Below are positions 1 through 64,000 of a DNA stretch of 64,000 nt, one piece after another (positions within the stretch are counted from its first letter, which is position 1; each line of letters begins with the position of its first letter). The position numbers and the translations under genes were made by a program. The notes beneath the pieces were generated by a model, which made no database searches, was not told the origin of the DNA, and saw only the letters and a list, made by a program, of their open reading frames with translations. The stretch comes from Rubripirellula sp. (GTDB taxonomy: Bacteria; Planctomycetota; Planctomycetia; Pirellulales; Pirellulaceae): positions 6,912,001 to 6,976,000 of the forward strand of contig OZ244207.1 in the NCBI GenBank assembly GCA_965216875.1. The letters are read 5' to 3'.

Positions 1-195
1 TTTCACAACGTGCCAAGTTACATCACGATGGACTTGCGTTACGCATGGCGACCAAACCGAAACCTCGAGCTTGCGGTTGTCGGACAAAACTTGCTCGATA
101 CCTATCATCCCGAGTATCGAGGTAGCCGCTTTACGAGCGAGATTTCAACCGAAGTTCCGCGCGGTGTGTATGGGATGTTCACGCTTCGATACTAG
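1..195 (+). CDS. TonB-dependent outer membrane receptor, C-terminal fragment (5' truncated by window)
   Basis: Frame open from base 1; ends DLRYAWRPNRNLELAVVGQNLLD...PRGVYGMFTLRY, the typical TBDR C-terminal barrel strands with a terminal aromatic residue; directly upstream of a YfiR-family gene. Confidence 0.85.
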   Translation, partial: FHNVPSYITMDLRYAWRPNRNLELAVVGQNLLDTYHPEYRGSRFTSEISTEVPRGVYGMFTLRY

Positions 196-295
196 AGACC
201 ACTACACGAACAATCAAAACACTTCCTGAGTTGAACACCGCGTTTGCGACCTGAGAGTCCTTGCGACGAGAACGAATTGAGACCTGACGAAAAGA

Positions 296-949
296 ATGAT
301 CCACTACGCTAACCAACAACCGACGACGCCAGCGAGCGAGCGGAACGCTTGTACCGCTCACGCGCGTCGAGGCGCGCCACGGGGCACGCGCTGGGGAGTG
401 CTGTGGGTGTGCATGGTGTTGTTGGCGGCAGTGTCATGTCCGGAGCGTGCGCCCGCACAACAAGCGGCGATGGCTCGCGAGTACAAGGTGAAGGTTGCCT
501 ACATCTACAACTTCACTCGCTACGTCAAATGGCCGAAACGAGCGTTTTCCAACGATCAATCACCCTTCGTGATTGCTGTGTTCGGTGCCGATCCGTTGGG
601 GTCAACGCTCGACAAGCTCCAGAAACGCAAAGCGTCTGGTCGGCCTATCATCACGCGCCGCTACCAATCGCTCGACGAAGTCGGCCAGGCACACATTCTG
701 TTTATCGCCGGGCCACGCGATGAAAGTGTTGACGAATTACTCGCTGGTCAGCTTGGCAATAAGCCGATTCTCGTTGTCTGCCAACAGCCCGGCTTGGGCG
801 TCTCGGGTGCTCCCGTCAATTTCTTTCTCGATAACGATGGGACGGTGGGTTTCGAATTGAATGTCGACGCGATTCAACGACGAGGTCTTAGTGCCGACGC
901 ACAACTGATGAACATTGCTCGAGTGGTTCGTGATGGAGGGAAGCAATGA
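296..949 (+). CDS. YfiR/HmsC family (DUF4154) periplasmic protein
   Basis: Signal-peptide-like segment, then EYKVKVAYIYNFTRYVKWP...FELNVDAIQRRGL, matching the YfiR pattern; true start may be downstream. Confidence 0.9.
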   Translation: MIHYANQQPTTPASERNACTAHARRGAPRGTRWGVLWVCMVLLAAVSCPERAPAQQAAMAREYKVKVAYIYNFTRYVKWPKRAFSNDQSPFVIAVFGADPLGSTLDKLQKRKASGRPIITRRYQSLDEVGQAHILFIAGPRDESVDELLAGQLGNKPILVVCQQPGLGVSGAPVNFFLDNDGTVGFELNVDAIQRRGLSADAQLMNIARVVRDGGKQ

Positions 950-2700
950 GATTCCTTCGAAATCTATCAATACGCTACAAGCTTCCGGCGCTGACGGCGA
1001 TCACGACAACGATGGCATTGGCCATCTGCTGCATTGTCTTCGTTAGCAAAGACATTCGCTTGATGCGTGAGTCAAAGGTAAGCCAGCTGACCGCGATTGC
1101 TGACATCCTAGCCGAAAATAGTTCTGCGGCATTGTCGTTTCATCAGCAAGATGCTGCCGTGGCGCTGCTGGAGTCACTTTCCGAGCGACCAACGATCATG
1201 TCGGCTTGGATGCTCGATGACACATCCGAGGTCTTTGCCCAGTACAGCCGCGAAGAAGGCGGCAAATTCCCAGCGTACGTTGACGACCGCTTGTACCACT
1301 ACGCCGAGGATGGTTCGCTCTTTGTTTGGGTGCCGATCGAGGATGAAGGCGAAACGTTGGGCATGATCGTCGTGCACGATTCGCTGGACGATCTGCACGC
1401 AAACATCAACGACGCGATCTGGATCACGGTCGTCGTGTTGGTGATCTGCATCATCGTCGGTCTTAGCCTTGCCCTGCCGATGAACCGAATCCTTTCGAAG
1501 CCGCTTCTGGATCTTGCGACAACGGTCCAGCAAATCTCGGCTGGTTCTGATTTCTTTACGATTCGAGCCCACCATGAATCGCACGACGAAATCGGAGTGC
1601 TCTACGACGAATTCAATGCCATGTTGCAGCGGATTCAAGAACGCGACGAGGTGATCGGAAAGGCGCACCACGAGCTGAAGGCCGCAAACGACCAGCTCGA
1701 GGAGCGAGTCAAAGAACGGACGCAGATGCTCGAGCACGCCAACGACAAGCTAAAGCTCGAAATGAACGAACGCGTCGCAGCGTCCAAAGCGTTGTCGGAT
1801 GCTCAGGATGAATTGATCGAAGCATCACGAAAAGCGGGTATGGCCGATGTCGCCAATAGCGTCCTGCACAACGTTGGCAACGTCCTGAACAGTTTGAACG
1901 TCTCCTCTGCGGTGATCACCGAACGCGTCAAGGAAATGCGGGTCACAAAGCTTCAGCAGTGTATCGCGATGATCTTGAACTACGAAGGCGACCTGACCGA
2001 CTTCCTAACCAATGACGCCAAGGGAAAGATCATCCCTGAGTACCTTCCGAACTTGGTGGATAACATCACTTCGGATCAACAACACGTTCTTTGTGAACTC
2101 GAGTCGTTAACAAAGAACGTTGAACACATCAAAGACATTGTCCGAGCCCAACAATCGCATGCGGGTGCATTCGGCGTGATCGAAGTCTGTGAAGCCGAGG
2201 AGTTGATGGAGGATGCATTGCAATTCTCAATCGATTCGATCAAACGCCATGGGATTGAACTGCAACGCGAATATGAAGAGGTCGGTGACATTCAGGTCGA
2301 AAAGGCGCGGCTACTTCAGATCCTTGTGAACCTCATCAAGAACGCTAAGGAATCGGTCTTGTCCGATGAGAACTATGACCGAAGCGTTATCTTGGGGGTT
2401 GGTCCGGCCGATGACGAACACGTGCGCTACTATGTTCGTGACTCAGGAATGGGAATTGAGCCAGCGAAGTTGACCAAGATCTTTTCGCACGGCTTCACGA
2501 CAAAAGCCAATGGGCATGGGTTCGGTTTGCACGCGTCAGCTAACTTTGCCCGCGAGATGGGCGGAAGCCTTACCGCCGATAGCGACGGCGTTGGCCAGGG
2601 CGCCACTTTCACAATCGTACTGCCGCGGCGACGCGACAAAACCACCAGTCCGATGGTGAAGTCACCCGCCCCAGTGAACCAGGCGGCGTCCTGTCTGTAA
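946..2700 (+). CDS. Membrane sensor histidine kinase (periplasmic CHASE8-like domain, HAMP, HATPase)
   Basis: Two TM segments, [19 protein letters not shown]-box [11 protein letters not shown]-box NLIKNA, DSGMGI, FTTK, GHGFGL; ATGA overlap with yfiR. Confidence 0.93.
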
Positions 2701-2826
2701 CGATTCTCGCGAATGCGACGGTATTATTTGTTCGGCATTCCGAAAGGAAATCCCGATCCATTTGTTGTTGCGTATTCCTGGTCGTAGTGTTTCGCGTCTG
2801 GTCGGTTTCTGAACACCGATGCGGAT

Positions 2827-4116
2827 ATGAATACGCAACACGACTGGGGCAGGTCAGTGGGAATCCTTAATCTAGAAAACCGACGCATACTCATTGTGGA
2901 TGACAATACTGCCATCCATGATGACTTCAATAAGATCCTTGGGGCAACCGAATCCTCAAGTGACCTCGATGCGCACGAAGCCGCATTGTTCGGTGAAGCG
3001 TCATCGACGACACCAAGTTCCGTTCCCGATTTTGAGCTGAAAAGCGCATTTCAAGGGCGCGATGCGATCAACATGGTGCAAGACGCCACCGAGATCGGGA
3101 CCCCTTTTGCATTGGCTTTCGTCGACATGCGAATGCCACCAGGCATCGATGGTCTGGAAACCATTCGAGGGATCTGGGAAATCGATTCGCGACTCCACGT
3201 TGTGATCTGTAGCGCCTACAGCGACTACACCAGTGGCCAAATCTTGGAAGAGCTTGGCCAAACCGACCGCCTACTGATCCTGAAGAAGCCATTTGAGCCC
3301 GATGAGGTTCGACTTGCGGCGGTCACCATGACACGCAAGTGGTACGAGGCTGCATTGGCGAGTCAAAAGACCGAGGGACTTCAACGCGAAGTGTCGCGCA
3401 AGACGGAACATGTCGAACGCACACGCGACGCCATGATGTTTGCTCTGGCGCAGCTCGCCGAATCGCGTGATACAGAGACCGGACAACACCTCGATCGCAT
3501 GCGAGCTTATTCGCAGATCCTCGCTGGCCAACTTGCCGCCGTGGGGCCTTACAAGAATGAAATTGATCAGCAGTTTCTCGACGACCTTTACCGCAGCAGC
3601 CCGCTGCACGATATCGGCAAGGTCGGGATTCCAGATGCGATCTTGCTGAAGCCGGGGCGGCTGACGTCTGAAGAATATGACGTGATGAAACAACACGTTG
3701 CGATCGGCACGAGTACGATCCGCGATGCGATCGAACGAATTGGCGACAAAACGTCATTGCAGATGGCCGCGGAAATCGTCGAATTTCATCATGAACGATT
3801 CGATGGCACCGGCTACCTGCAAGGGCTGAAAGGGATCGAGATTCCGCTTTCGGCAAGAATCGTTGCCTTGGCCGATGTCTTTGATGCGATTTCGTCACGT
3901 CGCGTCTACAAAGACGCCGTCGACCCGAACAAAACGAAAGAGATCATCGTTTCCGAGAGTGGAAAACACTTTGATCCCGTGATTGTCGACGCATTCAACC
4001 AATGCTTCGACAAGTTTCTTGAAGTGGGAAGCTTTGAAAAGCGCGAAGAAGCGTCGGCATTGCCGCTGCCGTTTCCAGCGCCGCCGATGTCGGCTTCCAC
4101 GGCAGCAGCCATCTAA
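2827..4116 (+). CDS. Response regulator with HD-GYP c-di-GMP phosphodiesterase domain (RpfG-like)
   Basis: Receiver ILIVDD...FVDMRMPPG...KPF; ETGQHLDRM, LHDIGKVGIPDAILLKPGRLT, HHERFDGTGYL, ARIVALADVFDA. Confidence 0.92.
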   Translation: MNTQHDWGRSVGILNLENRRILIVDDNTAIHDDFNKILGATESSSDLDAHEAALFGEASSTTPSSVPDFELKSAFQGRDAINMVQDATEIGTPFALAFVDMRMPPGIDGLETIRGIWEIDSRLHVVICSAYSDYTSGQILEELGQTDRLLILKKPFEPDEVRLAAVTMTRKWYEAALASQKTEGLQREVSRKTEHVERTRDAMMFALAQLAESRDTETGQHLDRMRAYSQILAGQLAAVGPYKNEIDQQFLDDLYRSSPLHDIGKVGIPDAILLKPGRLTSEEYDVMKQHVAIGTSTIRDAIERIGDKTSLQMAAEIVEFHHERFDGTGYLQGLKGIEIPLSARIVALADVFDAISSRRVYKDAVDPNKTKEIIVSESGKHFDPVIVDAFNQCFDKFLEVGSFEKREEASALPLPFPAPPMSASTAAAI

Positions 4117-4162
4117 ACAAAAGGCTGTCGGTCGACAGAATCAATGGCGAGTGATCGGCGAG

Positions 4163-6499
4163 TCACTCGTCCGACGGCTGGATGCTGTCGATTGCCTTAC
4201 GAACAAAGTCGCGAAAACGTCGATCTCGATCGTTTTCGAATTCTTTGAGAAGCGGGAGCGCCTCTTTGGCCTCTGGTCCGATTTTTCGTAGCAGCGAGAC
4301 GGCATAGTATCGCCGCCTGCGGTCGCCGGATTTGAGTCCTTCGATCAGCACGGGGATCGCGTCGGCGTCGGCGTCGTCGATATCGCGAAGAGCCCCACGA
4401 GCGGCATCTTCGTCTTCGTCGTTTTCGAGCATTCGAAACAACGTCGGCACTGCCGACTTTGCGGCTGGACCAATGTCACCCAATGCAAGGGCTGCGTCGC
4501 GACGAATCACCCATTGGTCATCTCCCAATGCTTCGATCAAGTGCGGCACGGCGGATTGAGGCTGCGGTGCAATCTTTGCAATGGCGTTGACGGCGGCGAT
4601 CCGAAGTTCGGGTGAATCATGTTTGATGAAGGGAGCGATTTCGGGCACGCAATTGCTGGCCGACTTCCCGAACTTTTGCAAGCTCGATAGCGTCGCTGCG
4701 ATGGCGGATTCATCGTCATCGGCGAACAGTTTTTTGAGTTGACCGATCGTTTCGTTGTCGCTTGCCCCGATGTTGCCAAGCGCCGTTGCGGCCGCGGCCC
4801 GCACATCCCCGTTGTCATCGGACAAGCAAACCCGCAGTGCTTCGATCGAATCTTTCGCTTCCGTTCCGGCGCGACCCAACGTGTGAGCGGCTTGAGCGCG
4901 AACGGCAGGTTCCGGATCGCCGAGTGCATCGGTCAGTGGCTTTGCCAACGACTTGATTAATCCGTCGTGTTTTCCAACCGCCTCCATTGTCGATCGTCGA
5001 ACCGAAGGCGTCTCGTCGACGAGTGTGGTCGCGAAGACTTCCGAAAGCGAATCGGGTTGGCTACTGATTTCGGCGAGCGCGATGACTGCGGCAGCACGGA
5101 TTTCAGGTGATTCGTCGGTTGCCGCGTCACGCACCTGGGCTGTGAATTCAGAAGCGGCGCTCGATGCGTTGCCGATTGCCCAGATCGCTGCCGCGCGGAC
5201 TGAGTCGGATGAATCGTTCATGCGTTCCGCAATCGGTTCGATTGCTTCCTTGGGCATCGGCATGATTGCACCAAGAGCACGCAGGCTGCGAATACGAACG
5301 TCAACGCGATCACTTTGAGTCGCTTCGATCAACGGTGGGACTGCCCTTCCGCCGACAGCGGCCAAACAATCAGCAAGCTTGACATCGTCGCCGGTTGAAT
5401 CGAGCAAGACGGGTACGGCGTCGGGACCAATCCTTGCGATCGCGCGGACCACAGCCGCATGAATCGGTTCCGCATCTTCGTCGGCACTCACGTTCATCGC
5501 CACCAACAGGTCATCGAGTGCCGGCGCTCCCTCGGGCCCCATCATCCCAACCGCTGCTGCAGCGAGTTGCCGCGTCTGCAGATCGTCGCCACGAAGCATT
5601 TTGGCAAGGTGCGGCATCAAGTCCGACGAGGCGGAACCGAGATGTTGCATGCCAACAAATCCAGCGCCGCGGACTGCGGCGTCTTCGTTAGCCAATCCGC
5701 GAGCGACCACGGGAACGAGTTGTTCACGATCCACCTTTGACTTGGCCAAAGCAATCAAGAGCGATGCATGCGTCTGTCCCGCCGATGGGTCACTTGCCAC
5801 GGCTTCAATAGCGGTTTCAATTTGAGCGATGCCACCCTCATCGGAGACAACCATTCGGCTGAGCGCAAAGGCGGCTCCCTGCTTGGTGTTTTCACTGCCC
5901 TGTTGGAGGGTTTTCAGCAGTTTCGACTGGACGTGCGGCATTTGCGACAACGTTTCGGCAGCGGTCTGCCGCACCGTTTCCTCACGGTCGTCGAGGGTGG
6001 TGATCAGACGGTCGATCACGTCATCCGATTTGAGGTCGCACCAACCCAATGCCCGGGCTGCACCGGAGCGGACGCGTGATGAGTCGTCTTGGAGTGCTTC
6101 GACCAAAGCGGGAACGGCATCGTCGCCAATCATGCCGAGCGCATATGCAGCGCGGTAGCGGCGTTGATCCTCGGAGTCCGAAAGGCATCGTATCAGCGGT
6201 TCGGTTGCGGAATGGGCGTCGGGACCAATCTTGGCGAGCGCCATCACCACCAAGTTGGCAAGTTGGTCATCGCGATCTCTCACCAATTCACTTAACGTCG
6301 GCACAGCGGCCGCCGCCGAAGGGCCGAGCTTGCCAATGGCAATGGCGGCATCGCGGCGCACTTGCAGGTCGTTGTCCTCGAGTTGGCCAATCAGATCTTT
6401 GACCGACGGTTCGTCGCCACGCAAAGGTCCGACTGCAAACACCGAGAGGGCAATTGCGATGACAAAGGCGCGCATGGAAAGGGTGGGTAGGTGGCTCAT
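4163..6499 (-). CDS. Exported HEAT/PBS-lyase repeat protein
   Basis: N-terminal signal peptide; many repeats of type VRxxAAxALGxIGPxAxxAVPxL. Confidence 0.9.
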   Translation of the reverse strand: MSHLPTLSMRAFVIAIALSVFAVGPLRGDEPSVKDLIGQLEDNDLQVRRDAAIAIGKLGPSAAAAVPTLSELVRDRDDQLANLVVMALAKIGPDAHSATEPLIRCLSDSEDQRRYRAAYALGMIGDDAVPALVEALQDDSSRVRSGAARALGWCDLKSDDVIDRLITTLDDREETVRQTAAETLSQMPHVQSKLLKTLQQGSENTKQGAAFALSRMVVSDEGGIAQIETAIEAVASDPSAGQTHASLLIALAKSKVDREQLVPVVARGLANEDAAVRGAGFVGMQHLGSASSDLMPHLAKMLRGDDLQTRQLAAAAVGMMGPEGAPALDDLLVAMNVSADEDAEPIHAAVVRAIARIGPDAVPVLLDSTGDDVKLADCLAAVGGRAVPPLIEATQSDRVDVRIRSLRALGAIMPMPKEAIEPIAERMNDSSDSVRAAAIWAIGNASSAASEFTAQVRDAATDESPEIRAAAVIALAEISSQPDSLSEVFATTLVDETPSVRRSTMEAVGKHDGLIKSLAKPLTDALGDPEPAVRAQAAHTLGRAGTEAKDSIEALRVCLSDDNGDVRAAAATALGNIGASDNETIGQLKKLFADDDESAIAATLSSLQKFGKSASNCVPEIAPFIKHDSPELRIAAVNAIAKIAPQPQSAVPHLIEALGDDQWVIRRDAALALGDIGPAAKSAVPTLFRMLENDEDEDAARGALRDIDDADADAIPVLIEGLKSGDRRRRYYAVSLLRKIGPEAKEALPLLKEFENDRDRRFRDFVRKAIDSIQPSDE

Positions 6500-6507
6500 C
6501 GTTTCTA

Positions 6508-7869
6508 TTAGATTTGCAAACCTGGCAAACGGCCCGTGCTGTCACCAATAAACGGTGCGGGAGCACCGACGCGATCGAGCATCGACATGAACAGGTTGCA
6601 CATCGGTGTTTCGGTCGAATGGCGAAGGTGACGCCCCGGATCGATCGTGCCACCGCCGCGTCCGGCCAACAGAATGGGAAGGTTTTCGTTGTTGTGGCGA
6701 TTGCCATCACTCAATGCGCTGCCGTAGCAGATCATTGAATGATCCAGCAACGTTCCCTCGCCTTCAGGAATCGACTGCATGCGTTCAAGAAGGTACGCCA
6801 ACTGCGAAGTGTGGAAGCGATTGATTTCCGAGATCTTGGCCAGCTTTTTAGGGTCGCCGCCGTGGTGTGACAGGTCGTGGTGACCGTCGGGAACTTCGAT
6901 TTGGCGATAACTGCGATTGCTACCCGCGTTGGCGAACATGAACGATGCAACTTGGGTCGTGTCGGTTTGGAATGCCAGAACCATGATGTCTGACAACAAC
7001 CGAATGTGCTCGCCGTAGTCTTTGGGAATTCCAGCTGGCGCGGGATAGTCGACTGTTGCGTTGATCGGCTCCAGACCGTCTTTTTCACTTCTTTCGATGC
7101 GACGTTCAATTTCGCGGACGCCCGTTAGGTATTCATCGAGCTTTCTTACGTCGCCCATGCCAAGCTTCTTCTGCAGCTGGCTTGCATCCTCTTTGATGAA
7201 ATCGAGGATGCTCTTGTTCAGGGCGTCGCGGCGTTGTTGATTCTCGTCGACTTCTTTTTTCGTGCCGCCTGCGAACAGACGTTCAAAAGCCAAACGAGGG
7301 TTGATCTCTTTACTGACCGGCGTCGAATCCGAGGACCAAGAAATGTTGTTCGAATACGCACAGCTATAGCCTGAATCGCAGTTTCCGGCGTTACGGCCTT
7401 GCTCGCAGCCGAGTTCAATGGACGCAAATTTGGTGCGTTCACCAATCGCTTGAGCTGCCCATTGATCGACCGAAATGCCCGAGCGAATGTTCGCCCCGTT
7501 TGTTTTTCTCGGTTGCGAACCGGTCAAAAAGACCGAAGCACTGCGAGCATGGTCGCCCGGTCCGTCGCCATTGCTGCGTCCTTTGTCGTGAGTCAGCCCG
7601 CTGATCACCAACAGCTCATCGCGAACGCGCGATAGAGGCTCGAGGATGTAGGGCAAGTCATACCCGTAGCCGACTCGCTTGGGCGTCCATTGTGAAAGGT
7701 GAACGCCGTTGGGAACAAAGATGAATCCCATGCGCGTGGGGACGCTTGCTGTCGCACTCGAGGCGAGCGCCGGTGTCGGCAGGAGCGAATCGAAGAAAGG
7801 CAGCCCCAACGAGACGCCAAGACCTCGAAGCACATTGCGACGAGAAAGTTTGGATGGTTTGTCGTTCAT
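6508..7869 (-). CDS. DUF1552 domain protein (Tat-type signal)
   Basis: Start re-assigned to ATG 7869 (TAATG overlap with upstream stop); SRRNVLRGLGVSLGLP, FVPNG, CDSGYSCAY, HHDLSHH, GDSTG. Confidence 0.9.
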   Translation of the reverse strand: MNDKPSKLSRRNVLRGLGVSLGLPFFDSLLPTPALASSATASVPTRMGFIFVPNGVHLSQWTPKRVGYGYDLPYILEPLSRVRDELLVISGLTHDKGRSNGDGPGDHARSASVFLTGSQPRKTNGANIRSGISVDQWAAQAIGERTKFASIELGCEQGRNAGNCDSGYSCAYSNNISWSSDSTPVSKEINPRLAFERLFAGGTKKEVDENQQRRDALNKSILDFIKEDASQLQKKLGMGDVRKLDEYLTGVREIERRIERSEKDGLEPINATVDYPAPAGIPKDYGEHIRLLSDIMVLAFQTDTTQVASFMFANAGSNRSYRQIEVPDGHHDLSHHGGDPKKLAKISEINRFHTSQLAYLLERMQSIPEGEGTLLDHSMICYGSALSDGNRHNNENLPILLAGRGGGTIDPGRHLRHSTETPMCNLFMSMLDRVGAPAPFIGDSTGRLPGLQI

Positions 7870-9815
7870 TATTCGCTCGCCGATTCGCGTAGCAGGAATG
7901 GTGGACTGGTGACGATCTCGGTCACGATCGTGGAAAAACGATGATCGTTTTCTTCTAGCTTTTTGACGATGTCTTTGACGGTGCATCGGTCATAGGAACG
8001 TAGTCCGCGACCCAATGCGTACGTTAGCAGTTTCTCTGTGAGGCAACGACAAAACGCGTCGCTCTTTTCTTCGGCAAGGATATTCATCAGTTCGGCGGCG
8101 TCGCCAAAGTGACGTCCGCCCGGCAGTTGCCCCGAGGGATCGATGTCAAACCGCCCGTCTTTGTCGCGCCATGCGCCGGTCGCGTCAAAATTCTCGAGCC
8201 CAAAGCCAAGTGTGTCCATTTTTTGGTGACAGACGGCGCAGCTTTGGTTGTCCCGATGTTGCTGCATCCGCTCGCGAAGCGACCCAAAGGTCTCGGCATC
8301 GTCACTGAGTTCGGGGACATCCGGTGGTGGCGGTGGAGGGGCTTCGCCAAGGATGTTGTCCAGAATCCACTTGCCACGTTTCACTGGTGAAGTGCGTGTT
8401 GGATTGGAAGTCAAAAGCAAAATGCTCGCATGTGTCAGCACACCTCGACGACGACCATCAAGCTGGACGCGGTGAAAGTCATCCCCTTTGACATCGTTGA
8501 TGCCATAGTGCTTGGCTAGCCGCGCGTTCACATACGAGTAATCGGCGTTGAGGAAATCGAGCACACTCCGATCTTCACGAATCACCGATTCAAAGAAGAG
8601 CTCGGTTTCGCGACGCATGGATTGACGCAAGTCATTATCAAACGACGCGAATTGTTCGGGGTTTGGGTTGAGCAGTTCGACGTCACGTAGTTGCAGCCAT
8701 TGACCGGCGAAATTCTTGACCAATGCGTCGGCCTTGGGATCGGCCAACATCCGTTTGACTTGACCCTTGATCACCGAGTGGTCTTGCAGTTTGTCTTCAC
8801 GAGCGAGGGAAAAGAGTTCCTCGTCCGGCATACTGCTCCACAAGAAATACGACAGCCGAGTCGCGATCTCGTAGCTGTTGAGCTCACGAACGCGATCTTC
8901 GTCATCGGGTGCCGGGTCGAGTTCGACACGGAAGAGGAATTGTGGTGACGCCAAAACAGCAGTGACTGCTGTCTTGAAAATCTCGTCTTCGGCACTTCCT
9001 TTTTGAAACGCGATCACCATCAAGCGAAACAACCGATCCACTTCGTCGTCGCTCAACGGACGACGATAAGCTCGCTCGGCGAAGGCACGAATGTTCTTTC
9101 GCGCCATTTCGATCTTTTCTTCATCGTTTGATGCTTGATGAATCAAGATGCGGTTACGCGCGGCCTCGTCGGCAAAGGCAGCATCGCTTGCGAGTCGAGC
9201 CGCAGCGACATACTTCTCCAACAGGATCGGCGAGATCGTCAGAACATCGCCCATGTTGTCAAAGCCATTGCCAACATCATCGGTCGGAAAGTCGGCGGCC
9301 AGGTCGAGGTCCAAACCGAGCAGGTCGCGCAACGTGTTGTTGTATTCCACCCGATTGAGTCGCCGGATCGTCACCCGACCAGGATGTTTGGAAGCATCGC
9401 AGTCGAACGCCTCGAGCTGCTGGTCAATTGCCTCGATGCAATCCATCACTTCAGCTTGACTGGGCTGGTCGTAATCGGATGGCGGCATTTGACCTTCGGC
9501 CATCATCCGACGAACGCGTTCCCAAATCGCATAGTCGGTTTGGATCAACGCGGAATCTTCATAACGGTCCAGGTTCAACTTCGCTTCAGCTTCATCGCCG
9601 CTGTGGCAATCGAGGCAGTAGCTGTTGAAAAAGGGAACGATTCGATCGCGGAAGGCCTGCCCCACTTCGGCGGCGGCGGTCTCTTCACCGGCTGTCGTTT
9701 CTTCGGGTTCGGCGGCACGAATGGGGGCAATTGAAAACGATACGACCACCAGAAGGGCCAAGTGCAAGGCCCAGCGGAAGGTCGTGAGGGAAAGGTTGGC
9801 GAGCTGATTTGGCAT
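7869..9815 (-). CDS. DUF1592/DUF1588/DUF1585 (planctomycete cytochrome c-like) protein
   Basis: CxxCH motifs CLDCH and CAVCH; RRLNRVEYNNTLRDLLG, LSYFLWSSMPD, NFAGQWL, TSPVKRGKW; start chosen at ATG 9815. Confidence 0.9.
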   Translation of the reverse strand: MPNQLANLSLTTFRWALHLALLVVVSFSIAPIRAAEPEETTAGEETAAAEVGQAFRDRIVPFFNSYCLDCHSGDEAEAKLNLDRYEDSALIQTDYAIWERVRRMMAEGQMPPSDYDQPSQAEVMDCIEAIDQQLEAFDCDASKHPGRVTIRRLNRVEYNNTLRDLLGLDLDLAADFPTDDVGNGFDNMGDVLTISPILLEKYVAAARLASDAAFADEAARNRILIHQASNDEEKIEMARKNIRAFAERAYRRPLSDDEVDRLFRLMVIAFQKGSAEDEIFKTAVTAVLASPQFLFRVELDPAPDDEDRVRELNSYEIATRLSYFLWSSMPDEELFSLAREDKLQDHSVIKGQVKRMLADPKADALVKNFAGQWLQLRDVELLNPNPEQFASFDNDLRQSMRRETELFFESVIREDRSVLDFLNADYSYVNARLAKHYGINDVKGDDFHRVQLDGRRRGVLTHASILLLTSNPTRTSPVKRGKWILDNILGEAPPPPPPDVPELSDDAETFGSLRERMQQHRDNQSCAVCHQKMDTLGFGLENFDATGAWRDKDGRFDIDPSGQLPGGRHFGDAAELMNILAEEKSDAFCRCLTEKLLTYALGRGLRSYDRCTVKDIVKKLEENDHRFSTIVTEIVTSPPFLLRESASE

Positions 9816-10082
9816 CAAGATTGAGGATTCCTGGGGAATCACGTCGTGGCAGGTAGGGGCGTGCGTGGTGTGGGCTGCCATGGGGTGCACGGCTGAAACG
9901 TGCTAGGTGGGGATTCAGCCCCTTTATTCTACACGGAACGGCGTATCATGTAGAGATTGGATCTGCCGATCAGAAATGAGGCTCGAAACCGCAAAAAACG
10001 GGCAAATGCGGTCTCTTGCGACGCTGTGTCGGCTGAAACACCCCAAAACCACTCCCTCATCACGACATGCCCGGACCGAGAC

Positions 10083-10853
10083 ATGATTGATCCTAGGCAA
10101 CGGCAGCTCGACGAAGATGGGTTTCTGGTGCTGCCCGATCTGATGTCACCGCGGCTTCTCGAGGAGGTCCGCACGCGGGTGGACGAGCTACTTGATGCCG
10201 AAGGCACTTCCGCAGGAAGCGAGTTCAAGCAGGAAGCCGGTTGTCGGCGACTGGCCAACCTCGTCAACAAGGGCGAAGTCTTTCAACGCATCATCGCGCA
10301 TGAAGCTGTATTGCCACTTGTTCGCTACGTCCTTGGTGATTTCAAGCTAAGCAGTTTGAACGTTCGAAGTGTGCTGCCCCATGGCACGGTCCGCCAGCCC
10401 TTGCACGCGGACATGGCGGCAGTCGCCGATGACCAAGGCTATTGGGTCTGCAATACGCTTTGGATGTTGGATGACTTTACCGACCGCAATGGCCCACTGC
10501 GTGTCGTGCCTGGTTCGCATTTGCTCCGCCAGCTTCCACAGGATGTTTTGGACGACCCGTCGGCAACGCACCCGCGTGAAACACAAGTCACTGGCCGAGC
10601 GGGGACGGTCGTGGTGATGAATGCTCACCTTTGGCACGGTGGGTTAGAAAACACGTCCGATCAACCACGGACTGCCCTGCATGGTTTTTTCTGCCGCTAC
10701 GACAAGCCTCAACAGCAATATCAGAAAGCACTGCTATCGGCGGACGTCAAGGAAAGTCTCACACCCAAGCTTCGCTCGTTGCTGGCACTTGATGATCCTG
10801 TGAACGATCAACTCAGTTCGTCCAATGTGCAGCGCAGCGGGTTTCTTAATTGA
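10083..10853 (+). CDS. Phytanoyl-CoA dioxygenase (PhyH) family Fe/2OG oxygenase
   Basis: DEDGFLVL, QPLHAD (HxD), NGPLRVVPGSH, HLWHGG...R. Confidence 0.88.
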   Translation: MIDPRQRQLDEDGFLVLPDLMSPRLLEEVRTRVDELLDAEGTSAGSEFKQEAGCRRLANLVNKGEVFQRIIAHEAVLPLVRYVLGDFKLSSLNVRSVLPHGTVRQPLHADMAAVADDQGYWVCNTLWMLDDFTDRNGPLRVVPGSHLLRQLPQDVLDDPSATHPRETQVTGRAGTVVVMNAHLWHGGLENTSDQPRTALHGFFCRYDKPQQQYQKALLSADVKESLTPKLRSLLALDDPVNDQLSSSNVQRSGFLN

Positions 10854-10962
10854 GCAACGGTGAATTTGGTGGGTCCCCCAAATTGGAGTTGAGCCCCGCC
10901 CCCGAGATTTGTTAGCTGTCGCGTCTTATGTAGTGCGAGGCACATACGAAGACGGGGACACC

Positions 10963-12138
10963 ATGAAACTGACTGCTCTTTTCGCGATCGTTTTGTTCAT
11001 CAACGCAGGGCTGCTTGGAGCGACGAGTGCGCGCTCGGCCGAATGGCCACCGGCGTTCGATCTGCAGCCGACAATTCAATCAAACGATCGACCGATCGGT
11101 TTGGTGGCAGGCTATTTTGATCAAGCCGAGCTTGCCTATCCGGCAACCCAAGCCGTTGACGGAACGACGAACACGTCCAACGTGATTGCGGCCAGTCATC
11201 AAGAGCCAAACCCGACAGACACCCAGAACGCTGCTAGCAGCAACCAGAGCGTTGATAGCAGGAACCAGAGCGTTGATAGCAGGAACCAGAGCGTTGATTA
11301 CGGGAACCGGGGCCTTGATCATGAGGGCCCGGTTGTTGAACAAATCGAGTTTGTTGAACCGGCCGCTGAGCAGATCTACGTGCCTGGCGAACTTCTGGAT
11401 CACTCCAAGAATTCCAAACGCAAACGTTGGTCGAACTTCGAAGTTTCTGGCGACTATCTTTCGCTATGGCGACGCGATTATCGTCTCATTGACATTCGAA
11501 GCGACGCCATAACGGGGTTCCGTGTTCGCGTTGCGGGAGACTTAGCTTTTGCTCCCTACTCTGACCATACGGTCTTCTCTGTCTCGCATGTGGGTTTCGA
11601 AGAAAACCAACAACTACGCGACGGCAGTGTTACGTTCCAGGCCCAAAGCAGCATCGTCAACCTGGATTCCGTCATCTCGAAGTCCCATTCAAGGCCTTTC
11701 GATCTCATCACTGGATTGAGGTACACGCGGCTGGGAAACCGGTTCAACGCGCTGTCGAATTCGGCTGGTGGAGTCGATATCGAATTGACCAACCACCTGT
11801 TCGGCGCACATGTGGGAGGACGGTTTGCGGTTCAATCCACGAAGTCCATTCAAATGACCGGCTACGGTGTGGTTGGCGGCGCGTTCAACGAGATGCGTGG
11901 TGGCATACAAGATTTGGCTAGCAACGCTCAGGTAGCAGGTACGGACTCGGAGTTCAGTCCCTATTGGGACACTGAGTTGGGGATCAAGTATCAAGCCACC
12001 AAGATTCTGCGACTGGGAGTCGGCTTTCGCGCGATGGCCTACTACGAAGCCCCCGACTTGCTGGAGAACTTGGAAGGCGATACTCAGGAACGATGGCTTC
12101 TCGTCGGCCTCAACACGCAGGCGATGCTTCATTTCTAG
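10963..12138 (+). CDS. Putative outer-membrane beta-barrel protein (possibly BBP7-like) with low-complexity N-terminal linker
   Basis: Signal peptide MKLTALFAIVLF..., amphipathic strands, NHLFGAHVG, C-terminal Phe (QAMLHF). Confidence 0.6.
   Translation: MKLTALFAIVLFINAGLLGATSARSAEWPPAFDLQPTIQSNDRPIGLVAGYFDQAELAYPATQAVDGTTNTSNVIAASHQEPNPTDTQNAASSNQSVDSRNQSVDSRNQSVDYGNRGLDHEGPVVEQIEFVEPAAEQIYVPGELLDHSKNSKRKRWSNFEVSGDYLSLWRRDYRLIDIRSDAITGFRVRVAGDLAFAPYSDHTVFSVSHVGFEENQQLRDGSVTFQAQSSIVNLDSVISKSHSRPFDLITGLRYTRLGNRFNALSNSAGGVDIELTNHLFGAHVGGRFAVQSTKSIQMTGYGVVGGAFNEMRGGIQDLASNAQVAGTDSEFSPYWDTELGIKYQATKILRLGVGFRAMAYYEAPDLLENLEGDTQERWLLVGLNTQAMLHF
11236..11319 (+). repeat. In-frame 21-bp tandem repeat (3 near-identical copies + 1 degenerate)
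   Basis: agcagcaaccagagcgttgat / agcaggaaccagagcgttgat x2 / tacgggaaccggggccttgat; encodes S(S/R)NQSVD. Confidence 0.95.
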
Positions 12139-13484
12139 GTCGACCTGAGGCACGGAAACCTCTGACGATCTTGGTCCATCAAGGCGGCCTTCAGCTTGTT
12201 GAACAGGTGCCCGTCAACTTTGGACCGTTCGGCTTCGGTTGGATCGGCATGTAAAAACTTTTCGAGGCGACCACGTTCGGCAATCGAAAGCCGATAGACC
12301 GATTCGGACAGCGACATTGTGTTGAGAAGCCTTTGGACAAAGGTCTCGAATGAGAGATTGAAATGGGTCGCGGTTTCCAGGATCGAACGCGAAAGAATTG
12401 CGCGGGATGCTTGAGGATCGGCTCGTAGGAAACGTCCAAATCGCGGCGAATCGGTCGAGAACATCGCAGCGAGGAAACGGACCAGCAACCGGGCTCGACG
12501 ATTGCGAAGACTGCCTGCTGACAAGCTCGCAGCGATCTGGTCGAAGCAGAGCTTGTCGTAGGCCAAGTCGAGTCGCTCAAGGACGATCGCACATTCCGTC
12601 TCGTCAAATCCGGCACGCTCGATCGCGCCGCGAATCTTGCTGAGCATGAACTCGAATTCATCCTGTTCGTCGACGCCCGACGACGATTCCGACCGCGCAC
12701 AAGCTCCGGGGGCAATGGTTTCGGAAAGGTCCTTTTCGATCGCCTCATGGTAAATCGAAGTCGTCGCTCGCTGGGTACGCGCGACAGCGGCGATCGTGCG
12801 CATCGTCCCTTGAGAAAACTGAGCACGATGATTCGACAAAAAATGAATGACCACCGCATCCGATTCGTCTGGTGTCAGTCGACGACTGAGGCGAAGTGTT
12901 TCCTGGTCGAGCATCCAGAAGATCTGCGGGAGTAAGCGACCAGCAGACAATGGCAAACAGTACTGATCGGCAAGGGCTTGCCCGCGAAGGTTCTTGACCG
13001 ATTCGCGAAGTGTCTTGTCCAAATAGGAGAAAAACTTGACGCGTCGTTCCTTGTCGAACAACAAGATCGCCCTGCCAAGCACATTGCCCAACGCATCAAT
13101 GTCGACTTCAAATCGATCGGCATATTTGTGAAGTAGCGGTTGAAAGCGATAGTAGATTTCCCAAAACGAATCGAGCGCTTGGGACTCGAGCTCGGCATAA
13201 GCCCGTTGTTGGCGTGCGGTGAGTTGTTGGACGCGTGTCGAAAGGAGTGGCGTAAGCTCGGACAGATAATTGAAGAGGACGCCCTGACGCCGGCCGTCGT
13301 CGGCGGGAGTGAATGTGTTTTCTCTCAGGTCGACGCCAAACGAGTTGCGCAAACCAAGTTTGAAGACAAAAATCGCCTCGAGATGACGTTGCAATGTTCC
13401 ACCGTCGAGGTGATCAATCGGGCGATCACCCGCTGCGTTGATGAGGATCGCTTCATCGACGGCGGTAGGGTTGCGTTTCTTCAT
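12135..13484 (-). CDS. Divergent sigma70-family-like protein with C-terminal extension
   Basis: Region-2-like YQPLL-type helix (FQPLLHKYA) and AILLFDKERRVKFFSYLDKTLRESV; region-3-like LSRRLTPDES; region-4-like DETECAIVLERL...FDQIAASLS...RRARLL. Confidence 0.6.
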   Translation of the reverse strand: MKKRNPTAVDEAILINAAGDRPIDHLDGGTLQRHLEAIFVFKLGLRNSFGVDLRENTFTPADDGRRQGVLFNYLSELTPLLSTRVQQLTARQQRAYAELESQALDSFWEIYYRFQPLLHKYADRFEVDIDALGNVLGRAILLFDKERRVKFFSYLDKTLRESVKNLRGQALADQYCLPLSAGRLLPQIFWMLDQETLRLSRRLTPDESDAVVIHFLSNHRAQFSQGTMRTIAAVARTQRATTSIYHEAIEKDLSETIAPGACARSESSSGVDEQDEFEFMLSKIRGAIERAGFDETECAIVLERLDLAYDKLCFDQIAASLSAGSLRNRRARLLVRFLAAMFSTDSPRFGRFLRADPQASRAILSRSILETATHFNLSFETFVQRLLNTMSLSESVYRLSIAERGRLEKFLHADPTEAERSKVDGHLFNKLKAALMDQDRQRFPCLRST

Positions 13485-13534
13485 TCCATCAAGAAAAGAA
13501 GATGAGGGTGATTCAGGTCCCGGACGGTCGCAGG

Positions 13535-13828
13535 TCAGGAGGTCGCGGCGGGATCTTCAATCCACTTTGCGAAGCATCGATTGCAGAGCGAAATCGTGAC
13601 GTGGCGATGCACTTGATCTTGCGCTTCCTGGGCCGATGTGTTTTGAAACGAATCGGCGAGCTGCTGGTATTCATCACGAAGATGCTGTGGATCCAGATCC
13701 GACCGAATCTCAAGCACGGGCGGCGTCGGGTCTGCCACGGCGTCGATCGTCACTTCGTAAAACTCGCCGTGGCCCTCTGATAGAGTCGATAAGCAGCGGG
13801 CGCACAGGCGAGTGTTGTCGTCGTTCAT
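13535..13828 (-). CDS. Small hypothetical protein, putative Zn-binding (CxxC...CxxC)
   Basis: 97 aa, CARC near the N-terminus and CNRC near the C-terminus; co-oriented with neighbours. Confidence 0.7.
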   Translation of the reverse strand: MNDDNTRLCARCLSTLSEGHGEFYEVTIDAVADPTPPVLEIRSDLDPQHLRDEYQQLADSFQNTSAQEAQDQVHRHVTISLCNRCFAKWIEDPAATS

Positions 13829-13881
13829 GTTGACTCGATGTGGCTGGTGGACATCGCGAAATGTCTCTCTTCTACGACGAT

Positions 13882-14274
13882 TCAGTCACAAAGGTTTAAT
13901 AGGGCCGTCAGGTTATCGACCAAATCTTCGCAAGAGAGCGGCTTGGCGAGCACACTGTCGGGTCTCAAATCGATCGGTTGGCGGTCTTCATCGACTGAAA
14001 ACCAGCCCGAAAGAACGATCACCGGTTTTGCCGGGGTGCGACGCTTGATCGCCGCAGCCAGCTCAAGTCCATCCATTCCCGGCATACTCATGTCTGTAAT
14101 CACCACGTCATGCTGGTCTTCGTCAAAATGAGCCAGACCCGAATCGCCGTCTTCGGCTGTTTCCACTTCCATCCCAAGTGATTTCAGTAGGGCGACCGTT
14201 GAAGAGCGAGCGGCGTGGTTATCGTCCACGTAAAGAATGCGTTTGCCGCGAAGGTGAGTTGCCAACTGTGTCAT
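13882..14274 (-). CDS. Single-domain response regulator (CheY-like)
   Basis: ILYVDD, VITDMSMPGMDG, VLSG, LAKP; start chosen at ATG 14274. Confidence 0.9.
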   Translation of the reverse strand: MTQLATHLRGKRILYVDDNHAARSSTVALLKSLGMEVETAEDGDSGLAHFDEDQHDVVITDMSMPGMDGLELAAAIKRRTPAKPVIVLSGWFSVDEDRQPIDLRPDSVLAKPLSCEDLVDNLTALLNLCD

Positions 14275-14841
14275 GACATTCTGCCTCAGCCTCGTGAAGA
14301 GATAATGACAGCCAATAGCGGGGTGGATAAGATAAATATTCCCTTTATCGGCTGTGAATGGTGAATTATTCACCCTTATGGGGCGTGTTGCAAGTCTGAA
14401 TGTCTGTTGGGTGGTGCGGCGCCGACCAATGTTACTGCTATGGACTTGCGGGCAGACGCGGTCTTGTTGCGGCTAGCCGCGGCGCTGGAGACCGTTTTTT
14501 CACCGTGTTTTCTGGGCCGATTCGAAACGCGACGCTGCTCGTGAAAGTGTGATCAAGAGCACTCAACGGGGACGCGATTGCGTGTTGGTTTCCGTTGCTA
14601 TCGAAGCCCGCTGAGATTTTGAAAGTTTTTGTTGGCCGGTGATTCAGCAAGCCTTGTTTGTCGTCCCGCCTTTCGTCGGAAAGGCCTGATGATTCGGGTT
14701 ACAGCTCGGTACGACGAACCAGCGGCTCAAGGAATCATTGCCCCTCTTGAGTCGATGGCGCCCGAGGAACGGGAGCAATGGGGTGATCGACTACAATCGT
14801 CCGCTTCGTTTCAAACACCCTTTGCCTTAATCGAAAACGCG

Positions 14842-16293
14842 ATGTCTTTGCTCCACCACAGCTCACCAAAGACCAGCGTCGTCAAACATTTGGCGTTCAT
14901 GCTGCTGGTTTCGATCCCACTTTCCCCCTTTGCCACTGCGGACCGGCCACCGAGCGTCAAGAACGTGTTGTTCGTCGTTTCGGATGACCTGAAAGCGAGT
15001 GTGCTGGGGTGCTATGGGGACAGACACTGTCAAACGCCAAACATCGATGCGCTCGCCGCTCGGGGTGTGGTGTTTGACCGAGCCTATTGCCAAGGCACTT
15101 GGTGTGCACCGTCGCGGCAATCGTTCATGTTCAGCCGCTACCAGGGTCAAAGCGACATTAACTTGGGGCAGCATTTTCGCGAGAACGGTTGGTACACGGC
15201 GCGCGTCGGCAAGATCTATCACATGCGCGTGCCCGGCGACATTATCGCGGGCACAAATGGCTTGGATGTTGCGTCGAGTTGGACGGAGCGTTTCAACGCG
15301 CCAGGTCCCGAAGCACATACGCCGGGCGATTATGAGTGTTTGAATCTGAATGTGTTCACGACCGACCTCGAGAATCGGCAATCGACACGGATGCCGCATC
15401 GCATGTTCGTATCGGTCAAGGATGCGGGCGACGGTTCAGGCCAAGCCGATTACAAGGCAGCGACCAAGGCCATTGAACTGCTGAGCGAGCATCGTGACGA
15501 ACCCTTCTTTCTTGCCGTCGGGTTCGTGCGGCCACACTACCCAATGGTGGCTCCACATCGTTTTTACGAACCCTACCCTTGGCAACAGATGGACCTTCCA
15601 CGTGCGATCGAAGGGGACGTGGACGACATTCCCAAGCTGGGATTGGCGGGAACACGGTCCAGCAAGAATGCGATCGGAAAGTACCCCGACAACCAAAAAC
15701 GAATGTGGAGTGCCTACTATGCATCCGTGCAATTCATGGATGAACAGGTTGGGCGGATCGTGTCTGAGCTTGATCGGTTGGGATTGCGCGAATCGACCGC
15801 GATCGTGTTCACGAGCGACCATGGTTATCACCTCGGCGAACACGGGTTCTGGCAGAAATCGAATCTGCACGAAGAAGTGCTCCGTGTGCCTCTGATCATT
15901 GATGCCCCTGGTTACGAATCAGGTCGTTCGGATTCGATTGTCGAGTTGATGGACATCTTCCCCACACTCACCGACTTGGCTGGAATCGATCATCCCGAGT
16001 CGGTGCAAGGATCGAGTTTGCGATCGATCCTCGCGGACAATGGGGCGACGGTCAAAGAGGGGGCGCTGTCGTTCAACAAGGGCTTTTCGTGGCGTACGCC
16101 CGATTGGCACTACATGCTTTACAACGATGGAACGCAAGAGTTGTATGACATGCGCGAGGATCCTGAGCAATTCACGAATCTCGCAACCCATTCGTCGCAC
16201 CGCGAGCATGTCGCGCGGCTTGATGATGCATTGAAGCGTCGATTGAAAGAGGTGGGCGTGAAGCTCCAAACCCGAAAGTCGAAAAAGAAATGA
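14842..16293 (+). CDS. Sulfatase (iduronate/choline sulfatase-like)
   Basis: NVLFVVSDDL, formylglycine motif CAPSR, GKIYH, RPHYP, SDHG; start chosen at ATG 14842. Confidence 0.92.
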   Translation: MSLLHHSSPKTSVVKHLAFMLLVSIPLSPFATADRPPSVKNVLFVVSDDLKASVLGCYGDRHCQTPNIDALAARGVVFDRAYCQGTWCAPSRQSFMFSRYQGQSDINLGQHFRENGWYTARVGKIYHMRVPGDIIAGTNGLDVASSWTERFNAPGPEAHTPGDYECLNLNVFTTDLENRQSTRMPHRMFVSVKDAGDGSGQADYKAATKAIELLSEHRDEPFFLAVGFVRPHYPMVAPHRFYEPYPWQQMDLPRAIEGDVDDIPKLGLAGTRSSKNAIGKYPDNQKRMWSAYYASVQFMDEQVGRIVSELDRLGLRESTAIVFTSDHGYHLGEHGFWQKSNLHEEVLRVPLIIDAPGYESGRSDSIVELMDIFPTLTDLAGIDHPESVQGSSLRSILADNGATVKEGALSFNKGFSWRTPDWHYMLYNDGTQELYDMREDPEQFTNLATHSSHREHVARLDDALKRRLKEVGVKLQTRKSKKK

Positions 16294-16354
16294 GTTCGAC
16301 GATGAGGTTTGCCGCCCAGACGAACACGCCCGTTGACCGACTTGAGAAAGAACG

Positions 16355-16873
16355 ATGCTCGCAACATTCAAAACCTTGATCGGTAATCAATTCGAAGCAG
16401 CCTATTGCACGCTTGAGCATTGTCGTCGCGAGTGTCCGGCGGAGCTTTGGCAAACGCCTGTTGCGAAGGCCCCTTTTTCCCAGGTCATGTTCCACACGCT
16501 GTTCTTCTGTGATTTCTACCTTGGTGATTCGCCACAAGATTTGCACGAGCAAACCTACCACCGCGATCATTCGGATTGGTTTGGCGACTACGAGCAGTTA
16601 CAGGATCGCATGCCAACATCGGTCTATACCAAAGAGTCGATTGAGGACTATCTGCAACACTGCCGTACAAAGACGGTTCGCCAGCTTGATCGGGAAACGG
16701 CCGCGACGCTTGAAGCAATGTGTCGGTTTCCACGTCGAAAGGTAACGCGAGCAGAGCTGTACGTTTATAACCTGCGACACGTCTATCACCACGCGGCCCA
16801 ACTCTCCCTGCGGCTTCGACTCGATTCGGAGGTTGATGTGCCCTGGGTTGATTCAGGTTGGCAACTCGACTGA
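16355..16873 (+). CDS. DinB family protein
   Basis: HTLFF...NLRHVYHHAAQL His-triad pattern. Confidence 0.85.
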   Translation: MLATFKTLIGNQFEAAYCTLEHCRRECPAELWQTPVAKAPFSQVMFHTLFFCDFYLGDSPQDLHEQTYHRDHSDWFGDYEQLQDRMPTSVYTKESIEDYLQHCRTKTVRQLDRETAATLEAMCRFPRRKVTRAELYVYNLRHVYHHAAQLSLRLRLDSEVDVPWVDSGWQLD

Positions 16874-16893
16874 AAACCGATCGACGATGCGAA

Positions 16894-17817
16894 CTAGCTT
16901 TTGCTGATCGATGCGAAGAATTCGTCAGGTCGATCGAGCTCGCGTTCATTGGCTTGTGGCGGATCAGCTTCGCGTATTCGAGTCCGTATGATCGAATAAG
17001 GCATGTAGGCGGCGACAACAAGTTGTTTCCCATCGCGAAACACTTCGACTTCGCAGCCTTGCATCAGGTTAGGGCCCGATTCTACGGTTCCAGCGATCGA
17101 ACGCCGTCCTTTTCGAATCATTTCTTTTTGGTTGGACATCACCAAACCAATACGAGCGATCAAGGTCTCTAGCTCGTACGCGTCTGCGCGCAGCGATTGG
17201 TTGTAGATGACCGTCAAGACATATTGCGAACCTGATTCCGAGCGGACTCCCGTGATACGTTGCTCGACGTTGCCTGCGTTTTCGTCATCTTCAGTGAAAC
17301 GACTGTCGTCGCCCGGTGGAAGCTGCAGGTCGTATCCCGAGAAGGTGACCGTTTCCCAGCCTTGGTGTTTGGCAGGCATGTTGGAATAGACCACGGCGCC
17401 GCCGATCGTGCCCAACACCAATAGCGACGTCACTGCGATTCCCACAACGATCCAAAGTTGTTTGGATCGATCATTTGCTTGCCGGCGCTGTGCCTGTTGG
17501 CGGTGATGCGGGTTTACCGATAACCGACTCGGCGCGGGCGGTGGCGGGGGTTGGATGGGTGGTGGGGGTTGAATCGGAGCGATGGGGGCGACAACCGGAG
17601 GTGCGGCGCCAACCCGGGCGGGCGCAGGCGTCACAGGTTGGGTGGAGCCGACGGGCACAACGACGGGTGCCTTGGGCAGCGGTTGGGTTGTTCCGGAATC
17701 ATTGCGGACGACGAGCACTTGGGAACACTTTGGGCAATCGATTTGCACCTCGTCGCCTGGAAACTCGACCTGCATCTTTGACCCGCAATTGGGGCAGACG
17801 ACTTGTTTGCAGCTCAT
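16894..17817 (-). CDS. Hypothetical bitopic membrane protein (Zn-ribbon, Pro-rich linker, TM, extracytoplasmic domain)
   Basis: CPNC...CPKC, PPPPIQPPPPP, hydrophobic LWIVVGIAVTSLLVLG. Confidence 0.8.
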   Translation of the reverse strand: MSCKQVVCPNCGSKMQVEFPGDEVQIDCPKCSQVLVVRNDSGTTQPLPKAPVVVPVGSTQPVTPAPARVGAAPPVVAPIAPIQPPPPIQPPPPPAPSRLSVNPHHRQQAQRRQANDRSKQLWIVVGIAVTSLLVLGTIGGAVVYSNMPAKHQGWETVTFSGYDLQLPPGDDSRFTEDDENAGNVEQRITGVRSESGSQYVLTVIYNQSLRADAYELETLIARIGLVMSNQKEMIRKGRRSIAGTVESGPNLMQGCEVEVFRDGKQLVVAAYMPYSIIRTRIREADPPQANERELDRPDEFFASISKS

Positions 17818-18116
17818 TCCGAATGCCCCGGAATTTGATGGGAATCGATGGCTAGAGAAAAGGACTGACAGGTCCGCAAAGGGGTGTCAGAACGACTATC
17901 TTCGCAATTTTCCTAAGTTGATGCCAACAAAAACGATCCAGAATCGTTGCCAATCACGGTGGCTGCCGTAAAGCCAGTTTGGCTGTGCCCACGCAGAATC
18001 GGATAGGCTGGCACGCCGAGTCGGTTTCGTAGCACGTCACCGTCAAGGGCGACACCAAGCCCATAAAATGAACAGGCATTTGCGAGTAGGGTTTGGAAGC
18101 GATGAAGGAGAGCAGC

Positions 18117-20048
18117 ATGCGCATTCACTTCGCACTCTTGTGGGGCATCTTGATTCCCGCGGCATTGGTTGGCTCAGGCCTGTTCATGGGTCGTGCGCTC
18201 GCCATCGAGGGCGACAAGCAATCGGCTGTTGCGGATTTCAAACAGAAGAAGCCATTCGACCTCAAGCTTCACAAACCGTTTATCGATCACGATCTGAGTC
18301 GCCCGAAGCCAAGCAGTAGCTTGCGGGACATGGGTTTGCCAGGACGCGACGTTGCCGGAACCTTGACGGATCATGCAGGCAATCCGATTCAAGATGCGTT
18401 GGTGGCGATTGTCGAACCGATTGGCTATTCGCGGCATTGTTACTTCGACAATTTCGACATGACGGACAGCGAGGGGCGTTTTCGCGTCAGGGGAGGTACC
18501 CAGAAGACGCGTCTCATTTTCCGTGTTGCAAGTGGCAAGTTGTGGGTGCATCACGTTGGCGAATCGACACCGCCATCGCCAATCGACGTCACTTGGCCAG
18601 AGTCTGGCGGAGTGTTGATTCAGGCTCCAGAGAGTCTTGCGAAACCAGGCAGCGATGTCGTCGTGCGCTCGAAAGCGTATTGGTCAGGCATGTCGGTGAT
18701 GAGCCAATCCGCCAAGCTGAGTGAATCGGGCATCGCTCGCGTCGATGAATTGATGCCTGCAGACTATGTCGTGACGGTTAGTCAGGAGGTTGTCATCGGC
18801 GGTAAGACCGAACAACGACAAGTCGACATCGGTCACTTTCGATTGAAGGCTGGCGAAATCAAACAAGTCAAATGCGTCCCTGGAAAAACAACCCTGACAG
18901 GCCGTCTTTCAGCCGGCGGTGTCATTCAACCGAGCTACGTTGTGATCGAGCGGATTCAGGAGTCGTATGTCGACCAACCCGTTGCCGCCGATTATGTGAG
19001 TTTGTCGAAAGAGGGTTCGTTTCGGTCACGACCTTTGCCGGCGGGGACCTACAGCGTTCGCGCGATGATGGCCAACGTTGGGCAACCTGGTCGATTTGGG
19101 TTTGGAGGCGCCACGGTTGCGGTTCAGCAGTGGCTCGTCACGATCGACGAATCGCAAGACTTGGTTGACCTTGATGAACTGCCCGCTCGAAGTGACGTCT
19201 TCTCGATCATTGATCAGGAAATTGATCGAGCGTTGCGCGGAACCGGTCGACGCAGTTCGTCGTCATCGGCCGGTCGTTTGGTCAAGCATGAAAAGCGAGC
19301 CGAAATCGAGCTCGAGTTGTTGCGCCTGATGACCGATGCTGGCTATCCCTACAACAAGCGACGCCAGATTCCGACGATCTTAGGCGGGATGCTCGATTCG
19401 CCCGCGGTTGTCATGGGACTTATTGGAGCGATCGAGCATCCACTGAATGTTCGCGAGCGGCGCGAGTACTTGCGCGCTGTCGGGCAATCGACGGTCCACG
19501 TAGATGCCATCGTGGATCAACTCGAATCGCTATTAGAAGATTCGGATCACATCGCGCGTGGGATCGTCGTCCGCGGGCTAGGGACGTTGGCGGTGCGGAA
19601 TCCAGAGCATCGTCCTCGGATCGAAAAGCTGCTGGTGCGGTGTTTAGATGATGGCATCGCGACAACACGCAGCACTGCGATCGATTTTCTCGGCCAAATC
19701 AACGCTGCTGATTCGGTTCCCGCCTTGATGGCAGCGGCCGAAGATGAATACCGACCGGCGGCGGTGATGGCTGGTTACGCGATCTGGAAGATCACCGGTG
19801 ATGCCGATGCAACCTACGGAGTGATGACGCGTGTACTCGGCAGTGAGGGGCTTTCAGGGATGTGGGAGGCGGCCTACTTCATGCAGCAAGTCGCAGAAAA
19901 ACACCCCGTCCCCGACGATACCAGGCGCGTGTTGCGACGTGTCTCCAAAATGGCAGGCAAACCGCCGTTTCGAAACAGCTTTGAATATGAGCAATCTCGC
20001 GCTGCGAAGGCAGCTCAGAAAGTGCTTGATCTTGTCGCAGAACGATGA
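18117..20048 (+). CDS. Exported protein with carboxypeptidase-regulatory-like beta domains and C-terminal HEAT repeats
   Basis: SD aaggag before ATG 18117; GTLTDHAGNPIQDALV...TDSEGRF; C-terminal helical repeats. Confidence 0.7.
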   Translation: MRIHFALLWGILIPAALVGSGLFMGRALAIEGDKQSAVADFKQKKPFDLKLHKPFIDHDLSRPKPSSSLRDMGLPGRDVAGTLTDHAGNPIQDALVAIVEPIGYSRHCYFDNFDMTDSEGRFRVRGGTQKTRLIFRVASGKLWVHHVGESTPPSPIDVTWPESGGVLIQAPESLAKPGSDVVVRSKAYWSGMSVMSQSAKLSESGIARVDELMPADYVVTVSQEVVIGGKTEQRQVDIGHFRLKAGEIKQVKCVPGKTTLTGRLSAGGVIQPSYVVIERIQESYVDQPVAADYVSLSKEGSFRSRPLPAGTYSVRAMMANVGQPGRFGFGGATVAVQQWLVTIDESQDLVDLDELPARSDVFSIIDQEIDRALRGTGRRSSSSSAGRLVKHEKRAEIELELLRLMTDAGYPYNKRRQIPTILGGMLDSPAVVMGLIGAIEHPLNVRERREYLRAVGQSTVHVDAIVDQLESLLEDSDHIARGIVVRGLGTLAVRNPEHRPRIEKLLVRCLDDGIATTRSTAIDFLGQINAADSVPALMAAAEDEYRPAAVMAGYAIWKITGDADATYGVMTRVLGSEGLSGMWEAAYFMQQVAEKHPVPDDTRRVLRRVSKMAGKPPFRNSFEYEQSRAAKAAQKVLDLVAER

Positions 20049-21344
20049 CTATTCGTGCACGCCCTTGATCATGCTGGGTGCGAGAAAGACTCCACTGAAC
20101 ACCTCACTCGGGTGAAGTTCAACTTCGTTGTTTCGATACCCGGTTGCATCGAGTTGATCTTCCGTCAACGTGCCAGGAATCGGGAACCCAGGATTCAGAT
20201 AAAGGTCGCCGTTGCGATCACTGAAGCTTCGCACTGAACCGTCGGCAAAAAGCAAGTTAATCGCAAAGCCGCCCGAACCTGCATGGGTACCAGCCCACGC
20301 GAGTGTCGATTGAAGGTACATCCGGTTTCCTGCTCCACCGGTTGGTGGCTCACAAGAGCCATCCAATTCGCGCTTCCATTGCGTTTCCAATCGAGAGCCG
20401 TTGGATCCGATGCGTTTGATTTCCCGATCGCCCGTGTGATAGTAGGTCGGTCCTTCGCTGGCCGATTCACACAAAATTGTTCCCGCAGCGGCGAAGGTGC
20501 GTTCCGTCGAGTCGCCTCGCGCGAAGATGTCGGTCGAGTCATATGCGAAGGCGATTGGCGTGATCGCCTCATCGATATCACCTGGGCTCGCATCGCCTAG
20601 GAGCGGGATGTTGCTTTGCGGGATGTCGGTGACCGCAAGGAAGTCAACGCTCAACGGACCAAGCGTTTCGCGTTTGCCTCGTAAACCTTGTTGGGCAGCC
20701 TGGCCAGCCGTCCGAATGCTGTTGTCGCTTTCGCGGTATTGGATCCTTGGTGCAGTGTGAATCAGGAACCAGCTTGTTGCGTAGTTCGTGTTCAATCCTG
20801 ATTCGACGAAGTAACGCGTTACCAGAGCACGTCGTTCATCGGTCAACTCGTCAGTACTTGCAAAGCCCGAACTGGGTGAACCGGAACCTGAAATCCCATC
20901 CCAGTCTTGTTGGCCACACATGCCGTGGTTGTATCGGGCTCGTAGCGGCCCGGTCAGATCGTTCAATCCATCATTCGTTGGCAAACCATAAGCGTCGAGT
21001 AGTTTCTCGTTGACTCTCATCGTGTTGCTGGGACAGAGGACTGTCTCGGCGTCGGTCATGCCGACGTTGCGCAAGTCAGCCACCCAACCGTATCGGTCCA
21101 TGCAACCTTCACGCGAGTGGTCAAAGGCACCACTGCACAAGCGATTGTTGGGTGAACGTTGTGCATACCGCATCATGCCCACGCCCGCGTTTCGCAAATT
21201 GGCTTGGCATAGACTGCTGCGCGCCGCCTCTCTCGCTTTCACCACCGATGTGCTGATGAGGGCGGTTAGCAACGCGATGATCGCGACCACGACGAGTAGC
21301 TCGATCAACGTGAATGCAAATCGCCCTGTTGCCGAAGGTCTCAT
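20049..21344 (-). CDS. Prepilin-type DUF1559 protein (paralogue A)
   Basis: A^[31 protein letters not shown]-terminal H-x13-DG variant (HAGSGGFAINLLFADGSV). Confidence 0.92.
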   Translation of the reverse strand: MRPSATGRFAFTLIELLVVVAIIALLTALISTSVVKAREAARSSLCQANLRNAGVGMMRYAQRSPNNRLCSGAFDHSREGCMDRYGWVADLRNVGMTDAETVLCPSNTMRVNEKLLDAYGLPTNDGLNDLTGPLRARYNHGMCGQQDWDGISGSGSPSSGFASTDELTDERRALVTRYFVESGLNTNYATSWFLIHTAPRIQYRESDNSIRTAGQAAQQGLRGKRETLGPLSVDFLAVTDIPQSNIPLLGDASPGDIDEAITPIAFAYDSTDIFARGDSTERTFAAAGTILCESASEGPTYYHTGDREIKRIGSNGSRLETQWKRELDGSCEPPTGGAGNRMYLQSTLAWAGTHAGSGGFAINLLFADGSVRSFSDRNGDLYLNPGFPIPGTLTEDQLDATGYRNNEVELHPSEVFSGVFLAPSMIKGVHE

Positions 21345-21389
21345 TCTTTTGGTTCCCTGACGACGTTGGTGGCTGCCCCAATGCAGCGA

Positions 21390-21439
21390 AGTGTAGAGCC
21401 AACTTTCAAGCGGTCAAACGATTTTCATCGACTCTTCAT
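21390..21439 (-). promoter_or_regulatory. Putative sigma70 promoter for paralogue A with upstream tandem motif
   Basis: Minus strand: ATGAAGA/ATGAAAA direct repeats 11 bp apart (21433-21439, 21422-21428), then TTGACC (21412-21417)-16 nt-TACACT (21390-21395). Confidence 0.55.
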
Positions 21440-21669
21440 TCGCACGCTTACTCAAGAAGCAAGTGCGACAAGCTAGGAAACTAGAACTGCTCGAGTTAAT
21501 GAAGATTTCAAGAATTCAACGGCGTCAAAACGCGTTGGGTCTGGACAGAAAGTCGTCGGTTTTAAGAATCCGTACTGGCTGTGACGCGGTGGCTCAGTTG
21601 TGTGATGACTGGTGTCGCTTCACATAGGAAATGAATGCGTCAAGACTCATCAGGAGGCGGATTACGCCG

Positions 21670-22134
21670 ATGTCACTACTCATCCAACTTTGTGGGTTCC
21701 CACTACTGGGAATTCTGACAATTACATCGATCGGCTTGTCTGTGTTCGCGTGGTTCTTGGCGTTTCGCGTCCGCAACCAGCACTTGCTTGCCGCATATCT
21801 GCCGCTCACAGCACTTCCAATCCTTCCGGTGTTGTTTGTGCTGCTCACCGGCAACGTCTCCTCGATTGCGCTTCAAGTCAACGCGGACGCCGACATTGCA
21901 ATCGATTCGGGATTGGCATTTCAAATGAATCTCATTCCGCTCTTCGTCGGATTGCTTTTTGCGACGCCGGCCGCCGCAATCACAGTGACGGGCCGGTGGA
22001 TACTGGTCTGGCGCGAGAGTGGCGTGGAGTTGTTTCCCAAGAGTGATGAGCCCGAATCTCAGGTGATCGATCCGGCCGACTACGATGCCAAAGAAGCAGA
22101 AGACTACCTCGAGCAGCTGATTCGCCCTCGATAG
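21670..22134 (+). CDS. Hypothetical membrane protein (3 TM, acidic tail)
   Basis: AGGAGG upstream of ATG 21670; hydrophobic segments. Confidence 0.7.
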   Translation: MSLLIQLCGFPLLGILTITSIGLSVFAWFLAFRVRNQHLLAAYLPLTALPILPVLFVLLTGNVSSIALQVNADADIAIDSGLAFQMNLIPLFVGLLFATPAAAITVTGRWILVWRESGVELFPKSDEPESQVIDPADYDAKEAEDYLEQLIRPR

Positions 22135-22153
22135 GTTTTCGATCCAGAAGGCA

Positions 22154-22873
22154 CTACACGCCAAAATGACGTCGAAGCGCCATCGAAGCGGCGTCTTTTG
22201 AGTCGGAGGGGCCTTTGGGGCGGAGGTGTTCAGGGATCTTTTGCGGTCCCTTGGTTTCAGGTTCTGCCCCATCCGAATCTGCGACATTTGCATCCTCATC
22301 CGGCTTGTCTTTGGCGGCGGGTTTTGGAGGTTTGGCGACCGTTTCCGATTCAGCAGCTTGTTGCTGTGCCGTGTCCGCAGGATTGAGTTTGGATTCCTCC
22401 TCGAGTCGACGCCATTTCTCGTTGGCTTGATCGCGCGGTGGAACAAAGTCCAGGTTGGTGGTCAACGCGTCAAGTTCTCGTATCAGGTCTTCAGCGGATG
22501 AGTTGCCAGGCTCGGGGACCGCATCGGCGGTTGATTGGCTGTGTTCGGTGATGGGCTTGCCAGTATCCGCATCCCGTACGGAAATGCGAAACTTCCAATC
22601 GCCGATTTGGATTTTCTCGCGATGCGCCAGGACGCGTTCTTCGTTTTCGGCTAACCGTTCTCCGTCGACCAACGTCCCGTTGCGGCTATTCAAGTCCTGG
22701 ATGGTCACACGCGCGTCTGACACGACAATTACGCAATGGCGACGAGAGACCTTGTCACCTTTGAGGCAGAGGTCGCAATTGACGTGCCTGCCGACCAAAA
22801 ACTCTGCGACCTCGATCGGGACGCGCTGACCGCGACGACCACCGTTTCGATAGACAAGTTTGGAATGGATCAC
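22154..22873 (-). CDS. FHA domain protein
   Basis: LVGRHVNCDL, VSRRHC, DLNSRNGTLVDG; start tentatively GTG 22873. Confidence 0.88.
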   Translation of the reverse strand: MIHSKLVYRNGGRRGQRVPIEVAEFLVGRHVNCDLCLKGDKVSRRHCVIVVSDARVTIQDLNSRNGTLVDGERLAENEERVLAHREKIQIGDWKFRISVRDADTGKPITEHSQSTADAVPEPGNSSAEDLIRELDALTTNLDFVPPRDQANEKWRRLEEESKLNPADTAQQQAAESETVAKPPKPAAKDKPDEDANVADSDGAEPETKGPQKIPEHLRPKGPSDSKDAASMALRRHFGV

Positions 22874-23233
22874 GTCAGCTGACTTCGCCCCGAATGCAGC
22901 GTAAGAGGATGTCTGATAGTGAACAATCAAGCACGTCCGGCTGCGAAGTCAAGGTTACAATACGCGAATCTACCCCACCCGCTGGTGAAGGATTTGGATC
23001 TGGCATTCAGTATGTCGAGGAAAACGCGGCGATCCCATCTCGTCGGTCACGAAAACTTAAACGTTTCATCGAACAACATTCACATTGCCGAGGGAAAAAG
23101 GAGGCGTGCTTCGTGACGTGCGGGTGAGAGGTTGATGAAGACTTTGCGAGCATGCCAAAGCATTGCTCAGCTTGGCTTAAATTGATCGTCTTTCACTGCG
23201 AACTTAAGTGGTCAAACCAGACAACTGAGAGCG

Positions 23234-23815
23234 ATGTCCAAACTTGATCGACAGCTCGACGGACTCACTGGAGACGGACGCGTCGAGATTGAAATTTCAG
23301 AAGGACAGGACGTTGATGTCGGAGAGCTACATCAGCTACTTCGAAACGAAATCGATCGGCGTCACCATCGAATTCCTATCGATTTGCGTCGAGTTCATGG
23401 CGCTCCCGTCGAATTGATTGACGTGTTAATCAGTGCAGAGAAGTACGCGCGAAAGCAAGGTAAGATCCTAACGATCAGCTACGCGTTACCGCCGATGCAA
23501 GAAGCGCTCGATCCGATGCGACGACGAGCAACGAAATCGGCTCAGAAAGGGGACGAGGACGCCGGAGCTGCCGCCAAATCGTTGCTCGATGAGCAAAACG
23601 CGAGCGAGCATCGCTACGACATCACGAGAGCTGAGAAAATAGGACGCAAGCGAACGCGAAGGAATACGGGCAAGCAGTACGCGATCAAGCGGTACATTGT
23701 CTTGGGCTCGATTATCGCGGTCGCAACGCTTGCGATCGGCTGGATTGAATACGTGATTCTGTTCAACGAAAGTCCATCAACGGTTGTGCCTTCCAAGATT
23801 TTGGAAAGGCGGTAG
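23234..23815 (+). CDS. Hypothetical protein with STAS-like N-terminal domain and C-terminal TM
   Basis: IPIDLRRV...IDVLISAEKYARKQGKILTI resembles the STAS fold; TM YIVLGSIIAVATLAIGWI. Confidence 0.55.
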   Translation: MSKLDRQLDGLTGDGRVEIEISEGQDVDVGELHQLLRNEIDRRHHRIPIDLRRVHGAPVELIDVLISAEKYARKQGKILTISYALPPMQEALDPMRRRATKSAQKGDEDAGAAAKSLLDEQNASEHRYDITRAEKIGRKRTRRNTGKQYAIKRYIVLGSIIAVATLAIGWIEYVILFNESPSTVVPSKILERR

Positions 23816-23962
23816 CCGACGCACCCGGTCGCTGCGACGCTTGCCAAGCGAAGGCAGTGACGGCCGTGACCAAACGAACTTCAGTGATGACGTGCGAAGT
23901 CGAGTTGGCTCAGATACACTGGTTGGCTTCAACCATTTGCCACCACCAAATCTGAAATCCTC

Positions 23963-25363
23963 ATGCTGCGCACATTCTGTTTCCTCACGATCGCTTTCTG
24001 TTGTCTGTCGCTCCACGCGAACCGTCCCAATGTCATCTTGGTGATGTGCGATGATCTGGGATACGGCGATCCACAAAGCTTCAATGCCGATTCGCCCATC
24101 CAGACACCCCACATCGATGCGATGGTCAGCGACGGGTTGAAGTTCACTCGCTTTTACGCGGCAGCGCCAGTCTGTAGCCCGACGCGCGGAAGCTGTTTGA
24201 CGGGACGCCATCCCTATCGCTACGGGATCTACACCGCAAACGCAGGACACATGAGAGAGGGTGAGATCACGTTACCCGAGATCCTGAAGGAACAGGGGTA
24301 CACAACGGGCCACTTTGGAAAGTGGCACTTGGGAACGTTGACCAAGACGATCAAAGATGCGAATCGCGGCGGTCCGAAAGGCGCCAAGCACTTTGCCCTT
24401 CCTCAAACACACGGTTATGACACCGCGTTCGTGACCGAGTCCAAAGTGCCAACCTATGACCCGATGATCAAACCCGTTGGTGCAGGTAAACATGCTTGGG
24501 ATGCCATCGAGGATCGGTCGAAAGCACAAGCCTACGGAACCCGCTATTGGGATGAGGCGGGAGCCGAGGTGACAACGAACTTGCAGGGTGATGATTCAAA
24601 GTTGATCATGGATCGCGCCGTCGATTTCATTCAACAAGCTTCCAAAGAACAACAGCCCTTCTTCGCAGCGGTCTGGTTCCACGCTCCACACTTGCCCGTC
24701 GTGGCTGGCAAAGAGCACGTCAAACCCTATCAGCACTTCTCGGTCTATGAACGAAACTATTACGGCTGCATCACGGCGCTCGATCAACAAGTCGGGCGGT
24801 TGCGCGACACGCTCAAACGCCAGGGCGTCGACAGGAACACGATGATTTGGTTTTGCAGCGACAACGGTCCTGAAGGCCAGTCAGGGAAGGCACCGGGATC
24901 GGCGAGCGAATTTCGCGGACGCAAGCGATCTCTTTATGAAGGGGGAGTTCGAGTTCCCGGCGTGCTCGTTTGGCCCGGCCGAGTCAAACCGGGCGAAACC
25001 GATTTTCCATCGGTGACCAGCGACTACTTGCCAACCGTTCTGGATGCACTCGGTATCGGGTACCCGGACGGACGACCGCTTGATGGGGAGTCATTGCTAG
25101 GAGTGATTGAGGGCACGAAGTCCGAGCGGACCAGACCGATCGGGTTTCAATCTGCAAAACAGATTGCATGGCACGTTGGCAAACACAAGCTCTATAGCGG
25201 CAACGCCGGCAAGAACTGGGAGCTTTACGATTTGAGCGTCGACCCTCGCGAGGCCAACGACATCGCGAAAGATCACAAGTCGTTGGTGAAGCAGATGGTC
25301 AAAGCGGTGCGCGATTGGCAAGCCTCTTGCAAAGAGAGCGACAACGAGGCTGACTATCGCTAA
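23963..25363 (+). CDS. Arylsulfatase-family sulfatase
   Basis: PNVILVMCDDLGYGD, CSPTR, GKWHLG, SDNG, YEGGVRVP. Confidence 0.93.
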   Translation: MLRTFCFLTIAFCCLSLHANRPNVILVMCDDLGYGDPQSFNADSPIQTPHIDAMVSDGLKFTRFYAAAPVCSPTRGSCLTGRHPYRYGIYTANAGHMREGEITLPEILKEQGYTTGHFGKWHLGTLTKTIKDANRGGPKGAKHFALPQTHGYDTAFVTESKVPTYDPMIKPVGAGKHAWDAIEDRSKAQAYGTRYWDEAGAEVTTNLQGDDSKLIMDRAVDFIQQASKEQQPFFAAVWFHAPHLPVVAGKEHVKPYQHFSVYERNYYGCITALDQQVGRLRDTLKRQGVDRNTMIWFCSDNGPEGQSGKAPGSASEFRGRKRSLYEGGVRVPGVLVWPGRVKPGETDFPSVTSDYLPTVLDALGIGYPDGRPLDGESLLGVIEGTKSERTRPIGFQSAKQIAWHVGKHKLYSGNAGKNWELYDLSVDPREANDIAKDHKSLVKQMVKAVRDWQASCKESDNEADYR

Positions 25364-25393
25364 CGATTGTTGTCATCGGTGAGAAGAAAGTAC

Positions 25394-25528
25394 CACGAAT
25401 GACACGAATGACACGAATCAAGAGCTGAGCCGTGATCGCGTAAGCGGCCGGGCCTTCAGCGCTACTGCGCTTTGGCGTATGATTCGGCGGGTGGGGCAAG
25501 GGCCCGAGGCCTCACGGCCGGCGGCTCA
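25394..25528. repeat. REP-like intergenic element: 3x 9-nt repeat plus an inverted pair of imperfect palindromes
   Basis: cacgaatga-cacgaatga-cacgaatca (25394-25420); tgagccg...cgggcc (25426-25454) and its inverted relative ggcccg...cggctca (25501-25528), between convergent genes. Confidence 0.65.
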
Positions 25529-26447
25529 CGGGCGATTTCCGCCTTCCGATTGCCGAACAGACTCGGTCGACCAGCACGGCGGCGAGCGTTGCGGGAATAA
25601 GCATCAACAGTCGAATCGTTCCCATCGGCGCGTCATAGAATTGAAGCAGTGCCCCGATCAAGGCGACAGAACCTGAGAAGGTAAAGGCTGCCGCGATCCG
25701 CGCCGGGACGGTGACGATGTGAGTGCGGCGGTAGGGTAGACTTGCCAAGCCATAGCATGCCGTCCCCAGTAGGCAGAGCAGTGCTGCGGTAAGCACGGTG
25801 CTGATCACGGCACTCTGCCAACTCATGTTGGGTTGCAATGCAAACCCGCTCAAGGCACCAAAGAAAAGGCAGCCAGCCGAGAACCAAAAGATGCTTGCGT
25901 GAGTCTGGTTGCCTGTTTCAGGAACGGGTCTTCGTGGGACCGGCGAATTGTTGGACCGCCTGACCTGAACGGTGGCGACGATGGCGGATGCAATCAGGGT
26001 TACCATCAAGGTTAAGCCCCAAGAGGTGTATTCTCTTTGGAAACGCAGCAGTGACAAACACGTGTAAGCAACGCCCACGACCAAACCAAGCACGACGCCG
26101 GCAACCAATTGTGCGTTGCGATCGGCATTGGCTCGTTTGTGATCGAGAATTCGCAGGAGGAGGAAATAGAGGGCGACGACAAGCACCGATAACAGAGCCG
26201 TCGGAACGAGGCTCGAAACGAGCGTCAGGCCCAACGTGTTGAACGAGAAGAACCACCAGTAAGCCACACCATTGATGATGGCCAACACGGCCGCCGCAGC
26301 CCCGGCCATCCAGACCAAATCGGTGTTGCCCTGTTGAGGGACGACGATTTCCAGGTCTTCGACAGCTTCGGGGCTTTGATATGGATTTGCTGCGACATCG
26401 CCGGTTGATTCGGCAACCGACTGTGTATCGTCGCCCTGCTTGCTCAT
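25512..26447 (-). CDS. Hypothetical polytopic membrane protein
   Basis: NPYQSP N-terminal motif, about 8 hydrophobic segments; ATGA overlap with the serine hydrolase. Confidence 0.75.
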   Translation of the reverse strand: MSKQGDDTQSVAESTGDVAANPYQSPEAVEDLEIVVPQQGNTDLVWMAGAAAAVLAIINGVAYWWFFSFNTLGLTLVSSLVPTALLSVLVVALYFLLLRILDHKRANADRNAQLVAGVVLGLVVGVAYTCLSLLRFQREYTSWGLTLMVTLIASAIVATVQVRRSNNSPVPRRPVPETGNQTHASIFWFSAGCLFFGALSGFALQPNMSWQSAVISTVLTAALLCLLGTACYGLASLPYRRTHIVTVPARIAAAFTFSGSVALIGALLQFYDAPMGTIRLLMLIPATLAAVLVDRVCSAIGRRKSPVSRRP

Positions 26448-27829
26448 CGGATTCGTTTAGCCGTTTGGCGAATGCCGTTTTGGAACAGGGTCAGCGATTC
26501 GCACTCGCCGTCGCTGTTCATCTTGAACGTCAGCGAAGCTTGGACTTGCTTGTAGAACCATTCCGTTTCGGACTTTGGGTAGACGCGAAGTGTGGGTTGG
26601 TTTGCCAATCGTACCATCAGTTTCTTGTCGTCGACTTTGACATCGAAGACGAATCCAGGTGCGAGTTGGTACTTTCCCTCGTACCGCTTCATGACGTCCT
26701 CGGCGACTTCGATGGTCTTTTCAAATGTGCGAGGTTCGACCTCAGCACCGATCGCGACGCGGATCAGGTCGTTCGCGAGACGGTCGACCTCTCTTGTTGC
26801 GGTGTTGCAAAGGACAACCACAGCGGTGTTTTGTTGTCGATTGACAAGCAGCATGCTGTGATAGCCACCGGTTTGTCCATTGTGCCAACGTGTTTGGCCA
26901 TCACCAGCGAAGTGCCAACCAAGACCCATTTTTTGGCCAGCGTTAGCGTGTTCTTTCCATGCCAGTTCAATCGCTTTGCCGGTTGCATTGTCAGGCGGCG
27001 AGAGTTGCGCGGCGGCAAAGCGGAGCATGTCGTCGATCGTGCTTCGAATCCCACCAGCACCAGGCAGATCGGCAAAATCCCAGTTGTGATTAGGGGTGTT
27101 GCCCGTCGAATGCGGCAGGGCCAAACGTGACTTCATCGAATCAGTCATCGCAACCGAGGTGCTTTCCATCTTGAGCGGCGCGGTGATTCTCGCTTCAAGC
27201 ATCTCGTCGTAACTCACGCGGGAGGGTTGAGCGACGAGGTAGCCCAGTAGCGATGCGCCCAGATTCGAATACTGGTATTTCGAGCCGGGTGCTCGAATCA
27301 GCTTGTGATTGCTGACGAATTCGAATCCGAGTTTCGAAGTGTAATCGTGATACGGGTTGTTGCTCCGCAAACTTGGCATGTTGTTGCCAAGACGCGGTAG
27401 TCCAGATTGATGTGTCGCTAAGTCAAGGAGTGTGATCTCGCGATCTTCCCATTTGGGAAAGGTAGATCCCTTGGGTGCCAGTTCGGTGGCGGGTTGATCG
27501 AGTTTCACCTCGCCCGCTTCGACGGCGCTGGCAAGCAGAAGGCCGGTAAAGACTTTCGAAATGGAGCCGATTTCGTACACCGACTGATCGTTTGGTGTCA
27601 CACCTGGACGTGCTTCGCCAAAGTGAGCGGTCGTCCGATCGCCGCGACTGAGCACGCCAATCGAAATCGCTTTGGCGACTTCCGCATCGATATAGGGCTG
27701 AGTGTGAGCAGCGATGTTCTTCTTCAGGTCCGCACTTTGAGCAAATGCCGTGCTTCCAAAGAGGGCGAGTCCGATCGTGAAGGCTGAAAAGGAACGCCGA
27801 TGGATGAGGGCCAGGGGTGTTCGTCTCAT
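26444..27829 (-). CDS. Serine hydrolase, beta-lactamase/AmpC-like family, with C-terminal DUF3471-like domain
   Basis: EIGSISK (SxxK), LATHQSGL, YSN, HNGQTGG; C-terminal YEGKYQL. Confidence 0.9.
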   Translation of the reverse strand: MRRTPLALIHRRSFSAFTIGLALFGSTAFAQSADLKKNIAAHTQPYIDAEVAKAISIGVLSRGDRTTAHFGEARPGVTPNDQSVYEIGSISKVFTGLLLASAVEAGEVKLDQPATELAPKGSTFPKWEDREITLLDLATHQSGLPRLGNNMPSLRSNNPYHDYTSKLGFEFVSNHKLIRAPGSKYQYSNLGASLLGYLVAQPSRVSYDEMLEARITAPLKMESTSVAMTDSMKSRLALPHSTGNTPNHNWDFADLPGAGGIRSTIDDMLRFAAAQLSPPDNATGKAIELAWKEHANAGQKMGLGWHFAGDGQTRWHNGQTGGYHSMLLVNRQQNTAVVVLCNTATREVDRLANDLIRVAIGAEVEPRTFEKTIEVAEDVMKRYEGKYQLAPGFVFDVKVDDKKLMVRLANQPTLRVYPKSETEWFYKQVQASLTFKMNSDGECESLTLFQNGIRQTAKRIR

Positions 27830-28131
27830 CGTTGTCTAACTCCGGTGGAAAGGGACGCCTTTGAAGCCAAGCGGCTATCGATCACTTCGCATTCGTGCAA
27901 AGGGTTCGTGTCTTGGGAATGAATGGGATTGTTCAGATATTTTGCGAAAACTTTATGAGAGCTACCATCTGAGTGCCAATGTAACAGCCACACAAACGAA
28001 TCGGGCGGTTTTGTAGGTCCTGCGCCGCATGCTCAAGCCACAGCAATGCGTGCCGCACCGACCTGCGTCGCCAATACGAAACGATACCAAACACGTCTGT
28101 TGGTTTGCCCGCATCCGGGCAAAATCAAAAC

Positions 28132-29940
28132 ATGAGCGAAACTGAACAACCGATCAATCCGCACGAATCAGGCACGGGCGAAAACCAAACAGCGGCCCCG
28201 ACACAGGCAGTCGCGGAGACCGATCCGGTTACCGAATCGGACATCGATCCGCAAGTTGTGGCACCCACGGAACTAGCCTCACGGATGGCACGCCGACACG
28301 ATCTCGACGCACTGCGAGCGATCGCGATGTTGATGGGGATTCTGCTGCACGGCGCGCTTGCCTACGTGCCCATGCAAGAAGGCGGGTGGGCAGTTCAGGA
28401 TATCAATCAAAGCAAAGCCTTCGCGGTTGCGATGGCGATGGTGCACGGCTTTCGAATGCCATTGTTCTTCCTCATTAGTGGTTTCTTTACCGCGATGTTG
28501 TGGCGCAAACGCGGACTGAAGGCATTGATGTGGCACCGCACCAAACGCATTCTGTTGCCGCTGGTATTGGGTACCTTCACAATCGTGCCGGCGGTTTGGA
28601 TTTCGGTGCTGGGTGCCAATGCCTATATCGAAAAGTCAAATCGAATGACAGGGATTTGGCGGAGCGTCCAACAAGCAGATTTTCAAGCCACCAAAGAGCA
28701 CATCAATAGCGGCATCGACCTTGACCAACGCGAGCCAAGAAAGGGAATGACGGCGCTAACAATCGCGATGGGCAACAAGGACGTTGGAGCAAAAATGGCC
28801 GAGTTGTTGGTGGCTGGGGGCGCAGATGTCAACGCGCGCAACGTGGATGGCACGACGGCTCTACACGATGCGGCTCTGCTTGGAAACGTTGCCGCCTTCG
28901 AGTTCCTGATCAACGCGGGAGCTGATCCAACGTTAAAGGATCGTCTTGGAGAAGATGTTGCACAGAAGCTTCAAATGAGTTGGGGACGTACGTACGTCGC
29001 GGCGGGAATGCGGCAGAAACAATTGGCACCCGAGGCAACTTATGAGAATCGACTCGCCTGCGCTGCGATGATCGTTGACGATGTTGACCAACTGAGCATT
29101 GGCAGCGGCAATCCTCAGCTCGCCGGATTGTGGCTGATGGCGACGCTCTTTCCAGTGTTTCACCATCTGTGGTTCTTGTATTTCTTATGTTGGCTCGTGC
29201 TCGCGTTTGCACTGTACGCTTTGATTGCGCAGCGCACGTCGTTTCGATTGCCGCGTTGGATGATTGTCTCGCCGCTGCGCTACGCATGGCTGATTCCGTT
29301 AACCTTCTTGCCGCAAACGATGATGGGAGTGCTGTATCCCAACTTTGGGCCCGACACGACGACAGGATTGATGCCTGGGCCAGAGATCCTGTTCTACTAT
29401 GCGATCTTCTTTTTCTTTGGCGCGTTTTACTACGACGCCGACGACAAGACAGGAACGTTGGGGCGGTTTTGGCCCGTAACGCTTGCGCTAGCTTTGGCGA
29501 TCGTGTTTCCGATTGGTTACGACATGGTGTCGGGTAATTGGGGATTCACCGACCGCTGGCTGACCCACGATTGGTTCCGGTACGCGGCTGTGGCGATGCA
29601 AGTGTTGTACGTCTGGCTGATGACGTTCGGATTGATGGGGATGTTTCGTCGTCTCTTTGCGAACGAGAGCCCGGCGATGCGCTACATTTCCGATTCGTCT
29701 TATTGGCTGTACTTGATTCACTTACCGGTGATGGTCGTGATGCAGGCTGCCATCTACAACTGGCCGATCCCGGCGCTGGTCAAGTTCACGCTGATCTGTT
29801 TGGTAACGACCGTGATGTTGTTGATCAGTTATCGGTACTGCGTGCGTTACACACCCATCGGGACGCTGCTTAACGGGAAACGCGAGCGGCCAGAGCGTTC
29901 TCCGATCGAGGCAACGCTTGCTGGGCCGCCCACGACATGA
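28132..29940 (+). CDS. Acyltransferase_3 (OpgC/MdoC-like) protein with inserted ankyrin repeats
   Basis: RRHDLDALRA, HGFRMPLFFLISGFF, HHLWFLYFL, SYWLYLIHLP; internal GADVNARNVDGTTALHDAA. Confidence 0.88.
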   Translation: MSETEQPINPHESGTGENQTAAPTQAVAETDPVTESDIDPQVVAPTELASRMARRHDLDALRAIAMLMGILLHGALAYVPMQEGGWAVQDINQSKAFAVAMAMVHGFRMPLFFLISGFFTAMLWRKRGLKALMWHRTKRILLPLVLGTFTIVPAVWISVLGANAYIEKSNRMTGIWRSVQQADFQATKEHINSGIDLDQREPRKGMTALTIAMGNKDVGAKMAELLVAGGADVNARNVDGTTALHDAALLGNVAAFEFLINAGADPTLKDRLGEDVAQKLQMSWGRTYVAAGMRQKQLAPEATYENRLACAAMIVDDVDQLSIGSGNPQLAGLWLMATLFPVFHHLWFLYFLCWLVLAFALYALIAQRTSFRLPRWMIVSPLRYAWLIPLTFLPQTMMGVLYPNFGPDTTTGLMPGPEILFYYAIFFFFGAFYYDADDKTGTLGRFWPVTLALALAIVFPIGYDMVSGNWGFTDRWLTHDWFRYAAVAMQVLYVWLMTFGLMGMFRRLFANESPAMRYISDSSYWLYLIHLPVMVVMQAAIYNWPIPALVKFTLICLVTTVMLLISYRYCVRYTPIGTLLNGKRERPERSPIEATLAGPPTT

Positions 29941-30008
29941 GGACTTTTCGCAGCGCGCGACGAGTTTGTCTCTCCGGTGCAAGCTAAACTGAACGATTGT
30001 TGCGAAGC

Positions 30009-31007
30009 ATGTACGCCAACGATCTTCAAATTGTCAAAGCCGTTTTGAAAAGCCTGGGTTCCTACCGTCGAAAAAGAGTCTCGCTTGTTGTCGGGGCTTT
30101 GCTTGTACCTTGGCTTTCAGGGTTCTTGGTTGCCTTGGTCGCAGATGCACAGGGATCATTGATGTGGGGCCAATACTCTGCCGGGTTGGTCTTGGCGGAG
30201 CTGGTGACGTTCATTCCGGTGATGGGTTGGTGTAGTTGGTTTGTTTTTCGCGATCCCTCGAGCACATCCGTTCGCAGGAAATTCTTGGTGTACGGTGCCG
30301 TTTTCCTTTACTGCATCGTGTTGGGCGATTTGATCGCTACGAGGTGCGAGTACGGATTTGACGGCCTTCTCAATGCGCGGATGGGGTTTCTAGCGATCTC
30401 CTATGGCGAAATCGAGGCGGTGGCGTGGAGATCTGTGTTCTTGGTTCCGATGCTTGCCGCGATGACGTTGGTGCGATGGGGCTTCGGCATGACACTGGTC
30501 GATATCGATAGTGATCAGCCACCAAAGAGAATGAGGATCTCGATTGGGAAGCTATTGATCGCGACCGCGGTCGTCGCCGTGATGATCACCTTGGTCAAAG
30601 CGATTGGCATGTTGTTTGAATCGCAGCTTATCGATTCGACGTTTTCCAACAGCGACCGCCTGATGATGCGAATCGATCTTTATCTCAAACCGCCGTTTGC
30701 GGGTGTCGTGACAGGAATCATCTTCTACCTCGTCGGTTTAGCGACGACCAAACGAAGGCTGTGGACATTGTTGCTGATGCTTGCCTTCAGTTTGTCTTAC
30801 GGGTTCAACTTGCTGTTCGATTGGTTGACGGGTCTGTTGATTCCAAGTGTCGGATTCAATCCGGCGCCAACGTTGTTCCGAATACTTGACGCGGCAGCGC
30901 CGGTGGTTGCGATGCTGGTCGTGTTTGGTTGCCTTCGTTGGGCGGGGCTCGTCGTCCGTTTTGCAAGCCACAAGAACTCGCAGCAAAGCGTCAGTTCCAG
31001 CGGATAG
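30009..31007 (+). CDS. Hypothetical polytopic membrane protein
   Basis: Long ORF with many TM segments; ISIGKLLIATAVVA motif. Confidence 0.7.
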   Translation: MYANDLQIVKAVLKSLGSYRRKRVSLVVGALLVPWLSGFLVALVADAQGSLMWGQYSAGLVLAELVTFIPVMGWCSWFVFRDPSSTSVRRKFLVYGAVFLYCIVLGDLIATRCEYGFDGLLNARMGFLAISYGEIEAVAWRSVFLVPMLAAMTLVRWGFGMTLVDIDSDQPPKRMRISIGKLLIATAVVAVMITLVKAIGMLFESQLIDSTFSNSDRLMMRIDLYLKPPFAGVVTGIIFYLVGLATTKRRLWTLLLMLAFSLSYGFNLLFDWLTGLLIPSVGFNPAPTLFRILDAAAPVVAMLVVFGCLRWAGLVVRFASHKNSQQSVSSSG

Positions 31008-31032
31008 GACGCTTGCTACAGCTGCGTTGACA

Positions 31033-31068
31033 AAATGAAGATTTCGAGTGTTAACGAAATCTTCATTT
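31033..31068. promoter_or_regulatory. Perfect 14-bp-arm inverted repeat (operator or hairpin) upstream of the Ser/Thr kinase
   Basis: AAATGAAGATTTCG-agtgttaa-CGAAATCTTCATTT, immediately after TTGACA (31027-31032). Confidence 0.65.
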
Positions 31069-31201
31069 CAAGGGAGCCGAAAGCACTCGTATGCTAAGCG
31101 CTATGGGCTTGCGGTTGGCATTTCTCGTTACATCGTTTTCGGTTCGAAGCGTTAGAATAGCGCCGCGTCTCTGATCGCATCAACATCCCGCAGGTGAAGG
31201 G

Positions 31202-32749
31202 ATGTTTCCTTTTTTAAGAGCCGTTATGTCAGGCGATTCCACAGTCACCCAGAACCCCATTTTGAGCGGTGAAACGCGCGTTTTCGTGCGCCGTTGCTTG
31301 GCTGCTGGTCTGGTGGAAATCGACGAACTCAAGAAGGTCGTCGTCTCGCTGATGACCGAAAGTGAAGCGTTCACACCTCAGCGGTTGGCCGAGGGCTTGG
31401 TCGGTGCCGAGATTCTGACTCGCTGGCAGTCAAACAAACTGCTTGCCGGTAAGAGCCGCGGCTTTTACCTCGGCAGCTATCGGTTGTTGCGACCACTCGG
31501 CAAAGGTGGGATGGGGGTGGTGTACCTCGGTGAACACCACGTGATGAAAAAGCTGGTGGCTCTTAAGATTCTGCCGCCTGAAGCGACCAAAGACGCACGT
31601 CGAATCGCACGATTCAAGGAAGAGGCACGAGCCTGTGCCCAGCTCGAACACAAAAACATCGTCAACGCTTATGACTTTGCCGAGGCGGGGGGCAAGCTCT
31701 ATATCGTGATGGAGTTTGTCGATGGCATCGACCTTCAACACGTCGTTTGCCGTGATGGTGTGATGTCTGTCGCAGACGCAATCGATGCACTGACCCAAGC
31801 GGCAGAGGGGCTGGCGCACGCCCATGAACGCGGCATCATTCATCGAGACATCAAGCCTTCGAATCTGTTGCTTCGCACGGACGGTGTTGTCAAAGTCAGC
31901 GACCTTGGATTGGCCAGGATTGGTTGGGCTGGCGACGAAGGACGCGAAAAGAGTCGCTTGACCGGAACGGCCGATTTTGTTGCACCTGAACAGGCGATCA
32001 ATAGCAATGCAGTCGACGCCCGAGCCGACATCTATTCGCTCGGTTGCACCGTGTTTTACTTACTTACTGGACGCAGTCCGTTTGATGGTGACACGGTTGC
32101 AAAACGTCTGGCAAAGCATCAAACGGCGGCAGTTCCCGATGTAAGGGCCTTTCGCAAGGATTGTCCGGCGGCCTTTGCAGAACTGATTATGCGGATGATG
32201 GCCAAGCGGCCCGATGATCGTCCCAAAAGTGCGGTGGAACTGCTCGCTCAACTGCGCCGCCTTGCCGGTGTCCCAAGCGGATCGGTAGGAAAGAGTCTCC
32301 GAGGCGTTAAGCCAGCCAGCGACACGGTTGTTGATGCCGAGGTGTATCAGGCAACGATTGACGACACATCGCTCTCGGCCGATGGCGAAGTGGAAGTTGT
32401 CGAGGTTGCCGAGGAGTTTGACTTTGGTACGCTGCCGCCGGTTGAGAATCTACCGGCCGTGCCAAATACGACTGGTCTCAATCCAGTGCTGCAGCCACCT
32501 GCAAAAGCACCAGGGCAGGTTCCCGCAAAGCCTGCCAGGCCTGCTAAAAAGCCAGTATCAAATGCGGAGGGTGGTAACCAACAGTTGCTACTCGGAATTG
32601 GTTTAGCTGTGGCGATTATCGCCCTGCTGGCGGTTGTCGGGATGGGGATCGCTTCGGTTTTGAAGCCTCCGCCAAGCCAGGCACCCCGAATAAAGACGGT
32701 CGAAATGGGCAAGGATGGCGGACCCAAAGTGTTGGTGATTCAAGAATAA
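31202..32749 (+). CDS. Hanks-type Ser/Thr protein kinase with C-terminal TM anchor
   Basis: LGKGGMGVVY, VALK, HRDIKPSN, DLGLA, APEQ, DIYSLG; Pro-rich linker and TM. Confidence 0.95.
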   Translation: MFPFLRAVMSGDSTVTQNPILSGETRVFVRRCLAAGLVEIDELKKVVVSLMTESEAFTPQRLAEGLVGAEILTRWQSNKLLAGKSRGFYLGSYRLLRPLGKGGMGVVYLGEHHVMKKLVALKILPPEATKDARRIARFKEEARACAQLEHKNIVNAYDFAEAGGKLYIVMEFVDGIDLQHVVCRDGVMSVADAIDALTQAAEGLAHAHERGIIHRDIKPSNLLLRTDGVVKVSDLGLARIGWAGDEGREKSRLTGTADFVAPEQAINSNAVDARADIYSLGCTVFYLLTGRSPFDGDTVAKRLAKHQTAAVPDVRAFRKDCPAAFAELIMRMMAKRPDDRPKSAVELLAQLRRLAGVPSGSVGKSLRGVKPASDTVVDAEVYQATIDDTSLSADGEVEVVEVAEEFDFGTLPPVENLPAVPNTTGLNPVLQPPAKAPGQVPAKPARPAKKPVSNAEGGNQQLLLGIGLAVAIIALLAVVGMGIASVLKPPPSQAPRIKTVEMGKDGGPKVLVIQE

Positions 32750-32818
32750 CTTCGATTCCCCTTGGCGGTGCGTCGGCATCGAAATTCATTGTTGCGATCA
32801 GGTATTACCGAATCGACT

Positions 32819-33661
32819 ATGCCGCGACTTGTGCTTCAAACCGGCAGCCACGCCGGTTTGGAGGCTCCGCTTCAAGCTGGCTTCTACATGATTGGTCGGC
32901 ATAAGGAGTGTCAGATTCGTCCGAAGAGCCGATCCGTTAGCCGCCGGCACTGCATTGTTCACCGGCACGACCAAGGTGTGCGTGTACTCGATCTGGATAG
33001 CACGAGTGGGACGCGAATTGACGAGGAGCGGCTTGTGCCGAAGACATGGGCCGAGCTAACGAGCGGTTCCATTTTGCGGGTCGGGAAAATCAGTTTCAAA
33101 GTGGTGTTCGAGGAGCTTCAGTCGGCCGGAAAACACGCAGTCGTTGCGGCAGATGCGGCCGCGGAAGGGTCGCAAACGATGGTCACCGGCGCAGCTTGGC
33201 AAGAAGCGGACATTGCCGAATACCTCGACACCGAAGACGCGGCTGACCAAGAGCGGCGTTACGATGCCATTCGGTCGGGAACGCAATCCATGACCGACAC
33301 GATCGCAGGCGATGGGTTGCCTGATTTGGATGATCCCGACGCGTTGGTCGACGATGATCAGGACACGGATACTGATATTGAAGCACCTGAGGCAGAGGCA
33401 TCCGCTGGTACGCAAGCCAGGGGCAAGGTCGAAACGGCGCCTAGCACCACGAAAACCAAGAAAGTCCCGAAGCGTTTCGGGAAGCTGCCCAAGAAGAAGA
33501 AACGCCCCACGGGCGCTGGCGGAGGTCTGTTTAGTGACATCGAACGGTTGAAGATGATCGGTGCCGCGCTTTTGCTGGTGACCACCATTGGCGTTCTCGG
33601 CTATAGCGGTTACCGATTTTTTGCTGGCCCTGAAGTTCGGGTGATCGAGGGGATCGACTGA
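32819..33661 (+). CDS. FHA domain protein with C-terminal TM anchor
   Basis: IGRHKECQI, VSRRHC, DLDSTSGT; acidic then basic linker, TM; start ATG 32819. Confidence 0.9.
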   Translation: MPRLVLQTGSHAGLEAPLQAGFYMIGRHKECQIRPKSRSVSRRHCIVHRHDQGVRVLDLDSTSGTRIDEERLVPKTWAELTSGSILRVGKISFKVVFEELQSAGKHAVVAADAAAEGSQTMVTGAAWQEADIAEYLDTEDAADQERRYDAIRSGTQSMTDTIAGDGLPDLDDPDALVDDDQDTDTDIEAPEAEASAGTQARGKVETAPSTTKTKKVPKRFGKLPKKKKRPTGAGGGLFSDIERLKMIGAALLLVTTIGVLGYSGYRFFAGPEVRVIEGID

Positions 33662-33728
33662 TTTCGCGTATCCAGGGTCCGCGCAACGCGGTTGTTTGCC
33701 GTTGTGCCGCCCATGAGCGCGGCCGCTT

Positions 33729-33872
33729 CTAGCGTTTTTTGCTGTTCTTTTGTTCGTTGCGCTCAAGAAATTTTGCCATTCTTTGGGCCTCCTTGCGTTC
33801 GCGTCGAACCGCACGCTCTTTGGGGTCAAAGAGGCCTGCAATCCAACGACGAATTCGGATGACTAGCTTCAT
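33729..33872 (-). CDS. Possible small basic protein (47 aa)
   Basis: MKLVIRIRRWIAGLFDPKERAVRRERKEAQRMAKFLERNEQKNSKKR; fills an otherwise empty gap; no homology recognised. Confidence 0.4.
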   Translation of the reverse strand: MKLVIRIRRWIAGLFDPKERAVRRERKEAQRMAKFLERNEQKNSKKR

Positions 33873-34599
33873 ATCGCGTCCATCGCGGGGCCGGCGAATC
33901 GTCAAAGAGGTCAAAAGTTGACCGGGCCAGAATCGAACTGGCATTGCGGGACGACCTAATCCCACTGCTCACCAATACGCCGCCGGTCTGTGGTTGCGTC
34001 TCCCTCTTCGCGGCATGCGTTCATTGCAACCAGGTCAAGGGAGGGCGTGATGGCCATGGTTTAATAGGTTCAGCTCTCTTGTCGACACAAAACTGAAGAC
34101 TTCGATCCCCTTTTGATCATTCTTCATCCGCTCTGGAAACCTTCTTCATAACTATTGGTTCCGTGGCGCGTTTCCCATTCCCCGGAACGTCCTTGTGGAA
34201 GACTTTGCGCTAGACAGCACGAATGCTGTGGCAGTTGCTCCGCATCGGGTCTGGCGTTCTGAGGCAGGGATCAACATGAAGAATCAACATGAAGAATCGA
34301 TGAACCGAATCTCGGCTTCGTAGCACACATGTTTGACCGGATGCGGAAGCGTCTAACAGCAGCTTGCACTTTATGGTGGCGCCTGGCGCCCTAAGCAGTC
34401 GGGGCCAGGAGTTTCGAAATCCTTCGCGCTTGTGAAGAATCAAATTGTTCTGGCGATTGCGGTTGAAATCGTCGATCAGCTTCAGAACATTCAGCACACG
34501 AGCGTTGGGCAGGAGCAACATTGCTTCCTGAATCCCCAGATTGGGAATTCTCAGCTCCAACACTCTACCCTCACATTTTCTTCACAAGGGCCTGTTTCA

Positions 34600-35844
34600 A
34601 TGTCGCTCAACTTTGGCGGGAAAGCATTGGACTCAGCAGACAGGATTGCCGGCAAGATGCGGCGACACGGTTTCACACTGATCGAACTCCTGGTGGTTAT
34701 CTCGATCATCGGTATTTTGGCTGCTCTCTTGTTGCCAGCGGTTTCAAAGGCACGCGAAAGTGCACGCGGCGTTGAGTGTCAGAACAACCTCAAAAACATG
34801 GGCGTGTTGCTGACCAGTCGCACGGTGACTGCGCCGGATGGCGCCTTTTGTTCGGGCAGCTTTGATCCCATTCGCGATGGCGTTCCGACCGAAACGGGTT
34901 GGGTTGCAGACCTTGTCGCTCGCGGCGCGATCGTCAGCGAAATGCGTTGTCCAAGCAATGCGGCAGTGACAAGCAAAGCGATTGAGCAACTTTTGACGGT
35001 CCCCCACGCCGACTTGTCGAATACTCAATGTGGTGACCTTTTGGGAAGCGTGTCGTACACCGACGCGATGGGCCAATCGGTCGTGAATATCAGTCGCAAG
35101 ATTGTTGACGATTCACTTGCACCGCTTGATCCGGCAAGGGCCGAGTTGATCGACGAAAAGATGCTCCAGCAAGGATACAACACGAACTTCGCAGCGAGTT
35201 GGTTTCTCGTTCGCAGCGAGTTTCGGCTCAACGAAGACGGCGATTTGACGCCAGCGGACCCAGCGTGCATGGATACCGACCCGAAAGGCAAGAACGTCAC
35301 GCGCGGCCCACTGACAACCCGCTTGGTCGACAACGGAAAAGCCCCGGCGAGCACGATTCCTTTGTTGTCCGACGCGGCAGCAGTTGGTTTCTTGTCTGCC
35401 CAGGTTGGTGAATTGCCGAGCGGCTCGTTCTACACCACTCCGATTGTCGGATCGCCGATCGGCAATCGGGCACAGATTGATACCAACGCTGACGGGACAG
35501 CAGATGCGATGAATCCCCACTTCATGGAAGTCCCGAGTTTCGGTGGTTCTGTTCCGCGTGAAGGGGCGACAGGTTGGCTAAAGACTTGGAGCTATGACAC
35601 GCGTCAAGACTACCGCGGCATGGCGACTTTGCATCAAGGGGTTTGCAACGTGTTGATGGCAGACGGCAGTGTCCAGGCATTGCTCGACGCGAACGACGAC
35701 GGCTTTTTGAACAACGGCTTCGACGGTGCCGAGACGGCGCCGCAGCCAGGCGGTGTTGTGTTTTGGACTTCTTCGGACGTCGAAGCGGGGCCTTTGGATC
35801 TGGCAAGCTACTATTCGCTGACCTCGAAAGGCGAGCAGAACTAG
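34600..35844 (+). CDS. Prepilin-type DUF1559 protein (paralogue B)
   Basis: RRHG^[29 protein letters not shown]-x9-DG ([12 protein letters not shown]); start 34600 or 34657. Confidence 0.93.
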
Positions 35845-36228
35845 AAATGAGTCATCGGTTCTTATCTCGAGACGCTCAAGTTGTCTCAGGCTATTCAACC
35901 AAGAAGGAGATGCGACCTAACCACATTCCATTGCGATAAAGCTTAGGCCGCGTGTCACTTGACACGATAGACGATGTTCATCACGTCGTCGCAGCAAGAC
36001 AGAGAGCAGTCTCTGAAATGAAGACACTGACACCGGGCGATTGAGTCGGCGTCGTGTTTAGCAAGTTTTTAATGATTTGTTTACGGCAGAGTGAGTGACG
36101 TTCCCGGTGATCCGATCCGTGGCGTCGGAAAGGACTCCCTTTTTGGGACCGTCACCACACTCCACACCTCTACCCATTCTGGACAAATGGGATTGTTCCC
36201 GTCCAGAGAAAAACTAGGGAATTCAAGA

Positions 36229-37518
36229 ATGTCGCGTATGCGAAAAGCAGGTTTTACCCTGATCGAACTGTTGGTGGTTATCGCCATCATCGCTCTGTTG
36301 GCCGCGTTGTTGCTGCCAGCAATCACCAAGGCACGTGAAGCTGCTCGTGCAGCTCAATGCCAAGCCAACCTCAAGAACATTGGCGTTGGTCTGTTCAAGT
36401 ACAGCGTCCGTAACCCAGGTGGCGCTTTCTGTAGCGGTGCAAGCGACTTCCGTCGCGACGGTTGCATGGACACCTACGGTTGGGTTGCTGACATTGTCAA
36501 CATCGGCGATGGCAACATGAACGAGTCTCTCGACCCAAGTAACCCTCTTCGTGGTTCGGAAAAGCTGAACGACTTGCTCGGCTCGGACACGACTGACAAC
36601 AAAGACAACGCTCCATTGGTTCGTTTGGCTGCTGGCGTTTGTGGCGACACTTCGTGGGCTGGCGTGACAGGAAGTGGTGGTACCACCTTCTTCGCTGCAA
36701 CGACGAACAACTCGGAAGAGCGTGCAGAGCTCATCTCGCGTGCCTTCCTCACCGAAGGCTACAACACCAACTACGCAGCTGGTTGGCACTTGGTGCGCGG
36801 CATGATCAAGACCGAATCGGTTGACGTTGGTGGCGGTGTCATTGAAATGATCAGCCACTCGACTTTCGACCAATACAAAGGTATTGGCGGAACGACTGGT
36901 CCTCTGACTGCAAACACTCTTGACCGCAGCCGCATCAGCAGCAGCAATATTGGCTTCATCGGTTGTGCATCGCCTGGCGATATCGACGAAGCGATTTTGA
37001 ACGTCACTCTGTCGCACGACGGAATCACCCGCAACGTTTTCGCTAACGGCACCGACGACGCAGTTGAGTACATCACTGCTGGTTCGCTCTTGACCGAAGC
37101 GTTCAACGACGGTCCTGCCTACTGGAATGGTTCAGCTAACGTGATCGACCTGATCGGTGACAGCGAAAACCTTGAAACTCAACTTACCTGTGAGCGTTCG
37201 GCTCCAACGACCAGCCAATGTGGTGAGCCACTTGGTCCTAACGGAACTTTGGCTGCTCGCACTGCAACCTACTTGCAAGACACCCGTGACTGGTACGCCA
37301 TTCACCAAGGTTCGTGCAACATCCTGATGGGTGACGGTAGCGTAAAGGTTTTCTACGACAACAACGCAGACGGATTCCTGAACCCAGGTTTCCCAGTTTC
37401 CGCTGCTGCTGATCCAGCTGCAGTTGGTTACAGCGACAGCACCGTTGAAATGGCTCGCGACCAGTTCTTTGGTGGCATGTTCATCAACGACCAATACTTC
37501 AAGGGTGCGTTCGAATAA
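36229..37518 (+). CDS. Prepilin-type DUF1559 protein (paralogue C, putative major subunit)
   Basis: MSRMRKAG^[40 protein letters not shown]; codon usage rich in GCT/GGT/CGT/ACT. Confidence 0.95.
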
Positions 37519-37551
37519 TCGACGCTCAATATTTGAATCGAATGAAATGGC

Positions 37552-37584
37552 GCCCCCGCAGTTTTTAACCGCGGGGGCCTTTTT
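37552..37584 (+). terminator. Rho-independent terminator after paralogue C
   Basis: GCCCCCGC-agtttttaacc-GCGGGGGC followed by cTTTTT. Confidence 0.85.
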
Positions 37585-37617
37585 GCTACAGAAACGAAAG
37601 ACTTGACCTTAACAACC

Positions 37618-38817
37618 ATGAAACAGTTTTCGAAAAGGCTGATTGCCGGCGTCGTCGGGCTTGCAGCATTTGGCGTGTCTGGTTCCTGTCTCGCACTTCT
37701 TGTTGAGTACAAGCCATACGGTGTGTCGGATCGTCAACGGGGCGAATACGAACAGAAGGTTGCAGAGATTCATAGCCGCCAGAAGCTTCTAAAGGATCTG
37801 AAAGACCAAGCCAAACCGGTCGTTGAGGTAAAAGACACCATCCATGATTTCGGTATGCTTGACCCGCATACCACTGCCGTGCACGCCTTTACGGTTAGCA
37901 ACAAGGGTGAGCACCCGCTCAAACTTGAAGTGCGCGATACCAGCTGCAAGTGCACCGTCGGAAAGCTCACCAATAACCTTCTCGGGCCAGGCGAAAGCAC
38001 AAAAGTGACCATGACCTGGAACACTGGCTACAAAGCCGACACCTACGAGCAAACCGCGACGCTCATCACCAACGATCCGCTAAAGGAATCGATTCAGCTG
38101 AAGGTGAAAGGCGAAGTGCGAGCCGAGTTTGTCGCGCCCAAGCGAGTGAGCTTCACAGCGATTGATCCCGCCGAAACGGCGACAGCCGAGTTTGTGGTTT
38201 ACAGCCAGCTTTGGGATGACTTTCAGATCACCGAACTGAAATGTGATTTGGAAGGTTTTCAGTGGCACGCCGAACCAACCGATGTCGACGCTGCGGGCCT
38301 AATCGATGTTGACGCAAAATCGGCCTGGAAAGTCACCTTGTATGCCAGTCGGTTTGAATACGGCAAATTCGAAAGCGATCTCGAGTTGATGGCCTCCCCA
38401 ACATCGGGCGGAGATGACGTGACTCGAACCATCGTGGCCGCTGGTCGTGTGCGAGCGGCGATCGGATTCACCGGTCCTAACCTACATAAGACGGATGGAC
38501 TGGATATTGGCACGCTCGTCTCGGGCAAGGAGCATCAGTTTCACGTCGTTGTCCGTACCCGAGATCAGGGGCAGCGAAGCATCGAAGTTCTTGACGTTCA
38601 GCCGCAAGAGCTGACAGCGAGCCTGGAACCAACGACCCAGGAGGGTGCATACCGGCTGACGTTGACCGTGCCAGCTGATTGCGATTCGGTTGTGTTCAAC
38701 ATGGGCCATCAACACGGCTACGTTCAGGTCGGCGATCCCAAAGACGAGCGGTACTCAAACTGGTTTCCGGTCTTCGGCGCCGTCGCCTCGCTTGAGAACG
38801 CCGCAGCAAAGAACTAA
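37618..38817 (+). CDS. DUF1573 (Ig-like) domain protein
   Basis: N-terminal anchor; HDFG...HAFTVSNKGEHPL...TSCKCTVG...TNDP. Confidence 0.88.
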   Translation: MKQFSKRLIAGVVGLAAFGVSGSCLALLVEYKPYGVSDRQRGEYEQKVAEIHSRQKLLKDLKDQAKPVVEVKDTIHDFGMLDPHTTAVHAFTVSNKGEHPLKLEVRDTSCKCTVGKLTNNLLGPGESTKVTMTWNTGYKADTYEQTATLITNDPLKESIQLKVKGEVRAEFVAPKRVSFTAIDPAETATAEFVVYSQLWDDFQITELKCDLEGFQWHAEPTDVDAAGLIDVDAKSAWKVTLYASRFEYGKFESDLELMASPTSGGDDVTRTIVAAGRVRAAIGFTGPNLHKTDGLDIGTLVSGKEHQFHVVVRTRDQGQRSIEVLDVQPQELTASLEPTTQEGAYRLTLTVPADCDSVVFNMGHQHGYVQVGDPKDERYSNWFPVFGAVASLENAAAKN

Positions 38818-38921
38818 GTGCTGGCGGTGATACCTCCTATCACAGTGAGGCGATCGGTGGTCTCGAATATGCCACAAGGTTGAGTTCAAAAACAGCATCC
38901 GAAGCCGAAGTACATATCAGA

Positions 38922-41120
38922 ATGCAACCCGGAAGTAATTCATTGAAAGCAGCAGAGTTGGTTCAGTGCGGCGCCTGCGGGCACGCGAATTCATCGGGCA
39001 CAAACTTCTGCGAAGGATGTGGTCACAATCTCTACGAGCCATGTGGCAATTGCGGTAAGTCCGTTGTTCTCACTCAAAAATTCTGTGGTGCCTGCGGTGC
39101 CGATTTGGAAGAAGCCACTGCCAGGACTCACAAGCAGCACGAACATTGGATGGCCACGGCGGTTGAATCGGCAAAGAACTATGACTTTGATCATGCGGCC
39201 GCCTTGCTCGGGCGGATCGCATCCCTAACCGACTATCGCTACAAAGAAGCAGCCGATGGCGCTGCGACGGCGATCGAGAAAATCGAGGCGATGAAGAAGC
39301 GGTCAATGGATCAAGCCGCTGAAATGTACACGCGTGCGAAAGCCGAAGCGGACAAGGGGAATCACTTGGCAGTCGTTCGCCTGCTAAAGCAGATCCCCGA
39401 AAAACTGATGAGCGAGGATGCCAAGAAGATCCTCAATCGTGTCCAGGCCTATACCAATGAGTTGTCGGAACTGGAATCGGCCGTCCAGCAAGCCATCGCC
39501 GAAAAGAACTGGCAGCTTGTTGGGGGACTCGTTGAGCAGTTGTTAAGTCATTCCCCCGAAGAGCAAGCCTATTTGCAGATCGCAGAGCAAGTCGGCAAAC
39601 GTCTGCGGAAAGAGGCGCAAGCCTACTTTGAAAAAGGTCGCTACGATCGCGCTGTCGAACGGCTTGAATCGGTGCCATCTTGTGCCCAACCGGAATCGTT
39701 CGACCAGACGCGTCAGCGATACGATGACACTCTCTGGCTTTCGCGACAATTTGACGACGAGCCTTATGTGACGCCACTGCTCGGTCGCTTGGCCGTTCGT
39801 TTTTCGAAAGACGTTCCTGAAAACAAAGAGGCGGCCGAGCAGGTCAAGCAATTTGCCGGGCACCTCAAGACATCCAAACGACCGCCACGTAGTCCCTACC
39901 CCGCGTGGAAAGGCTCTGCAGCTGCGTGGATTGGCGGCGATGCAACGCTGTTGGGATTCCCAACGGCGATTGAGATCGGTGACCACAATCTGTTGAAGTC
40001 GTGTGGTGCGCGTTTTCACGTTGCGATTGGGTTGTCACTTCAGGGGCTTGGTCACGCTCGAGTGAGTGAGCATTTCGCGCCCAAGAAAGGGCTGTTCAAG
40101 TCTATCGGTTGGCGAAAAAAGAAGCCGGTTTGGGGCATTGATCTTGGCAGTGCGTCGATCAAGGCCGTTTGTCTTGAAGAGACCGATGACGGCATCACAG
40201 TGATCGATACCTACTACAACGAATTTGAAGCACCAACCTGCCGCACATCGGGCGTAGACGCACAGGATGTGATTCAAGAAGCGGTCACACGTTTTGCCGA
40301 AGAGAAAGAAATCGGTGACACCCCGGTTTGGATCAACGTACCCGCAGCCGATTTGGTGAACCGGTTTGTGCGACTGCCGCCGGTCTCGGACAAGCAGGCC
40401 GACAATCTGTTGACCGCTGAAATCGATCAAAAGATCCCCATTCCGGCAGAAGATCTGTCGGTCGTTCGCTGGCTCGGTGAGCAACCGCCCGACGACGCAC
40501 AAGGTCGCCCTGCATTGGTTTCGGCGGCCAAACGTACCGTTGTCGAGCAACGCTATGAACTGCTTACCGAAGCGGGGTTGAAGATCGCTGGCTTTCAGGG
40601 CGATCCGATTGCGATGGTGAATTTCCTTGCCTTTGAGTTCTCGGACCTGATTTCGCCGCCAGAGGACGAACCAGAACCGAAGAAGAAAAAAAAGAAAAAG
40701 GACAAGCAAGAGGAAGAAGTTCCCGCGTTTGACCCAGATGCGAAATCAACAGCGATCGCAGCGATCGAATCGGGCGCGAAATCGACCACGTTGATTATCG
40801 TTTCGGGCGAAGCGCACTGGTTCTGGAGTCTTGAAACAGGTGGTGAGGACCTCACATCAGCGCTTGCAAGGGCAACCAAGCAAACGCACGCCGAGGCCGA
40901 GAAACAAAAGCGAAATCCAGCAGCGATCGAGAAGCCCTCGAAGCACTATCAGGCTGTGTCACAACGATTAGATGAAACACGTGCCCGCCTGGAAAAGGCC
41001 TATGAAGATGCCCAACGCCAAAACACTCGATTTGACGTAGTTGAAAGTTGGGCGATGGGGGGCGGTTGCTTGGCTCATCAATGGATGCGCCGAACGATGT
41101 TAAAGCAAAGAGTGGACTGA
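38922..41120 (+). CDS. Double-zinc-ribbon / helical repeat / PilM-like (actin-fold) fusion protein
   Basis: Four CxxC motifs at the N-terminus; WGIDLGSASIKAV, RFVRLPPV, IESGAKST, GGEDLTSALA...AEAEKQKR, GGG. Confidence 0.8.
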   Translation: MQPGSNSLKAAELVQCGACGHANSSGTNFCEGCGHNLYEPCGNCGKSVVLTQKFCGACGADLEEATARTHKQHEHWMATAVESAKNYDFDHAAALLGRIASLTDYRYKEAADGAATAIEKIEAMKKRSMDQAAEMYTRAKAEADKGNHLAVVRLLKQIPEKLMSEDAKKILNRVQAYTNELSELESAVQQAIAEKNWQLVGGLVEQLLSHSPEEQAYLQIAEQVGKRLRKEAQAYFEKGRYDRAVERLESVPSCAQPESFDQTRQRYDDTLWLSRQFDDEPYVTPLLGRLAVRFSKDVPENKEAAEQVKQFAGHLKTSKRPPRSPYPAWKGSAAAWIGGDATLLGFPTAIEIGDHNLLKSCGARFHVAIGLSLQGLGHARVSEHFAPKKGLFKSIGWRKKKPVWGIDLGSASIKAVCLEETDDGITVIDTYYNEFEAPTCRTSGVDAQDVIQEAVTRFAEEKEIGDTPVWINVPAADLVNRFVRLPPVSDKQADNLLTAEIDQKIPIPAEDLSVVRWLGEQPPDDAQGRPALVSAAKRTVVEQRYELLTEAGLKIAGFQGDPIAMVNFLAFEFSDLISPPEDEPEPKKKKKKKDKQEEEVPAFDPDAKSTAIAAIESGAKSTTLIIVSGEAHWFWSLETGGEDLTSALARATKQTHAEAEKQKRNPAAIEKPSKHYQAVSQRLDETRARLEKAYEDAQRQNTRFDVVESWAMGGGCLAHQWMRRTMLKQRVD

Positions 41121-41129
41121 GGTAGCGAA

Positions 41130-43262
41130 ATGACAATGTCGATGCGGACACTTCTGTCCAAAACACAAATCAGATTCTCTGGCAAGCAAGCAAGCGTTTT
41201 GGCCTTGCTCGTGTTTGTGCTTCCTGGCGTTATCTCAACGGTTGGTTGCGGGCCAAGTCAGGAAGACATGCTGATGCGCGCTGCCCAACGCAAACGGGCC
41301 AACAACGACGCGGACGAAGCAGAAGAAAAGAAGGACAAGTCAAAACCCAAAGCCCCCAAACCTTCCAGGGCGGTTGCGGCGGACGAAAAGAAGGCCGAGG
41401 AAACCAAGCAACCTGAGACCAGCAAAGTTGCCAAGGATCAAAAACCACTTGAGGCAATTAGGCCCATCGAAGAGCGAAAAGACACACTTTCCGGTGAAGC
41501 CAAGCGTCAACGCTCGGCGCAAAATATCGAGAAGATAGCCGGCGCGATCATGGCCTACTATAAAGATCGAGGAAACTATCCCAGAGCCTACTACCAGACC
41601 GCAAATAAATTCAAAACGCTCTCTTGGCGAGTCGAATTGTTGCCCTACCTAGGCTACGAAGAACTCTATAAGAAGTTCGACACAGACGTTCCGTGGAATC
41701 GAGAGCCCAACAAGAGTCTGCTGAAATACATTCCCGATGAATATGTTTCACCTGAGCGTTTTGACACCAACACGAACTACCAATTGCCCGCGCATCGCAA
41801 GTACATGTTTGGTGATAACCGAGGGCGTTCGCAGAAACAACTTGAAGATGGTCATGAAAACACCATCATGCTGGTCGAGGTCGATGATGCCATCGCCGTG
41901 CCGTGGACCAGTCCTCAAGACTATTCTCCAAAGCGGTTCAGCAAATTTGACGGTGAACTCGGAGGCTTGCGGAAAGACGGAGCGTTCGCGGTTTGGGCCA
42001 ACGGTTGGACGGTTCTTCTCGCCAATGAGCTGTCTGCGAAGCAGATCAACGATGCTCTTACCTTTGAAGCGGGAGATGGTCAAAGAGCGGGCATGATCCA
42101 TCGCGACATCCCAGTTGGGAAGATAAGCGATGCTTCGGTCGCGTCAGTGAAAAAACCAAGTGCGCCCAAGCCGGTCAAAAACGATTCGTCCAAACCGCAA
42201 AGCAGTCTGCCCATCGCATCATCGGTAATGCGAGCACGAGAGCCGGTACCGAAGAACGCGGATGTCAAAGCCGCGCGAGCAAAACTGACAAAGCTGTTTG
42301 CTGACAAGATTTCAAATGCCAAGACCGACAGCGCCAAGTCAAAACTCGCGACCGACATGTTGGGCGTCGCAGCTGGCATGGAAACCGACAAGCCCGGAGT
42401 GTATTCACTGCAAGGTGCTGCGATGACGCTTGCCGTTCAATGCGGCGACGCGGACACTCTGATTGATGCAATTGATAATCGTGTCGGGATCTTTGAGGTC
42501 GATGCCTATGAAGAGAACATCACATGGTTGTCAAAGTTCGCCCGCGAAACGATCAGTCGCAAGCCTGACACCATCGAGAATTCCAAGCTTCTGCAGCGTT
42601 CAACACGAGTGATTTATGCTGGGATCGCCGACAACGATTATATGCGGGCATCAGCCATCGCTCGGATGTGTTACCGATTAGTCGATGAAGAACGAACTGA
42701 ACGTGTGCCACGTCTCGTCAATCGCCTTCGATCTTTGCTCGGGAATGCGAACCTCGAATACAAAAACTCGCTGCAGCACCTCCAAGCATTCCGAGACGAT
42801 CCTGAAGATGCCGAGGCCGCCGCTGCTTTTGGGCGTTTCCTCTGTTTCATCAAGGGTGATTGGGGTAATGGGTTGCCGCTATTGGTAAAAGGCGGCCCCG
42901 AGCAACTGCGTGAATTAGCTCAAGCCGATCTGAAAGGAGCCGGCGATACAATTAATCGCATTGCCCTTGGCGATGATTGGTGGAGTCTGAGTGAGATGGC
43001 CCGCACCGGTGTCTATCGCCAGGCAGCCCGAGACCGGGCGGTGTACTGGTATCAAATGGCCTACGATTCGCTTCCCGATTCTCTCGATCGTATGCATGTC
43101 AAAAGTCGCCTTGACGAGGCGTCGGACATCGACGGCACGAGTCCAATTGCGTTGACGTTGCAATTGGCCGACGAACTCGACGTCGATTTGACAGTTGGTC
43201 TCGCGGCTGTTGCGGAAGTTGGCCAAACACGCAAACGCAAGCGAGACGATGACGATGATTGA
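41130..43262 (+). CDS. Putative lipoprotein with DUF1559-like domain and C-terminal helical domain
   Basis: Lipobox-like STVG-C; LSWRVELLPYLG...LYKKF...PWN, DGHENTIMLVE, VPWTSPQD; no prepilin motif. Confidence 0.75.
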   Translation: MTMSMRTLLSKTQIRFSGKQASVLALLVFVLPGVISTVGCGPSQEDMLMRAAQRKRANNDADEAEEKKDKSKPKAPKPSRAVAADEKKAEETKQPETSKVAKDQKPLEAIRPIEERKDTLSGEAKRQRSAQNIEKIAGAIMAYYKDRGNYPRAYYQTANKFKTLSWRVELLPYLGYEELYKKFDTDVPWNREPNKSLLKYIPDEYVSPERFDTNTNYQLPAHRKYMFGDNRGRSQKQLEDGHENTIMLVEVDDAIAVPWTSPQDYSPKRFSKFDGELGGLRKDGAFAVWANGWTVLLANELSAKQINDALTFEAGDGQRAGMIHRDIPVGKISDASVASVKKPSAPKPVKNDSSKPQSSLPIASSVMRAREPVPKNADVKAARAKLTKLFADKISNAKTDSAKSKLATDMLGVAAGMETDKPGVYSLQGAAMTLAVQCGDADTLIDAIDNRVGIFEVDAYEENITWLSKFARETISRKPDTIENSKLLQRSTRVIYAGIADNDYMRASAIARMCYRLVDEERTERVPRLVNRLRSLLGNANLEYKNSLQHLQAFRDDPEDAEAAAAFGRFLCFIKGDWGNGLPLLVKGGPEQLRELAQADLKGAGDTINRIALGDDWWSLSEMARTGVYRQAARDRAVYWYQMAYDSLPDSLDRMHVKSRLDEASDIDGTSPIALTLQLADELDVDLTVGLAAVAEVGQTRKRKRDDDDD

Positions 43263-43986
43263 TCAGTCGTCTTGTTCTGCGAGTTTGGGTGTTCCGTCGG
43301 AATCCGATCCGCGATCGATTTGGATTGTGGTGCCTGCCTACAACGAGGGGCACCGCCTCGACGTGACATTGTCTGGTTTGATCGCTGCCGGCTACACGAA
43401 CATTGTGGTCGTGGACGACGGATCTCGGGACGACACGCTTGATTTTGCGTCACGCCATCAGGTTTGGGTTTTGAAGCATCCGTTCAATTGCGGCCAGGGT
43501 GCTGCGTTGCGAACGGGCATCGAGTTTGCCCTTTCCCGTGGCGGCGAATATGTCGTGACATTTGATGCAGATGGCCAACACAGGACCGCCGATATTGCTC
43601 GGTTGCTTGAACCCCTCTGCGCGGGCGACGCAGATGTTGTTTTAGGTTCGCGGTTTCTGGGTGAAACAAACGGTATGCCAGTGAGCCGGCGTGTATTGCT
43701 TTGCATGGCTGTTTGGTTTACCCGATTGACTTCTGGGGTCCGGGTAACCGATGCACACAACGGCCTTCGTGCGTTCAGCCGTCATGCATTGACAAAGGTG
43801 CGGATCGAGCAGCCGCGGATGGCGCATGCATCTGAGATCTTGAACAAGCTTGCGAGTAACAATTTGCGTTACCGGGAAGTTGGAGTGACGATTCACTACA
43901 CCGACGAGACGCTTGCCAAGGGCCAATCGAGTTGGGATGCCGTTCGGATCGGCGGACAATTGATCCTCGGAAGGTTCGCAAAATGA
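43249..43986 (+). CDS. GT2 glycosyltransferase (polyprenol-phosphate sugar synthase-like)
   Basis: VVPAYNE, VDDGS, GQGAALRTG, FDADGQH, GSRF, TDAHNGLRAF; overlaps the upstream gene. Confidence 0.92.
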   Translation: MTMIDQSSCSASLGVPSESDPRSIWIVVPAYNEGHRLDVTLSGLIAAGYTNIVVVDDGSRDDTLDFASRHQVWVLKHPFNCGQGAALRTGIEFALSRGGEYVVTFDADGQHRTADIARLLEPLCAGDADVVLGSRFLGETNGMPVSRRVLLCMAVWFTRLTSGVRVTDAHNGLRAFSRHALTKVRIEQPRMAHASEILNKLASNNLRYREVGVTIHYTDETLAKGQSSWDAVRIGGQLILGRFAK

Positions 43987-44345
43987 ATCTCTTTCAAGTC
44001 GTCTTCATTCCGGTTGTGGTTGCAGTCATCTTGCTTGACATCCGGGGTCTGTTAGTAGGCCGGGGACATCGCGTGACTCGATTGAGCCGCGTTTCCTTAG
44101 CAATCATCGCCATCATCCTGATTGCAGTGCCGGATCTGACCAATTGGGCAGCTTCGTTGCTTGGAATTGGACGCGGCGCGGACCTCGTGACCTACCTGTT
44201 CATGCTGGCCGCACCGATTGCTTGGTTTCAGATTCAAACGCAACAATTCAATATTCAGCGCAAGTTGGTTCGATTGGCGCGGGTGGAAGCGCTGGCTACG
44301 GCAACCTATCAAACGCCCCCCGACGCCAGTGACGAGCAATCATGA
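43983..44345 (+). CDS. DUF2304 family small membrane protein
   Basis: ASLLGIGRGADLVTY...KLVRLARVEAL; ATGA overlap with GT2. Confidence 0.85.
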   Translation: MNLFQVVFIPVVVAVILLDIRGLLVGRGHRVTRLSRVSLAIIAIILIAVPDLTNWAASLLGIGRGADLVTYLFMLAAPIAWFQIQTQQFNIQRKLVRLARVEALATATYQTPPDASDEQS

Positions 44346-45412
44346 CGCAGGGTGTCGTGACGTCAGGATTCACGACGCCGGCGGTGAAACCAACCGGCCG
44401 ATCGAATGAGGGTGGGTCCGAACTTGGTTCCGTCTCACTCGTCATTCCCGCTCGGAATGCGGCAAAGACCATCGGCAAGTGTCTCGATTCGGTTTTGCCG
44501 TTGGTCGAAAGTCACGAGCTTGGTGAGGTCATCTTGGTCGATGACGGATCGACCGATGAAACGGCCGAGATCGCAGGAGCCTATCCGGTCCGCGTATTAA
44601 CAGGCCAGGGACTCGGTCCGGGGGCGGCTCGCAATCAGGGTTGGAACGAGGCGGTGGGAAGCTTCATTTGGTTCGTTGATTCCGATTGCGTTTGTCATCC
44701 TGATGCGCTCACGAAACTGCTTCCTCATTTTGATTCTCCGCGGATCGCCGGCGTTGGTGGCAGCTACGCAAATCTGTTTCCCGACTCGCTTGTCGCCTCT
44801 CTGATTCACGAAGAGATTGTTGCTCGCCATCGGCGAATGGAACGTGATGTCAACTTCTTGGCGACGTTCAATGTGGTGTATCGGCGCCGAGTATTGGAAG
44901 AAACCGGAGGGTTCGACGAGTCACTCAAGCTGGCACAGGACGCCGAGTTGGCGTACCGCGTTCGAAGTCACGGATATGGTTTGCGGTTCGACGAATCGTC
45001 TCGCGTTGGGCATCATCATCCAACGAAGATGCACGGTTACCTGCGCACCCAAGCACGGCAAGGTTTTTATCGGATTGCACTCTACCGAAGGCATCCATCA
45101 AAAGTCTCCGGGGACTCGTATGCGGGCCTCACCGATTACTTGCAACCGCCGACGGCGATGTTGATGCTTGCAACCTTGCCCTTCATTTGTTTTCCCGGCA
45201 AGAGCTTCTTGCCACTCGCGTTTGTAGTTGCGCTTGTGGCCATGCAGTTTCCGATGACCACTCGACTCGTGCGCCATGCGGGGGCGTCAATGGTCGCCTA
45301 TGTTCCGTTCGGCTTTGTCCGCGCGGTAGCCCGAGGAATCGGAATGACACTCGGCGTTCTCAGCGTGTGTAAAGGTTCCGTGAAGCAGCGTTCATTGACC
45401 ATTGACGGTTAG
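44342..45412 (+). CDS. GT2 glycosyltransferase with C-terminal TMs
   Basis: VIPARN, VDDGSTD, AARNQG, FVDSD, GGFDE. Confidence 0.92.
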   Translation: MTQGVVTSGFTTPAVKPTGRSNEGGSELGSVSLVIPARNAAKTIGKCLDSVLPLVESHELGEVILVDDGSTDETAEIAGAYPVRVLTGQGLGPGAARNQGWNEAVGSFIWFVDSDCVCHPDALTKLLPHFDSPRIAGVGGSYANLFPDSLVASLIHEEIVARHRRMERDVNFLATFNVVYRRRVLEETGGFDESLKLAQDAELAYRVRSHGYGLRFDESSRVGHHHPTKMHGYLRTQARQGFYRIALYRRHPSKVSGDSYAGLTDYLQPPTAMLMLATLPFICFPGKSFLPLAFVVALVAMQFPMTTRLVRHAGASMVAYVPFGFVRAVARGIGMTLGVLSVCKGSVKQRSLTIDG

Positions 45413-45488
45413 CGTGCCAATGTCATTCTGGCCGACAACAGACCCGTAGCGAGCCCAGCTCGCGCCCACAAGGTATTGCATTTCTATC

Positions 45489-47216
45489 GTGAAGATCCAC
45501 TGGTTGTCTCTATGGCGGTTGCTCGCGCTGCTTCGCCCGTATTGGCGACTCGCGTTGCTCAACGTCTTTCTCGTAACCGTTGGAGCAGTCACTGAAGGTG
45601 TTGGTTTCGTCGGAATTGTTGCGTTACTGGATTTGGATGGCGTCGTACAGGTTGCAGGATTGGCGAACGTTTTTGATCAATCGTTAGTGAGTTCGCTGGC
45701 CCCTGGGCAACGAGCCCAGGTTGCGGCGTTCGTATTGATCGCCATTGGAGTGTTGCGGGCAGGCACCTTTTTCGGCGCCGGTTGGCTGACCTTCCTGATT
45801 CCCGCCAAGGTCGAGCGCGACATGAGATTGGGACTCGCCAACAGGTTGCTCCATGCGGACTATGACGCGGTGGGGGGAGTGACCATGGGTGAGGTCCAAG
45901 ATGGTCTTGGGACACATGTCACTTCGGCCGGGTTGGCGGTTCAGACGCTACTTCAGTTGGTTGCTCAGGCGTTGATTTTCTTGGTCTATGCGGCAGCCCT
46001 TGCCTTTGTTTCACCAACCTATTCGTTAATCAGTCTTGCGTTCTTGATCGTCACGGGCGTGTGCATTCGTGGCTTGATATTGCCACGAATTCGGACGGCG
46101 ATCGAGTCAGAAAACGAGTCTCGAAAACTTGCCTTGTCGCGTGCCGCAGAGCTATTGCGAGGGCATGATGTCGTGAGGAGCTTTGGTCGAGAGAGTTGGT
46201 TTGTCGATCGTTTCTCCGGAGAAGTTCACCAGCTAGCGGATATGCGAGGTCGCGGGGGCATGTTGCGTAGCGCCATGCTCCCAGTAGCACAAATGGCCGC
46301 CATCTTTTTGGCTGCAACGATTCTCTTGGTTGGCAGTCTCACCCACGAGGTAGCCGACTCCACGTGGGTTGGCGCCGCCGGTTTGTTTGTGTTGCTCCTA
46401 TTGCGACTCATGTTGCCAGCTTCCACAGCGATCAATCTGTTGGGCAATTTGACGATCCGAACGCCAAGCGTCTTTGTGCTCGACCGCCTCTCAAAGCGAC
46501 TCGAGGGAGATGGTTCGCGTTCCCAAAGCGACGATGCACCCGAACAGCATCTCGATTCGTTAAAGAGCATCGAACTCTGCAACGTTTCGGCTGGCTATGG
46601 CGAGGAGCAAGTGCTGCGAAACGTCTCATTGACCATCCAACGCGGCCAGTACGTTGCAATCACTGGAGCATCAGGGTCTGGCAAGTCAACTCTTGCGCGA
46701 TTGATTAGCGGAATGTTGCTCCCCACCGAAGGTGAGGTGAGAGTTGCTGGGCGGCCGATCAATATTGCAAGTTCAAATTGGCGGCAGCAGTTTTCCGTGG
46801 TTGGTCAACATCCGTTCCTGTTTCCTGGAACGATCGCGGATAACCTGCGTTTCGCATCGCCCGATGCAGGAAGCGAGCAGCTGAAACGCGTGCTGAAGCG
46901 CGCCGAGGCAACGTTTGTTGAGTCGCTTCCCGATGGTTTGGAAACCGAAATCGGTGATGTTCGCAGTGGGATTTCGGGCGGCCAACTGCAACGGCTTGCC
47001 ATCGCACGCGCGTTGTTGGCCGAGCGTCAAGTGATCGTGCTTGACGAACCAACGAGTGCGTTGGACACAGGCACTGAAGAGTCGCTCGCCAAGACCATCG
47101 AGCAATTGACGCCTGATTACACCGTCATCGTCATTGCACACCGAATGCAGACGATTCAAAACGCGGACGTGAAGATTCACATGAACGCGGGCGAGGTGGA
47201 GTGCATTGATGGTTGA
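45489..47216 (+). CDS. ABC exporter, fused TMD-NBD (MsbA/PglK-like)
   Basis: TM domain; Walker A GASGSGKST, signature ISGGQLQR, Walker B IVLDEPT, AHR. Confidence 0.92.
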   Translation: MKIHWLSLWRLLALLRPYWRLALLNVFLVTVGAVTEGVGFVGIVALLDLDGVVQVAGLANVFDQSLVSSLAPGQRAQVAAFVLIAIGVLRAGTFFGAGWLTFLIPAKVERDMRLGLANRLLHADYDAVGGVTMGEVQDGLGTHVTSAGLAVQTLLQLVAQALIFLVYAAALAFVSPTYSLISLAFLIVTGVCIRGLILPRIRTAIESENESRKLALSRAAELLRGHDVVRSFGRESWFVDRFSGEVHQLADMRGRGGMLRSAMLPVAQMAAIFLAATILLVGSLTHEVADSTWVGAAGLFVLLLLRLMLPASTAINLLGNLTIRTPSVFVLDRLSKRLEGDGSRSQSDDAPEQHLDSLKSIELCNVSAGYGEEQVLRNVSLTIQRGQYVAITGASGSGKSTLARLISGMLLPTEGEVRVAGRPINIASSNWRQQFSVVGQHPFLFPGTIADNLRFASPDAGSEQLKRVLKRAEATFVESLPDGLETEIGDVRSGISGGQLQRLAIARALLAERQVIVLDEPTSALDTGTEESLAKTIEQLTPDYTVIVIAHRMQTIQNADVKIHMNAGEVECIDG

Positions 47217-48087
47217 CACATCCGCCCGCGGCTCGGCGTTTTCTCGTGAGATTGCTCGCTCCTTTCGTCATAAGATGAGAATGTGCAGCGTCCGCGAGCA
47301 ACGTGCCAACCGAATCGCGAAGGCACAGTCTGCTGAATTGCTCGACAGAGTTCGCCAGCGATTCGCGTTTGAAGATGTGCTTGTGCTCGGCGCGGGGCCT
47401 TCCGCATCACTTGTCAAGCGAGTCCCGTCTGACTGTCTTGTGATTGCAGTGAATCGAAGCCCTCTATTGCTACAGGCTTTGGGTGAACAACGTTGTCCCG
47501 TCCTGTGGTTGTTATGCACGCGGATGATTGTCGAGCATCGTGGGCAAGCCGAAGCAATCGCCGACGTGTTGTCGAATCCAACCTTGGCCGCTGTTGAAAC
47601 GAGCACCCAGAAGAACTGGGCGTGGGGAGTGCACACGGCAAACGGTGTTCAAAATGCGAAGGAGTCTGCTTCGGTCACTTGTCTCAAGTCGGCCGAATGG
47701 TTCACTAACGATGACTGGCAATGGCTTGGCCGCATGGCCGTTCAGCCAAGACTAGCACGAGGTATTCGCCCCAGCAAAGGCATTTGGGCAATCAAGATTG
47801 CGTGTGAGCTGCAACCTCGGCAAGTGTTTCTCGCCGGTATTGACCTGGGACAACCGCTCGAGGGTGAGCGGATGCAAGCTGCGAGCCCACGCTATGCGTC
47901 CGAGTTGCTTTCCGGATCTGTCTTGACGACGCCCGTTCCACGGTCGACTCAGCAACAAGACCACCCTGATGACGCCTTCGTTTTGTCGATCCTTGCGACG
48001 CATTGGGGCGTTCCGATCCGGTCCATCTGCGATCGTTCGCCAGCATCGCGCTATGTCCCCGTCGATCGTTGCCGAACGCTGCTTTGA
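47206..48087 (+). CDS. Hypothetical protein resembling Maf/Cst-type nonulosonate transferase fold
   Basis: VLVLGAGPS...VIAVN...SKGIWAIKIA...VFLAGIDL; lies in a NeuA/NeuB operon. Confidence 0.5.
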   Translation: MMVDTSARGSAFSREIARSFRHKMRMCSVREQRANRIAKAQSAELLDRVRQRFAFEDVLVLGAGPSASLVKRVPSDCLVIAVNRSPLLLQALGEQRCPVLWLLCTRMIVEHRGQAEAIADVLSNPTLAAVETSTQKNWAWGVHTANGVQNAKESASVTCLKSAEWFTNDDWQWLGRMAVQPRLARGIRPSKGIWAIKIACELQPRQVFLAGIDLGQPLEGERMQAASPRYASELLSGSVLTTPVPRSTQQQDHPDDAFVLSILATHWGVPIRSICDRSPASRYVPVDRCRTLL

Positions 48088-48154
48088 CGGTGACGGATGT
48101 TGTGAAAACGAAACTTGGAAAATAGCCCAGCATTTTGAATTGACGAATCAGGCG

Positions 48155-50263
48155 ATGTCCGACGAACGCTGCTCCGTTTGCAATGCCACCGACTATTCCG
48201 TGGTCCATGTAGGCGCCCGAGATGACGCTGAGCTCCACACCTTGCTTTGCAAGCGGTGTGGACTCGTCTATTTGCCTCGTCCTCTGGAAGCCGGGGTCGT
48301 TGATGAAGGATACCTTTCGGGTGATTTTTCGCGCACAGCACGCAATAGCCTCGTTCCGGACAAACGCAAGTGGAAGCAATCCGAGTCGATGGCATTGTCA
48401 CGATGGAAGTACCTTGATTCGGTCACTGGCGATGCGCTTCGAAGACCAGGGCTTCGAGTGATCGAAGTCGGTTGTGGGTTGGGGAGCTTCCTGCGTTTGA
48501 TGAAGTCATCCGCCGGGTACGTGTATGGGATCGAGCCCGATCCGTCGTACGCAGAATTAGGTAGCACTGCCTACCAATTGCCAATCGAAAGTTCGTCCTA
48601 CGCCACCAGCGAGTGCGAAATTGAGGATGCAGATGTTGTTGCATCGTTCCATGTCGTTGAGCATGTCCCGCAACCGGTCGATATGTTGGAATGGATGTGC
48701 AATCGCGTGCGTGAGGGCGGGACTCTTTATCTGGAATGCCCAGCATTGGAACGGCCGTTTGAAGGAGATTTCACTCGCTTTTTTTGGTCCAAGCATCTGC
48801 AGACGTTTTCCGTCAAAACGCTTGGTGGAATTGTTGAGTCCCTGGGATTCAAAGTTCTCGATGCACGCTTGCATCAACATGCTCTTCAACTGGTGGCTCG
48901 TCGAGAGGGAACGCGGAATTCGATCACGCTTCCCCTGGAGTCCTCTGCGGTGGTTGCGGCAAGGATGAAGTCGGCAAAGGCCCGCCATCAATGGTCGCGT
49001 GGCATCAAGAAGATTCCGCTCAGCCACTACGCGACCAAGGCAATCCACCATGTGCGCCTGCGCGTGACGCAGCGCGAGAAGTCGCGACCTGCTTTGGCGA
49101 CGGAGCTATCTCGTCGATTTAATGCCGCCTTCGAATCGTATCCCGCGCAGGCCCTCGGAAAGATCATCCACCGCCAGCGGTCGCTCTTTCACTTTGGGTT
49201 GCACCATCGTACTGGAAACGCGGGTGATACGGTCTTGTTCCGCTCGGTGCGATGGGCGATCGACAAGGGGCGATCGCAACGATGGCACCGAATTGAAGTG
49301 CGCCAGATGGTGACAGACGTCACCGTTGAACAGATCAACCGGTCAGCCAAGGCCGTGATCGTTGGTGGTGGCGGTTTGTTGCTCGCGGACACCAACGCGA
49401 ACAAGGAATCGGGGTGGCAGTGGCCATGTTCGATTCGCCACCTAAAGCAATTGGAGGTTCCGCTTGCTTTCTTTGCGATCGGTTACAACCGTTTTCGCTG
49501 CCAAGACGATTTTTCGGATGTATTCAAAGAGAACATCGTTGAGATGGTCAAGCGATCCAGCTTTTTCGCACTTCGCAATCGAGGGAGCATCGCGGCCTTG
49601 AAGCAATACCTGCCCAAAGAACTGCACGATCGACTCGAGTACCAACCCTGCCCCACGACCGTCCTGAGTCATCTGCGCCCGGACGCTCCGCCTCGTTCGC
49701 ATCGACTTCCAAAACGACCACTCGTCTGCGTCAATTTGGCGTTTGACCGGCATCAGCTGCGTTTCTCTGGAAGGGAGGCTCAGGCATGCGAGGCGATTGC
49801 AAGAGTGCTTAAGACTTTGGGGCAGCAAGGCTGGCAAATCCAACTCGTCGCTCATTGTGAGTCCGACGACACCGTGTTGCCGTGGCTTTCGCGCGAGCAA
49901 GTTGATTTTGAATTTGTCGACCTGACGTATGCGTCGGCCCAGAAAGTGATTTCAACGTATCAAGCCGCCAGTCTTGTCATTGGGATGCGAGGGCATTCGC
50001 AAATGATCCCTTTTGGGATCGGATGTCCAATTCTCTCGTTGGTGTCGCACGACAAGATGGCTTGGTTTTTGGAAGACATCGAGCATCAAGAATGGGGTGT
50101 CGAGGTTTCGGCGGAAGACTTCGCAGAACAACTCGATACCGCGGTGAGTCGTCTGGTCGAGAATTATCCGGATATCTGCGAGGAGGTCCAATCTGCCTCA
50201 AGTTTGCTGTGGAAAATCACGCAAGAGAACGTCGAGTCGCTACGTACAACTTGTTCGATTTAG
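48155..50263 (+). CDS. Class I SAM methyltransferase fused to polysaccharide pyruvyl-transferase domain
   Basis: CSVC...CKRC, IEVGCGLG, HVVEHV; then NAGD, VGGGGL, ALRN, GMRGH; start ATG 48155. Confidence 0.85.
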   Translation: MSDERCSVCNATDYSVVHVGARDDAELHTLLCKRCGLVYLPRPLEAGVVDEGYLSGDFSRTARNSLVPDKRKWKQSESMALSRWKYLDSVTGDALRRPGLRVIEVGCGLGSFLRLMKSSAGYVYGIEPDPSYAELGSTAYQLPIESSSYATSECEIEDADVVASFHVVEHVPQPVDMLEWMCNRVREGGTLYLECPALERPFEGDFTRFFWSKHLQTFSVKTLGGIVESLGFKVLDARLHQHALQLVARREGTRNSITLPLESSAVVAARMKSAKARHQWSRGIKKIPLSHYATKAIHHVRLRVTQREKSRPALATELSRRFNAAFESYPAQALGKIIHRQRSLFHFGLHHRTGNAGDTVLFRSVRWAIDKGRSQRWHRIEVRQMVTDVTVEQINRSAKAVIVGGGGLLLADTNANKESGWQWPCSIRHLKQLEVPLAFFAIGYNRFRCQDDFSDVFKENIVEMVKRSSFFALRNRGSIAALKQYLPKELHDRLEYQPCPTTVLSHLRPDAPPRSHRLPKRPLVCVNLAFDRHQLRFSGREAQACEAIARVLKTLGQQGWQIQLVAHCESDDTVLPWLSREQVDFEFVDLTYASAQKVISTYQAASLVIGMRGHSQMIPFGIGCPILSLVSHDKMAWFLEDIEHQEWGVEVSAEDFAEQLDTAVSRLVENYPDICEEVQSASSLLWKITQENVESLRTTCSI

Positions 50264-50272
50264 GTACGCCAC

Positions 50273-51247
50273 ATGATTCCCAGCCCCGTTCGCCTCGTCA
50301 CAATGGTTGATGAACGATACTTGCCAGGATTGATCGCTCTGCTTGAAAGTTTGCAGCGTCTTGGGAACTGTCCCGCTGGGCTTTGTATAAGCGTGGTGTA
50401 CTGCGGAAAGCAGTTGCCGCCGGTGACATCGAAGATTCGCACTCACTATGCGCCGCAATTCAACGTTGACTGGCGCCTGTTGGATGAGGTTGCACGGGAT
50501 GCCGGGGTTGCGGCGTTGGAACATGGCGGAAGCGACCAGGCGAGGTTTGCAACGGCGCTGCAAAAGCTTTTGGTCTTTTCTCTTGATGTAGAAGAACCAT
50601 GCCTGTTTGTCGATGCCGATGTGATCTGCTTGAATCCCATTCCATGGACGGAGCTTTCGGCATGCGAGGCAGACTTTGCAGCAGTGGAAGACCAAGGTTT
50701 CGGCGCTGCGGAGCTAATCAACGGTTCACCGATGCTCAATACGGGCGTTTTCAAGTTCCGACCTTCGGCCGAGCTATTCGGACGATTGATGGATTTTTAT
50801 CAAAAGCATCCGGAGCGGTTTCGCCGACTGGGGGACCAAGTAGGGCTCAACCATTTCTTTTCATCGATGATGCAGTATTCGGTCAAAGTGTTGCCAAGCT
50901 ACTGGAACGTGCTTAAGCGACGCCATTTGCGAGAAGGGACTTTGCAAGATGAACCGGTGTTTCTGCATTACGTGGGGAGAAAACCATGGCAGCCAGCTGC
51001 CCCATGGAATTGGCGCGAATGGGGATACGCTCCGCTTGATCGAAGGTGGCATCTCCTTTTCCAGCTTTCATCGATTCATGATGCGGTCGGGCCGATCGAC
51101 GACGTTTGGGAAAACGGGTTTGCCGGCCCGATTGGTCTCAAAGCGGCGCGCGGCCTGTTCGCTGCGGAGCAAGCCGTTGTCAGAATGCGTCGACGATTTG
51201 CTTTTGTTGATCGCTCGTTGCGAATGCTACGTCCAGCCGCTGATTGA
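50273..51247 (+). CDS. GT8 family glycosyltransferase
   Basis: YLPG, FVDAD, NTGV, GDQVGLN, WN, HYVGRKPW. Confidence 0.88.
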   Translation: MIPSPVRLVTMVDERYLPGLIALLESLQRLGNCPAGLCISVVYCGKQLPPVTSKIRTHYAPQFNVDWRLLDEVARDAGVAALEHGGSDQARFATALQKLLVFSLDVEEPCLFVDADVICLNPIPWTELSACEADFAAVEDQGFGAAELINGSPMLNTGVFKFRPSAELFGRLMDFYQKHPERFRRLGDQVGLNHFFSSMMQYSVKVLPSYWNVLKRRHLREGTLQDEPVFLHYVGRKPWQPAAPWNWREWGYAPLDRRWHLLFQLSSIHDAVGPIDDVWENGFAGPIGLKAARGLFAAEQAVVRMRRRFAFVDRSLRMLRPAAD

Positions 51248-51279
51248 TAAACAAAACACCTGAATACCCTGTAGAGAAC

Positions 51280-52461
51280 ATGGCTGATACGAAAAATGTG
51301 ATTGCGATCATTCCCGCTCGAGGAGGATCGAAGGGAATCCCTCAAAAGAACCTGCGAACGTTGCTTGGTGAGCCGTTGATTGCGCGGGCGATTCGTATCG
51401 CTCGTACAGCAAGCCCTGTCAAACAGGTCGTTGTGACGACCGACGACTCGGAGATCGCAGCGGTCGCACAGGCGGCGGGCGCATTGGTCGTCATGCGCCC
51501 CGACGAACTTTCGACGGACATTGCGTCGTCCGAAAGCGCATTGCTGCATGCGATCGGCGAACTTGAGAAGACGAATCAAATGACAGAGGTGTTCGCCTTC
51601 CTGCAATGTACGGCACCGCTCACTACCGCGGAGGACATTGAATCGACCATCAAGCAAGTTACCGAAAACGACGCAGACTCAGCATTCGCAGCGATCGCGT
51701 CGCATTTCTTTCTATGGCAACCAAACGAGGCAGGCGGAGTTTGCGGCGTCAACCACCATGCGAGCGAAAGGTTGATGCGGCAACAGCGTCCCCCCGAATA
51801 CCTCGAGGCGGGATCTGTCTATGTGATGAAGACGAAGGGCTTCAAGCAGCACAAGCATCGTTTCTTCGGAAACATCGCAGTGCAAGAGATCGAGCGTGAC
51901 CACTGGTTCGAACTCGATGAGATGGCGGATCTCGGCGTGATCGAAGCGTTGCTCGAAAAACGCGGGTCCAAACAAGGTAATGCGTTGTCGATCAAGGCGA
52001 TCGCATTCGATTTTGATGGTGTGTTCACGGACAACTTAGTTCGCGTTGACCAAAACGGGATCGAGACGGTTTGTTGTAGCCGCAGTGATGGCATGGGGAT
52101 TGAATTGCTTCGCAACGCGAGCGTCCCCATGGTCGTGATTTCAAAGGAACGTAATCCCGTCGTGCTGGCCCGATGTCAGAAGCTGCAACTGGATTGTGAA
52201 GGTGGCGTTGACGATAAGGTCCCCATACTCAAGCAATGGGTCAAAGGGGTTGGCGTTTCTTTGGCTGAGACGGCGTACGTCGGTAACGACGTTAATGACC
52301 TTCCATGCCTACGTACAGTAGGCCACCCGTTTGTGGTTGCTGACTGCCATCACGCACTTACTCAACAAGGATTTGCGCGATTGAAATGCAGTGGCGGTCG
52401 CGGCGCTGTGCGCGAGCTGGCAGATTTGGTGCTGCAAACTCGTGATCACTCCTCGATGTGA
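51280..52461 (+). CDS. neuA: Acylneuraminate cytidylyltransferase fused to KdsC-like HAD phosphatase
   Basis: IIPARGGSKGIPQKN; C-terminal FDFDGVFTD, DGMG, YVGNDVND, GGRGAVRE. Confidence 0.9.
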   Translation: MADTKNVIAIIPARGGSKGIPQKNLRTLLGEPLIARAIRIARTASPVKQVVVTTDDSEIAAVAQAAGALVVMRPDELSTDIASSESALLHAIGELEKTNQMTEVFAFLQCTAPLTTAEDIESTIKQVTENDADSAFAAIASHFFLWQPNEAGGVCGVNHHASERLMRQQRPPEYLEAGSVYVMKTKGFKQHKHRFFGNIAVQEIERDHWFELDEMADLGVIEALLEKRGSKQGNALSIKAIAFDFDGVFTDNLVRVDQNGIETVCCSRSDGMGIELLRNASVPMVVISKERNPVVLARCQKLQLDCEGGVDDKVPILKQWVKGVGVSLAETAYVGNDVNDLPCLRTVGHPFVVADCHHALTQQGFARLKCSGGRGAVRELADLVLQTRDHSSM

Positions 52462-52616
52462 GATTCATCACTTCAAATCAGCTTCCCGTTCGTCAATCCT
52501 TAGCATGATCTTAACTTGCTGATCGTATTGCCTTTTGATTGACGCGAATGCCTATTCAGTGTGACAGCCAAAAACTATTATGCGGCCGCACTCGTTCCTC
52601 TTTGTTGAAACGCAAA

Positions 52617-53486
52617 ATGAAGTCAACGGTACGAATTGGAAGCCATGAAGTCGGCGACGGTCAACCGATCTATGTCATCGCTGAGATTGGCTTGAATCAC
52701 AACGGAGACCTGTCCAACGCCAAGAAACTCGTTGATGCCGCAGTGCTTGCCGGATGTGATGCCGTCAAGTTTCAGAAACGCACCCCGGAGGTTTGCGTTC
52801 CGGTCGAGCAACGCGATGTGATACGCGAGACTCCTTGGGGCACGATGACCTATCTCGACTATCGACACCGGGTCGAGTTTGGATTGCAGGAGTATCAAGA
52901 GATCGATGCCTATTGCCGCGACAAAGACATTGATTGGTTTGCTTCTTGTTGGGATGTTCCTTCGGTTGAGTTCATCGATCAGTTCGACGTTCCTTGCTAC
53001 AAGATCGCGTCTGCGTCGATCACCGACGAAGAACTGTTGTTAGCACACCGAAAGACAGGACGCCCCATCATCATGTCGTCCGGGATGTCGACCATGGAGG
53101 AGGTTGAGAGGGCGTCTGATGTGTTCGATAGAGAGAGTTTTCTTCTTGCGCATAGCACGAGTACCTATCCTTGCCCGCTTGAAGAGCTCAACCTGCGAAT
53201 GATCCAAACGCTCAAGGATCAGTACCATTGCCCCGTCGGGTATTCAGGGCATGAAGTGGGATTGCAGACCACTGTGGCTGCAGTCGCGCTGGGGGCCACT
53301 TTCGTAGAGCGACACATCACTTTGGATCGCACCATGTGGGGATCGGACCAGGCGGCTTCGGTGGAACCATGGGGGATGATGCGGCTGGTTCGAGATATTC
53401 GCGCCGTCGAGACAGCGGTCGGTGATGGGGTGAAACGTGTCTACGACAGCGAGCTGCCCATTCGACAAAAGCTCCGTAGAGTCTAG
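52617..53486 (+). CDS. neuB: Nonulosonic acid (Neu5Ac/KDN-9-phosphate) synthase, lacking the C-terminal AFP/SAF domain
   Basis: IAEIGLNHNG, AVKFQKR, KIAS, GYSGHE, ERHITLDR, GSDQAAS; ends at KLRRV. Confidence 0.92.
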   Translation: MKSTVRIGSHEVGDGQPIYVIAEIGLNHNGDLSNAKKLVDAAVLAGCDAVKFQKRTPEVCVPVEQRDVIRETPWGTMTYLDYRHRVEFGLQEYQEIDAYCRDKDIDWFASCWDVPSVEFIDQFDVPCYKIASASITDEELLLAHRKTGRPIIMSSGMSTMEEVERASDVFDRESFLLAHSTSTYPCPLEELNLRMIQTLKDQYHCPVGYSGHEVGLQTTVAAVALGATFVERHITLDRTMWGSDQAASVEPWGMMRLVRDIRAVETAVGDGVKRVYDSELPIRQKLRRV

Positions 53487-53492
53487 GTCAGT

Positions 53493-54554
53493 ATGGGCGG
53501 CGAGCGAGCAACGCTGATCGTGTCGAATTCGGCGTTCAACTGTTTTGTTGGCGCCGCGATTGCGTCGCAAATGGATGGTCCCGTGCATCTCCTACAAGCC
53601 GACGGCGGAAACACTAATCGGTTTCTGGTGGAGACGCTTGCGAAATCGGCCACGTTTCCGTTTTCAGGGGTTACGTTTTTTGATCGGAACCTGGTGGGGA
53701 AATCGAACCTTCAAAAAGGAAGGATGATTCGACGCAACCTGCGCGAGACGCGTCAACTGTTTCAAGACCTGAAGCCTAAACGGGTTTATGTCGGTAACGA
53801 TGCGTTGCCAACCACGCAACTCGCGATTCAGCTGGCACGGCAAATCGAAGCCGAAACGATCTACTATGACGAGGGGACAAACGCGTACTGCCTTTTTCCT
53901 GAACGCTCCTATTCTCTGCCCTGGCGGATTCTGTTTTCGGTGGTTTTCGGAAACTGGTGGAAATCGATCTCGGTCAACGGTACCTACGAAGGTCCTACCA
54001 AGCGTCTGCGGTTTTTCCCAGAAGTGTTGCCGACGGATCCGTTAAATGAACCGATGTCGCAACGGCCCTTTCACCATGAACGCTTTGTCGCGACCATTCA
54101 GGATGCTGTTGGCGAATTGGTTGATGCCAACCTGTCGGAACCATCGCAAAGAATCGCGTTGGTGTTGTTGAGCCATTCCGAGGCGATCGATGCTCCAGAC
54201 ACCTACCTTGAGACGATACGCAAGTTAGCCGCCCGTTTGATCGACGGCGGATACCGCGTATTGGTGAAGGGGCATCCGCGGGAACGACCGGCCAACTTGA
54301 GTGCCATTGAACGATTGGGTTGCGAGACGATTGAACCACGCATGCCAGCGGAAATGTTGTTGGTTTCAAGCGGTTGGAAACCAGAAGTCTTGATCGGCGA
54401 TCTGTCCACGGCCCTCTTTTTCGCTCGGTGGCATTGCCCTGGCATACGCGTTTTCTCGACGTCGCTGATGACCAAGGTGGGTGATGAATCGGGTTCGACC
54501 TTGTGCCGTCAATTGGGAGTTCGTCTCGTCGATTCCATCAACGAGATTGAGTAG
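53493..54554 (+). CDS. Putative sialyl/KDN transferase (GT52/polysialyltransferase-like, GT-B)
   Basis: YYDEG, KGHPRE, PAEML, STAL motifs; directly follows neuB. Confidence 0.75.
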   Translation: MGGERATLIVSNSAFNCFVGAAIASQMDGPVHLLQADGGNTNRFLVETLAKSATFPFSGVTFFDRNLVGKSNLQKGRMIRRNLRETRQLFQDLKPKRVYVGNDALPTTQLAIQLARQIEAETIYYDEGTNAYCLFPERSYSLPWRILFSVVFGNWWKSISVNGTYEGPTKRLRFFPEVLPTDPLNEPMSQRPFHHERFVATIQDAVGELVDANLSEPSQRIALVLLSHSEAIDAPDTYLETIRKLAARLIDGGYRVLVKGHPRERPANLSAIERLGCETIEPRMPAEMLLVSSGWKPEVLIGDLSTALFFARWHCPGIRVFSTSLMTKVGDESGSTLCRQLGVRLVDSINEIE

Positions 54555-55652
54555 ATGGCAACGACTGTGACGCTTGCTTCCATCGTGAAGCGTGAAGTAG
54601 CCCAAATGAACAACCAATCCAATCTCCCAACTGTCGCAGCAATCATTCCTGTGCGGAATCGAGCTGACCAGGTTGTGACTTGCCTCAACGCGTTGGAAAC
54701 GCAAACCTATCGAAAGTTCAGCGTGATCGTTGTGGACGATTGCTCGACAGATGCAACGGCCGAAGCGGTGATTCAATGGGCAAACTCGCGTCAGTTCCCA
54801 TGTGTTGAGGTTTTTCGAAACAAGAAACCCGTTGGTCCCAGCCTGGCCCGCAATCAAGGAGTCGCTCATGCTTGTGCAGAGTTCGTATGCTTTACCGACT
54901 CGGACTGCGTTGTGGACGAGACCTGGATTGAGGAACTGGTCGCTGCAGTGAGTGGCCCCGATGGGAAGGCCGACGGAGCCTCGGGAGTGGTCACGAACCC
55001 GCCGGCTTGCAATTGGACCGAAGTTGCCTATCAGGGGACCAATCGAATTGGGGAATCGGCGCATAGACGCCCGTTTCAGTTATGCAATCTGATGCTTCGG
55101 CGGTCGGTCGCATTGGATTTCCCGTTTGACGATGCGATCGGTTTCTACGGCGAAGAAGACGACTTGGGCTGGCGCCTGCAGAGGGCAGGCTTTCGGTTGA
55201 CCTTTGCACCCAACGCAAGGGTCGAGCACCAACATCACCATCGATTCTCGAGCTACCTTCGGCAGGCGTGGACGCAAAGTCGCGGGACAGCGCGACTTTG
55301 TTACAAGCATGGCGTGTACCTCAGTCGTGACCTTTGGTTCTTATCGGCTGCCCTCGCGGTTGTTCCCCTTGCTTTGCTTTACCATCCTCTGTTGGCAATC
55401 TGTGGTCTGCTGCTCGGATTGCATGTGTTAGCGTTGATTTACAACGAGGTGGCGCTGAAGGGCAAACGATTCCTCACCGGCTTGGCGGTCTTGCCGATCA
55501 TCGCTACCTACAATGGGGTGAAAGCGGTGGGAGTCTATTGGAATCTGTCAAAGATCTTTCTCGGACTTGATCCCGAAATTGTCGCCAGTCGCAATGCTTG
55601 GCGTGAGAGTTGCCGGGGTGCAAGTCGCGATGGTTGCGACATGAACGCCTAG
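54555..55652 (+). CDS. GT2 glycosyltransferase with C-terminal TMs
   Basis: IIPVRN, VDDCSTD, ARNQG, FTDSD, GEEDDL. Confidence 0.9.
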   Translation: MATTVTLASIVKREVAQMNNQSNLPTVAAIIPVRNRADQVVTCLNALETQTYRKFSVIVVDDCSTDATAEAVIQWANSRQFPCVEVFRNKKPVGPSLARNQGVAHACAEFVCFTDSDCVVDETWIEELVAAVSGPDGKADGASGVVTNPPACNWTEVAYQGTNRIGESAHRRPFQLCNLMLRRSVALDFPFDDAIGFYGEEDDLGWRLQRAGFRLTFAPNARVEHQHHHRFSSYLRQAWTQSRGTARLCYKHGVYLSRDLWFLSAALAVVPLALLYHPLLAICGLLLGLHVLALIYNEVALKGKRFLTGLAVLPIIATYNGVKAVGVYWNLSKIFLGLDPEIVASRNAWRESCRGASRDGCDMNA

Positions 55653-55674
55653 TTATGGCAGGCTTTGTTCGCAG

Positions 55675-57432
55675 CTAGTATGCGGTGTTCATCACGCGGT
55701 CTCGGTGCGTCCGATAGGCTGCTTTGATTTCGTCACGAATGATCGAATCGGTCGCCAACGCTTTTTCGAATAACTCGTTGGCAAGCTCGTTATCGCCGGT
55801 CATGGACGCGACCATCGCGAGGCGAAACTGTATCTCGGCGCGTTGTTGGTCGTTGTAGCAATGCTCGAATGCATCAGCATATACTTTGCGAGATTCAGCG
55901 ATGTATCCCGCTAGAAACATGGTGTCGGCGAGATCTCGATTCCATTGGTAGTCTGTACCCGAATAAAAGAACTGGCGTTCTTGCGATAGCTCAATTGCGT
56001 GTTGAAGCATCGCGATCTTCGGTTCAGGACGATCGAATGGAGCGGTGATTGCGAGGCCATACCAAGGGCGTGGGTTGTTCGGGTTGGCTTGCGTATCGGA
56101 TTCGTACATCCGTGGCTTGGACACGTAGTCGAGGTTGCGATTGATCGTGAGTAATGAGAGCACGGTGGCTATGACCGCGCACAGTATCAGGGGCGTTGTC
56201 AGGGAGATACGTCCGAGCGTTCCATCGCGAGCTATCCGAGTGCCAATGATCCCGATGGCAACGCCAAGGACACACGCTGAGGGCAAGTAAAACCGATGCT
56301 CAAAGATGATGTCCTGGAACGGCAGGATGGTTGAGGTCGGCGCGAGCACTAGTAGCGCAGTGATGATCGGAAAGGTTAGTCGTTTGCTACGTCGCCATGA
56401 CCAAGTGATCGCGGCAAGGATTCCGCACCAAGCAATCGTACCGATCCATCGTGGTCGCGATTCCAACGGAGGCAGCCACCCATAGTCAAGTGCTTGTCCG
56501 ATCGGAAAGAACGTCAACTGCAGGTAGTGCAAAAAGACTCGCGGTTGGCTCGCCAGGTAGGCGTGAGGAGGAAACCGCTCGAGATTGAAGCCGATCGTGT
56601 TGCGCCCATGACTGGCGCCGCGAATCCGTGGCAACAGAATGACGACGCCAATGACAAGCGGGGCGACCAGCAGGGCGTATCCAGGCCATCGCGACTTGAG
56701 TGATCGCCAAGACGTAGCCAAGAAAGCTCGGTCATAAAACAAGATGATCAAAGGCAATCCAGCAGCCATTTCTTTGCTGCCGTATGCGACGTAGGCCGCC
56801 ACAACGGCAAGCGTTGCCCAAGCTTTGGTTGACGGTGACTTGGGTTCGGCCGAGGCGCCTTGTTCACTTGGCGCGAACGCGACCGACCAAGCGTAAAGCG
56901 ATGCTAGGATGCAAAGGGAGGCAAGTGACTCGGAACGTTGCACAATGTAAGTGACCGCTGCTGTCGTCAGCGGGTGCACTCCCCAGAGCAAAGCGGTCAA
57001 TGTCGCGATGCAGTTGGAATAGAAATCGCCGAGTTTGATGTCTCTGGTGCCCAACTGTACGGTGCGCCGCACCAATAGGAAGAGCATCGCCGTTGCGGCC
57101 AGGTGGATTGCTAAGTTGACGACGTGGCAGGCAAACGGTGAAGGACCCATGAGCGAGAAGTGGATCGCAAAAGTGCCCGTTGTGACGGGACGTTTGGTGA
57201 GACGAAACCAATCGAATGAAAAAAACTCGAGCAGCGACGTATCATCGGTGAGTGCCTTATCATCGAAGACGAACGTGCCATACAGGCCGCCGCCGTGAGC
57301 GATGCACGTCCACAGCAAGACGATCCCCAGCAGCATGCCGGGACGCGAAAGTGCCGCTGGCTTGTCGCCGCCCACTTCGCCCGATTTGACGGTCGTGGAC
57401 TCAGCGGGTTGGAGGGGACGCGGGCGGGCCAC
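55675..57432 (-). CDS. TMTC-like GT-C membrane glycosyltransferase with C-terminal TPR-like repeats
   Basis: FVFDD, RP, HVVNLAIH, VHPLTTAAVTYIVQRSE, SKE, EHRFYLP; GTG start overlaps the upstream stop. Confidence 0.8.
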   Translation of the reverse strand: MARPRPLQPAESTTVKSGEVGGDKPAALSRPGMLLGIVLLWTCIAHGGGLYGTFVFDDKALTDDTSLLEFFSFDWFRLTKRPVTTGTFAIHFSLMGPSPFACHVVNLAIHLAATAMLFLLVRRTVQLGTRDIKLGDFYSNCIATLTALLWGVHPLTTAAVTYIVQRSESLASLCILASLYAWSVAFAPSEQGASAEPKSPSTKAWATLAVVAAYVAYGSKEMAAGLPLIILFYDRAFLATSWRSLKSRWPGYALLVAPLVIGVVILLPRIRGASHGRNTIGFNLERFPPHAYLASQPRVFLHYLQLTFFPIGQALDYGWLPPLESRPRWIGTIAWCGILAAITWSWRRSKRLTFPIITALLVLAPTSTILPFQDIIFEHRFYLPSACVLGVAIGIIGTRIARDGTLGRISLTTPLILCAVIATVLSLLTINRNLDYVSKPRMYESDTQANPNNPRPWYGLAITAPFDRPEPKIAMLQHAIELSQERQFFYSGTDYQWNRDLADTMFLAGYIAESRKVYADAFEHCYNDQQRAEIQFRLAMVASMTGDNELANELFEKALATDSIIRDEIKAAYRTHRDRVMNTAY

Positions 57433-58826
57433 TATTGGTTCTTGATCGACAAGTCAAAGCAGGCCAGACGCGTTTCGTCCTTGAGAAGCAACTTTGAGTT
57501 GCTGATTGCCGGCGCGCAGTAACAGGGGGCGGTCATCAACGGTTCTTCGGTGAACGCGAGGACTTGAGGTTCGTTCTCGCCGGGTAGCAGAGCGGCCAAG
57601 TGCCCGCGTTCGCCAAGCAGGATCAGTGCACCGCCGACGGAGAGGCCTTGTCCGCGACGTAGCACACTATGGTAGCGCCATTGGAGTTTCCCAGTGGCAA
57701 AGTCGACACATCGCAGTTCGGCACCGCCCTGCCCCGCCGCGGTGAATGCGACCACCGAATCGCCGTGTAGGATCAACGTGTTGTATTGGCAATCAATCAC
57801 ACGCCGGTTCTTCCACAACTCTTTGTAGCTGCGGTCGGGTTGGATTTGTAAACAGACGGCCCCGGGGCCAGGTCCGGTCACGATCAACACCATGTCGTCT
57901 TTTACCAGTGGCGACACCGCGTTGTATGACATCGGTGCGCGGCTGAAGTGCTTGACGAACCAGTCCATTTCGCCGGTTTCAGGATTGAGACAAACCAATC
58001 CGCGATTGGTGATGACAAACAAGAAGTCTTGGTCGTGGATGCGGGCGACCCACGGACTGCAGTAGCCCGCCGGATGATCACCGGTCTGCCATATGTCTTC
58101 ACCCGTTTCGGCACTCATCGCGACGATGCTCGCCTCTTCGTCGGCGGCACCCAGATTGAACACGACTTGGTCGTTTACGACCGATGGCGAAGCACCAACG
58201 GGAAAGAGGTCGTCTTCTCGCTGGTGCTCTTCGTGCAGCAAACGCTGCCACACAACCTCGCCCGTCTGGAGGTCAAGGCAAAAGAATTGGCCTTGACCAC
58301 CAACGGCATAAACTCGACCGCCGGCGATCACGGGAGTGCTATAAGGGCCGCTGCTGTATTCGACGTCACATTCGAACGTCGTTGGGTAACGATGTTCCCA
58401 ATGAGTCGAGCCATCCGCGATGTCGACGCACTGAATGATCTCTTCGTCTTTTATTCGGTGGTTGAATAGGACGCGGTTGCCACTTGCGACGGGAGAGCCG
58501 TAGCCAGAACCGATTTCGATACTCCAGAGTTCTTGCGGTCCCGCTTTCCCCCAGGCGAGATTGACGCTTTGATGAGCCGCGACACAGGTTCGGTCGGGGC
58601 CAAACAATTGCGGCCATTCGGCTGGGTCTTGCGAGCTGACCAAGTCACCGTCGGCGATCTCTTGTTGGAATTGTCGGACAGCATCCGCGTTGGCCGTATC
58701 GGCTTTGGCCGGTTCGACCAGCGGCAGGTCAAGTTCGATAGGTGTGGATGATTCCGTTGCACACCCAGAGATCAATAAACCGAGGAATAGGGCGGCTAAC
58801 CCGGAGCGATTTCGATTGCAGAACAT
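57432..58826 (-). CDS. PQQ-binding-like (BamB-like) beta-propeller lipoprotein
   Basis: LISG-C lipobox, WPQLFGP, GSGYGSPV, repeated LDxxTGxxxW; start ATG 58826. Confidence 0.88.
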   Translation of the reverse strand: MFCNRNRSGLAALFLGLLISGCATESSTPIELDLPLVEPAKADTANADAVRQFQQEIADGDLVSSQDPAEWPQLFGPDRTCVAAHQSVNLAWGKAGPQELWSIEIGSGYGSPVASGNRVLFNHRIKDEEIIQCVDIADGSTHWEHRYPTTFECDVEYSSGPYSTPVIAGGRVYAVGGQGQFFCLDLQTGEVVWQRLLHEEHQREDDLFPVGASPSVVNDQVVFNLGAADEEASIVAMSAETGEDIWQTGDHPAGYCSPWVARIHDQDFLFVITNRGLVCLNPETGEMDWFVKHFSRAPMSYNAVSPLVKDDMVLIVTGPGPGAVCLQIQPDRSYKELWKNRRVIDCQYNTLILHGDSVVAFTAAGQGGAELRCVDFATGKLQWRYHSVLRRGQGLSVGGALILLGERGHLAALLPGENEPQVLAFTEEPLMTAPCYCAPAISNSKLLLKDETRLACFDLSIKNQ

Positions 58827-59042
58827 GCGCGCGACTGAGAAAATGTGGAACGCGGTGGACGCTGTCGAGCAGGCTACATTCCGATTTCTCGCAGAGATAC
58901 CGCCATTGGCAATCGTCACGGAATCTTCATACACCATTCACCCTTCCCCGATTGCGTCCAATTGTCTCAATGTGTGTTGAGGTTTGGATGGCAATCCTTG
59001 GGGATCACACAACGATCGAGATCGGTTTTGAGCAACGTTTGG

Positions 59043-59723
59043 ATGACGACTGGCCAGTCCCTACTTAAGGTCTACCTAGGTCTGTTGAAGATTGCGATCG
59101 TCGGCATTGTTGGCGCCAACTTGGCCGGCGTGGTCGGGATGTTAATCGCGGCCGAAAACAAAGCAGAGTACGTCGCGCCGTGGGTACACGGCGGCTGGAT
59201 GGTTGGCTCTCTCGTGGGGCTCGTCGGCGTCCTCACTGGAAAGCTGAAGTTCTATGGCGAAGGATGGGTCCCGCGCCGTCTCGGCGGTCGTGACCAAGTC
59301 GAGGAGTCGTTTGATGCGCCAACCAAACGCGCTGGGAACCTTGAGGGGGATCGCTCGGGCGAAGAACAGTCATCCGCTTCCAAGATGCCCACCGAGGAAT
59401 CGACCGAAGGCAAACGCAGTAGTGTGATTAGCAGCACCTTGTTCTTTGGATTTGCGGGTGGCTTCGCGGGAGTCGTCTTGGGCGGGACCCTGCTGCTGTT
59501 CTTCTTTTGGATCGCGTACAGCCCCTTGGCCAGTTCGACGGTCGCGGGGTCGGTTGAAGTCGTTCGCGAACGGACAACGTCGCATGCGTTGACCCAGCCG
59601 GTGATGAAAACCAAACATCCCGTCGCCGTTTGGCTTGTGCTCGCGCCGACTTTATTGGGCGTTGCAGTTGGCGGTATCACCGGGGCCATCGGCGCGGCAT
59701 TGGGAAAAGTCCGCGACGGATAA
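59043..59723 (+). CDS. Hypothetical membrane protein
   Basis: Gly-rich TM segments; start uncertain. Confidence 0.6.
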   Translation: MTTGQSLLKVYLGLLKIAIVGIVGANLAGVVGMLIAAENKAEYVAPWVHGGWMVGSLVGLVGVLTGKLKFYGEGWVPRRLGGRDQVEESFDAPTKRAGNLEGDRSGEEQSSASKMPTEESTEGKRSSVISSTLFFGFAGGFAGVVLGGTLLLFFFWIAYSPLASSTVAGSVEVVRERTTSHALTQPVMKTKHPVAVWLVLAPTLLGVAVGGITGAIGAALGKVRDG

Positions 59724-59762
59724 TCGCGGATTTTTTGGTTAATCGGTGGCGGACCGCAGTCC

Positions 59763-59808
59763 GATACGATCATTGACAATCGTATCAGAGATTGTTACAG
59801 TTCGACCG
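59763..59808 (+). promoter_or_regulatory. sigma70 promoter (leaderless) overlapped by putative Rrf2 operator
   Basis: TTGACA (59773-78)-17 nt-TACAGT (59796-801), 7 nt before ATG 59809; operator ATCGTATC-N7-GTTACAGT (59779-59801). Confidence 0.75.
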
Positions 59809-60240
59809 ATGGCACGCAGTACCCGTTTTCCAGCCGCAATTCACATCCTGACCCTGCTTTCGCTTAAGCCAGGTGACTACCTGAGTTCTGAGTTGATCGC
59901 GAAGGGATTGGGGACCAACGCGGTCGTGGTACGTCGCATCATTGGACTGTTGAAAGAAGCCGGTTTTGTTGCTTCCCAGGCGGGTAGCCAGGGAGGTGCG
60001 ACGCTGGTGGTCGATCCCGACAAAATCACGCTCCGTGACATTTACGATGCGGTCGAAGATCAAAGTGTGTTCTGCATGCACGATCCCCATCCCCAATGTC
60101 CGGTTGCCTGTTGCGTCAAGGAACAAGTCAATCAACTGATCGAAGGTGCCGAAGAGAAGATGCTTGCCGATTTGTCACGTACCAAGCTGTCGTCGATCAC
60201 CAAGCCGGCTCAGAAGCAATACCGGGAAATGTCGAAGTAG
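59809..60240 (+). CDS. Rrf2 family transcriptional regulator (YwnA/HypR-like)
   Basis: STRFPAAIHIL, SSELIA, TNAVVVRR, GG, ITLRDIYDAVE, HPQCPVACC. Confidence 0.92.
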   Translation: MARSTRFPAAIHILTLLSLKPGDYLSSELIAKGLGTNAVVVRRIIGLLKEAGFVASQAGSQGGATLVVDPDKITLRDIYDAVEDQSVFCMHDPHPQCPVACCVKEQVNQLIEGAEEKMLADLSRTKLSSITKPAQKQYREMSK

Positions 60241-60256
60241 TGTTTTTTTGCTAACA

Positions 60257-60279
60257 AATGTAACTGTATTTGATACGGT
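60257..60279. promoter_or_regulatory. Second putative Rrf2 operator upstream of dinB-like gene
   Basis: AATGTAAC-N7-GATACGGT, matching the reverse complement of the 59779-59801 site (ACTGTAAC-N7-GATACGAT). Confidence 0.7.
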
Positions 60280-60303
60280 TCTGGTTCTCGAGAGGGATGA
60301 TCA

Positions 60304-60801
60304 ATGGAACTCAACCAGCGGCTCAAGCGACTCTTTCAGCACACGCGTGGCTTTACCGATCGCGTGCTCGACGAGATCAATGATCCTGAGGATTGGGTGC
60401 TTCGCCCTGCGGCGGGGACCAATCATGCGCTTTGGATTGCCGGCCACCTGGGCTACACGATGGATTTCTTCATCGGATTGATCGATCCCGCCAAACGCAA
60501 GTCTCAGGAGAATTGGGGGGAATTGTTTGGCAAGGGATCGACCGTCCTTGACTCGCTTTCAGACTACCCCGAGCCAAGTGAAGTTCGCGCGTACCTGAGC
60601 GATCGAGCCGACGTGTTGCTGGAGTTGCTCGATCAAGCGAGCGACGAAGAACTGCAGCGCGAAGTGCCCGAGGGTCCAGCGTTCATGTTTGACGTAGGCG
60701 CCATTTTCCAGGGAGCCGTTTGGCATGAGGCATTGCATGCTGGGCAGTTGACGGTGATTCATCGCATGGTTGGGCAAACGCCGATTGCCGATCGTCAATA
60801 A
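60304..60801 (+). CDS. DinB family protein
   Basis: NHALWIAGHL...WHEALHAGQL. Confidence 0.9.
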   Translation: MELNQRLKRLFQHTRGFTDRVLDEINDPEDWVLRPAAGTNHALWIAGHLGYTMDFFIGLIDPAKRKSQENWGELFGKGSTVLDSLSDYPEPSEVRAYLSDRADVLLELLDQASDEELQREVPEGPAFMFDVGAIFQGAVWHEALHAGQLTVIHRMVGQTPIADRQ

Positions 60802-60905
60802 ATCAAGTCGGGCGCGTTGGGACATTGGCAGCACTCGCCTCCGTTCCGGCGCAGTCAGGTGTCGTTACTTTTCACTTTGTTCTTTTCATCCGAGGCATCA
60901 AATCA

Positions 60906-61439
60906 ATGAGCCAAGAAAAACGTTCGCGCCGTCTACTTCAATTTGAATCACTTTCCGATACGGTTGCCGAAGCGCACCGTTTGCGCGATGGCGGCTATCA
61001 AATGGTTGGCAATTGGAATCTCGGTCAGGCGTGCAGTCACTTGACGAAGACATTGCGTATGTCGGTCGAAGGCGCGCCCTTTAGCCTTCCCTTTTTCATG
61101 CGCCCCATCGCCCGCGCCTTGGTTCTCGGCAAGGTCATGAATGGCGCACCGACCGGTTTGCCGCTGAAAACGGTCAAGGTATTGCAGCCAGACGAATCGA
61201 TCGATGTTGATGCCGAGGTTGATCAATATGAACAGTTGGTTGCGAAGATCATGGATCCTTCGGCATCGTTGATCGAGAAACATCCCGTGTTCGGCAAGTT
61301 CACCGTACAAGAGTGGCGAACGTTTCATGCCTGGCACACAGCCCACCATTTCAGTTACCTGCTTCCCGAATCTTCGACTCATCGGGAAGCGGTAACTGAC
61401 TCGGGCGCCGGGGCAAGTTCCGTCGCCCAGCCGGCATAA
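60906..61439 (+). CDS. DUF1569 (DinB-like) protein
   Basis: GNWNLGQACSHL, HPVFGKFT..EW...HTAHHFS. Confidence 0.88.
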   Translation: MSQEKRSRRLLQFESLSDTVAEAHRLRDGGYQMVGNWNLGQACSHLTKTLRMSVEGAPFSLPFFMRPIARALVLGKVMNGAPTGLPLKTVKVLQPDESIDVDAEVDQYEQLVAKIMDPSASLIEKHPVFGKFTVQEWRTFHAWHTAHHFSYLLPESSTHREAVTDSGAGASSVAQPA

Positions 61440-61487
61440 CTCGCTTCGGCCATCCGCCGCAAATCGCGAAACACACAACTTGGAGTA

Positions 61488-62231
61488 ATGAGAATGCGAA
61501 CGCTAGTCGCTTTACCCGTCTACAACGAAGCCATGCACGTTGATCGAGTGTTAGACGAAGTGGGTCGTTATGCCGAAAACGTCCTTGTGGTCGATGACGG
61601 CTCGACGGATGGTACCGGCGAGATTCTGTCGCGTCGGCTAGGCATCAACGGAACGCGGGTTGTCAGTCATTCGACAAACTACGGCTACGGTGCGGCGCTG
61701 CACACTGCCTTTGATTACGCGGCGAGCCATCAGTTTGATGTGTTGGTGACGATCGACTGCGATGGTCAACACCAGCCGCATCGTATTCCGTTGTTTGTTG
61801 ACGCGGTGAACAATTGCGACGTGGTTTCTGGGAGCCGCTACCTGCACCGGTTCAACGAAGACACGGCTCCGCCTGAAGACAGGATGCGTGTCAATCGAAT
61901 CATCACCACCGAGCTCAAAGAGCGATTGCGTCTACATTTGACTGACAGTTTTTGTGGATTCAAAGCGTACCGAGTGGACGCGATCAAGAATCTCTCGCTG
62001 GTCGAACCGGGTTACGCAATGCCGCTTGAGTTTTGGGTCGAAGCGGTCGCAGCAGGTTTGCGCGTCCGCGAAATGCCAGTGCCGCTGATCTACTTAGAAG
62101 AAGAGCGTTCGTTTGGTGGTTCGCTCGATCACACCGACACGCGTTTGCAACACTACCGCGATGTCTTGGATCGAAGTGTCCGCCGAGTTCAGGTTCGGGG
62201 TGAAGTTTCAAGCAACTCGCTTGGAGTCTAG
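61488..62231 (+). CDS. GT2 glycosyltransferase (DPM1-like, soluble)
   Basis: LPVYNE, VDDGSTD, GYGAAL, IDCDGQH, GSRY, TDSFCGFKAY. Confidence 0.9.
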   Translation: MRMRTLVALPVYNEAMHVDRVLDEVGRYAENVLVVDDGSTDGTGEILSRRLGINGTRVVSHSTNYGYGAALHTAFDYAASHQFDVLVTIDCDGQHQPHRIPLFVDAVNNCDVVSGSRYLHRFNEDTAPPEDRMRVNRIITTELKERLRLHLTDSFCGFKAYRVDAIKNLSLVEPGYAMPLEFWVEAVAAGLRVREMPVPLIYLEEERSFGGSLDHTDTRLQHYRDVLDRSVRRVQVRGEVSSNSLGV

Positions 62232-62234
62232 TCG

Positions 62235-63119
62235 ATGTTTGCATGCGAAGATTGCCTTAGTTTTCTGCCGCTCTCTGGAGACACTCTCTTCCGAGGGGGC
62301 GCCGCGCAAAACGCTTGCCCCATCAGCAATGCCGCGCCGATCAGCCATGCGGCAGGTGATCCCGTTTGGCATTCGCTGAAATGCGAAGCCTCGGATCTTG
62401 CGCAGCGCGAGCCGGTGATGGCAAGCACGTTACAGCACATCGTCACTTCGCGCGATTCGATCGCAGAGGGTTTGGTTGCGTTGCTCAGTCAGCGACTCGC
62501 AAATCGCGATCTGGATGAAGCAGCACTGTTCGAACTTTTGCAAAAGCGTGTTGGTGAGGATGTGACTTTTGCTTCGGAGGCCGAGGCGGACTTGTTGGCG
62601 ATCGGCAATCGCGACCCAGCCGTTTCGGGTTTGTTGCACCCGATGCTGAACTTCAAGGGGTTTCATGCCATTGAAGCCTCGCGGATCGCGCATCGGCTCT
62701 ACACCGACGGACGAAAGGAGCTTGCGTTCTTTTTGCAGAATCGAATCAGTGATGTGTTTGGTGTTGACGTGCATCCCGCCGCCAAGCTTGGTCGAGGCAT
62801 TTTGTTTGATCATGCAACGGGGATCGTGATCGGAGAAACCGCGGTCGTGGGAAACGACGTCACGATTCTGCACGGAGTGACCTTGGGCGGTACTGGAAAG
62901 ACGGGTGGTGATCGGCATCCAAAGGTCGGCAACGGCGTGTTTATCGGAGCGTCGTGTCAGCTCTTGGGAAACATTTCCATCGGCGATGACGTGAAGATCG
63001 GTGCGGGCAGCGTTGTCCTGAAAGATGTCGACTCTCACTGCACCGTGGCTGGTGTTCCGGCCAAAGTGGTGCGGCGCAATGATTCGCCGGCGCCCGCTGT
63101 CATTCCCTTTCGCAGGTAG
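62235..63119 (+). CDS. cysE: Serine O-acetyltransferase
   Basis: RDPA, FKGFHA, GVDVHPAA, DHATGIVIGETA, GVTLGGTGK..GDRHPKVG, hexapeptide repeats. Confidence 0.95.
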   Translation: MFACEDCLSFLPLSGDTLFRGGAAQNACPISNAAPISHAAGDPVWHSLKCEASDLAQREPVMASTLQHIVTSRDSIAEGLVALLSQRLANRDLDEAALFELLQKRVGEDVTFASEAEADLLAIGNRDPAVSGLLHPMLNFKGFHAIEASRIAHRLYTDGRKELAFFLQNRISDVFGVDVHPAAKLGRGILFDHATGIVIGETAVVGNDVTILHGVTLGGTGKTGGDRHPKVGNGVFIGASCQLLGNISIGDDVKIGAGSVVLKDVDSHCTVAGVPAKVVRRNDSPAPAVIPFRR

Positions 63120-63246
63120 CTTCCAATTCGCTAGCGAATCTCACGTCGCCTCCGATTTCTTTACTTGTTCTCGCGCATGATCTAGCATTCCGATAGGGGT
63201 GATGGTGGGTCTCTGTGGGTCAATGTGAGCAATCGAGGTGGTTGGA

Positions 63247-64000
63247 ATGCACTTGAGGAATCCTTATGCGCTTGTGCGACGTTTATGCGTGCTTCTGCTT
63301 GTTTGTCTCTGGTTGATTTCCGCTCATTCGGTTGCATGGTGTGACGATTCGAACGTAGACAAGCTTGACGCCCAAGGCTTTTCGTTGCTCCACCGGGCGG
63401 CAATGAAGGGCGATGCGACGGCGATCGAAGCGCTGCTCGAAGAGAATGCCGACGTTGAAGTACAGCAAGGGACCTACAAAGGAGCTCCGCTTCAATACGC
63501 TGCGGCGCGAGGGCATTTAGATGCGATGCGCTTGTTGATCGAGGCCGAAGCGGACTTAAATGCCGTCGACACCGCGGGGCGAACGCCATTGATGTGGGCG
63601 GCGATGAAGGGGCAATCGGAAGCGGCCGCGCTGTTGATCGCGTCGAAGTGCGACCTCACGCTCGTCTCTTTGAACGGGTGGACGCCGGTCGACTTTGCAA
63701 TCGACAAAGAGCACGCCGCGACTGCCGAGATGCTGATTAACGTTGGAATCAAGCAAACTCGTCAGCCGCCCGAAAAGAAAGAGCCGATCCCGTGGGATCT
63801 CGCCAACGACATCAATCGATTGAACGAGAGAGGTTTTTCGGCGTTGCATGATGCCGTCATGCAGAACAAGCCTCTGCGAGTGGTCGAGTTGCTTTCGATG
63901 GGGGCGGACGTCAACGTGCGTCAGGGAACCTACGAAGGGACGCCGCTTCAATACGCTGCTTCCGGTGGACATCGCGAAGTGGTGCAACTGTTGATTCAGG
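63247..64000 (+). CDS. Exported ankyrin-repeat protein (3' truncated; absent from the ORF track)
   Basis: Manual translation from ATG 63247 (GAGGTG upstream): signal peptide, GFSLLHRAA, PLQYAAARGH, GRTPLMWAA, GTPLQYAASGGH; no stop before window end. Confidence 0.9.
   Translation, partial: MHLRNPYALVRRLCVLLLVCLWLISAHSVAWCDDSNVDKLDAQGFSLLHRAAMKGDATAIEALLEENADVEVQQGTYKGAPLQYAAARGHLDAMRLLIEAEADLNAVDTAGRTPLMWAAMKGQSEAAALLIASKCDLTLVSLNGWTPVDFAIDKEHAATAEMLINVGIKQTRQPPEKKEPIPWDLANDINRLNERGFSALHDAVMQNKPLRVVELLSMGADVNVRQGTYEGTPLQYAASGGHREVVQLLIQ

What the first reader, a model, noticed from the sequence alone, without database searches (positions are those of the whole stretch)
20049..43262. Candidate undescribed type-IV-filament-like system: DUF1559 pilin trio + DUF1573 + Zn-ribbon-PilM + kinase/FHA control
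Seen: three prepilin-cleavage DUF1559 genes of one subfamily (20049, 34600, 36229), followed in one orientation by an Ig-like DUF1573 protein, a PilM-like fusion and a non-pilin DUF1559-like lipoprotein. They are preceded by a membrane Ser/Thr kinase and FHA gene, with a second FHA and a STAS-like gene near the third pilin. A shared intergenic motif links both halves. Known: G^F-xxx-E N-termini are prepilin-peptidase substrates, PilM is a type IV pilus alignment component, FHA domains bind pThr, and DUF1559 function is unknown. No PilB/PilC/PilD/PilN/secretin gene is in the window. Inference: a phosphorylation-regulated surface fibre built from large (about 410-430 aa) pilin-like subunits using a core machine encoded elsewhere; a candidate for one of the unexplained planctomycete appendages.
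Basis: partly seen in the sequence, partly recalled or inferred. Interest (0 to 1): 0.82.

Follow-up and report, generated by a model that had tools for sequence, protein, structure and literature searches.

The report
Phosphate-controlled giant-pilin cassette in planctomycetes
Many planctomycete bacteria share a five-gene cassette with two very large pilin-like proteins and a rearranged pilus-motor adaptor, placed behind the same DNA repeat that precedes their phosphate-uptake genes, so it likely builds a thick surface fibre when phosphate runs short and offers a testable candidate for one of these bacteria's unexplained appendages.

Summary
The genes are real. The conserved unit is five genes: pilin B, pilin C, DUF1573, PilM-like, lipoprotein (all five in 37 of 66 roomy loci). 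Pilin A, kinase, FHA and STAS are not part of it (kinase orthologue adjacent in 3 of 81). The PilM-like protein is a circularly permuted PilM carrying its own PilN-type peptide and no membrane anchor. C looks like a major subunit: top codon adaptation in 84 of 86 loci, a hairpin after it in 77 of 110, predicted pilin architecture at 421 aa (known majors: up to 297). The shared intergenic motif is an 11-bp-period Pho-box-type repeat: a matrix built only from pstS promoters scores 67 of 86 B-upstream regions against about 2% of controls, and also marks the kinase-FHA operon. Best reading: a PhoB-controlled add-on that feeds a giant pilin to a type IV pilus machine encoded elsewhere. Filament formation, surface exposure and induction are untested; Ser/Thr control is unsupported. 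The scan had already noted the permuted PilM, a four-gene module and Pho boxes before other DUF1559 genes on other DNA; those notes did not link the three or flag C as major subunit.

The parts
34285..34306 (-). Pho-box-type dyad (11-bp direct repeat), antisense to B
   Evidence: pstS-derived matrix score 16.8, 9th highest in the 8.26-Mb genome
34568..34601 (+). Pho-box-type dyad (34568-34589) and predicted -10 hexamer TTCAAT (34596-34601): predicted activated promoter of the cassette
   Evidence: score 14.8; same box-to--10 offset as at pstS
34657..35844 (+).
   Evidence: Pfam, NCBIfam; 59 of 66 loci; ordinary codon score
36229..37518 (+). Pilin C, DUF1559/H-X9-DG prepilin, predicted major subunit, 421 aa mature, acidic
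   Evidence: AF2 pLDDT 90, 51-residue alpha1; weak but consistent pilin fold matches; codon rank 1-5 of 4601
37545..37584 (+). GC-rich hairpin with U tail after C (terminator or mRNA-stabilising stem)
   Evidence: -21.6 kcal/mol, z -2.8; z<-2 after C in 77 of 110 loci vs 8-10% after B, D, PilM-like
37603..38817 (+). DUF1573 Ig-like protein with N-terminal membrane anchor (D)
   Evidence: Pfam DUF1573 and HYDIN-like Ig; 62 of 66 loci; hydropathy
38880..41120 (+). Double zinc ribbon + helical repeats + circularly permuted PilM with built-in PilN-type peptide, no membrane helix
   Evidence: profile 325-385 = canonical PilM 315-373, 397-701 = 4-312; VIA Z 24.4 to 2ych; 53 of 66 loci
41130..43262 (+). 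Predicted lipoprotein with a non-pilin DUF1559 domain and a planctomycete helical domain of no known family
   Evidence: Pfam E 8e-18; lipobox-like signals in homologues; 46 of 66 loci; Atlas
31049..31070 (+). Pho-box-type dyad before the kinase
   Evidence: score 16.4; score >=11 before 7 of 8 unlinked orthologues
31202..33661 (+). Membrane Ser/Thr kinase (31202-32749) and FHA gene (32762-33661): a two-gene unit, co-regulated but not part of the conserved cassette
   Evidence: FHA follows kinase in 8 of 8 orthologous loci; adjacent to cassette in 3 of 81
20049..21344 (-). Pilin A, patchy paralogue of C, lacks Pro22, ordinary codon score
   Evidence: own clade with L035 and L070 copies; 45th percentile; weak box 10.0 at 21422
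22154..23815 (.). Divergent FHA gene (22154-22930, -) and STAS-like gene (23234-23815, +), with weak boxes between them
   Evidence: STAS found in 2 of 16 genomes, both with a box upstream

Best explanation
A conserved five-gene cassette (two large pilin-like genes, a DUF1573 anchor, a circularly permuted PilM and a lipoprotein) sits behind a Pho-box-type repeat and likely builds, when phosphate runs short, a thick type IV pilus from the 421-residue pilin C, using a motor, platform, peptidase and secretin encoded elsewhere. Shown: gene content, synteny, the permutation, the match of the repeat to pstS promoters, C's high-expression codon signature and the hairpin after it. Inferred: (1) PhoB~P activates the promoter before B; (2) the hairpin makes C far more abundant than the downstream genes; (3) PilD cleaves and methylates B and C, B primes or caps, C polymerises through its alpha1 helices with its large insertion on the outside; (4) the permuted PilM, its PilN site filled by its own peptide, is a soluble adaptor that docks the PilB motor for this pilin, with the zinc-ribbon and helical part giving specificity; (5) D and the lipoprotein are membrane-tethered helpers for the oversized subunit; (6) the fibre serves attachment to, or capture of, phosphorus-bearing particles. 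The kinase-FHA pair is a fellow member of the regulon, not a core part.
For: Synteny: of 66 non-redundant loci with room on both sides, D 62, B 59, PilM-like 53, lipoprotein 46, all five 37. C-type gene in 66 of 120 family genomes. Permutation exact and family-wide; fold match to PilM 2ych Z 24.4, rmsd 2.9 over 283 residues, ending at residue 329. C: alpha1 residues 3-53, F1, E5, P22, pLDDT 90; 17 of 18 VIA rows are pilins; codon score above B in 90 of 92, D 99 of 100, PilM-like 83 of 84, lipoprotein 70 of 70; hairpin 77 of 110. Box: pstS-only matrix scores >=11 in 67 of 86 B-upstream regions vs 2.0% of shuffles and 1.8% of 2159 upstream regions of this genome; held-out pstS ranks 1st, a Na/Pi cotransporter 4th; column-shuffled matrices give mean 2, max 7 of 86; period 11 gives 74 of 86, other periods 9-16; 54 of 70 after thinning; box before C in 7 of 13 loci of another order-level lineage lacking B; -10-like hexamer at the pstS offset in 13 of 51 sense sites vs 0-3 at other offsets and 0 of 36 antisense.
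Against: No expression, localisation or filament data. Fold matches of C to pilins are weak (best Z 4.1; no Foldseek hit at E<=0.001). 421 aa exceeds every major T4a pilin in a 1,955-sequence survey (42-297 aa, PMC11046646). Six other DUF1559 genes of this genome also score above the 98th codon percentile. Boxes before B are in both orientations (sense only 34, antisense only 22, both 12, none 18 of 86) and a strict TAnnnT follows only 2 of 57 sense sites vs 9 of 20 at pstS. Of 22 proteins beside top matrix hits only one was a recognised phosphate gene; 1 of 8 phoD-family genes and not the alkaline phosphatase has a box; none of the 9 core pilus, secretin, peptidase or comEC genes scored has one. 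The genome has six OmpR-type regulators. C-type genes occur without B, D, PilM-like or lipoprotein in 13 of 13 loci of another family. The window's own peptide is degenerate (SEHFAP for INLLP).
Confidence: 0.5

Rival explanations
1. C and B are abundant membrane-anchored or short periplasmic pseudopilus proteins that bind a phosphorus-containing solute or push a substrate through a secretin; no long surface fibre forms.
For: Head much larger than known major pilins; many invariant Asp, Glu, Arg, His residues suit a ligand or metal site; several DUF1559 paralogues look highly expressed; in Tuwongella, N_methyl + SBP_bac_10 proteins were in detergent-soluble fractions (PMC8567305 passages); a low-phosphate T2SS precedent exists (Hxc, PMC2242829).
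Against: Association with a PilM derived from the type IV pilus PilM, not GspL (244 bits to the genome's PilM; GspL matches far weaker); full alpha1 with E5 and P22; one very abundant subunit followed by a hairpin fits a long polymer.
Confidence: 0.25
2. The permuted PilM is a decoy: soluble and self-occupied, it sequesters PilB or PilT and switches the ordinary pilus off or over, rather than building the C fibre.
For: No membrane helix and no free PilN site by alignment; phosphate-1 motif variable; C exists without it in another family.
Against: Kept in one operon with the pilins in 53 of 66 loci; GG adenosine and DxG motifs largely kept.
Confidence: 0.15
3. The repeat is read by another OmpR-type regulator, or PhoB represses the cassette, so the fibre is a growth-phase or phosphate-replete structure.
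Against: Motif learned at B nearly equals that at pstS; activating geometry in 13 of 51 sense sites including this window; pstS itself scores at the 98.9th codon percentile.
Confidence: 0.2
4. One reading: the membrane Ser/Thr kinase and FHA proteins directly control assembly of this fibre.
For: Adjacent here and in L074, L102, L106; kinase-FHA pair conserved in 8 of 8 and sharing the box in 7 of 8; more distant kinases lie just upstream of B in L037, L038, L124, L133.
Against: Orthologue beside the cassette in 3 of 81 loci; close orthologues in only 8 of 49 genomes though 36 of those 49 were chosen for carrying C; 1.1 Mb from the cassette in the same-genus genome G016; these genomes hold dozens of kinases, so neighbours arise by chance.
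Confidence: 0.1

Closest known systems
Type IVa pilus (PilA/PilM/PilN/PilB/PilC/PilQ), e.g. Thermus PilM-PilN 2YCH, Pseudomonas 5EOU, Myxococcus large PilA
   Same: Class III signal with F1/E5/P22, 51-residue alpha1, PilM actin-like fold, PilN-type peptide, one abundant pilin gene followed by a hairpin.
   Different: Subunit 421 aa vs up to 297; PilM permuted, fused to zinc ribbons and helical repeats, no PilN membrane part; no motor, platform or secretin in the locus; extra DUF1573 and lipoprotein; Pho-box-type promoter.
Planctomycete DUF1559 (PF07596, SBP_bac_10) / H-X9-DG (TIGR04294) family
   Same: B and C pass the family cut-offs; A passes PF07596.
   Different: Most members are scattered paralogues (PMC8567305); this subfamily has 1-3 copies, fixed neighbours and a dedicated PilM variant.
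Planctomycete PilM-PilN fusion (G000:C1:3478510-3480747) and Amuc_1101 family (NF045709)
   Same: Nearest relative of the PilM part, including the LQGLG helix that leads into the peptide.
   Different: Order of segments reversed, membrane helix and periplasmic part absent; NF045709 score 69 vs cut-off 650.
Pseudomonas aeruginosa Hxc T2SS and PstS-rich appendages (PMC2242829)
   Same: A type IV filament system and appendages induced by low phosphate.
   Different: Hxc is a complete T2SS with small pseudopilins that exports a phosphatase; here only an add-on module with giant subunits.
Cyanobacterial SphR (PhoB) Pho box CTTAACCT (PMC1906773)
   Same: 8-bp repeats with 3-bp linker, CTT(A/C)AC core, found before pstS.
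   Different: Binding by planctomycete PhoB is untested; sites before B occur in both orientations.

Membership tests
Type IV pilin (B, C) | Class III signal: basic leader, G|F cleavage, E5, hydrophobic alpha1-N | tested here: met
   PF07963 and TIGR02532 over cut-off; F1, E5 invariant in 42 C-type rows
Type IV pilin (B, C) | Long alpha1 packed on a beta-sheet head | tested here: inconclusive
   alpha1 3-53 predicted at high confidence; 17 of 18 VIA rows pilins but best Z 4.1
Type IV pilin (B, C) | Processed by PilD and polymerised into a filament | not testable with these tools
   A24 peptidases exist elsewhere; needs proteomics and EM
Type IVa pilus system | PilB, PilC, PilT, secretin and PilM available in the genome | tested here: met
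   which paralogues serve this cassette is unknown; PF05137 PilN not found, the canonical PilM being a fusion
Type IVa pilus system | The locus itself encodes the core machine | tested here: not met
   no T2SSE, T2SSF, secretin or A24 match in the window; none conserved next to the cassette in 40 loci
PilM | Actin-like fold closest to PilM | tested here: met
   Foldseek E 2e-15 to 5eoy; VIA Z 24.4 to 2ych
PilM | Canonical segment order and a free site for a separate or C-terminal PilN | tested here: not met
   C-terminal 60 residues and peptide moved in front; docking of that segment in the model was not inspected
PilM | Binds nucleotide and PilB | not testable with these tools
   motifs partly kept
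PhoB (Pho) regulon | 11-bp-period direct repeat like that before pstS | tested here: met
PhoB (Pho) regulon | Box placed to replace the -35 element | tested here: inconclusive
   13 of 51 sense sites with a loose -10, 2 of 57 with a strict one; mixed orientation
PhoB (Pho) regulon | PhoB binding and phosphate-dependent expression | not testable with these tools
   phoR-pstSCAB-phoU-phoB-like operon present
DUF1559 / H-X9-DG | PF07596 and TIGR04294 over cut-off | tested here: met
   B and C both; A and the lipoprotein PF07596 only

The most novel reading that the evidence does not exclude
Planctomycetes build a phosphate-starvation pilus from the largest major pilin known (about 420 aa), plugged into the shared type IV machine by a soluble, circularly permuted PilM that carries its own PilN peptide: a plug-in way of switching one motor to a different filament, and the identity of the thick fibres at crateriform structures.
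Probability: 0.3. Interest if true: 0.9.

Novelty: new variant of a known kind. Interest (0 to 1): 0.7.

Why it matters
DUF1559 is the largest paralogue family of planctomycetes and has no known function (PMC10632474, PMC8567305). The subunits of their pili-like fibres (12 nm and 6 nm in Planctopirus, PMC5394234) were not named in the papers read. This cassette singles out one low-copy, conserved gene among dozens of paralogues, gives a growth condition that should switch it on, and a dedicated assembly factor to delete. If right, it extends the size range of major pilins by about 40% and shows a new wiring of the PilM-PilN adaptor.

Tried and rejected
Exact 12-mer GAAGACTTTGCG as the shared motif: rejected. 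Pilin trio and kinase/FHA/STAS as conserved parts: rejected. Sigma-70 and terminator scan: nothing above shuffles; it misses the hairpin after C. RNA data: no RNA holder listed, so no reads were laid. B-C complex prediction: no answer, neither support nor evidence against. Foldseek of C: no match at E<=0.001. Profile comparison lipoprotein vs C: 1.5% probability. PDB sequence searches for D and the lipoprotein: only 2qsv (E 3e-4, uncharacterised) and nothing. Atlas: lipoprotein tail matches unnamed planctomycete clusters, helical part of PilM-like only low scores. DNA-uptake idea: comEC has no box and C is acidic (pI 4.4), so no support. The top genome-wide gap for the 7-mer is a tandem repeat, not a promoter. 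Essentiality of C-type genes in Planctopirus: supplement 5 of PMC10632474 has no DUF1559 entry and the main table was too large to read, so unchecked. The 585-aa membrane/TPR neighbour got no family beyond TPR.
Full report
Observation. The window is G000:C1:6912001-6976000 of a one-contig 8.26-Mb genome. The three prepilin genes, DUF1573, the zinc-ribbon PilM-like gene, the DUF1559 lipoprotein, the kinase, two FHA genes and a weak STAS gene are as described. A is on the minus strand and 7 kb of other genes separate the halves. The genome has 62 prepilin-motif ORFs, about 42 of DUF1559 type by a rough motif count; A, B and C align full length only with each other. Core type IV filament genes lie outside the window: 16 T2SSE, 21 T2SSF, 12 secretin-domain and 4 A24 matches, and one canonical PilM, a 745-aa fusion.

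What is conserved. C was found in 66 of 120 family genomes. I fetched 40 regions, chosen for long contigs, and the best 80 of 466 matching stretches of the GTDB collection, whose titles are planctomycetes, the named ones Pirellulales; this set leans to close relatives. After removing duplicates (111 loci), 66 had room on both sides: D 62, B 59, PilM-like 53, lipoprotein 46, all five 37. No other gene family recurred in more than 6 of the first 40 loci, antisense ORFs aside. In 81 loci with 4.5 kb upstream, a kinase orthologue was adjacent in 3, any kinase in 10, an FHA in 2, STAS in 0. Close kinase orthologues occur in 8 of 49 genomes; FHA follows in all 8, and none of the fetched regions holds the cassette. 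A forms its own clade with two other copies (45-row tree). In a phylum sample C-type genes were in 2 of 2 own-family, 15 of 24 genomes of family f3 and 0 of 274 others; a class sample gave 45 of 150. The N-terminal half of the PilM-like protein was found in 32 of 150 order genomes with a single-sequence query. In 13 f3 loci (some cut short) C stands without B, D, PilM-like or lipoprotein; 7 are followed by a 1,060-1,120-aa protein, HEAT plus WD40 in the 6 scanned.

The PilM is circularly permuted. A 30-sequence profile matches the genome's canonical PilM in two pieces in swapped order: profile 397-701 to residues 4-312, and 325-385 to 315-373 (conditional E 1.8e-10). The same order appears against solved PilM proteins, and in 5EOU the front piece runs into the PilN peptide INLL, although these small pieces are not significant alone. 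The moved piece ends in an N/D-L-x-P peptide in many homologues and is degenerate in the window's copy. The membrane helix that follows in the canonical fusion is absent by alignment; hydropathy alone does not separate the two. The AF2 model (pLDDT 90) matches PilM best, the alignment to 2YCH stopping at residue 329. At least 150 full-length representatives exist at 50% clustering. PilB docks on PilM, and PilM binds the cytoplasmic part of PilN (PMC11656802, PMC4471445, passages), so a self-occupied soluble PilM is best read as an adaptor for, or decoy of, the motor. That is inference; I could not inspect the model's coordinates.

C looks like the major subunit. The model has a helix over residues 3-53 and pLDDT 90. 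Foldseek gave no significant hit; the wide VIA search gave 18 rows, 17 of them pilins, best Z 4.1, spanning residues 1-378, which fits a pilin core interrupted by a large insertion but is weak. With weights from nine housekeeping genes (picked by recalled motifs) C ranks 5th of 4,601 ORFs, or 1st when only the mature part is scored (0.152 vs -0.099 +/- 0.024 for resampled codons); B is at the 74th and A at the 45th percentile. With the same weights C tops its locus in 84 of 86 relatives. A hairpin follows C in 77 of 110 loci against 9 of 92, 8 of 100 and 8 of 81 for B, D and PilM-like (mononucleotide shuffles). Against uniqueness: six other DUF1559 genes exceed the 98th percentile. Known major T4a pilins span 42-297 aa (PMC11046646, passages).

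The shared motif. RTGAAGA/TCTTCAY occurs 88 times in 86 B-upstream regions against 12.6 in dinucleotide shuffles. Motif searches gave TCTTaACcnaaTCTTcACAttc before pstS (23 relatives) and nCTTCACcnnTTCTTCAC before B; seeds were similar, so the test is the pstS-only matrix. It ranks the held-out pstS of this genome 1st and a Na/Pi cotransporter 4th, and scores >=11 in 67 of 86 B-upstream regions against 2.0% of shuffles and 1.8% of 2,159 upstream regions. Column-shuffled matrices give a mean of 2 (max 7 in 60), only the 11-bp period works (74 of 86 vs 9-16), and 54 of 70 remain after thinning similar regions. Regions before D, PilM-like and lipoprotein score in 3 of 100, 3 of 84, 3 of 70; other long ORFs of the same loci in 17 of 286, several sharing the gap with B; where B is missing, 5 of 15 C-upstream regions reach 11 and 11 of 15 reach 9; f3 C genes 7 of 13. 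Only 3 of the genome's 62 prepilin ORFs reach 11, B highest. The form agrees with the cyanobacterial Pho box (PMC1906773, passages). Against: most other top hits are not known phosphate genes (1 of 22 scanned), phoD 1 of 8, alkaline phosphatase none, core pilus genes none; six OmpR-type regulators exist; orientation is mixed, and activating geometry is seen in 13 of 51 sense sites with a loose -10 but 2 of 57 with a strict one. The window's site at 34568 has the loose geometry, which moves B's start to 34657.

Mechanism. Most likely (0.5): PhoB switches on B-C-D-PilM-lipoprotein; the hairpin sets a large excess of C; PilD matures B and C; the permuted PilM recruits a PilB of the shared machine; a thick fibre results, for attachment to or capture of phosphorus sources. 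The last step has the least support. Rivals: periplasmic or pseudopilus role (0.25), other regulator or repression (0.2), decoy PilM (0.15), direct Ser/Thr control (0.1); they are not all exclusive.

Literature and novelty. Ten searches of open papers. 'DUF1559' gave 4 papers and 'SBP_bac_10' 2; passages read in PMC2754498, PMC10632474 and PMC8567305 describe the family as expanded and of unknown function. 'PilM' with 'circular permut' gave 3; the one read (PMC4471445) refers to PilN/PilO folds, the other two were seen as listings. Searches on planctomycete pili and phosphate (listings) showed no description of this cassette. Fibres: PMC5394234 and PMC12673574, passages. Tools: PMC11958385, section 17. 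Hxc: PMC2242829, passages. Subscription journals were not searched, and the unread supplement of PMC10632474 may bear on essentiality. The scan's earlier notes report the permuted PilM, a four-gene module and Pho boxes before other DUF1559 genes in other genomes; I reached the permutation and the Pho reading before seeing the respective notes, and they are not independent support. Verdict: a new variant of the type IV filament kind, interest 0.7.

Noticed in passing
window 55675-57432 (-): 585-aa multi-pass membrane + TPR protein, single copy in the genome; homologues lie in 13 cassette loci, often right after the lipoprotein or D, including two f3 loci. Only TPR families match. Resemblance to TMTC-type glycosyltransferases is recalled, not shown; a candidate pilin-modifying enzyme.
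   Followed up: partly
window 43195-55652 (+): Glycosyltransferase, DUF2304, ABC exporter and NeuB-containing sugar cluster directly after the lipoprotein, with Pho-type boxes at 45365 (15.8) and 52498 (14.3); close GT homologues sit by the cassette in L074, L082, L094, L097.
   Followed up: partly
L153, L155-L159, L162 (gene after C): In family f3 the C-type pilin is followed by a 1,060-1,120-aa protein with Cys-rich N-terminus, HEAT repeats and a WD40 propeller: possibly a different cytoplasmic partner in place of the permuted PilM.
   Followed up: partly
L042, L043, L045, L048, L054 and others (PilM-like gene): Many permuted-PilM homologues carry an extra 110-140-aa N-terminal domain with no Pfam match in the two scanned.
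   Followed up: no
window 58913-58945: Three-repeat Pho-type array (16.9, 15.3) between divergent genes, one a beta-propeller lipoprotein-like gene.
   Followed up: no
window 31034-31068: Perfect 13-bp inverted repeat overlapping the box before the kinase.
   Followed up: no
G000:C1:2603078, 4868418, 6984932, 6986481, 6314718, 6803734: Six DUF1559 genes of the common subfamily also show ribosomal-level codon adaptation but have no strong box: further candidate abundant subunits.
   Followed up: no
L041, L054, L056, L062, L069: Phosphate ABC transporter ATPase-like genes within 10 kb of the cassette in 5 of 40 loci.
   Followed up: partly
window 12135-13484 (-): 449-aa ORF that looks like an unusual sigma-factor-type protein (by eye).
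   Followed up: no
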